Source: an uncultured Actinomycetota bacterium (GTDB taxonomy: Bacteria; Actinomycetota; Actinomycetes; JAFAQI01). From it: a stretch of 35,276 bases of DNA. Location of the stretch: assembly GCA_963770565.1 (NCBI GenBank), contig CAVYQE010000009.1, forward strand, positions 1 through 35,276, in the 5' to 3' direction. A program made the translations under genes and the position numbers. The notes under the pieces were generated by a model. The model was not told where the DNA came from. It saw only the letters and a program-made list of their open reading frames with translations, and ran no database searches. Below, piece after piece: positions 1 to 35,276 of this stretch (its first letter is position 1; every line of letters begins with the position of its first letter).

Positions 1-1492
1 CGACACCGCGGGCCGTCGGGTGAGCTTCGCGGAGTTCGCCGAGCTGGCCGAGGCCGCCGCGGCCGGCCTGCAGTTGCTCGGAATCGGGCCCGGGACCCAG
101 GTGACCTGGCAGCTGCCGACCCGGATCGACAGCGTGGTCGTGTCGATGGCGTTGGCGCGGCTCGGCGCGATCCAGAACCCGGTGCTGCACCTATACCGCG
201 AGCGCGAAGTTGCCGCGGTGCTGCGCCAGAGCCGGCCGGCGTTCTTCTTGGTGCCGGGAGTGTGGCGCGACCGTGACTTCGGCGCGATGGCTACCGCACT
301 TGGCGCGGATCTCGACCGGCCTCCGGCGGTGGTCGACCTCGGTGCCGGCCTTCCGCTCGCTGATCCCTCGACGCTGCCACCGCCGCCGGCGTCGGCGGAA
401 GAGGTCCGCTGGGTCTATTACACGTCGGGCACCACCTCCGAGCCCAAGGGCGTCCAGCACACCGACCGGACCCTGATGGCCGGCGGGCGCGGCCTGGCCG
501 CCGCCCTCGACATGTCCGCCGACGACCTGGGTTCGATCGCCTTCCCGTACTCGCATATCGCCGGGCCGGACTACCTGCTGATGATGCTGGCGGCCGGCTT
601 CGGCGCTGTGCTGCTCGAAACGTTCGTGCCGGCCGATGCGGTGGCGACGTTCCGGCAGCTGGGCGTGACGATGTGTGGCGGCAGTACGGCGTTCTATCAG
701 ATGTACCTGGCCGAGCAACGCAAGTCGCCAGGCGCCCCGATCGTCCCGTCGTTGCGGCTGATGTCGGGTGGTGGCGCGGCGAAACCGGCTGAGATCTTCT
801 ACGACGTCCAGCGCGAGATGGACGTGCGGGTCGTGCACGGCTACGGCATGACCGAGGTGCCGATGATCGCGATGGGATCGCCGCACGACACCGACGAGCA
901 GCTCGCCGAGACCGACGGTCGTCCGGTCCTCGGCGCGGAGATCCGCATCGTCGGCGTGGATGACGTCGTCGTCGCGTCCGGCGCCGAAGGCGAGGTGCGG
1001 GTGCGTGGCCCGGTGGTCTGTGTCGGCTACACCGACCCGGCGGCGAACGCGGCCGCCTTCGACGCCGAGGGCTGGTTCCGAACCGGCGATCTCGGCGTGC
1101 TCCGGCCGGACGGGCACCTGCGGCTGACCGGCCGGCTGAAGGACGTGATCATCCGTAAGGGCGAGAACATCTCGGCCCGCGAGCTCGAAGAGGTGTTGTT
1201 CTCGCATCCCAAGGTGGCCGAGGTCGCGGTCATCGGCCTGCCCGATGCCGAGCGCGGCGAGCTGGTCTGCGCGGTCGTCGAGTTGGCCGGGCCAGATGAT
1301 CCGCTCACGCTCGAGGAGATGACCGGGTGGTGTCGTGACGCCGGCCTGATGATGCAGAAGGTGCCGGAGCGACTCGAGATCGTCGACCGGCTGCCGCGCA
1401 ACGAGACCCTCAACAAGGTGTTGAAGTTCAAGCTGCGTGAGCAGTTCGCCTCGGGTGGCGAGGTTTCTGACGGGGCGTCAGGTCCTGCGTAG
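1..1492 (+). CDS. AMP-binding acyl-CoA ligase, cyclohexanecarboxylate-CoA ligase-like (5' end outside window)
   Basis: YTSGTTSEPKG P-loop, YGMTE, WFRTGDLG, GRLKDVIIRKGENIS, terminal KVLK; the frame is open back to the window start. Confidence 0.88.
   Translation, partial: DTAGRRVSFAEFAELAEAAAAGLQLLGIGPGTQVTWQLPTRIDSVVVSMALARLGAIQNPVLHLYREREVAAVLRQSRPAFFLVPGVWRDRDFGAMATALGADLDRPPAVVDLGAGLPLADPSTLPPPPASAEEVRWVYYTSGTTSEPKGVQHTDRTLMAGGRGLAAALDMSADDLGSIAFPYSHIAGPDYLLMMLAAGFGAVLLETFVPADAVATFRQLGVTMCGGSTAFYQMYLAEQRKSPGAPIVPSLRLMSGGGAAKPAEIFYDVQREMDVRVVHGYGMTEVPMIAMGSPHDTDEQLAETDGRPVLGAEIRIVGVDDVVVASGAEGEVRVRGPVVCVGYTDPAANAAAFDAEGWFRTGDLGVLRPDGHLRLTGRLKDVIIRKGENISARELEEVLFSHPKVAEVAVIGLPDAERGELVCAVVELAGPDDPLTLEEMTGWCRDAGLMMQKVPERLEIVDRLPRNETLNKVLKFKLREQFASGGEVSDGASGPA
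1465..1483. promoter_or_regulatory. Palindromic operator, copy 1 (TTCTGACGGGGCGTCAGGT)
   Basis: CTGACG-N3-CGTCAG; -10-like TAGACT at 1490-1495, ATG at 1504. Confidence 0.8.
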
Positions 1493-1503
1493 ACTCGCGA
1501 AAC

Positions 1504-2838
1504 ATGCGCGGCATCGTCGGGTGGGGCGTTCACCTGCCGCGCCACCGGCTCGACCGGGGCCAGATCGCGCCGTTGGTCGGTGTCGGTGGCGGCGCCGGGA
1601 CTCGGGTGGTCGCGTCGTACGACGAGGACACCACCACGATGGCGGTCGAGGCGGGCCGGATCGTCTTGCGGGACGCCGGCACCGCACCGGACGCGGTGTG
1701 GCTGGCCACCACGACGCCGGTATATCTCGATAAGACGAATGCGACCGCCGTGCATGCGGCGCTGCGGCTCGACCGCGAGGTGCCGGCGTACGACGCGGTC
1801 GGCTCGGTGCGCTCCACCTCGGGTGCGCTGCGCGCCGCCCTTGATGGATTCGGGTCGGCGTTGGTGGTGGCCAGCGACCTGCGGACCGGCCGGCCTGGCT
1901 CGGCCGAGGAATCCGCCGGCGCGGATGCCGCAGCGGCCGTCCTCGTCGGTGGTCCCGACGACGGGCCGGTCCTGGCCGAGCTACTCGGCCGCGGGTCGGC
2001 GACCGCGGAGTTCCTCGACCGGTGGCGGGAGCCCGGCGAGGTCGGGTCGCGGGTGTGGGAGGAGCGGTTCGGCGAAACCAAGTACGTCCCGCTCGGACTC
2101 GACGCGCTCGGCGCGGCGCTGCGGGCGGCGGCCGTCGAAATCGACGAAGTGGACACACTCGTCGTCGCCGGACTGCACGAGCGAGCGTGCGCCGCGGTCG
2201 CGAAGGGCTCCGGGGTGGCGGCCGACCGGATCGCGGATCGGTTGGCGGCATCGGTCGGCAATCCCGGCGCGGCGCAACCGTTGCTGCTGCTCGCACGGGC
2301 GCTTGAGCAGGCCGAGCCGGGCCGGGTGGTCGTGCTGTTGACCTTGTCGGACGGTGCGGACTGCTTCGTGTTCCGCACCACTGCGGCCATTGCCGACTAC
2401 CGGTCGTCGCGTCCGGTCGCCTCACAGGTGCTGGTGGGTGCACCGGTTGACTACGGCCGCTACTTGGCCTGGCGCGGGCTGCTTGCGGTCGAGCCGCCGC
2501 GGCGGCCGGAGCCGGCCCGGCCGTCGGCAAGTGCCGCCGGTCGCAGCGTCGACTGGAAGTTCGGCCTGGCCTCGCCGGAGGGCGTGCTCGCCGACCAGGA
2601 GGGGACCGTGACGACGTTTACTATCGATCGGCTCGCCTACTCGCCGAGCCCGCCGGTGGTGTTCGCGGTCGTCGACTTCGATGACGGCGAGCGGCTCCCG
2701 GTCGAGCTGACCGACGTGACGGCCACCGACGTCTCGGTCGGCATGCGGGTGGAGATGACGTTCCGCCGGTTGTTTACCGCCGATGGCATCGCGAACTACT
2801 TCTGGAAGGCCCGGCCGGTGCGGGGCGGTGACGACTGA
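1504..2838 (+). CDS. HMG-CoA-synthase-like N-terminal domain fused to a DUF35/ChsH2-type OB-fold
   Basis: DEDTTTMAVEA and GADAAAAVLV thiolase-fold motifs; C-terminal VVDFDDGERLPVELTD...VGMRVEMTFRR...YFWKARP. Confidence 0.8.
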   Translation: MRGIVGWGVHLPRHRLDRGQIAPLVGVGGGAGTRVVASYDEDTTTMAVEAGRIVLRDAGTAPDAVWLATTTPVYLDKTNATAVHAALRLDREVPAYDAVGSVRSTSGALRAALDGFGSALVVASDLRTGRPGSAEESAGADAAAAVLVGGPDDGPVLAELLGRGSATAEFLDRWREPGEVGSRVWEERFGETKYVPLGLDALGAALRAAAVEIDEVDTLVVAGLHERACAAVAKGSGVAADRIADRLAASVGNPGAAQPLLLLARALEQAEPGRVVVLLTLSDGADCFVFRTTAAIADYRSSRPVASQVLVGAPVDYGRYLAWRGLLAVEPPRRPEPARPSASAAGRSVDWKFGLASPEGVLADQEGTVTTFTIDRLAYSPSPPVVFAVVDFDDGERLPVELTDVTATDVSVGMRVEMTFRRLFTADGIANYFWKARPVRGGDD

Positions 2839-2839
2839 C

Positions 2840-4027
2840 GTGGCGTCGCATGGCATTCGGGACCGGGTCGCGATCGTCGGCATGGGCTGCACCCGGTTTG
2901 CCGAGCACTACGACCTCGGTACCGACGACCTCCTGCTGGCCGCGACCACCGAGGCGTTCGAGGCGGCCGGGGTCGGCAAGGAGGACGTCGACGCCTATTG
3001 GTTGAGCACCGCGCAGTCCGGGATGAGTGGCATCACCCTGGCCCGCCCGCTCAAGCTCGAGTCAAAGCCGGTGACCCGGGTCGAGAACTACTGCGCGTCG
3101 GGGTCCGAGGCGCTGCGGCAGGCGGCGTACGCGGTGGCGTCCGGGGCGTACGACCTGGCGATGGCGGTCGGGGTGGAGAAGGTCAAGGACTCCGGATACC
3201 AAGGGTTGAACGCGTTTCCGATCCCGTCGGATGGCACGCAGCGGACGTTGACCGCGGCCGCGATGTTCTCGATGGTCGGGCCGGCGTACGCGAGGCGCTA
3301 TGGCGTCGACCCGGCGGAGCTACGCACGGTGCTCGCGCGGATCGCGTCGAAGAACCATGCGAACGGTGCGAAGAATCCGAAGGCGCAGTTCCGCAAGGAG
3401 ATCTCGGTCGAGCGGTTGCTCGCCATGCCGCCGGTCGCGGGTGACCTGTCGGTGTTCGACTGCGCGGGGGTCGCCGACGGCGCGGCGGCAGCGATCGTGT
3501 GCCGGGTCGAGGACGCGGCGCGCTTCACCGACCTGCCGGTCGTGATCAAGGCGCTGTCGTTCGTCGCCGGCAACGGGAGCGGGCTCGCCGACCCGAGCTA
3601 TGACTACACCCACTTTCCCGAGGTGGCTGCGACCGCCGCCGATGCCTACGCGCAAGCCGGGATCACCAACCCGCGGGCCGAATTGGCGATGGCCGAGGTA
3701 CACGACTGCTTCACTCCCACCGAGCTGGTGTTGATGGAGGACCTCGGGTTCTCCGAGCGAGGTACGGCGTGGCGCGACGTGCTGGCCGGCTGCTTTGATC
3801 TCGACGGTGACCTGCCGGTCAACCCGGACGGCGGGCTGAAATCGTTCGGGCACCCGGTCGGGGCATCCGGGCTCCGGATGATGTACGAGGCCTGGTTGCA
3901 ACTGCGCGGTGAAGCGCCGTTGGAGCGCCGGATCTCGACCTACGGCAAGCGGTCACTGGCACTGACCCACAACCTTGGCGGCTATCCCGGCGAGATGGTC
4001 AGCTTCGTCGGCATCGTCGGGACCTGA
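2840..4027 (+). CDS. SCP2/lipid-transfer-type thiolase (acetyl-CoA acetyltransferase)
   Basis: VENYCASG (Cys), EVHDCF, GHPVGASG; GTG 1 nt after the upstream stop. Confidence 0.88.
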   Translation: MASHGIRDRVAIVGMGCTRFAEHYDLGTDDLLLAATTEAFEAAGVGKEDVDAYWLSTAQSGMSGITLARPLKLESKPVTRVENYCASGSEALRQAAYAVASGAYDLAMAVGVEKVKDSGYQGLNAFPIPSDGTQRTLTAAAMFSMVGPAYARRYGVDPAELRTVLARIASKNHANGAKNPKAQFRKEISVERLLAMPPVAGDLSVFDCAGVADGAAAAIVCRVEDAARFTDLPVVIKALSFVAGNGSGLADPSYDYTHFPEVAATAADAYAQAGITNPRAELAMAEVHDCFTPTELVLMEDLGFSERGTAWRDVLAGCFDLDGDLPVNPDGGLKSFGHPVGASGLRMMYEAWLQLRGEAPLERRISTYGKRSLALTHNLGGYPGEMVSFVGIVGT

Positions 4028-4041
4028 GCACCCGAGAGCGA

Positions 4042-4851
4042 CTACCTCAGCCGCCAGTCGATCCGCTCGCCGGATTCGAACCGCCGTTGGCCTTCAGCGA
4101 GTGACTGCGCGGTCATGCCCATCGCGATGAACGAGTACGCCAGGTCGAGCGCCTGCCGGCGCCCGAGATCGACCGCCGCCCATACGGCGCGCAAGGTGGC
4201 CTGCACCGCGGCCGGCGGCGAGGCCGCGATCGTCGCAGCGAGTTGGCCGGCCGCCGCATGCAGGTCGGCGAGCGGAACAACCTCGGAGACCAGCCCGACC
4301 TGATACGCGCGCTGTGCTGAGATTCGCTCTGCGGCCCCGGTCAACTGCATCCGCAACAGCTCACCGAGTGGCATCCGGCCGACCATGAGCATCGACTCGT
4401 ACGACGCCGGCATCCCGTAGGTCACGTGCGGGTCGAAGAACGTCGCGCCCTCGGCGGCGATCAGGATGTCGGACTCGGCGAGGAGATACAGCGCGCCGCC
4501 GCAGGCGATCCCGTTGATCGCCGCGATCACCGGCTTCCACATCTCGTTGCGTTTCGGGCCGAGCTTCGTGCCGGGGTCGTCGTAGTCGATCGAGGAGGCG
4601 TCGAACCGGCCGCCGGTGGCGGTCGCGTCCGTGCCGATCTCCGACCGGTCGACGCCGGTGCAGAAGGCTCGATCACCGGCCCCGGTCAACACCGCGCAGC
4701 GAACGTTGTCGTCGTCGCGCATCGCCGCCCAGATCGACGAGATCTCCTCGAGCATCGTGTCGTTGAACGCGTTCATGACGTCCGGACGGTTGAGGGTGAC
4801 CCAGCCGATCCCGTCGGCGATCTCGTAGCGCACGGTCTCGAACTCGGTCAT
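4042..4851 (-). CDS. Crotonase/enoyl-CoA hydratase family protein
   Basis: VTLNRPDVMNA, AFCTGVD, KPVIAAINGIACGG; start at 4851 or 4863. Confidence 0.88.
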   Translation of the reverse strand: MTEFETVRYEIADGIGWVTLNRPDVMNAFNDTMLEEISSIWAAMRDDDNVRCAVLTGAGDRAFCTGVDRSEIGTDATATGGRFDASSIDYDDPGTKLGPKRNEMWKPVIAAINGIACGGALYLLAESDILIAAEGATFFDPHVTYGMPASYESMLMVGRMPLGELLRMQLTGAAERISAQRAYQVGLVSEVVPLADLHAAAGQLAATIAASPPAAVQATLRAVWAAVDLGRRQALDLAYSFIAMGMTAQSLAEGQRRFESGERIDWRLR

Positions 4852-4868
4852 CTGCGCGACCATACCGA

Positions 4869-4887
4869 ACCTGACGAGGCGTCAGGT
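4869..4887. promoter_or_regulatory. Palindromic operator, copy 2 (ACCTGACGAGGCGTCAGGT), divergent promoter
   Basis: Perfect 8-3-8 palindrome; -10 TACGCT at 4887-4892, ATG at 4900. Confidence 0.85.
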
Positions 4888-4899
4888 ACGCTCCGGCGC

Positions 4900-5817
4900 A
4901 TGTCGGGCTTCCTGCAGGACAAGGTGGTCGCGATCACCGGTGCAGGGCGCGGAATCGGTCGGGCGGTTGCACTTGCGTGCGCGGCCGAGGGCGCCAAGGT
5001 GCTCGTCAACGACTACGGCGTGGGGATCGATGGCGCCGACCCCACCAGTGAGGTCGCCGACTCAGTCGTTCGGGAGATCGAAGCGGCCGGTGGCGCGGCG
5101 ATTGCGATCGCCGACGACATCTCGACGATGGCGGCCGGCGAGCGGCTGGTCGCGACCGCGGTCGAGCAGTTCGGGCGGATCGACGGCGTCGTCACGGTCG
5201 CCGGCATCCTGCGTGAGCGGATGCTGTTCAACATGACCGAGGACGAGTGGGACGGGGTGATCGAGACCCATCTCAAGGGCACCTTCACGGTGTTCCGCGC
5301 CGCGGCTGCGGTGATGCGCAAGCAGGAGGGTGGCGGCTCGCTGGTCGCGTTCACCTCAGGGGTCGGGATGTGGGGCAGCGTGTCGCAGGCCAACTACGCG
5401 GCGGCCAAGGGCGGCGTGGTCGCGCTGGTCCGCAGTGCCGCGCTCGGGCTCGGCAAGTACGGCGTGACCGCGAATGCGATCGCCCCGGTCGCGAGCACCC
5501 GGATGCAGGCCAATGTGCCCGGCGGCACCGCGGAGACCGGAGATCCGGAAGATGTCGCGCCGATGGTCGTCTACCTGCTGTCGGACGCCGCGCGCGACGT
5601 CACCGGCCAGACCTACACGGTCGTGGGTGGCCGGGTCGCGTTGTGGGCCCAACCGCGGGAGATCCGCGAGATCGTCACGGACGGCCGCTGGACGCCCCAA
5701 GAGCTGGCGGCGCGACTGCCGGGCGAGGTGGGCACCGACCGGCTGCCGATGCTCGACTACATCGACATGATGAAGGCTCGCGCGGCACAAGCCGAGTCGG
5801 CATCGGCTTCATCGTGA
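4900..5817 (+). CDS. Short-chain dehydrogenase/reductase (3-hydroxyacyl-CoA dehydrogenase-like)
   Basis: TGAGRGIG, AGILRE, YAAAK; the true start is MSGFLQDK at 4900. Confidence 0.9.
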   Translation: MSGFLQDKVVAITGAGRGIGRAVALACAAEGAKVLVNDYGVGIDGADPTSEVADSVVREIEAAGGAAIAIADDISTMAAGERLVATAVEQFGRIDGVVTVAGILRERMLFNMTEDEWDGVIETHLKGTFTVFRAAAAVMRKQEGGGSLVAFTSGVGMWGSVSQANYAAAKGGVVALVRSAALGLGKYGVTANAIAPVASTRMQANVPGGTAETGDPEDVAPMVVYLLSDAARDVTGQTYTVVGGRVALWAQPREIREIVTDGRWTPQELAARLPGEVGTDRLPMLDYIDMMKARAAQAESASASS

Positions 5818-6584
5818 CGGCACCGCCGCCCTACCCGATCGGGCACGGCCTGCTGGCCGGCAAGACCGTGCTGGTGACGGCGGCGGCCGGCACCGGGATC
5901 GGATTCGCGACTGCCAAGCGGTGCGCCGAGGAGGGTGCAAGGGTCGCGATCAGCGACCGTCACGAGCGGCGGCTGGCCACCTCCGCCGAACGGCTCGCGG
6001 CGGTGCAGGGCACCGAGCCGATCGCGGTGCCCTGTGACGTCACGGTCGAGTCGGATGTGCAGCGAATGTTCGACGCGGTCGGCGAGTTCGACGTTCTGGT
6101 CAACAACGCCGGGCTCGGCGGCACCGCGCCCCTGGCTGACATGACCGATGAGCAGTGGCATGCGGTGGTCGACGTGACCCTCAATGGCACGATGCGCTGC
6201 ACCCGCGAAGGGCTGAAGCGGCTGAAGGCACGCGGCCGCGGTGGCGCGATCGTGAACAACGCCTCGGTGCTCGGCTGGCGGGCGCAAGCCGGGCAGGCCC
6301 ACTACGCGGCGGCGAAGGCCGGGGTGATGGCGCTGACCCGCGCCGCGGCCGTGGAAGCGGCCGAGTACGGCGTGCGAGTGAACGCCGTCGCGCCGTCGTT
6401 GGCAATGCACGAGAACCTGGCCAAGGTAACCAGCGACGAGCTGCTTGCAGAGCTGACGTCGCGCGAGGTGCTCGGTCGCGCGGCCGAGCCGTGGGAGATC
6501 GCCAACGTGATCGTCTTCCTGGCCAGCGACCTCGCGTCGTACCTGACCGGAGAGGTGATTTCGGCCAGCAGCCAGCACCCGTGA
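5814..6584 (+). CDS. ipdF: SDR, HIP-CoA reductase IpdF-like (Rv3559c-like)
   Basis: GHGLLAGKTVLVTAAAGTGIG...SDRHERRL, NNAG, YAAAK and C-terminal SSQHP, as recalled for Rv3559c; GTGA overlap with the upstream SDR. Confidence 0.8.
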   Translation: MTAPPPYPIGHGLLAGKTVLVTAAAGTGIGFATAKRCAEEGARVAISDRHERRLATSAERLAAVQGTEPIAVPCDVTVESDVQRMFDAVGEFDVLVNNAGLGGTAPLADMTDEQWHAVVDVTLNGTMRCTREGLKRLKARGRGGAIVNNASVLGWRAQAGQAHYAAAKAGVMALTRAAAVEAAEYGVRVNAVAPSLAMHENLAKVTSDELLAELTSREVLGRAAEPWEIANVIVFLASDLASYLTGEVISASSQHP

Positions 6585-6615
6585 CGTCGCCGGTGGTGGG
6601 CCCACGACAGGGCAA

Positions 6616-6634
6616 ACCTGACGGGGCGTCAGAT
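6616..6634. promoter_or_regulatory. Palindromic operator, copy 3 (ACCTGACGGGGCGTCAGAT)
   Basis: -10 TACGCT at 6634-6639, GTG at 6647. Confidence 0.85.
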
Positions 6635-6646
6635 ACGCTGCGCGGC

Positions 6647-8113
6647 GTGGGTTTCGAGGGCTATCGGCTGTTCATCGATGGCGAGTGGGTCGAGCCGGCC
6701 GGTGGGCACTACGACGTGATCAACCCGGCGACCGAGGCCGTCGTGGGCCGGGCACCCGAGGCATCCCGACAGCAGGTGTACGACGCGGCCGCAGCGGCCC
6801 GGGCGGCGTTCCCGGCCTGGTCGGCGACCAAGCCCGAGCAGCGCGCCGAGATCCTGCGTCGGGCCGCGGACGCGATCGCTGCGCACGCGGACGAGTACGC
6901 CGCGATCGCGCAGGCCGAGACCGGCGCGACGTCGGCGACCGTGAAGATGCTGCAGGTCAACGTCGCGGTCGCGCGGTTCCGCCGCTATGCCAAGGGGGCG
7001 CTCGAGCCGGTCGAGATCCCGTTGCCGCCGACCGTGACCGAGAGCAGCCCGCTGTCCAAGGGTGGGCTGACCGGTGCACTCGTGATCCGGCAGCCGGTCG
7101 GCGTGGTGAGCTGCATCACGTCGTACAACAATCCGTGGGCCAACCCGGCCGGCAAGATCGCGCCCGCGCTGGCGATGGGCAACACCCTCGTGGTCAAGCC
7201 GGCGCCGCAGGACCCGCTGTCGGTGCTGAAGATGGCCGAGGCGCTCGAGGAGGCCGGGCTGCCGGCCGGCGTCGTCAACGTCATCTCCGGGCAGGCGGTC
7301 GGAGTCGGCGAGGCGAGCGTCGACTCGCCTGACGTCGACATGGTGAGCTTCACCGGCAGCACGCAGGTCGGGCGCGCGATCGGTGCGGTCGCCGGCGGAT
7401 CGATGAAGCGCGTGTTGATGGAGCTCGGCGGCAAGGGTGCGGCGATCCTGTTCGACGACGCGGATGTCAAGGCCGCGATCGGCGCGATCGGCACGACCTT
7501 CAGCTTCTACTCGGGTCAGATCTGCACGGCGCCAACCCGGGTCTACGTGCATCGCTCGGTGCTCGACCAGGTGGTCGAGGGCCTGGCGGCGTACGCGAAG
7601 GCGCTGAAGGTCGGAGATCCGACCGCGCCCGACACGGTGGTCGGTCCGGTGATCTCGGCGGCGCATCGCGACCGGGTCGAGAGCTACATCTCCGCCGGTC
7701 GCGAGGAGGGCGCGACGCTGGTCGCGGGCGGCGAGCGCCCTGACCTCGACCCGGGGTTCTATGTCGCGCCGACTCTGTTCGCCGACTGCCACAACGACAT
7801 GCGAATCGTGCGCGAGGAGATCTTCGGCCCGGTCGTGTCCGTGGTCGGTTTCGACACCGAGGACGAGGCGATCGCGCTGTCGAACGACTCGGATTACGGG
7901 CTGATCAACTACGTCTGGTCGGCCGACGCGGCTCGGGGCTATCGCGTTGCGCGGCAGCTGCGGGCCGGCACTGTCGACCTCAATACGGTGACGCAGCAGA
8001 TGGAAGCGCCGTTCGGCGGCTTCAAGCAAAGCGGAGTCGGGCGCGACCGCGGATCGTTCGGGCTGCATGCTTACAGCGAGCTGCAAGCGATCGTCTGGCC
8101 GAGTACGACTTGA
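6647..8113 (+). CDS. Aldehyde dehydrogenase
   Basis: FTGST, ELGGK, SGQICTA catalytic Cys, EEIFGP, PFGGFKQSG. Confidence 0.93.
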   Translation: MGFEGYRLFIDGEWVEPAGGHYDVINPATEAVVGRAPEASRQQVYDAAAAARAAFPAWSATKPEQRAEILRRAADAIAAHADEYAAIAQAETGATSATVKMLQVNVAVARFRRYAKGALEPVEIPLPPTVTESSPLSKGGLTGALVIRQPVGVVSCITSYNNPWANPAGKIAPALAMGNTLVVKPAPQDPLSVLKMAEALEEAGLPAGVVNVISGQAVGVGEASVDSPDVDMVSFTGSTQVGRAIGAVAGGSMKRVLMELGGKGAAILFDDADVKAAIGAIGTTFSFYSGQICTAPTRVYVHRSVLDQVVEGLAAYAKALKVGDPTAPDTVVGPVISAAHRDRVESYISAGREEGATLVAGGERPDLDPGFYVAPTLFADCHNDMRIVREEIFGPVVSVVGFDTEDEAIALSNDSDYGLINYVWSADAARGYRVARQLRAGTVDLNTVTQQMEAPFGGFKQSGVGRDRGSFGLHAYSELQAIVWPSTT

Positions 8114-8126
8114 GGCGGAACAGCTG

Positions 8127-9179
8127 ATGCGTGGAGTCGTGTACGACGGATCGGCCTATCAGGTCGTCGACGACCTGTCAGTTCGGGATCCCGGGCCGGG
8201 TGAGATCGCGGTGCGGATCGGCGCAGCCGGGCTGTGTCACAGCGACCTGTCGGTGATCAACGGGACGATTCCGTTCCCGACGCCGGTCGTGCTCGGCCAC
8301 GAGGGCGCAGGCGTGGTCGAGGCGGTCGGCGGATCGGTCACCACGGTGAAGGAGGGCGACCACGTGGTGCTCTCGACGTTGGGCAACTGTGGCGCCTGCC
8401 AGTACTGCGACGCCGGACGGCCGACAATGTGCCGGTCGACCTTCGGCGGCCGACCGCAGCCGTTCACCTGGCGCGGCGAGCCGGCGTACGCGTTCGCCAA
8501 CGCCTCGGTGTTCTCCGAGCGGACCGTCGTGAAGGCCAACCAGGCGGTGCCGATCCCGGCAGAGGTGCCGCTGGAGTCAGCGGCGCTTGTCGGGTGCGGC
8601 GTGGTGACCGGAATCGGCGCCGTGCTGCATCGGGCGCGAGTGCCTGAGGGTGCCAGCGTGCTCGTGATCGGGGTCGGCGGGATCGGCCTCAACGTGATCC
8701 AGGGTGCGGCGCTCGCCGGGGCGGGCCGGATCATCGCGGTCGACACCAACCCGCGCAAGCGCGAGGCAGCGTTGGCTTTCGGCGCGACTGACTTTCTCGA
8801 GAGCATCGACGCGGTCCGCGACCTCGTGTCGACCGGGGTGGACTACGCGTTCGAGTGCGTCGGCCACGTCGGGCTGATTCGGGCGGCGATCGACCTGCTC
8901 GACTGGGGTGGCACCGCGGTGATGCTCGGCGTGCCGGGCTTTACCGACGAGGCGTCGTTCAACGTCGCATCGATGTATCTCGACAAGTCGGTCCTGGGCT
9001 GCCGGTATGGCTCGTCGCAGCCGCAGCGCGACGTACGCCGCTATGTCGAGCTATATCAGCGTGGACGGCTCAAGCTCGACGAGCTGGTCTCGCGCCGTTA
9101 TCTGCTCGCGGACATCGCCGATGCCGTTCACGACATGGAAGCCGGGGAGATCGTCGCGCGCGGCGTTCTCACCTTCTGA
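8127..9179 (+). CDS. Zn-dependent alcohol dehydrogenase
   Basis: CHSD, GHEG, CGACQYC..C structural Zn site, GVGGIG. Confidence 0.93.
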   Translation: MRGVVYDGSAYQVVDDLSVRDPGPGEIAVRIGAAGLCHSDLSVINGTIPFPTPVVLGHEGAGVVEAVGGSVTTVKEGDHVVLSTLGNCGACQYCDAGRPTMCRSTFGGRPQPFTWRGEPAYAFANASVFSERTVVKANQAVPIPAEVPLESAALVGCGVVTGIGAVLHRARVPEGASVLVIGVGGIGLNVIQGAALAGAGRIIAVDTNPRKREAALAFGATDFLESIDAVRDLVSTGVDYAFECVGHVGLIRAAIDLLDWGGTAVMLGVPGFTDEASFNVASMYLDKSVLGCRYGSSQPQRDVRRYVELYQRGRLKLDELVSRRYLLADIADAVHDMEAGEIVARGVLTF

Positions 9180-9192
9180 CGAGGCCGGTCCG

Positions 9193-9804
9193 ATGCCCCT
9201 CGATCTCGCCGAGCTGCTCGATCCGGCGCATACCGCGGTCGTGACGAGCGAGTGCCAGAACGGCGTCATCGGCTCGAAGTCGGTGCTGCCGGAGCTCGCC
9301 GAGGTGGCCGCCTTGACCGTCGTGCCGAACGGGGCGCAGCTGTGTGCGGTGGCACGCTCGGCCGGCGTACCGGTGGTGCACTGTGTGGCCGGCCGCCGGC
9401 CGGACGACCGCGGCTCGAACCACAACGCCCGGTTGTTCGGCGCGCTCTTGCGGTTGCCCCGGATGGATCTCGGCACCCACGCCACCGAGGTGATCGGTGA
9501 GTTCTCGGTCGCGCCCGAGGATCTCGTGCTGTCGCGGATGCATGGGCTCAACCCGATGGCAGGCACCGATCTGGACCCGGTGCTGCGCAACCTCGGGGTG
9601 ACGACGCTGGTCGTGGCCGGGGTGTCGGTCAACGTCGCGGTCACCAACCTGGTGATGGATGCGGTCAACCTCGGCTACCAGGTCGTGCTGGCCCGTGACG
9701 CGGTGGCCGGCATCCCGCCGTCGTACGCGGAGTCAGTGATCGACAACACGCTGGCACTGCTCGCGACCGTGCTCACGACCGCGGAGATTGTCGCGCACTG
9801 GTGA
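9193..9804 (+). CDS. Isochorismatase/cysteine hydrolase family protein
   Basis: TAVVTSECQNG, GVTTLVVAGVSVNVAV, DAVNLGY..V..DA. Confidence 0.85.
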   Translation: MPLDLAELLDPAHTAVVTSECQNGVIGSKSVLPELAEVAALTVVPNGAQLCAVARSAGVPVVHCVAGRRPDDRGSNHNARLFGALLRLPRMDLGTHATEVIGEFSVAPEDLVLSRMHGLNPMAGTDLDPVLRNLGVTTLVVAGVSVNVAVTNLVMDAVNLGYQVVLARDAVAGIPPSYAESVIDNTLALLATVLTTAEIVAHW

Positions 9805-9808
9805 CGGC

Positions 9809-10183
9809 TTATGAACCGCCCTTGAGGACGCCGATCGGCAACCCGTCCGGATCCCGGAACATCCCGATCTCGAGAGTGTCCATGACCTTTTCCGGACCCA
9901 TCAGGCGCTTGCCGCCGAGCTGCTCGGCCTGCGCGAGCGCGGCCTCGACATCTGGCACCTCGACGTAGAACGTCACGTAGCCGGGCATGCCGTCCGGGCT
10001 CTGGCCGATGCCGCCGCCGATCCCGATGCCGTCGGCGTTGCTGTTCGCGGTGCGGTCGACGATCCCGTAGTTCATCGGGTTGTCGCCGTTGATGTCCCAC
10101 CCGAACATCTGCGAGTAGAACGACCACTGTTTCGCCGGGTCGCCGCTGCCCATGATCTCGAAGTGAACGACTGCTCCACCCAT
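9809..10183 (-). CDS. VOC/glyoxalase family protein
   Basis: VVHFEI...FYSQMFGW, YVEVPDVE, FRDPDG; AAGGAG RBS upstream. Confidence 0.88.
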   Translation of the reverse strand: MGGAVVHFEIMGSGDPAKQWSFYSQMFGWDINGDNPMNYGIVDRTANSNADGIGIGGGIGQSPDGMPGYVTFYVEVPDVEAALAQAEQLGGKRLMGPEKVMDTLEIGMFRDPDGLPIGVLKGGS

Positions 10184-10226
10184 GTCCGTCTCCTTCCGCC
10201 TGTCACCGTATCCAGCGACCTGGCGG

Positions 10227-11066
10227 CTAGCCACCGATCCATTCGAGGATCATCGGGTTGACCACTTCGGGCCGCTCGAGGTGCAGGAAGTGGCCGGCGC
10301 CCTCGACCACCTCGACCCGGGATCCCGCGGCGAGATGGTCGAGGGTCCCTTCGACGCCGTCGACGCTGAAGGCACCATCGCTCGCGCCATGCAGATACAG
10401 CGTCGGCTGTGACGGGACGTCGCTCGGCGCGCCGGTCGTGAACATCGCACGGTAGTAGCCGATCGCCGCGGCCAGGTTGGCCGGGTCACGCAACGACTCC
10501 TTCATCTGCCGGATCTCGCCGGTCGCGTCGTACGTCGGCGACCAGTCCTGCCAGAGCCGCTCGAGGAAGCGGAGGTCGTCGGCGCCGGCGACCAGCTCGG
10601 CCAGCGGGGTCTGGAACAGCAGGACGTAGAAGCTGCGCTTGAGTTGCTCGTAGCGGAAGAACGCGTTTGCCGCGACCGCGGTGGGCGGCACTGCGAGGGT
10701 GACGATGCGGCGCCACCGGTCCGGCGCGGTCGCGCCGGCGAGGTACGCCGTCGCCGCGCCCCAGTCATGACCGATGAGAACGGCGTCGGAGTCGCCGCCG
10801 AGCGCGTCGTGGAGCTGATTGGCGTCCGCGCTCAGGGCGGCAATCGAGTAGTCGCCGTCGGCAGCGACCTCGGTCGGTGCGTAGCCGCGAGTCCAGGGTG
10901 CGACGGCCCGATAGCCGGCCGCCGCCAACTCGGGCAGGAGCCGGTCCCAAGTGTGGGCTGAGTCGGGAAAGCCGTGCAGACAGAGTGCGAGCGGGCCGTT
11001 GCTCCCACAGGTCTGCGCGGCGAAGCGCAGGCCGTTGGCGGTGAGAGTGGTCTGGCTGATCTCCAT
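10227..11066 (-). CDS. Alpha/beta hydrolase, epoxide-hydrolase-like
   Basis: HGFP, GHDWGA (Asp nucleophile), GHFLHLE. Confidence 0.88.
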   Translation of the reverse strand: MEISQTTLTANGLRFAAQTCGSNGPLALCLHGFPDSAHTWDRLLPELAAAGYRAVAPWTRGYAPTEVAADGDYSIAALSADANQLHDALGGDSDAVLIGHDWGAATAYLAGATAPDRWRRIVTLAVPPTAVAANAFFRYEQLKRSFYVLLFQTPLAELVAGADDLRFLERLWQDWSPTYDATGEIRQMKESLRDPANLAAAIGYYRAMFTTGAPSDVPSQPTLYLHGASDGAFSVDGVEGTLDHLAAGSRVEVVEGAGHFLHLERPEVVNPMILEWIGG

Positions 11067-11089
11067 GGCCGGCTCCCTCTGATGAGTCG

Positions 11090-11108
11090 TTCTGATGGGT
11101 CGTCATGT
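11090..11108. promoter_or_regulatory. Palindromic operator, copy 4 (degenerate; TTCTGATGGGTCGTCATGT)
   Basis: Two core mismatches; lies in the divergent intergenic region; a weaker overlapping copy starts at ~11077; -10 TACGGT at 11126-11131. Confidence 0.6.
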
Positions 11109-11137
11109 CACGCCCGCGTGCACAGTACGGTAGCCAC

Positions 11138-12298
11138 GTGGACCTGCGCTTCACGGCCGAGGACGAGGACTTCCGGGCCGAGGTGCAGAGGTGGTTCGCG
11201 ACGTACCTCACCGGCGAGTTCACCGCCATCGCCGATCTCGGCGGAGCGAGCCGCGAGCACGAAGGCTTCGAGGTGTGCCGCGCCTGGGAGCGGTTGCTCG
11301 GGGAGCACGACTGGATCGGGATCGGCTGGCCGGCGCCGCATGGCCGCGGGCTGTCGATGATGCAGCAGGTGATCTTCTACGAGGAGTACGCCCGGGCCGG
11401 CGGTGCGTATCGGATCAACCACCTTGGTGAGCAGTTGCTGGCGCCGACCCTGATTGCCTGCGGCACAGCCGCGCAGCGGGAGCGGTTCCTGCCGGCGATC
11501 CGGCACGGCGAGGAGTTGTGGTGCCAGGGCTACTCCGAGCCGAACGCGGGCTCGGACCTCGCCAATGTCGCAACCACCGCGGTCCGGGACGGCGACGAGT
11601 GGGTCATCACCGGGCAGAAGGTCTGGACCTCGTTCGCGCAGCACGCGGACTGGTGCTTCGCGGTCGTGCGCACCGATCCGGATGCGCCGCGGCACGCCGG
11701 CTTGTCCTACCTGCTCGTGCCGATGAAGCAGCCCGCAGTCGAGGTCCGGCCGATCGTCCAGATGTCCGGCACGTCGGAGTTCAACGAGGTCTTCTTCGAC
11801 GGTGCGCGCACCGCGGCCGACAACATCGTCGGGGCGCCCGGAGACGGGTGGCGGGTCGCGATGACGACGTTGGGCTTCGAGCGCGGCGTTGCCACCCTTG
11901 GCCGCCAGATCGGTTTCGCCGCGGAGCTGGATCGGGTGATCGGCGTGGCCCGTCGTACTGGCGCGCTCGACGACCCGATCCTTGCCGATCGGCTAACGAA
12001 GGCCTGGATCGAGCTGCAGGTCATGCGCCACACCGCGTTGCGGATGCTCGCCGTTGACCCGCCCGGCGCGGAGGCGTCGATCTCCAAGCTGCTCTGGGCG
12101 CCATGGCACCAACGGCTTGGCGAGCTCGCGGTTGCGGTGCAGGGAGTGGACGCGATCGATGTCGGATCGACCGCGACCCAGTACGACGAGTTGCAGCGGC
12201 TGTTCTTGTTCAGCCGGGCCGACACGATCTACGGCGGCTCGAACGAGATCCAGCGCGACATCCTCGCCCGCCGCATGCTCGGTCTGCCACGCGGCTGA
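11138..12298 (+). CDS. ipdE1: Acyl-CoA dehydrogenase IpdE1/FadE30-like
   Basis: LGGASREHEGFE, INHLGEQLLAPTL, WCQGYSEPNAGSD, GQKVWTS, ADTIYGGSNEIQR, as recalled for Rv3560c. Confidence 0.8.
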   Translation: MDLRFTAEDEDFRAEVQRWFATYLTGEFTAIADLGGASREHEGFEVCRAWERLLGEHDWIGIGWPAPHGRGLSMMQQVIFYEEYARAGGAYRINHLGEQLLAPTLIACGTAAQRERFLPAIRHGEELWCQGYSEPNAGSDLANVATTAVRDGDEWVITGQKVWTSFAQHADWCFAVVRTDPDAPRHAGLSYLLVPMKQPAVEVRPIVQMSGTSEFNEVFFDGARTAADNIVGAPGDGWRVAMTTLGFERGVATLGRQIGFAAELDRVIGVARRTGALDDPILADRLTKAWIELQVMRHTALRMLAVDPPGAEASISKLLWAPWHQRLGELAVAVQGVDAIDVGSTATQYDELQRLFLFSRADTIYGGSNEIQRDILARRMLGLPRG

Positions 12299-12322
12299 GC
12301 CTCGGCTCCTAGGCCTCAGCCG
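12292..12322 (+). terminator. Possible hairpin terminator after ipdE1
   Basis: CGGCTGAG(CCT)...(AGG)CCTCAGCCG inverted repeat over the stop codon; no U-tract. Confidence 0.4.
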
Positions 12323-12377
12323 GATCGTTCGCCATTATCCTCGCCCGCCCGTCGGGTTGATGCGGCATCGTGGGAGT

Positions 12378-13844
12378 GTGGATGCCCCGGATCAGGCAGT
12401 GGTGGCGGCGCTGATCCCGGTCCTTGCGGAGGCGTTGACGGCGCGAATGACTGAGGCCGGGTGGTCGATCGATCCGGCGCCACTCGTGCTGCCTGATGGT
12501 CTCGACCTGCCGACGTTCCGGCGCCGGGTCGATGACGAGTTCACGGCGCAGGTTGAGTTCGGTCGAGTAGGTAGACCCTGGGTCACTGGAGACCCGCCGG
12601 TGAAGGCCGCCGGGTGGGTCTTGGTCGGCTACGAGCCGGCATACCGGCTCGCGCCCGTCGTCCTCGGCAGAGAGTCCTGCGGCGAGTTCGCTATCGGCGC
12701 CGGAGAGCTTCTCGACCCGCCGCGTCAGTTGACTGTCACGATGTCGAAGGCGTCGGAGGCAAAGGCGGCAGCCGACGAGCTCGTCGCGCCGATCCTGAGC
12801 CATGCACTCGATTACGTCCGAGCCCACGCGAGTGTCGAGGGCCTGATCGAGTCGGCACGTTCGGATCCGGAGCTGATTCATCAGGAGGCCGAACAGGTGC
12901 CGCTGCTGCTGGCGGCGGCTGGTCGCCATGCGGAAGCCCGGGAGGCCCTGACCCGCTACCTGGCAATTCCGGACGGGCCGGCGACAGACCCCGACTACCG
13001 CCGCTTCGCCCGCCAGTTGAGGTTGTGGATGCATGCCGGCGGGATCCTTCCGGAGCCCCCGACTGGCCCGGTTCGTCCGAACCCGGACTGGTCGAGCCGG
13101 AAGCCTCAGTCCTGGCGTGCAATGCGGCAGCGGTCGCGCGCGCGGCGAGAGGCGTTCGACTCCGTGCGCCATCGCGGCGCCGGAAAGAGCCGCGACGAGT
13201 TACGGGCCATGCTCCGAGCGGAGTATGAGCGTCGTGGCGTCGGCTTCTCGCAGCTGTCGATCGAGGTCAGTGTTGAGGCGATCGAACGCCGTCGGACTCC
13301 ACTCGGAAGTGCCACCACATCGGTTCAAGGAGTCGCCGCCGCGGCGGTTCAGACCTGGTTGATGGTCGGGCGCATCGTCAGTGTGGTCAAGCTGATACGC
13401 GGCGAGGGCGTCCCCGATCTACAAGAGCCCGCGAGCTGGCTCGAGCCACCCGAGGAGGCCGCCTACCGAGTCGTGGCCGACCGCGAGGGCGACCGCTGGA
13501 TGACGGTCGAGCTGGACGACAGCGCAGCCGAGTTCCTTGAACGTGCCCATGCTGCTGCTCGCCCGGTGCTGGGCGGCCCCGAGATCCTGCGCCCGATCGA
13601 CACAGCTTTGCTCGATGCGTGGCTGGCGTGGGATACGACGCCGCCCAGCGCCAACTCGCGACTGGTCGTCCATATCGGGGATCAAGCCGTCGGAGTCCTC
13701 GCGCCCCGCGACGCGGAGCGCTACACCGACGTGATGACCGCGGCCGCGCGACGGCATGAGTTCCCCAGGATGAGCGCCACCCTCACCACGTTCGACCGGG
13801 AACCCCACCAACTGCTCGAGATCCGGGCGCCACGCGAGCGCTGA
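12378..13844 (+). CDS. Hypothetical protein, possible C-terminal HIRAN-like domain
   Basis: Long ORF with protein-like composition; RLVVHIGDQAVGVLAPRDAERY resembles the HIRAN VxxxxxxVGyLpxxdA pattern; start uncertain. Confidence 0.6.
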   Translation: MDAPDQAVVAALIPVLAEALTARMTEAGWSIDPAPLVLPDGLDLPTFRRRVDDEFTAQVEFGRVGRPWVTGDPPVKAAGWVLVGYEPAYRLAPVVLGRESCGEFAIGAGELLDPPRQLTVTMSKASEAKAAADELVAPILSHALDYVRAHASVEGLIESARSDPELIHQEAEQVPLLLAAAGRHAEAREALTRYLAIPDGPATDPDYRRFARQLRLWMHAGGILPEPPTGPVRPNPDWSSRKPQSWRAMRQRSRARREAFDSVRHRGAGKSRDELRAMLRAEYERRGVGFSQLSIEVSVEAIERRRTPLGSATTSVQGVAAAAVQTWLMVGRIVSVVKLIRGEGVPDLQEPASWLEPPEEAAYRVVADREGDRWMTVELDDSAAEFLERAHAAARPVLGGPEILRPIDTALLDAWLAWDTTPPSANSRLVVHIGDQAVGVLAPRDAERYTDVMTAAARRHEFPRMSATLTTFDREPHQLLEIRAPRER

Positions 13845-13913
13845 CCCGCCCCCTTTCGACGCTCACCCCGTGCGTCGGCCGAACCGTTGCGCCGGCGCTC
13901 GCGTCAAAGCACC

Positions 13914-14273
13914 ATGACCCTCGTGGCGGCAAGGATCCGGGTTCCGCCGAGGGCGTCGGCTCGATCTGGCTTGCCGCTGCTGATGGTGGCGCTCGCAGCG
14001 TGCGCTCACTCGACGGCTGCGACGACCGGTGTGGTGCGCGGCGAGTACGGCGGTCCTTGCGGTCCCGAGATACCAGGCGAGGCCATGAGCGGAACCGCAC
14101 GGATAACCCAGCAAGGCCGTCTCGTCCAAGCTTTCGAGGTCAGTGCAGGCAAGTCATTCCACGCCACCCTTGCGCCGGGCACGTACAAGATCACGTTGCC
14201 TGGTGCCGGCTACTACGTCGCGACCGTCAAGGCAGCGAAGACCACCACTCTGCCCGTCAGAGCCTGCACCTAG
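13914..14273 (+). CDS. Putative small lipoprotein (beta-sandwich, carboxypeptidase-regulatory-like)
   Basis: LLMVALAAC lipobox; FHATLAPGTYKIT. Confidence 0.55.
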   Translation: MTLVAARIRVPPRASARSGLPLLMVALAACAHSTAATTGVVRGEYGGPCGPEIPGEAMSGTARITQQGRLVQAFEVSAGKSFHATLAPGTYKITLPGAGYYVATVKAAKTTTLPVRACT

Positions 14274-14379
14274 CCCGAGCTGCACTGCAACTGCCTGATG
14301 GTGGCGCACATCCCAATCTCCGCACTGCCCGTGCCCCGATCCGACTGCGCGCCGGCTGGTGACGTGTTATCAAGGCACA

Positions 14380-14901
14380 ATGCGTCGAGGACTAGCAGTT
14401 TCTGTCATGGTGGTCGGGCTGCTGGTCGGGCCCACGGTGACGACCGCCGGTGCGGCCGGGAGCGGCGCGGTTGCCGCCGCATCGAAGTGCCGCTCGCAGA
14501 CCTATACCTACGTCAAAGGCCGTAAGCCGCTGCTCACCTCGAAACGCGGGCCGTCTGTGCGGACCTCCTCGGCCGGGACGGTCACGCTCAGCGACAACCA
14601 GGTCCTCGCTGAATACCAGCCGGTCAACAACGGCGTACCGGCCAAGTTCATCAACATCACGACGTTGAACCCCTCGAACAGTCGGCTGGAGTCCGTGACC
14701 GTGTATCCGGTCAAGGGCAAGCACAAGACGTTCAAGATCGTGGCGAACTCCAACAAGGACTTCGTCTACAAGTACGACCTGCTCAAGGACTACGGGCAGG
14801 TGCAGCTACCCGTCAGCGGGAACGACGGCAACGGACGCGCCACTCCGAAGCTCAAGAAGGTCGTCGTAACGGCCCGAGAAAGCTGCTTCACGTCGCAGTA
14901 G
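14380..14901 (+). CDS. Putative secreted basic protein
   Basis: MRR plus hydrophobic signal ending AGA; Lys-rich; one Cys near each end of the mature chain; high GC3. Confidence 0.7.
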   Translation: MRRGLAVSVMVVGLLVGPTVTTAGAAGSGAVAAASKCRSQTYTYVKGRKPLLTSKRGPSVRTSSAGTVTLSDNQVLAEYQPVNNGVPAKFINITTLNPSNSRLESVTVYPVKGKHKTFKIVANSNKDFVYKYDLLKDYGQVQLPVSGNDGNGRATPKLKKVVVTARESCFTSQ

Positions 14902-14946
14902 GCAGCCCGGTGGCCGGCTGTGGACGAGGATGTCAACAGGTCGGCC

Positions 14947-14955
14947 TGTGGATAA
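14947..14955 (-). promoter_or_regulatory. Perfect DnaA box TTATCCACA (second, imperfect box at 14919-14927)
   Basis: TGTGGATAA on +; TGTGGACGA upstream in the same orientation. Confidence 0.55.
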
Positions 14956-14992
14956 GTTTGTCTTTGTTTTCAACGGTTTTCAGGGCAAAAAC

Positions 14993-15014
14993 TGTCGGAC
15001 CCCTTGTCTATCGT
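14993..15014 (+). promoter_or_regulatory. RecA-NDp / PafBC-type DNA-damage promoter
   Basis: TGTCGG-N10-TATCGT, with ATG 7 nt downstream. Confidence 0.75.
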
Positions 15015-15021
15015 GACTGGT

Positions 15022-16194
15022 ATGACGGATCCGGTCGAGCTGATTGCGGAGGGCGTGCGCGGGCTGATCGCGCAGGACCCGCACTCGCTCCCGGACACCG
15101 CGCTGCTGATGTCGACCGAGTCGATCGTCCGGATCATGAACCAGCTCAGCGGAGTGATGGCCGCTCGGCTGCAAGTGATCGACGTCCGCGACGCGACCGT
15201 TGCGGAGTATGGCCGGCAGACCCGCAGCTGGTTGGTCGAGGACCTCCACCTCGGGCAGGAGGACGCCTCCCGCCATATGACCGTCGCAAAGGCGCTTCCG
15301 GCCTGCCCGGCGATCGGTGCGGCGCTCGAGGCAGGCGACATCACGATCGATCACGCCCGGATCATCGCGATCGGCGTCCGCAAGGTCTCGCCCGAGATCC
15401 GTGACGTCTTCGAGAAGGAGATGGTCAAGGCCGCAGAGTTCTGCGACCCGACGGAGCTGGCGCGGTTCTCCCGTGAGCTTCGGTCGCGGCTCGGTGCCGA
15501 GGAGAGCGCTGAGGCCGCCGAGCAGCGCAAGTACGACGCCCGGTGGATGCGGATCACGCCGACCTTCGAGGGGATGCACGCTATCGACGGCATGCTCGAC
15601 CCGGCGAGCGCCGCAACCCTCAACGCCGCACTCGCGCCGCTGCTGGGTCGGACCGGTGCGGACGACCAGCGCACCGCCGGTCAGCGCTGCGCGGACGGCC
15701 TGACCTCGATCGCTGAGCTCGCAATGCGCGCCGGCGAGCTTCCTGAGCACGGTGGCGAGAAGCCGCAGGTCATCGTCACCATCGCGTACGACGCGTTGAA
15801 GGCGGATCTCGAGGCCGCTCAGATCGGGTCAGCCACCATGAACGGTCTGGAGATCAGCCCTACCACCGCGCGGATGATCGCCTGCGACGCCGGGATCATC
15901 CCCGCGGTGCTCGGCGGTGCCAGCGAGGTGCTCGACCTCGGCCGCAAGACCCCGATCTGGAGCCTCGCCCAACGACGCGCGCTACGGCTGGAGGACGGCG
16001 GCTGCCGCTGGCCGGGCTGCAAAGCCAGCCTCGACCGGTGCCGGATCCACCACGACGACCACTGGGCGCACGGCGGCCACACGAAGACCAAGAACGGCAT
16101 CCACCTTTGCTTGTTCCACCACTGGCTGGTCCACCACACCAACTGGCGAATCCACAAGGACCACCGAGGACGAATCCGAATCTGGCGCACATAG
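15022..16194 (+). CDS. DUF222 (13E12-repeat family) protein with C-terminal HNH endonuclease domain
   Basis: RTAGQRCADGL, ARMIACDA, LDLGR, DGGCRWPGC...HHDDHWAHGG.T...N...LCLFHH..VH. Confidence 0.9.
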   Translation: MTDPVELIAEGVRGLIAQDPHSLPDTALLMSTESIVRIMNQLSGVMAARLQVIDVRDATVAEYGRQTRSWLVEDLHLGQEDASRHMTVAKALPACPAIGAALEAGDITIDHARIIAIGVRKVSPEIRDVFEKEMVKAAEFCDPTELARFSRELRSRLGAEESAEAAEQRKYDARWMRITPTFEGMHAIDGMLDPASAATLNAALAPLLGRTGADDQRTAGQRCADGLTSIAELAMRAGELPEHGGEKPQVIVTIAYDALKADLEAAQIGSATMNGLEISPTTARMIACDAGIIPAVLGGASEVLDLGRKTPIWSLAQRRALRLEDGGCRWPGCKASLDRCRIHHDDHWAHGGHTKTKNGIHLCLFHHWLVHHTNWRIHKDHRGRIRIWRT

Positions 16195-16226
16195 TCCGCC
16201 ACCGCCCGCTCCTCCTACCCGCAAGA

Positions 16227-16280
16227 TGATCATGGCGAAATGCGCGAAAATCGGGCTTCAGATCGCGCCAAACGCCATGA

Positions 16281-16283
<3 letters not shown>
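16227..16283. repeat. GATCATG-type REP-like inverted repeat
   Basis: TGATCATGGCG ... CGCCATGATCA (11-bp arms) with inner GCGCGA/TCGCGC; lies between convergent genes and overlaps the fadA6 stop. Confidence 0.65.
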
Positions 16284-17450
<1,167 letters not shown>

Positions 17451-17468
17451 GCGACCAAGCCTAACCCG

Positions 17469-17487
17469 TTCTGACGACCCGTCAGAT
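17469..17487. promoter_or_regulatory. Palindromic operator, copy 5 (TTCTGACGACCCGTCAGAT), divergent fadA6/fadE31 promoter
   Basis: -10 TAAGGT at 17487-17492 (+, ATG 17501) and TAGGCT at 17463-17458 (-, GTG 17450). Confidence 0.85.
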
Positions 17488-17500
17488 AAGGTCCGAACCG

Positions 17501-18658
17501 ATGGACCTGACCGAGCCGGCGGAGCTGGCGGAGTTCCGCGCGGAGGTCCGCGACTGGCTGGCCACGAACGCCCCGGCCGAGCCGTTGCCGTCGCTGGACA
17601 CCCAGGCGGGCTTCGCGGCGCACCGCGACTGGGAACGCCGGATGTGCGACGCGCGGCTGTCGGTCGTCACCTGGCCCGAGCAGTACGGCGGGCGCGGCGC
17701 GAGCCTGCTCGAGTGGCTCGCGTTCGAGGAGGAGTATTGGGCGGCCGGCGCGCCGGTGCGGGTGAGCCAGAACGGCATCTTCCTGCTGGCACCGGCCCTG
17801 TTCGACGTGGGTACGCCGGACCAGCTCGACCGTTTCATGGGTCCAATGGCGGACGCGACCGAGGTGTGGGCACAGGGCTGGTCGGAGCCCGGCGCAGGCA
17901 GCGACCTCGCCGCGCTGAGGTCGAGAGCCGACCGCGTCGACGGCGGCTGGCGGCTTAGCGGCCAGAAGACCTGGTCGACCCGGGCGGCGTTTGCGGACTG
18001 GATGTTCGGGCTGTTCCGCTCGGAGCCCGGCTCGTCGCGACATCACGGCCTGACCTACTTCCTGGTGCCGCTGTCCGCCGCGGGTGTGACCGTGCGGCCG
18101 GTCCGGCAGCTCGACGGCGAGCCCGGCTTCGCCGAGGTCTTCTTTGACGAGGTGTTCGTGCCTGACGACCAGGTGCTCGGCGCGGTCGGTCAGGGATGGC
18201 GGATCGCGATGTCGACGACGACGTCCGAGCGCGGCCTCACCCTGCGTTCGCCCGGACGCTTCTGCGCGACCGCGCAGCGGCTGGTCGAGCTGTATCGCGT
18301 GGTCGCCAGTGACCGACCGGCGGCCGCCGCGGCGGCGCGGGACGGCGTCGTCGACGGGTGGATGGGGGCCGAGGCGTACCGGTTGTACGTGCTCGACGCC
18401 GCGGTGCGGGCGATGTCGGGCTACCCGGTCGGGGTGGAGTCAAGCGCCAACAAGCTGTTCTGGTCGGCGCTCGACATCGACCTGCATCGGACCGCGCTTG
18501 CCTTACTGGGCGAGCGGGCGACTCTCCTTAGCGACGCGGACTCGGCGCGCTGGCTGGACGGCTATCAGTTCGCGCTCGCCGGGCCGATTTACGCCGGAAC
18601 CAACGAGATCCAGCGCAACCTCGTCGCCGAGCGTGTCCTCGGCCTGCCGAGGAGCTGA
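17501..18658 (+). CDS. fadE31: Acyl-CoA dehydrogenase alpha subunit, FadE31-like
   Basis: GFAAHRDWER, FEEEYWAAGAP, WAQGWSEPGAGSD, FALAGPIYAGTNEIQR. Confidence 0.78.
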   Translation: MDLTEPAELAEFRAEVRDWLATNAPAEPLPSLDTQAGFAAHRDWERRMCDARLSVVTWPEQYGGRGASLLEWLAFEEEYWAAGAPVRVSQNGIFLLAPALFDVGTPDQLDRFMGPMADATEVWAQGWSEPGAGSDLAALRSRADRVDGGWRLSGQKTWSTRAAFADWMFGLFRSEPGSSRHHGLTYFLVPLSAAGVTVRPVRQLDGEPGFAEVFFDEVFVPDDQVLGAVGQGWRIAMSTTTSERGLTLRSPGRFCATAQRLVELYRVVASDRPAAAAAARDGVVDGWMGAEAYRLYVLDAAVRAMSGYPVGVESSANKLFWSALDIDLHRTALALLGERATLLSDADSARWLDGYQFALAGPIYAGTNEIQRNLVAERVLGLPRS

Positions 18659-18664
18659 GTCGCG

Positions 18665-19687
18665 GTGGACCTTCGCCCGGACGAGGAGTCGCTCGCGTTC
18701 GGCCTGACCGTGCGCACGTTGCTCGGCGAGATCGCAAATACCGAGGCGCTGCGTGCTGCGTGGGACTCCCCGGACGGTCGGGTTCCCGGACTGTGGCATC
18801 GGCTGGCAGAGCTCGGCGTTGCCGGCCTGCTGGTGCCGGACGCCGCCGGCGGCCTCGGTCTCGACGCGACGTCGGCTATCGCGGTCTTCGTCGAGTTGGG
18901 TCGGGCCGCGATCCCCGAGCCGGTCGCCGAGACGATGGTCGGCGCGTCGCTACTCGCCCGAGCCGGTGGCGAGATCGCGCAGCGTCGATTGCCAGACGTC
19001 CTCGCCGGCAAGGCGACGATTGGTATGGGTCTCGGGCCTGGTCGGCTGGTTAGTGGGGCCGAGTGGTCCGACGTGGTCGTGCGGCGCGATGCCGGCGGAC
19101 TCGTCGCCGTCCAGGCGGCCGATCTCGAGCTCGTACCCCAGCTGTCGATCGACCACGGCGTGCGGCTGGCAACTGTCGCCGGACCTGTCAGAGGCGAGCG
19201 GCTCGGCGGTGTCGATCCCGACGCCGCATTCGATCTCATTGCGCTGGCTGCCGCTGCACAGTTGGTCGGGCTGGCCGAGGCAATGCTCGACCGCAGCGTG
19301 GGTTACGCACTGCAGCGCGAGCAGTTCGGCGCGGTGATCGGCTCGTTCCAGGCGATCAAGCACCAGCTCGCCGACAGCTGGGTCGCGAACGCTTTCGCCG
19401 TACCGGTGGTGCATCGCGCGGCGTGGTCGGTGGCCACTGGAGCCGCCACCCGCGCGCGTGACGTGTCGCACGCGAAGCTTGCAGCGTCCGGTGCCGCGCT
19501 CGCCGCCGCCCGCACGGCGCTACAGGTGCACGGCGCGATCGGCTACACCTATGAGCACGACCTGCACATTTGGATGAAGCGCGCCTGGACGCTCGACAGC
19601 TTGTGGGGTGACCGCGTCTGGCACCGCGCGCGGGTGGCCGCCGCGGTCCTGCGCGACGATGAGTCCGTGCCGGGCGGGGGTCGATAG
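18665..19687 (+). CDS. fadE32: Acyl-CoA dehydrogenase beta subunit, FadE32-like
   Basis: Short ACAD with REQFG..IGSFQAIKH and LQVHGAIGYTYEHDL; lacks the IYxGxxE motif; tandem with the alpha subunit. Confidence 0.72.
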   Translation: MDLRPDEESLAFGLTVRTLLGEIANTEALRAAWDSPDGRVPGLWHRLAELGVAGLLVPDAAGGLGLDATSAIAVFVELGRAAIPEPVAETMVGASLLARAGGEIAQRRLPDVLAGKATIGMGLGPGRLVSGAEWSDVVVRRDAGGLVAVQAADLELVPQLSIDHGVRLATVAGPVRGERLGGVDPDAAFDLIALAAAAQLVGLAEAMLDRSVGYALQREQFGAVIGSFQAIKHQLADSWVANAFAVPVVHRAAWSVATGAATRARDVSHAKLAASGAALAAARTALQVHGAIGYTYEHDLHIWMKRAWTLDSLWGDRVWHRARVAAAVLRDDESVPGGGR

Positions 19688-19689
19688 CA

Positions 19690-20913
19690 ATGGGTGCGCC
19701 GCTGGCCGGACTGCGCGTGGTCGAGTGCTCGATGCTCGGACCGGCGGCGTTGACGACTGCACTGGTCGACCTCGGCGCCGAGGTGATCAAGGTCGAGCCG
19801 CCGGGCGGTGACTACATCCGCGGGATGACCTGGCCGATTGTCGAAGGCGTCTCGCTCATGCACCTGCACCTGAACCGCGGCAAGCGAAGCGTGACCCTCG
19901 ACCTTCGCAGCGAGCCGGGCAAGCGGGTGTTCCGTGATCTCGCCGACTCTGCGGACGTCGTGGTCGAGGCGATGCGACCGGGTGCGCTCGACCGCCTCGG
20001 CCTCGGCCCCGCGCAGCTGCGCGCGGAGCATCCGGCGCTGGTGTTCGCGAGCATCTCCGGCTACGGCGCGACCGGGCCCTATCGCGACTATCCGAGTCAC
20101 GGCATCGCGTACGACACCTGGGCCGGCATCGTCACGCCGGCGATCGACGAGGACGGATTCGCCTATCTCCCCGAGCACGTCAGCATCGGCATCTACGCCG
20201 CCCCGCTCTACGGCGCCCTGGCGATTCTCGCGGCGGTGCTGCGGGCGCGAGAGTCGGGCGCCGGTGCCGACCTCGAACTTGCCCAGTCCGACAGCGCGGC
20301 CGCCTTCGACTGGTATCGCAGCGAGACCTGGCGGGCCTACGAACGGCCGCAGTCCGAGGTGACCGGCAACGCGGCGGACGACTTCGAGCGGCGCGCGCCG
20401 GGCACTGCGGGAATGCGCGAAGGCGTGCGCTACCAGGTCTACGCGACCAGCGACGGCTTCGTGCTCTTCATGGCCAGCGAGCAGGCGTTCTGGAAGAACT
20501 TCTGCGACGGGGTCGGGCGGCCGGACCTGTTCGAGCGCTGGCCAGGCGCGACGTACGCCGATCATGCCCGTGGCAATCGTGCGCTGCAGGCTGAGCTGCG
20601 CGAGATCTTCGCGACCCGCACCAGCGTCGAGTGGGTGACATTCGGCGGCGAGGTCAACACCCCGATCGCGCCGGTCAACACGCCACGCACCCTGGCCGAC
20701 GACCCGCAGTTCGTCGCTCGGTTCGACTGGCTGCCGGCGGCGGAGCTCGGGGCCGACCAGCTCGGCTTCCCGGCGAAGTTCGCCGGCGAGGCACTGCCGC
20801 AGCCGCACCGCGCTCCCACCCCGGGGCAGCACACCGACGACGTGCTGCGCGAGGTGTGTCACTACGACGACGTGACGATGGACGCGCTTCGCGAGGGTGG
20901 CGCATTCGGGTGA
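19690..20913 (+). CDS. CaiB/BaiF family III CoA-transferase
   Basis: PLAGLRVVE, LGAEVIKVEPPGGD, LNRGKRSVTLDL, SISGYGATGP, APTPGQHTD. Confidence 0.9.
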   Translation: MGAPLAGLRVVECSMLGPAALTTALVDLGAEVIKVEPPGGDYIRGMTWPIVEGVSLMHLHLNRGKRSVTLDLRSEPGKRVFRDLADSADVVVEAMRPGALDRLGLGPAQLRAEHPALVFASISGYGATGPYRDYPSHGIAYDTWAGIVTPAIDEDGFAYLPEHVSIGIYAAPLYGALAILAAVLRARESGAGADLELAQSDSAAAFDWYRSETWRAYERPQSEVTGNAADDFERRAPGTAGMREGVRYQVYATSDGFVLFMASEQAFWKNFCDGVGRPDLFERWPGATYADHARGNRALQAELREIFATRTSVEWVTFGGEVNTPIAPVNTPRTLADDPQFVARFDWLPAAELGADQLGFPAKFAGEALPQPHRAPTPGQHTDDVLREVCHYDDVTMDALREGGAFG

Positions 20914-22439
20914 GCGCGGCCGACACGATCCCGGGCCTGGTCCGGGCGGCGGCCGAGCGGCACGGCGACGCCGAAGCATTTGCCGACGGCGAGCGCCGGG
21001 TTTCGTTCACCGTGCTCGCCGACCTGATGGCGAGCGCCGCCGCCGGTTGCGTACGTCGCGGGGTCGAGCCCGGTGACCGGGTCGCGATCTGGGCGCCGAA
21101 CTCCATCGACTGGGCGGTCGCCGCGCTCGGTGCGGTCGCTGCCGGCGCGGCGCTGGTGCCGCTCAACACCCGGTACAAGTCGGTCGAGGCCGGGTGGATC
21201 CTCGACCGCAGCCGTGCCGTCCTGACCTTCGTCTCGCCGCCGTTCCTCGGCAACGACTACCCGGCGATGCTCGCCGGCCGGGCCGGGGTGGTGACCCTTG
21301 ATCCGTCCCGGTGGGACGAGCCGGCCGGCCAAGCCGAGCGCGACGAGGTCGAACGACGGATCGCTGCGATCGCGCCGGGCGACACCGGCGACCTGATTTT
21401 CACCTCCGGCACCACCGGGCGGCCGAAGGGCGTCGTGACGTCTCACGCGCAGACCCTGCGGGTGTTCGACACCTGGGCCGAGGTGGTCGGCCTTCGCGCC
21501 GGCGACCGATACCTCGTGGTCAACCCGTTCTTCCACACCTTCGGCTACAAGGCCGGCATCATCGCCTGTCTGTTGCGTGGCGCGACAATCGTGCCGCTGC
21601 CGGTGTTCGACGTACCGGTGGTCCTCGCCCTGATCGAGCGCGAGCGGATCTCCGTACTGGCCGGACCGCCGACGCTGTTCCAGTCGATCCTCGATGCGCC
21701 CGATCGTTCCGCGCGCGATCTCGGCTCGTTGCGGCTGGTCGTCACCGGCGCCGCCATCGTTCCGGTCGTGTTGATCGAACGGCTGCGCGACGAGCTGGCG
21801 ATCGAGACCGTGCTGACCGCCTACGGTCTCACCGAGGCGACCGGCACGGTGACGATGTGCCGGCGCGGCGACGACCCGGTGACCATCGCCACGACGTCGG
21901 GCCGGGCAATCCCCGACACCGAGGTTCGCGTGGTCGACGCCGAGCGCCACCCGGTGGCCGCCGGCGAGCCGGGCGAGGTGGTGGTCCGCGGCTACAACGT
22001 GATGTCGGGATACTTCGAGGACCCGGCGGCAACCGCCGAGACGATCGATGCCGATGGCTGGCTGCACACCGGCGACGTCGGCGTCCTCGACCGGGACGGC
22101 AACCTGCGGATCACGGATCGGCTCAAGGACATGTACGTCGTCGGCGGCTTCAACGCCTATCCCGCGGAGATCGAGCAGCTGCTTGCGACCCACCCCGGGA
22201 TTGCGGACAGCGCGGTGGTCGGCGTACCCGACGACCGGCTCGGTGAGGTCGGCAAGGCCTTCGTGGTGCCGCGGCCCGACGCCACGCTCGAGCCGGCCGA
22301 GATCATCGCCTGGTGCCGGCCGCAGCTGGCCAACTACAAGCTGCCACGTACCGTCGAGATCGTGCCAAGCCTCCCGCGCAACGCCGCAGGCAAGGTGCTG
22401 AAGTTCGAGCTCCGCAGCGCGTCGGTGGAGCAGCCGTGA
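20910..22439 (+). CDS. fadD3: Acyl-CoA ligase, FadD3 (HIP-CoA ligase)-like
   Basis: FTSGTTGRPKG, RYLVVNPFFHTFGYKAGIIACL, VLTAYGLTEA, GGFNAYPAEIE; GTGA overlap. Confidence 0.8.
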   Translation: MSAADTIPGLVRAAAERHGDAEAFADGERRVSFTVLADLMASAAAGCVRRGVEPGDRVAIWAPNSIDWAVAALGAVAAGAALVPLNTRYKSVEAGWILDRSRAVLTFVSPPFLGNDYPAMLAGRAGVVTLDPSRWDEPAGQAERDEVERRIAAIAPGDTGDLIFTSGTTGRPKGVVTSHAQTLRVFDTWAEVVGLRAGDRYLVVNPFFHTFGYKAGIIACLLRGATIVPLPVFDVPVVLALIERERISVLAGPPTLFQSILDAPDRSARDLGSLRLVVTGAAIVPVVLIERLRDELAIETVLTAYGLTEATGTVTMCRRGDDPVTIATTSGRAIPDTEVRVVDAERHPVAAGEPGEVVVRGYNVMSGYFEDPAATAETIDADGWLHTGDVGVLDRDGNLRITDRLKDMYVVGGFNAYPAEIEQLLATHPGIADSAVVGVPDDRLGEVGKAFVVPRPDATLEPAEIIAWCRPQLANYKLPRTVEIVPSLPRNAAGKVLKFELRSASVEQP

Positions 22440-23611
22440 GCGCCGCGATCGACCCGCTGCTGTTCCGGCAGGTGCTCGGCCACTTCCCAACCGGTGTCGC
22501 GGTGATCACCGGGATCGACGCCGAGGGCAAGCCGACCGGGGTGGCGATCGGCTCGTTTACCTCGGTGTCGCTGGACCCGCCGCTCGTGGCGTTCATGCCC
22601 GACAAGCGTTCGAGCAGCTGGCCGCGGATTCGTCAGTCCGGACACTTTTGCGTCAACATCCTCGGCTCCGACCAGGAGTCGGTCTGCCGGACCTTCGCGG
22701 TCAGCGGCGGGGAGAAGTTCGCCGAGCTGTCGTGGCAACCGGCCGGCTCCGGGTCGCCGATCCTCGACGGCGTGCTGGCCTGGATCGACTGCGACATCGA
22801 CGTGGTGCATGAGGCCGGTGACCACTTCATCGTCATCGGCGCGGTTCGCGAGCTGCAGCTCGGCACTGCCGCGTTGCCGCTGGTGTTCTTCCAAGGCGGA
22901 TACGGCCGGTTCTCCTCGCTGTCGCTCGCGGCCTGGGAGAGCGACCTGGTGTTGCAGATGCGCTCGGCCGACCTGGCCAGGCCGTACATGGAGGCGCTGG
23001 CCGAGGAGCTCGAGGTCGAGTGCGTCGCGAGCGCGGTCGTCGGTGCGGAGATGGTGCTGGTCGCCCGCGCCGGCCGGCTGCAGAGCCAGTCGTTGCCGAC
23101 CGCGGTCGGTCAGCGGATCCCGTTCGAGCCCCCGATGGGTACGGCGTTCGTCGCGTGGGCCGCGCCGTCGGCGCGCGAAGCCTGGTTCGAGCGGCTCGGG
23201 CAAGACGCGCCGGCCGCCGCGCGGGCGGAGCTCGAACGCACCTTGGCGCAGGTCCGATCGGCCGGCTACTCGGTGGCCCGTGGACATCGCTGGCACAGCG
23301 AAGCCGCCGAGGTGCTCTCCCGTGACCGCCCTGATGCGCATCGGGACGAGACCGCGCAGGAGATGCACCGGCTGATCCAGACCCTGCCGCCCGACTACGA
23401 GTCGCCGGTCGTCGACGCCGACGACGTACGAACCGTCTCCACTCCGGTCTTCGGCCCGAACAGCTCCGTCGTCCTGGTGCTGTCCGTGACCGTTGCCGGG
23501 CGGCGGTCGTTCGCGGCCGACCTCGGATGGACCGTCGAACGGCTGCGCAGCGCGGCGGCCGCGGTGACCGAGGAGCTGGAGGGCAGTGTGCCTGAGGGGG
23601 AAACCGGATGA
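22436..23611 (+). CDS. Flavin reductase fused to an IclR-type effector-binding domain
   Basis: FRQVLGHFPTGV, SFTSVSLDPPLV, AGDH, PLVFFQG; then VGQRIP...MGTAFVA...LAQVRSAGYSV...VSTPVF. Confidence 0.82.
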   Translation: MSAAIDPLLFRQVLGHFPTGVAVITGIDAEGKPTGVAIGSFTSVSLDPPLVAFMPDKRSSSWPRIRQSGHFCVNILGSDQESVCRTFAVSGGEKFAELSWQPAGSGSPILDGVLAWIDCDIDVVHEAGDHFIVIGAVRELQLGTAALPLVFFQGGYGRFSSLSLAAWESDLVLQMRSADLARPYMEALAEELEVECVASAVVGAEMVLVARAGRLQSQSLPTAVGQRIPFEPPMGTAFVAWAAPSAREAWFERLGQDAPAAARAELERTLAQVRSAGYSVARGHRWHSEAAEVLSRDRPDAHRDETAQEMHRLIQTLPPDYESPVVDADDVRTVSTPVFGPNSSVVLVLSVTVAGRRSFAADLGWTVERLRSAAAAVTEELEGSVPEGETG

Positions 23612-23624
23612 ACGGGACAGGATT

Positions 23625-24152
23625 ATGACCGGCGTCGACATCGCCTCGCTGTTCCTGCGCGCCGCGCTCGGCATCACGATGGTCGCGCACGGGCGCAACC
23701 ACGCCTGGGGTGGCGGGAAGCTGCCCGGCACGGCCCGATGGTTCGAGTCGATCGGGATCCGGCCCGGCCGGGTGCACGCCCTGCTCGCGACGGCGACCGA
23801 GCTCGGCAGCGGAACTCTGCTGCTGCTCGGCCTGCTCACGCCGCTGGCGGCCGCCGGCGTCGTCGGCACGATGTTCGTCGCGCTGATCGCGAACCACCTG
23901 CGCAACGGCTACTTCATCTTCCGGCCCGGCGAGGGCTACGAGTACGTGCTCTTCCTCGTGCTCAGCGGCTTCGCGATGGGTGCCCTTGGCGGCGGCCGGA
24001 TCTCCCTCGACCATGCCTTCTCGCTGCATCTCGGCGGCTGGCTGTCCGGCGGCAAGGGGCTCGCGGTGACCGCGGTCGGGCTGGTCGGCGCGGTCGTGTT
24101 GCTGGCCACCTGCTGGCGCCCGGACCGGACTCCGGCCGCCGATCAGACATAA
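23625..24152 (+). CDS. DoxX family membrane protein
   Basis: LRAALG..MVAHG, TELGSG.LLLLGLLTP, GEGYEY, G.ISLD. Confidence 0.9.
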   Translation: MTGVDIASLFLRAALGITMVAHGRNHAWGGGKLPGTARWFESIGIRPGRVHALLATATELGSGTLLLLGLLTPLAAAGVVGTMFVALIANHLRNGYFIFRPGEGYEYVLFLVLSGFAMGALGGGRISLDHAFSLHLGGWLSGGKGLAVTAVGLVGAVVLLATCWRPDRTPAADQT

Positions 24153-24170
24153 CGTTATGCCATATAATGT
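24148..24170 (+). promoter_or_regulatory. Promoter with canonical -10 TATAAT and overlapping AT-rich palindromes
   Basis: TATAAT at 24163-24168; perfect CATAACGTTATG at 24148-24159. Confidence 0.6.
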
Positions 24171-24216
24171 AAGTCGGCTCTGCTGACCGACCAGCCGACT
24201 GAGACGGAGCGCCTTG

Positions 24217-25347
24217 ATGGAGTTCGGCCTGTTCATCCAGAACTACGTTCCCAACCGCCGGCGCGAGAGCGACCCGCAAGCCGAGCACCACTCGATCTTC
24301 GACGACATCGATGCAGTGGTGGCCGCCGACAAGGCCGGCTTCAAGTTCGTCTGGATCACCGAGCACCACTTCCTCGACGAGTACTCGCACCTGTCCGCGA
24401 ACGACGTCGTGGCCGGCTATCTGGCCGCCAAGACCGAGCGGATCCATATCGGTTCCGGGATCTTCAACCCGCTGCCGCAGGTCAACCACCCGGCCAAGGT
24501 CGCCGAGCGGGTCAACTACCTCGACCACCTGACCGAGGGCCGGTTCGAGTTCGGGACCGGCCGCGGCGCGGGCAGCCACGAGATTCTCGGCTTCCTGCAT
24601 CACGACGGGGTCACCGACACCAACGAGACGAAGGCGATCTGGGACGACGTCATCGGGGAGTTCCCGAAGATGTTCACCCAGGAAACCTACGAGGGCCACG
24701 AGGGCAAGTACTGGTCGCTGCCACCGCGCAAGATCCTGCCGCGGCCGTACGGCAAGGGCCATGCTCCGATGTGGTACGCCGCCGGCAACCCGCCGTCGTA
24801 CGAGATGGCCGGCCGGATGGGTCTCGGCGTCCTTGGCTTCTCCTTGGACCGCTGGGACAAGGTGGAGAAGCTCCGCGCGTCCTACAAGGACGGGATCGCG
24901 AACGCCGAGCCGGTCGGCGCGTTCGTCAACGACAACATCATGTCCTGCATCGCCGCCTATGTTGACGAGGACAGCCACAAGGCCAAGCAGTCCTACGTCA
25001 ACTCGCGGCCGAACTACCTGGTCTCCAATGTCTATCGCTACCACGACACCTTCCCGGCGCCGGACTGGATGCCGAAGTGGCCGGAGACCTTGGCCGAGCC
25101 CACGATGGAGAGCGCGGAGCTCGCGTCGCAGTTCGGCGGGATCGTGCTCGGTGACCCGGACGAGGCGCTCGCGCAGTGCAAGCGGTGGGAGGAGAGCGGG
25201 ATCGATCAGCTCGTCTTCGGGATCGGGCCGGCGCCGATCGAGGACACGATCACGACGATCGAGCTGCTCGGCAAACACGTGATCCCGAAGATCGACACCG
25301 ATCCGGTGGTGTCGACGACCCGCTACCGCGAGCGCGCGGCCGGCTGA
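24217..25347 (+). CDS. LLM-class (luciferase-like) flavin-dependent oxidoreductase
   Basis: MEFGLF, GFKFVWITEHHF, HPAKVAE..YLDHLTEGRFEFGTGRG; GGAG RBS. Confidence 0.9.
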   Translation: MEFGLFIQNYVPNRRRESDPQAEHHSIFDDIDAVVAADKAGFKFVWITEHHFLDEYSHLSANDVVAGYLAAKTERIHIGSGIFNPLPQVNHPAKVAERVNYLDHLTEGRFEFGTGRGAGSHEILGFLHHDGVTDTNETKAIWDDVIGEFPKMFTQETYEGHEGKYWSLPPRKILPRPYGKGHAPMWYAAGNPPSYEMAGRMGLGVLGFSLDRWDKVEKLRASYKDGIANAEPVGAFVNDNIMSCIAAYVDEDSHKAKQSYVNSRPNYLVSNVYRYHDTFPAPDWMPKWPETLAEPTMESAELASQFGGIVLGDPDEALAQCKRWEESGIDQLVFGIGPAPIEDTITTIELLGKHVIPKIDTDPVVSTTRYRERAAG

Positions 25348-25349
25348 GC

Positions 25350-26549
25350 TCAGCCCGCCGGGTCCGGGCGGTTGCGCCCGTGCTTCTCGTGGCTCGACAC
25401 CCAGTCGCCGCGGATCACCGCGCTGCTCAGCGAGGTCTCTCCGGCCAGCACCACGGCTGCGCAGATCTCGGCCAGCTTGCGTGCGTGACCCGGTCCCCAG
25501 CAGCCGAGCAGCTCGAGGCACTCGCGCTGGGTGGCCAGCCCGGTCCCGCCGCCGACGGTTGCCACGATCAGTGACGTGAGCGTCATCGACCAGTAGTAGT
25601 CGCCGTTGTCGAGCAGCTGGGTGTAGGAGACACCGGCGTGCGACTCGGCGATGTTGGCGACGTCCTGTCCGGTCGCGATGAACATTGCGGTGAGCCCGTT
25701 GGCGGCCTGCGCGCCATTGTTGGCCGAGCCGACCAGGAACGAGCCGGCCATCTGGATCTGCCTGGCCCAGAACAATGTCTCGGTGTCGACGCCCATCAGG
25801 TCCTTGAGCAGCTCGCGCTTGATGGTGGCTTCGGCGACGACCCGCTTGCCGCGCGTCTCCATCATGTTGATCCGCGAGTGCTTCTTATCGGTGTCGATGT
25901 TGCCGGAGAGCAGGTAGCGCACGTCCGCGGGATAGCTGTGCTCGATCCACGTGCAGGCGGCGAGGGTGGCCTTACCGGTCATGTTCTGCCCGGCCGCATC
26001 CGCAGTCGTGTAGTTGAACCGCAGGTAGCGCAACGGCCCGATCGAGTACTGCCTGATGTCGCGCAACACGCCGGTCGACGTCGTGCTCTCGGCCACCTTC
26101 TTGATGGTCTCGAAGTTGTCCTCGACCCAGTGACCGAATCTGCTCGCCTCGCGCGCGTCGTCGAAGACGAAGGCCGGCGCCCGCTGCATCGCGTCGTCGA
26201 CGACGGTCGTCTTGACGCCGCCGCATTCGGTGAGCAGCCGCATCCCGCGGTTGTAGCTCGCGACCAGCGTCCCTTCGGTGGTGGCCAGCGGAACGTAGAA
26301 CTCGCCACGCGCGTGCTCGCCGTCGATCAGTAGTGGGCCGGCGATCCCGATCGGCACCTGAGCGACACCGGCGAAGTTCTCGATGTTGCCGCGGACCTTG
26401 CCAGGGTCGAACGAGTAGTGCGCGACGTGGTTCAGCCTCGTGCCCGTGCGGGCGGTGACGAACTCGCGGCGGTCGGCAGCGGACCCAGCGGTGTAGTCGT
26501 CATGCGGGTCGCGCGGGACGCGTTGGCGCACGACCGGATCGTCAGGCAC
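25350..26549 (-). CDS. Class I HMG-CoA reductase family protein (catalytic domain only)
   Basis: ENFAG, PLATTEGTLVAS, DAAGQNM, DKK, TGQDVA, TVGGGT, VLAGE.SL, C-terminal His. Confidence 0.9.
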   Translation of the reverse strand: MPDDPVVRQRVPRDPHDDYTAGSAADRREFVTARTGTRLNHVAHYSFDPGKVRGNIENFAGVAQVPIGIAGPLLIDGEHARGEFYVPLATTEGTLVASYNRGMRLLTECGGVKTTVVDDAMQRAPAFVFDDAREASRFGHWVEDNFETIKKVAESTTSTGVLRDIRQYSIGPLRYLRFNYTTADAAGQNMTGKATLAACTWIEHSYPADVRYLLSGNIDTDKKHSRINMMETRGKRVVAEATIKRELLKDLMGVDTETLFWARQIQMAGSFLVGSANNGAQAANGLTAMFIATGQDVANIAESHAGVSYTQLLDNGDYYWSMTLTSLIVATVGGGTGLATQRECLELLGCWGPGHARKLAEICAAVVLAGETSLSSAVIRGDWVSSHEKHGRNRPDPAG

Positions 26550-28089
26550 GGCGAACGGTAGGTCGCGGGGTCTTCAGCGTCTCCTTGGCGATCTTGCCGG
26601 TCGCGTTCTTCGGCAGGCTTGCCCGGAACTCGATCTCGCGCGGGTACTTGTACGCCGCGACCCGTTCCTTGACGAAGTCGATGATCTCCTCGGCGGTCGC
26701 GGTCGCGCCCGGCTTGAGCTCGATGAAAGCCTTGATGTCCTCGCCCAACAACTCGTGCGGCACCCCGACGACCGCGGCACCGGCGACCGCCGGATGTGCG
26801 TAGAGGACTTCCTCGACCTCGCGGGGATAGACGTTGTAGCCACCGCGGATGATCAGGTCCTTGATCCGGTCGACGATGAAGATGAAGCCGTCCTCGTCTT
26901 GATAGCCGAGGTCGCCGGTGTGGAACCATCCACCGGTGTATGCCTCCGCCGTGGCGTCGGGACGGTTGTGGTAGCCGCGTGGGGTGTTGACGCCTCTGAT
27001 GACGATCTCGCCGACGTTGGTCTCGCCGGTCGGCAGCGGCGTCCCGTCCTCGGTCCACACCTGGACGTCGACGCCCCAGATCGGCTTGCCGACGCTGTAG
27101 ATCTTGCGCTCTTCGGCGCTGACGTTGAACGTCGCGGTGGCGGCCGTCTCGGTCATGCCGTAGCCCTCGAGGATGACGATCCCGAACTTGCGCTCCACCG
27201 CGTCGAGGACCTCGCCCGGGATGGCCGCGCCGCCCGAGATGCCGACCCGGAGGGCGGACAGGTCGTAGTCGTCGAGGGTCGGCTCGTTGAGCAACGCGAT
27301 GTACATCGTGGGCACGCCCTCGAAGACGGTGACGTGGTCGCGCTGCATCACCTCGAGGACCTTAACCGGCTCGAACCGGGGGATCAGCGACATCGTCGCG
27401 CCGAACCGCACGCAGACATTCAGCTGGCTGCACAGCCCGAAGACATGGAACAGCGGCAGCGCGACCAGGACGACGTCGTCGTCCCGCACGCCGAACAACC
27501 GGCCCGGAGTTTCGGCGTTCATATAGAGCTGGAAGTGGGTCAGCTCGGCGCCCTTGGGCTGCCCGGTCGTCCCCGAGGTGTAGACCACTGCGGCGACATC
27601 GCCGGGCTCGGTCTGATGCAGGATCGGGAGCTCGGGCTGTTCGCCGCCGAGGAGTTCCTCGAACGGCCGCCCGAGATCGTCGGCGGAGATCCCGGGGGTG
27701 CCGAGGATGTAGATCCGGTCGAGCCCGGCGTCCGCCGCACCCTTCGCGGCCTCGCCCGCGACTCCGGCCCAGGTGATGAGTGCGCGCGCACCGACGTCGG
27801 CGAGCTGATAGGCGACCTCGGGCGCCTTCAGCAGCACGTTGAGCGGTACGACGACCGATCCGGCCTTGAGGATGCCGAAGTAGGTGATGAGGAACTGGGG
27901 AATGTTCGGCAGCTGAATCGCCACCGGGTCACCCGGCTCGACGCCGGCCCGTCGAAGCCCGGCGGCGAACCGATCGGAGAGCGTGTCGAGCTCGGCGTAG
28001 GTCATCACGCCCTCGTCGAACAATGCGGCCGGCTTGGTCGGGTAGCGGTGTGCGGACTCCCGCAGAATGGTGGCGAGGTTGAATGTCAT
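26542..28089 (-). CDS. Long-chain fatty acid-CoA ligase
   Basis: YTSGTTGQPKG, LPLFHVFG, EGYGMTE, GWFHTGD, YKYPR, TGKI; overlaps the HMGR start by 8 nt. Confidence 0.92.
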   Translation of the reverse strand: MTFNLATILRESAHRYPTKPAALFDEGVMTYAELDTLSDRFAAGLRRAGVEPGDPVAIQLPNIPQFLITYFGILKAGSVVVPLNVLLKAPEVAYQLADVGARALITWAGVAGEAAKGAADAGLDRIYILGTPGISADDLGRPFEELLGGEQPELPILHQTEPGDVAAVVYTSGTTGQPKGAELTHFQLYMNAETPGRLFGVRDDDVVLVALPLFHVFGLCSQLNVCVRFGATMSLIPRFEPVKVLEVMQRDHVTVFEGVPTMYIALLNEPTLDDYDLSALRVGISGGAAIPGEVLDAVERKFGIVILEGYGMTETAATATFNVSAEERKIYSVGKPIWGVDVQVWTEDGTPLPTGETNVGEIVIRGVNTPRGYHNRPDATAEAYTGGWFHTGDLGYQDEDGFIFIVDRIKDLIIRGGYNVYPREVEEVLYAHPAVAGAAVVGVPHELLGEDIKAFIELKPGATATAEEIIDFVKERVAAYKYPREIEFRASLPKNATGKIAKETLKTPRPTVRRA

Positions 28090-28254
28090 GGCCATGTCCT
28101 CTCAATGACCGGCAGGTTATGACTGGTCACCCGGCGATACCAGAGGCGCAAGTCCTCGTCAGGTCGTGCTTTCCGACCACCGTCCGGAGGACCTACGGCT
28201 CTGGCAGCCGTGGCGCCGACCGTCGTACGGTCGCCTCGACTAGGGAGGCGTCCC

Positions 28255-29679
28255 ACGGACCGACTCAATCCGCTCGACGTGCGCTTCATCGACGCGGAAG
28301 ACCAGGATCGGCACACCTCGATGGCGATCGCGTCGATCGCGGTCTTCGAGGGCCCGCCGCCGACGTACGACGAGTTCCTCACCGCGCTCGAGGGCCGGCT
28401 GCCGCGCGTACCCCGCTATCGGCACAAGCTGCGCACGATGCCCTGGCGGATCGGTCCGCCGGTCTGGGTGGAGGACCCGGCGTTCGACCTTCGCTTCCAC
28501 GTTCGTCGTACCGCGGTACCGGCCCCGGGCGGTGACGCCGAGTTGCGTCAGCTGATGGCCCGGGTGATGGCCCAGCGGCTCGACCGGGACCGGCCGTTGT
28601 GGGAGTACTGGTTCGTCGAGGGCCTGTCCGAGGGCCGCTGGGCGCTGATCTCGAAGGTGCACCACTGCATGGTCGACGGCGTGTCCGGGACCGACCTGTA
28701 CCGGGTGATCTTCGACCTCACCCCCGAGCCTTCCGCACCGATCGCCGACGAGTGGGAGCCGGCCGGCGAGCCATCGTCGGGGCGGCTGTTGGCCGGCGCG
28801 GCACTCGACACCGTGCTGATCCCGGTCCGTGAAGCGCGGGCGCTCGGGTCGGCGCTGCGCCACCCCCGGCGGCTGGCCGGACAGACCATCGACACCGCCC
28901 GCGGGGTACGTCGGCTCGCGACCGCGCTGCCGCCGGCGAGCCCGTCGTCGTTGAGCGGGCCGGTCGGCCAGCAGCGCCGGTTCACCTGGCTGCGCGCTGA
29001 TCTCGACGACGTCAAGGCGGTCAAGCGCGAGTTCGGCGGCACTGTGAACGACGTCATCCTCGCGGCGATCACGAGTGGCTTCCGCGCGCTGCTGCTCGCG
29101 CGCGGCGAGGTGCCGGATCCGAGCATGGTGCCGTCGCTGGTGCCGGTGTCGGTCCGTGCGCCGGGCGAGGAGGGCATCTACGAGAATCGGGTGTCAGCCT
29201 TGATCGCCCACCTCCCGGTCGACGTGGCCGATCCGGTCGAGCGGCTCGCCGCAATCCATCAGCAGCTCGACGAGCTGAAGCAGAGCAACGAAGCCGACGC
29301 CGGCGAGACGTTGGTGGCGCTCGCCCGGTTCGTGCCGTACTCGATCTCGTCGTTCGCGACCCGGCTGATGATGCGGCTGCCGCAGCGGGAGATCGTCACG
29401 GTCACCACGAATGTGCCGGGCCCGCGCCAGCCGCTCTACGGGTTAGGCCGCCAGCTGATCGCGATGATCCCCTACGTCCCGATCGCCACCACGCTGCGGA
29501 CCGGGATCGCGATCATCAGCTACTGCCAGGACATCACGATCGGGATCACCGGCGACTACGACACCACAGGTGATCTCGAGGTGCTGGCCCGCGGAATCGA
29601 GACCGGTATCGCGGAGCTGGTTGCAGCAGCCGGCCAGGACGCGACGGCTGCAGTCACCGGCTCCCACCGAGCCGGCTAA
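28255..29679 (+). CDS. Wax ester synthase/DGAT family O-acyltransferase
   Basis: DRLNPLD, LDRDRPLWE, HHCMVDG catalytic motif, GTVNDV, TNVPGP; start ambiguous (ACG 28255 or GTG 28210). Confidence 0.9.
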   Translation, partial: TDRLNPLDVRFIDAEDQDRHTSMAIASIAVFEGPPPTYDEFLTALEGRLPRVPRYRHKLRTMPWRIGPPVWVEDPAFDLRFHVRRTAVPAPGGDAELRQLMARVMAQRLDRDRPLWEYWFVEGLSEGRWALISKVHHCMVDGVSGTDLYRVIFDLTPEPSAPIADEWEPAGEPSSGRLLAGAALDTVLIPVREARALGSALRHPRRLAGQTIDTARGVRRLATALPPASPSSLSGPVGQQRRFTWLRADLDDVKAVKREFGGTVNDVILAAITSGFRALLLARGEVPDPSMVPSLVPVSVRAPGEEGIYENRVSALIAHLPVDVADPVERLAAIHQQLDELKQSNEADAGETLVALARFVPYSISSFATRLMMRLPQREIVTVTTNVPGPRQPLYGLGRQLIAMIPYVPIATTLRTGIAIISYCQDITIGITGDYDTTGDLEVLARGIETGIAELVAAAGQDATAAVTGSHRAG

Positions 29680-30280
29680 GGTAGTCGTCGCTGTCCCGCG
29701 GCGCGATGAACAAACCCTCGGCCTCGGACAGCAGCACGCCGTCGAGCGTGCAGCTGCCGCGAATCCACCGCTTCCGGCCCTCGACCCGGTCGATCCAGCC
29801 GCGGAGGGCGAGCTCCCGGTTGAGCGGTGTCGGTGCGCGGTAGTCGACCTTGAGGTACGCCGTATAGCCCGGCGCGAGCTGCACGAACCCGAGCAGCTCG
29901 TCGAAGACCGCCGCGATCCAGCCACCGTGGCAGTGCCCGGGCGGCCCTTCGTACGCCGGCCCGAACGTGATCCTCCCCACAATGTGCTGCTCGCCGTCCG
30001 GGCCGGTGACCACCTCCATCGTGAGCGGCGGTGCGATCGGGTTGTTCGGGCCGCTGACCGGGCTGAACCGGACGAAGTCGCGTGGCAGCAGGCCGGCCTC
30101 GCTGACCTCCCACGACCGGGCGCGTTCCGGCAGGGCGTCGAGCTGCTCGGCGAAAGCGTTGGCCGCGTCGGCGGCGCGGGCGAGCTGGTCCGCGCGTGGT
30201 CGAACCACTGCGAGCCTGGCGATGATCCGGCGCAGCGCCTCCGCCAGCGCTCGCGACGCCTGCCGGGTGTCCTCGTCCAC
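29654..30280 (-). CDS. PaaI/hotdog-fold thioesterase
   Basis: SPVSGPNNPIAPP, YEGPPGHCHGGWIAAVFDE, VDYRAPTPL. Confidence 0.88.
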   Translation of the reverse strand: MDEDTRQASRALAEALRRIIARLAVVRPRADQLARAADAANAFAEQLDALPERARSWEVSEAGLLPRDFVRFSPVSGPNNPIAPPLTMEVVTGPDGEQHIVGRITFGPAYEGPPGHCHGGWIAAVFDELLGFVQLAPGYTAYLKVDYRAPTPLNRELALRGWIDRVEGRKRWIRGSCTLDGVLLSEAEGLFIAPRDSDDYLSRLGGSR

Positions 30281-30314
30281 GTGGTGCAGCTCCGTTTCTC
30301 CCGCCGGTCGGCGG

Positions 30315-30345
30315 TCAGTCCTTGAAGTGGTTCAGTCCTTGAAGT
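30315..30345. repeat. 14-bp direct repeat duplicating a gene 3' end
   Basis: TCAGTCCTTGAAGT at 30315-30328 and 30332-30345. Confidence 0.8.
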
Positions 30346-31138
30346 CCGGTGCCCGCTTCTCGCGGCGGGCGCTGACCGCTTCCTCGAAGTTCCGGGTGGT
30401 CAGCCGGACGTAGAGCTGCGCCAGCCCTTCGTGGTCCATGTGCGCGGTCAGGCTCGACGCGTCGAGGCTCGACGCCAGCATCCGCTTGGTCAATTCGACG
30501 CCGGTCCGGCTGAACCCGATGATCCGCTCGGCGATCTCGAAGCACCGCTCGAGCAACGCCTCAGGTGGCACGACCTGCGAGACGAGGCCGATCCGCTCGG
30601 CCTCGACCGCGTCGACGTCGCGTCCGGTCAGCATGATCTCGGCCGCCCGGGCCGAGCCGATCGCGCGGGGGAGCAGGTAGCTGATGCCGAGCTCGCTCGC
30701 GGTCAGGCCGTTGGTGATGCCGGCCGCGCGAAAGTACGCCGGCTGCGCTGCCACCCGCAGGTCGCACGCCAGGGCCAGGCAGAACCCGCCCCCGATCGCC
30801 GGGCCGTTGACCGCGGCGATCACCGGTTGGTGCATGCCGCGCACGGTGGTGACCACCTTCTCCAGCAGCTCCATCGAACGCAGCGCGACGGTGGCCAGGG
30901 TGAGCCCGTCGATATCGGGCACCCGGCCCGGGTCCTCGAGGTCCGCCCCCGAGCAGAAGGCCCGGCCGGCTCCGGTCAGGACAACCACGCGGACGTCGTT
31001 GTCGCGGCTGACCGACTCGAGTGCCTCGCGCAGCGGGACCATCACGTCGAACGCCATCGAGTTCATCCGGTCGGGCCGGTTGAGGGTCACCGACGCGACC
31101 TGCGGTTGCGGCCGTTCGATCTGTACGAACTCGCTCAC
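30332..31138 (-). CDS. Enoyl-CoA hydratase family protein (EchA12-like)
   Basis: TLNRPDRMNSMAFD, AFCSGAD, FRAAGITNGLTASELG; GTGA overlap. Confidence 0.88.
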   Translation of the reverse strand: MSEFVQIERPQPQVASVTLNRPDRMNSMAFDVMVPLREALESVSRDNDVRVVVLTGAGRAFCSGADLEDPGRVPDIDGLTLATVALRSMELLEKVVTTVRGMHQPVIAAVNGPAIGGGFCLALACDLRVAAQPAYFRAAGITNGLTASELGISYLLPRAIGSARAAEIMLTGRDVDAVEAERIGLVSQVVPPEALLERCFEIAERIIGFSRTGVELTKRMLASSLDASSLTAHMDHEGLAQLYVRLTTRNFEEAVSARREKRAPDFKD

Positions 31139-31602
31139 GGCGCACCGAGGTCGGTGTCGGCGAGGCCGGTGATGGTGTAGCTGCGGATCTGCGTGCGGGC
31201 GCTGAACCGCCAGCCGTCGGGTGTTCGCGCGAATTCGTCGTCGTACCAGAGCCCGATCAGCCAGACTGACCTCTGGTTGCCGGGCCTGGTCGACACCATC
31301 GGGTTGCTGCAGGAGGTGCGCGCGGTGGCGGTGTCGCCGTGCACCTCGATGTATGGCAGGCCCATCATGTGCTGGCTGTGTGCGAACAACGGCAGCGACG
31401 CGGCGAGGAACGCCTTGATCTCCGCGAGACCGCCGACCGGTCCGTTGAACGTGGTGAAGTCGATCCGCGCGTCCGCGGTGAACATCGGGTCGAGCGCATC
31501 GAAGTCGCGGTTGTCGATCACGACCGCGTAGCGGGCGATGAGGTCCTGGATCGCGAGCCGGTCCGCGACCTCGGCCGCGCCGTAGCCGGTGGTGCTGGTC
31601 AT
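31135..31602 (-). CDS. NTF2-like/SnoaL-like protein
   Basis: DRLAIQDLIARYA..D, QHMMG, GDTA, WYDDEF.RT.DGWRF. Confidence 0.88.
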   Translation of the reverse strand: MTSTTGYGAAEVADRLAIQDLIARYAVVIDNRDFDALDPMFTADARIDFTTFNGPVGGLAEIKAFLAASLPLFAHSQHMMGLPYIEVHGDTATARTSCSNPMVSTRPGNQRSVWLIGLWYDDEFARTPDGWRFSARTQIRSYTITGLADTDLGAP

Positions 31603-33226
31603 GAGGCCGGGTGATGCGCCTCGGCGGTGGCGCGCGCCCACGCATAGTCGGCCTTGCCCGCCGGGGTGCGTTCGACCGTGTCGACCAGGACGACTTCGCG
31701 CGGCAGCTTGTAGCTCGCGAGCGCGGTGGCGCCGTGCGCCCGCAGGGAGTCGAGGTCCGGCTCGGCGCCGGGTGCGGCGGCGACGACGGCGACGATCCGT
31801 TGGCCCCAGCGCTCGTCCGGCAGGCCCACGACCACCACGTCGGCAACCTCCGGGCAGGTCATCAGGACCGTCTCGACCTCCTCCGGATAGACCTTCTCGC
31901 CGCCGGTGTTGATCGAGGTCGAGCCGCGGCCAAGCAGCACGACCGTTCCGTCGGCGTCGACGGTCGCATGGTCGCCCGGCATCACCCAGCGCTCGCCGTC
32001 GACCTCGAGGAAGGTCGCTGCGGTCTTCGACTCGTCGTTGTAGTAGCCGAGCGGCACGTGGCCCTTTCGGGCCAGCCGGCCGACCTCACCAGAACCGGGG
32101 GTGACCGGCCGGCCGGCATCGTCCAACACCTGGGTCTGCGCATTTACGGTGAACCGCGGCGCGGTTGATGCGTCACCGGCTGCGTGCAGCTTGCTGCCGA
32201 GGATGCCGGTCTCCGATGACCCGAAGCCGTCGACGACCATGACCGACGGCAGTTGCTCGGTGAGCTTTGCCTTTGCGGCACTCGACAGGACCGCGCCGCC
32301 CGAGCCGATCACGATCAGCGACGACACGTCGTACGGCGATCCGGCTGCGGCTGCCTGCTCGATCGATTCGGCGAGTGGTACTGCCATCGCGTCGCCGACG
32401 ATGGTGAGGATGTTGACCCCTTCGGCCGCCACCAGCGACCAGACCGCGTCGGCGTCGAACCGGCCGGGTGGCGGGAAGACGATCCGGCCACCGGCGAACA
32501 TTGAGTGGAACACGCCCCATTGCGCGCTGACATGCATCAGCGGCGGGGTGGTGAGGATGGTGCCGCCGACCTCGGGCATCCGCTCGAGGAGCTCCTCGGG
32601 CGCGGCGATGAAGTTGCCGGACTGGAAGAGATCGCCACCGCCCATGGCGGCGAAGAAGATGTCCTCCTGCCGCCACACGACGCCCTTCGGCATGCCGGTG
32701 GTGCCGCCGGTGTAGGCGACGTAGCGGTCATCACCTGATCGGTCGGCACCGTCGGGTCGGGCGGTCGGTGCGCCCGCGAGCGCGGCGTCGTAGTCGATCG
32801 AGCCGGCCGGCAGTTCTTCGTCGCTGCCGTCATCGACCGAGATCAGCGTCCGGACCGGGTGGGGGCGGCCACCGCGGCGGCGACCCGCGACCCGAACTGC
32901 CGGTGGTGGATGACGACGACTAGGTCGGCGTCGTCGTAGAGGTGGCGCAGCTCGGCCGCGACGTACCGGAAGTTGACGTTGATCGGCACCGCGGAGAGCT
33001 TGAACGCGGCCAGCATGCCCTCGAGGTATTCCGACCCGTTGAGCAGCTGCAAGCCGACGTGATCACCGGCGCCGACCCCGCGCTCGGCGAGGACATGGGC
33101 CAGCGCGTTGGCCCGGCGATCGAGCTCGGCGTAGCTCAGCCGCCGCTCCGGGGAGACGATGACCTCGCGCTCCGGGGCAGCATCGACGACGCGTTCGAAC
33201 AGGTCGGCGAGATTGAACCCGGGCAA
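31599..33226 (-). pseudogene. Acyl-CoA synthetase (FadD19-like), one frameshift near 32860 (likely sequencing error)
   Basis: FNLADLFE...INVNFRY in one frame; YTGGTTGMPKGVVW, LGRGSTSINTGGEKVYPEEVE, GKADY in another; the switch is at a G run. Confidence 0.8.
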
Positions 33227-33239
33227 CGCGTCGGGACTC

Positions 33240-33756
33240 GGACGGGCAGCCGGGACGGGCTTGCCGCCCGCGCCGAGCACGACGAGCTGGCAGAAGGTGA
33301 TCTTCGAGACCTTCCAGACGCCGCGTCGAGGACCGCGGTGCCGCGGCCTTCGGCAGCAGCTTGGTCTTCCCGCCGAACAGCGTGTAGACCACTGCCGCAC
33401 TCATCCCGTCGGAGCTGAAGGTGAACTTCCGGACGATGGCCGACTCCGAGGCCTTCTCCTTCTTCGCGATCTTCGCCGCGAAGCTGACCGCCGGGCCGAG
33501 GCTCGCGCCGTCCTGCAGCAGGCTGACCGACACGGAATGCGGAGTGCTCGACTTGAAGAAGGTCGCCCAGTTCTTCTTCAGCTGCTTGGTCGCGGCCGCG
33601 ATGCCGGCGGCGCCGGTAGCGACGGGCCCGCGCGGCGGACGTGGGGGTGCTCGTGGTCGGCTGGTGGTCGGCGCTGCCGCCGCCGCTGCTGCTCGAGCTG
33701 CACCCGGCGAGCACGAAGAGCACGGACAGGACGAGCGCAACCGGAAGCTTCCGCAT
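33240..33756 (-). pseudogene. Putative lipoprotein (MTB12/CFP2-like), multiply frameshifted
   Basis: MRK plus hydrophobic stretch and LAGC lipobox; NWATFF...LLQDG and WKVSKITFCQL lie in different frames; 3' end approximate. Confidence 0.55.
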
Positions 33757-33772
33757 GACCCGACCGTACCGT

Positions 33773-33791
33773 ATCTGACGGGTCGTCACAT
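33773..33791. promoter_or_regulatory. Palindromic operator, copy 6 (ATCTGACGGGTCGTCACAT), divergent promoter
   Basis: One core mismatch; -10 TACGGT on - at 33768-33763 (ATG 33756); CATAAT on + at 33789-33794. Confidence 0.8.
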
Positions 33792-33845
33792 AATGGTCCG
33801 ACCGTGGTCACATCACGTCTCGCGGCGTTCGGCGAAGGGATCGCA

Positions 33846-35276
33846 ATGACCGATTTCGAGCAGCTTCTGATCGGTGGTGAGTGGGTTGCGCCCGCCTCGA
33901 ACAGCCGTTTCGAGGTGCATTCACCAGCGACGCTCGAACTCGTCGGTTCGACCCCGGAGGGAGCCGAGGCCGACATCGACGCGGCGGTCGCGGCGGCGCG
34001 ACGGGCGTTCGACCATGGCCCGTGGCCGACGACTTCGCCGGTCGACCGGGCCAAGGTGATCGCGCGGTTCGGCGAGCTGCTCGCCGAGCGGCTGCCGGAG
34101 TTCAAGACCGTGCTGACCGAGGAGATGGGCGCGCCGGGCGCGACCGTCGAGATGATGATGTACACGCCGGCGTGGGCGGTACTCGGCGTGTACACCGAGC
34201 TGGCGACCAGCTTTCCCTGGGAGGAGACCCGCACCGGGTTGTTCGGGCAGAGCGTGGTGCGACGTGAGCCGGTCGGTGTGGTCGCCGCGATCATCCCGTG
34301 GAACGTGCCGCTGTTCATCGCGGTCAACAAGCTCGTGCCGGCGCTGCTCGCCGGCTGCACGGTCGTGCTCAAACCCGCGCCCGAGACACCGATCGACGCC
34401 TTGATGCTCGGCGCGCTGTTCGTCGAGGCTGGGCTGCCCGAAGGCGTGCTCTCGGTGGTGCCCGCCGACCGCGCGGTGAGCGAGTACCTCGTCACCCACC
34501 CCGGCGTCGACAAGGTGTCGTTCACCGGGTCCACGGCGGCCGGGCGCCGAGTCGGATCGCTGGCGACCGAGCGGCTGAAGCGGGTGTCGCTCGAGCTGGG
34601 CGGCAAGTCCGCAGCGATCGTGCTCGACGACGTCGACCTGGCTGCGAGCGCGTTCATGATCGCGTACTCCGGGCTGATGAACAGCGGCCAGGCCTGCGTG
34701 GCGCAGACCCGCATCCTCGCGCCGCGTTCGCGCTACGACGAGATCACCGAAGCCGTCGTCGAGGCGGCCAAGATGCTGACGGTCGGTGACCCGACCGACC
34801 CGATGACGCAGCTCGGGCCGTTGGTGGCCGAGCGCCACGCGACCGGGTCGAGGGCTACATCGAGAAGGGCAAGGCCGAGGGCGCCCGCATGGTGCTCGAC
34901 GGCACCAGGCCGGCCGGGCTCGACCGCGGCTGGTACGTCGCGCCGACGGTGTTCGCCGACGTCGAACGACATGAGGATCGCACGCGAGGAGATCTTCGGG
35001 CCGGTGCTGTCGATGATTCCCTACGACACCGTGGAGGAGGCCATCGCGATCGCGAACGACAGCGAGTACGGGCTCGCCGGCTCCGTGTGGACCGAGGACG
35101 TCGACCGCGGAATCGAGATCGCGAGCAAGGTCCGCACCGGGACGTACGCCTTCAACTGGACGCCTCCGACAGGCTCGCCTTCGGCGGGTACAAGGGCTCG
35201 GGCATCGGCCGTCAGGACGGGCCGGAGGGACTGGAGGCGTTCTGCGAGCTCAAGTCGATCCTGATGCCGCTCGGCT
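33846..35276 (+). CDS. Aldehyde dehydrogenase with frameshifts near 34836, 34962 and ~35160; runs to the window end
   Basis: IIPWNVP, FTGSTAAG, ELGGK, NSGQAC, EEIFGP; GAAGGGA RBS. Confidence 0.88.

Follow-up and report, generated by a model that had tools for sequence, protein, structure and literature searches.

A conserved 19-bp palindrome as a predicted repressor operator at CoA-ester catabolic genes of uncultured Actinomycetota

A 19-bp palindrome, with the consensus A-T-C-T-G-A-C-G-N3-C-G-T-C-A-G-A-T, recurs six times in the window, i.e., the whole stretch of 35,276 nucleotides analyzed here from an uncultured Actinomycetota bacterium. We consider it probable that it forms the operator of a dimeric helix-turn-helix repressor, presumably of the TetR family, which would lie inside predicted core promoters and respond to an acyl-CoA inducer; a TetR protein with a TetR_C_38 domain is the best candidate for this regulator. 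The sites, their non-randomness, their conservation, and their placement relative to hexamers and start codons are observed, whereas repression, the TetR family, the particular regulator, and the acyl-CoA effector are inferred.

Operator copies in the window

The six palindromes had been proposed from a sequence-only reading of this DNA and all of them were found:

1465..1483, operator copy 1, TTCTGACGGGGCGTCAGGT, exact core, matrix score 27.5
4869..4887, operator copy 2, ACCTGACGAGGCGTCAGGT, exact core, matrix score 28.2
6616..6634, operator copy 3, ACCTGACGGGGCGTCAGAT, exact core, matrix score 31.2
11090..11108, operator copy 4, degenerate, TTCTGATGGGTCGTCATGT, two core mismatches, matrix score 15.2
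17469..17487, operator copy 5, TTCTGACGACCCGTCAGAT, exact core, matrix score 30.3
33773..33791, operator copy 6, ATCTGACGGGTCGTCACAT, one core mismatch, matrix score 31.2

The core CTGACG-N3-CGTCAG is thus present in four exact copies, one copy with one mismatch and one with two mismatches. When at most one mismatch is allowed, the five core matches of the window are non-random (shuffle mean 0.40, maximum 3, with 0 of 100 shuffles reaching five), whereas with at most two mismatches the nine matches are not significant (shuffle mean 4.44, with 4 of 100 shuffles reaching nine). Counting alone therefore does not support the copy at 11090. Support for this copy comes from a 23-nt weight matrix, with which the six sites and no other positions of the window exceed a score of 12; the matrix was trained on the sites that were later counted, and the independent parts of the evidence are the shuffles and the unselected flanks only. 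In addition, close relatives (loci L001-L004 and L077) have strong sites at the promoter of the orthologous acyl-CoA dehydrogenase. These orthologues begin with GTGGACCTG, and by analogy with them the start of the window gene was placed at 11139. According to the matrix, the loop bases are free to vary and conservation extends to the A/T flanks outside the stem, the two positions ahead of the core being A at 72% and T at 69% of sites against a G+C background of 70%. With its conserved half-sites, the 19-bp palindrome falls in the range of about 15-20 bp of palindromic TetR-type operators.

Genes next to the palindromes

The genes and putative operons associated with the six sites are the following:

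1504..4027, + strand, HMG-CoA-synthase-like protein fused to a DUF35 OB-fold domain, and SCP-x-type thiolase PRK06157 (Pfam; NCBIfam thiolase score 586.9, cut-off 403)
4042..4863, - strand, enoyl-CoA hydratase (Pfam)
4900..6584, + strand, pair of SDRs, PRK07791-like and then PRK07831 (Pfam, NCBIfam)
6647..9804, + strand, aldehyde dehydrogenase, Zn-alcohol dehydrogenase and isochorismatase-family hydrolase (Pfam, NCBIfam)
9809..11066, - strand, alpha/beta hydrolase and glyoxalase-fold protein, divergent from operator 4 (Pfam)
11139..12298, + strand, acyl-CoA dehydrogenase, start GTG at 11139 with TACGGT and 6 nt ahead
16281..17450, - strand, FadA6-like thiolase PRK07801 (NCBIfam score 703, cut-off 591)
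17501..25347, + strand, putative seven-gene operon, predicted from same-strand genes and short gaps
29654..33756, - strand, putative operon with a lipoprotein-like gene, acyl-CoA synthetase PRK07798, hydratase PRK05864 and a thioesterase-like protein
33804..35264, + strand, aldehyde dehydrogenase, frame disturbed mid-gene and at the C-terminal end

Four sites had been described as lying between divergent genes, and this is borne out for 4869, 11090, 17469, and 33773. Operator 2 separates the enoyl-CoA hydratase (-) from the SDR-SDR operon (+), operator 4 the alpha/beta hydrolase (-) from the acyl-CoA dehydrogenase (+), operator 5 the FadA6-like thiolase (-) from the seven-gene dehydrogenase/CoA-transferase/FadD3-family operon (+), and operator 6 the lipoprotein-like gene (-) from the aldehyde dehydrogenase (+). 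An acyl-CoA ligase had been assigned as left neighbor of operator 6, but it is not directly adjacent, as the small lipoprotein-like gene lies there; both this gene and the PRK07798 synthetase are frameshifted. The two other sites have a different setting, since operator 3 precedes the aldehyde dehydrogenase-alcohol dehydrogenase-isochorismatase operon with co-directional neighbors, and operator 1 overlaps the end of an AMP-ligase frame (stop at 1492), the ATG at 1504 beginning 20 nt further.

The putative operon at 17501..25347 encodes two acyl-CoA dehydrogenases, a family III CoA-transferase, and a FadD3-family ligase, together with a flavin reductase-IclR_C fusion, DoxX, and a luciferase-like monooxygenase. 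Control by the six copies would extend to about 27 of the window's roughly 33 genes, and nearly all of these 27 have CoA thioesters, aldehydes, or alcohols as substrates. The label of HIP/steroid-ring genes given to them earlier holds in part. The full HIP set comprises fadD3, ipdAB, ipdC, ipdF, echA20, fadE30-33, and fadA6. NCBIfam equivalog cut-offs are passed by the FadD3 family (744.6 for 657), PRK07801, the SDR PRK07831 (408 for 336), and the hydratase PRK05864 (453 for 337), and we take the last three models to stand for FadA6, IpdF, and EchA20, respectively. However, no IpdAB- or IpdC-type gene is named among the window ORFs scanned with NCBIfam, and the IpdE2 model reaches only 146 on these ORFs for a cut-off of 450. 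The best solved relative of the FadA6-like thiolase is FadA5.

Promoter geometry

Four of the sites stand close to a -10-like hexamer that is itself followed by a start codon:

1490..1495, + strand, TAGACT, 6 nt past operator 1 and 8 nt ahead of ATG 1504
4887..4892, + strand, TACGCT, first T identical with the last base of operator 2, ATG 4900 following 7 nt on
6634..6639, + strand, TACGCT, T shared with operator 3, GTG 6647 following 7 nt on
17487..17492, + strand, TAAGGT, T shared with operator 5, ATG 17501 following 8 nt on

The last T of the palindrome is hence the first T of the hexamer at 4869, 6616, and 17469, as had been noticed before, with 7-8 nt between hexamer and start codon. The broader claim that all sites lie at promoters agrees with this spacing and with the association of palindrome and TANNNT, but a strict sigma-70 consensus scan of the entire window finds no promoter, so that promoter calls rest on the TANNNT hexamers and their spacing.

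When sites of the window and of related loci are considered together, with start codons picked by rule as the first start codon of a coding-like ORF, the distance from site to start is at most 40 nt in 75/96. TANNNT occurs 5-9 nt ahead of the start codon in 40 of the 96 site orientations and is absent at this leaderless distance from 56. Within the 40, the hexamer begins 0-1 nt from the last base of the palindrome in 13, 5-10 nt from it in 24, and elsewhere in 3. Moreover, no continuous coding-like frame covers 49 of the 61 sites, compared with 775 of 2000 random positions. Palindromes that touch TANNNT or lie just upstream of it suggest leaderless promoters in a repressor geometry, a prediction drawn from sequence. 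Each operator copy would be placed inside a core promoter, where it either overlaps the -10 hexamer by its last T or ends 5-10 nt ahead of it, and transcripts would be leaderless because the start codon follows the hexamer by 5-9 nt. Once bound, a dimer would exclude RNA polymerase from the promoter and, between divergent genes, a single dimer may block both directions.

Conservation in related loci

A comparison with orthologous clusters of other actinobacteria had been suggested, and the palindrome is indeed kept at matching promoters in distant uncultured lineages, which makes it most likely the docking site of a repressor. Among 80 related loci, 47 contain the core with at most one mismatch, 40 a site scoring at least 20, and 27 a site in the 300 nt ahead of the HMG-CoA-synthase-like/DUF35 orthologue, i.e., the counterpart of operator 1. 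Sites scoring at least 20 amount to 56 in 1.44 Mb, compared to 0-1 in each of 10 block shuffles. The loci that carry the palindrome cover Mycobacteriales/Frankiales-type genomes and Acidimicrobiia, two classes of Actinomycetota. In an alignment of 14 orthologous upstream regions, the half-sites, the TA..T of the operator-1 hexamer, and the start codon are invariant and the flanks diverge. The arrangement of operator 2 is repeated at L001:15255 and L002:15755, and that of operator 3 at L001:19625 and L077:18939, ahead of aldehyde dehydrogenases. The motif is missing from the homologous operons that cultured Rhodococcus and Mycobacterium avium carry on plasmids, so that membership in this gene family alone does not entail its presence; it is absent from all cultured-strain replicons scanned.

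Relation to KstR2

KstR2 is a TetR repressor of Mycobacterium and Rhodococcus that binds a 14-bp box, AnCAAGnnCTTGnT (PMC3068626). The likeness to the window resides in a palindromic operator placed in short intergenic gaps of divergent CoA-ester catabolic genes, one site serving both ways; the window operator, however, has 19 bp and an odd center, whereas the KstR2 box has 14 bp and an even one. Gene types are also similar (FadD3-family ligase, FadA6-like thiolase, hydratase, SDRs, and acyl-CoA dehydrogenases), but the window lacks a kstR2 gene among its 33 ORFs, searched also with a TetR profile, and the ORFs scanned include none of the IpdAB or IpdC type. The earlier statement that the palindrome is not the KstR2 box is confirmed, as the window contains neither a full box nor a CAAG-N2-CTTG core. 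The KstR box, TnnAACnnGTTnnA, has no window match either. A KstR2-type system would further feature a kstR2 gene in the cluster and a repressor released by HIP-CoA.

The idea of a rewired KstR2 regulon is not supported in this wording: the HMG-CoA-synthase-like/DUF35-thiolase operon retains the palindrome in two classes of Actinomycetota, which points to an old regulon with a core of its own. This core consists of the thiolase/DUF35 pair, family III CoA-transferase, acyl-CoA dehydrogenases, SDRs, hydratases, and aldehyde dehydrogenases and, in contrast to the KstR2 regulon, is conserved in Acidimicrobiia. This conserved core differs from the HIP gene set, the HIP-like paralogues being additions in the lineage of the window.

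Candidate regulator

The repressor had been predicted to be encoded outside the window, in agreement with our scans: none of the 33 window ORFs has TetR_N or another DNA-binding domain in Pfam, and a profile of the TetR helix-turn-helix, derived from the related loci, has no window match. The search for a regulator gene with the same site upstream, also suggested earlier, gives a candidate outside the closest loci. A TetR_C_38 protein lies downstream of a site in 2 of the 80 loci, but no regulator gene was found in the window or within 10 kb in the five closest relatives (L001-L004 and L077). In a Jatrophihabitantaceae genome, the protein L006:2050-2694 begins 38 nt past a site, and its orthologue of 54% identity in a Microthrixaceae genome, L044:19757-20440, stands third, after isochorismatase and AMP-ligase, among the same-strand genes that follow the site L044:17498; the two genomes belong to two classes. 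TetR_N and TetR_C_38 score above Pfam gathering in both (124.3 and 32.2 for the former protein, 146.3 and 28.9 for the latter). The candidate was modeled with a pLDDT of 91.8 and its closest fold is EthR (TM 0.76-0.87), followed by the acyl-CoA-binding FadR proteins and DesT, with a sequence identity of only 16-24%; no solved structure was found within its own family. It matches KstR2 weakly (E about 0.005). Since a second, unrelated TetR is located beside or after a site in both loci (L006:2810-3634 and L044:16102-16854), the assignment is not unique. The best candidate is an uncharacterized EthR-like TetR (TetR_N and TetR_C_38), which we infer to be linked to the sites.

An acyl-CoA intermediate of the pathway would probably act as inducer, as the analogy with KstR2, FadR, and DesT suggests. 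Tentatively, one may go further and imagine an old EthR-like TetR_C_38 regulon common to Actinomycetes (uncultured Mycobacteriales/Frankiales-type) and Acidimicrobiia, with the operator ATCTGACG-N3-CGTCAGAT, running a CoA-dependent catabolic pathway not yet described, with an archaeal-style thiolase/HMG-CoA-synthase-like/DUF35 unit at its center, paralogues of the genes under KstR2 control in mycobacteria having been taken over in the lineage of the window. If this were true, the substrate would be a cyclic or branched lipid related to, yet distinct from, the steroid C/D-ring intermediate HIP.

Alternative readings

The palindrome might be a repressor operator recognized by a regulator of another helix-turn-helix family (MarR, GntR, IclR, XRE, or similar) or of another TetR lineage, encoded elsewhere in the genome, the TetR_C_38 gene being a mere member of the regulon. 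We regard this as rather unlikely, although it would account for the presence of TetR_C_38 near sites in so few loci and for the two unrelated TetRs, and a half-site spacing of about one helical turn suits many dimeric families. However, the only DNA-binding proteins that Pfam detects among the site-adjacent ORFs scanned belong to the TetR family, the two GntR genes of L006 (13524-15081) have no site, and TetR_C_38 orthologues follow a site in two classes of Actinomycetota.

The chance that the motif has already been described for a named regulator appears slight. The motifs of 30 mycobacterial TetR regulators are given as images only in Table 2 of PMC4482099, and a full-text search with the half-sites as letter strings found no published match; the absence from cultured-strain replicons also argues against it. 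BkaR (Rv2506) resembles the predicted system, being an autoregulated TetR with a palindromic operator over CoA-ester catabolic genes, but the motif it recognizes, GTTA(N)T(N4)A(N)TAAC, occurs twice in each promoter (PMC3920632). The motifs of KstR2 and Lcin1 (TCCCGGT[C/G]ACCGGGA) differ as well, and the Mce3R operator is described as non-palindromic.

It is very improbable that a MerR-like or other activator binds between -35 and -10 and remodels the promoter. MerR-type operators sit at this position relative to -10, and the palindrome ends at the hexamer or 1 nt ahead of it in 13 of the 96 site orientations. Against this reading, the two offset classes given above would break MerR phasing and the bases just upstream of the palindrome (matrix positions -3 and -2) are unconserved instead of forming a -35; no MerR gene was found among any of the ORFs scanned.

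Least credible of all are RNA hairpins (terminator, attenuator, or processing site) or a dispersed repeat: a G+C-rich stem of 6-8 bp with a 3-nt loop could form and the 3' end of a gene coincides with copy 1465, but no T-run follows the palindromes, none of the six is listed by a terminator scan, Rfam gives no match, four copies lie between divergent starts and would be untranscribed if transcripts start past the hexamers, and the conserved A/T flanks lie outside the stem around a freely varying loop. A REP/MITE-like element was discarded, as the six copies aligned with 40-nt flanks have 11 of 13 invariant columns inside the palindrome and the flanks are unrelated.

Comparison with other known systems

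The repressor operator that we favor has parallels in several systems. FadR of Thermus and Bacillus, DesT, and EthR are close to the candidate in predicted fold, and the genes regulated here act on acyl-CoA; the operators of FadR, DesT, and EthR are not known to match the window palindrome. The HBC operon of Mycolicibacterium neoaurum comprises the aldolase atf1, the DUF35-type chsH4, the dehydrogenase chsE6, and the TetR gene kstR3 (PMC10398937). There, a TetR repressor is likewise described over a thiolase-like/DUF35 pair and an acyl-CoA dehydrogenase, apart from the main steroid cluster, but its gene lies inside the operon, whereas the window encodes no regulator. No operator is given in PMC10398937, where "motif" and "palindrom" have 0 occurrences. 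Finally, plasmid pDK3 of Rhodococcus sp. DK17 carries a homologous OB-fold/thiolase gene pair (46.7% identity). A palindrome with a 3-nt center is located ahead of the operon there and a second time beside a TetR gene, but it reads AGATTAG-N3-CTAATCT, unlike the motif of the window, and the neighboring TetR is long (about 440 aa).

Palindromes and genes of the window

The 19-bp palindrome around the core CTGACG-N3-CGTCAG is a real feature of the window, strengthened by its deep conservation in related loci. Four copies of the core are exact (1467, 4871, 6618 and 17471); that at 33775 differs at one position and that at 11092 at two. When a single mismatch is tolerated, the window has five matches, against a mean of 0.40 in dinucleotide-preserving shuffles, none of which (0/100) reaches five; a tolerance of two gives nothing out of the ordinary (9 matches against a mean of 4.44, with 4 of 100 shuffles reaching 9). 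A 23-nt weight matrix, built from the 70 sites of the window and the related loci whose core deviates at no more than one position, exceeds 12 at exactly six window positions. These are the six palindromes that the sequence-only reading had placed at 1465, 4869, 6616, 11090 (degenerate), 17469 and 33773. Since the two bases on either side of the core, which were excluded from the selection, are conserved as A (72%) and T (69%) in DNA of 70% G+C, the unit is the 19-mer, as that reading proposed. Otherwise the six copies share no similarity in their flanks, none of the six is listed by a terminator scan of the window, and no Rfam family matches them.

The window has a G+C content of 70%, and its coding frames were chosen by third-position G+C and named with Pfam and NCBIfam.

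Genes and gene runs of the window (Pfam/NCBIfam names; model score > cut-off where given)
2-1492: AMP-dependent ligase, cut by the window edge
1504-2838: HMG-CoA-synthase-like protein fused to a DUF35 OB-fold domain
ending at 4027: SCP-x-type thiolase (NCBIfam PRK06157, 586.9 > 403)
4042-4863, minus: enoyl-CoA hydratase
4900-6584: SDR pair, the second PRK07831 (408 > 336)
6647-9804: aldehyde dehydrogenase, Zn-alcohol dehydrogenase, isochorismatase-family protein
9809-11066, minus: glyoxalase-fold protein and alpha/beta hydrolase
ending at 12298: acyl-CoA dehydrogenase
12300-16200: insert-like stretch carrying a DUF222 protein, two small proteins that look secreted, and unnamed ORFs
16281-17450, minus: thiolase (PRK07801, 703 > 591)
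17501-25347: same-strand run, first two acyl-CoA dehydrogenases, family III CoA-transferase and FadD3-family ligase (744.6 > 657), then flavin reductase-IclR_C fusion, DoxX and luciferase-like monooxygenase
25350-28095, minus: class I-type HMG-CoA-reductase-like gene (Pfam, 409.8 bits) and AMP-ligase
between the latter genes and the next run: wax-ester synthase
29654-33756, minus: run whose last genes are a hydratase (PRK05864, 453 > 337), an acyl-CoA synthetase with a frameshift and a lipoprotein-like gene
33804-35264: second aldehyde dehydrogenase

Across the insert-like stretch the G+C content drops to 0.56-0.62. In relatives, a partner subunit gene follows the orthologous dehydrogenase; it is absent here, where that stretch begins. 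The HMG-CoA-reductase-like gene, which scores 340.6 with TIGR00533, under the cut-off of 441.8, is embedded with its AMP-ligase in the catabolic cluster, and the matrix scan finds no operator copy ahead of the pair. Reading frames are disturbed in three genes at the right end (31602-33400, 33063-33789 and 33804-35264): the acyl-CoA synthetase PRK07798 is spread over two frames, the signal peptide of the lipoprotein-like gene is in a frame other than that of its body, and the aldehyde dehydrogenase has its middle stretch and C-terminus out of frame, reflecting either assembly errors or decay.

Conservation in related loci

The HMG-CoA-synthase-like/DUF35 protein served as query against the GTDB set with one genome per species, and this yielded 80 loci, the source genome not being among them. 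The best matches (70-79% identity) are metagenome-assembled Mycobacteriales and Frankiales-type genomes, and the remainder are mostly Acidimicrobiia (48-62%). The palindrome is kept across these orthologous clusters of two classes: the core is found at up to one mismatch in 47 of the 80 loci, a site scoring at least 20 in 40, and a site at most 300 nt upstream of the orthologous gene in 27. Sites scoring at least 20 number 56 in 1.44 Mb of loci, and ten block shuffles (counted with a two-dinucleotide speed filter) yield one or none apiece; because the matrix was trained on the same sites that it counts, the independent evidence lies in the shuffles and in the unselected flanks.

When 14 orthologous upstream regions from both classes are aligned, the two half-sites, a TA..T hexamer and the start codon are invariant and the rest diverges. 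Each of the five closest loci has between two and five sites, and these fall at junctions that match the window's: hydratase/SDR-SDR, upstream of the aldehyde dehydrogenase, and dehydrogenase/SDR. Homologous operons of 41-47% identity carried by plasmids of cultured Rhodococcus and Mycobacterium avium lack the motif, which is therefore a mark of certain lineages and not of the gene family. The plasmid collection gave no sequence closely matching 25 kb of window DNA, and its Streptomyces regions carrying a similar thiolase were without the site.

A variant centre, CTGACACACCGTCAG or its complement, is common to three distant genomes (sites L006:1993, L014:20769, L044:16031 and L044:17498, given as locus and position). 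These sites adjoin amidohydrolase_2 or isochorismatase genes, and their common centre suggests conserved inner bases at those promoters.

Position of the sites and proposed mechanism

Sites lie outside any continuous coding-like frame in 49 of 61 cases, against 775 of 2000 random positions. This test was used in place of an ORF start within 120 nt, a positional control that proved too permissive, as 450 of 600 random positions pass it. Among the 96 site orientations that do have a coding-like ORF start within 120 nt, with start codons chosen by rule, the start falls within 40 nt of the site in 75; a TANNNT hexamer stands 5-9 nt ahead of the start codon in 40 and is lacking in 56. Such a spacing is the arrangement expected of leaderless actinobacterial genes. 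The hexamer begins at the last base of the palindrome or 1 nt after it in 13 cases, including window sites 4869, 6616 and 17469, where the last T had indeed been read as the first base of a putative -10 box, and 5-10 nt past the palindrome in 24 cases, including 1465 and the minus side of 17469. In several Acidimicrobiia, one site is placed about 19 nt from both divergent starts, those of a family III CoA-transferase and of the DUF35 gene.

With a protein bound at such a site, the stretch from -10 to -35 would be covered for both directions of transcription, as expected of a repressor, and the position of the sites relative to hexamers and starts suggests repression. Binding of the palindrome by a MerR-type activator is argued against by the variable offset to the hexamer and by the absence of a conserved -35. 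A strict sigma-70 consensus scan returned 0 promoters in both window halves, a result that is uninformative for DNA as rich in G+C as this. 

Candidate regulator

The repressor would be of a kind other than KstR2 and encoded outside the window, as the sequence-only reading had held: the window contains no KstR2 box (0 boxes, 0 cores), with the consensus as given in the accessible portion of PMC3068626, and no KstR box, and Pfam finds a DNA-binding domain in 0 of its 33 ORFs. Among site-adjacent ORFs of the related loci, the only DNA-binding proteins found are of the TetR family. One of them, L006:2050-2694 (TetR_N + TetR_C_38) of a Jatrophihabitantaceae genome, begins 38 nt past site L006:1993, with an amidohydrolase as its divergent neighbour. 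In a Microthrixaceae genome an orthologue with 54% identity, L044:19757-20440, comes third in a run of closely packed genes on one strand that follows site L044:17498. In these two loci a TetR gene may lie under its own site; the five closest relatives have no regulator within 10 kb. Both of the two loci contain another TetR adjoining or following a site, these two not being orthologues; for another twelve TetR-like ORFs of the 80 loci, the upstream region lacks a site. We tentatively put forward the TetR_C_38 protein as the regulator binding the palindrome, at somewhat below an even chance.

The predicted fold of this putative regulator (pLDDT 91.8) resembles EthR, then acyl-CoA-binding FadR proteins and DesT; none of the solved structures belongs to its family. 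Of 8000 proteins scored, 4250 fall in that family at E ≤ 1e-10, with TetR_C_38 present in all of the top 120 matches; the family is large in environmental Actinomycetota, in agreement with the protein atlas. A tblastn search of the plasmid collection with the candidate gave only Streptomyces proteins of at most 46% identity in unrelated contexts, which were set aside. Near the orthologous operon of one Actinomycetota genome, with no site nearby, L076:7136-8518 encodes a 461-aa protein with two TetR_N domains, a duplicated TetR of Mce3R type.

Comparison with known operators

The arrangement recalls KstR2, BkaR and FadR, whose palindromic operators likewise lie in short intergenic regions between divergent CoA-ester genes. 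The motif itself, however, differs from the KstR2 box (accessible portion of PMC3068626), from the BkaR motif GTTA(N)T(N4)A(N)TAAC (accessible portion of PMC3920632) and from the new motif TAC-N6-GTA reported by mycobacterial comparative genomics (PMC3388012). KstR3 of M. neoaurum controls a thiolase-like/DUF35/dehydrogenase operon, with no operator reported in the accessible portion of PMC10398937. The Nocardioides Lcin1 motif, TCCCGGT[C/G]ACCGGGA, is likewise different. The Mce3R motif is reportedly non-palindromic, unlike that of the window. Half-site strings occurred in the literature only in primers and unrelated papers, the search leaving aside logos printed as images (PMC4482099), subscription journals and motif databases; within the literature so searched, the operator and its regulon are previously undescribed.

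On plasmid pDK3 of Rhodococcus sp. DK17 (L085), a palindrome unlike that of the window, AGATTAG-N3-CTAATCT, is found at 13671-13687 and 19958-19972, its copies lying in a CaiB/TetR intergenic region and ahead of the homologous OB-fold/thiolase operon. Common to the operon and the neighbouring long TetR gene, it is probably the operator of this adjoining 440-aa TetR. In Nocardia farcinica (L084, 13222-13240), the palindrome CTGACGTATAGTCAG beside a similar thiolase resembles the motif half-sites, with a matrix score of only 11.6. The divergent gene on its other side is that of a different, small regulator whose translation looks like a winged-helix protein of HxlR type, and the palindrome was judged unrelated.

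Regulon content and significance

Genes preceded by a site across the loci comprise the HMG-CoA-synthase-like/DUF35-thiolase pair, family III CoA-transferases, acyl-CoA dehydrogenases (described as heteromeric-type), SDRs, enoyl-CoA hydratases, aldehyde dehydrogenases, isochorismatase-family and amidohydrolase_2 proteins and, occasionally, an F420H2-dependent quinone reductase, a nitroreductase or a fatty-acid hydroxylase. By its annotated genes, the regulon is CoA-ester catabolic, no substrate being assigned. In the window it additionally covers a FadD3-family ligase, a FadA6-like thiolase, an EchA20-like hydratase and an IpdF-like SDR, model names that presumably correspond to mycobacterial genes for HIP, the steroid C/D-ring intermediate. 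Among proteins of solved structure, the steroid thiolase FadA5 is the closest to the FadA6-like thiolase. The earlier framing as HIP/steroid-ring genes has only partial support; no IpdAB- or IpdC-type genes are named among the window ORFs, so the evidence falls short of a complete HIP pathway.

The finding matters moderately, because it defines a testable regulon in mostly uncultured lineages. If correct, a precise 19-bp operator with a short list of target operons would give a handle on an unknown pathway in abundant uncultured soil and water actinobacteria, including Microthrix-type Acidimicrobiia, and the regulon content would define the co-working enzymes (thiolase/DUF35 unit, family III CoA-transferase, dehydrogenases, SDRs and aldehyde dehydrogenases). 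The operator could also serve as bait for the regulator and its inducer by DNA pull-down or EMSA. Genes annotated as HIP could then sit under a different regulator, and such annotations alone would be poor ground for inferring steroid degradation in metagenomes.

Within the run at 17501-25347, a single open frame on the plus strand (22313-23611) encodes an HsaB-like flavin reductase domain (aa 55-199) followed by an IclR_C effector-binding domain (aa 219-328). Pfam and NCBIfam detect no helix-turn-helix in this unusual fusion, which may be a ligand-gated reductase.
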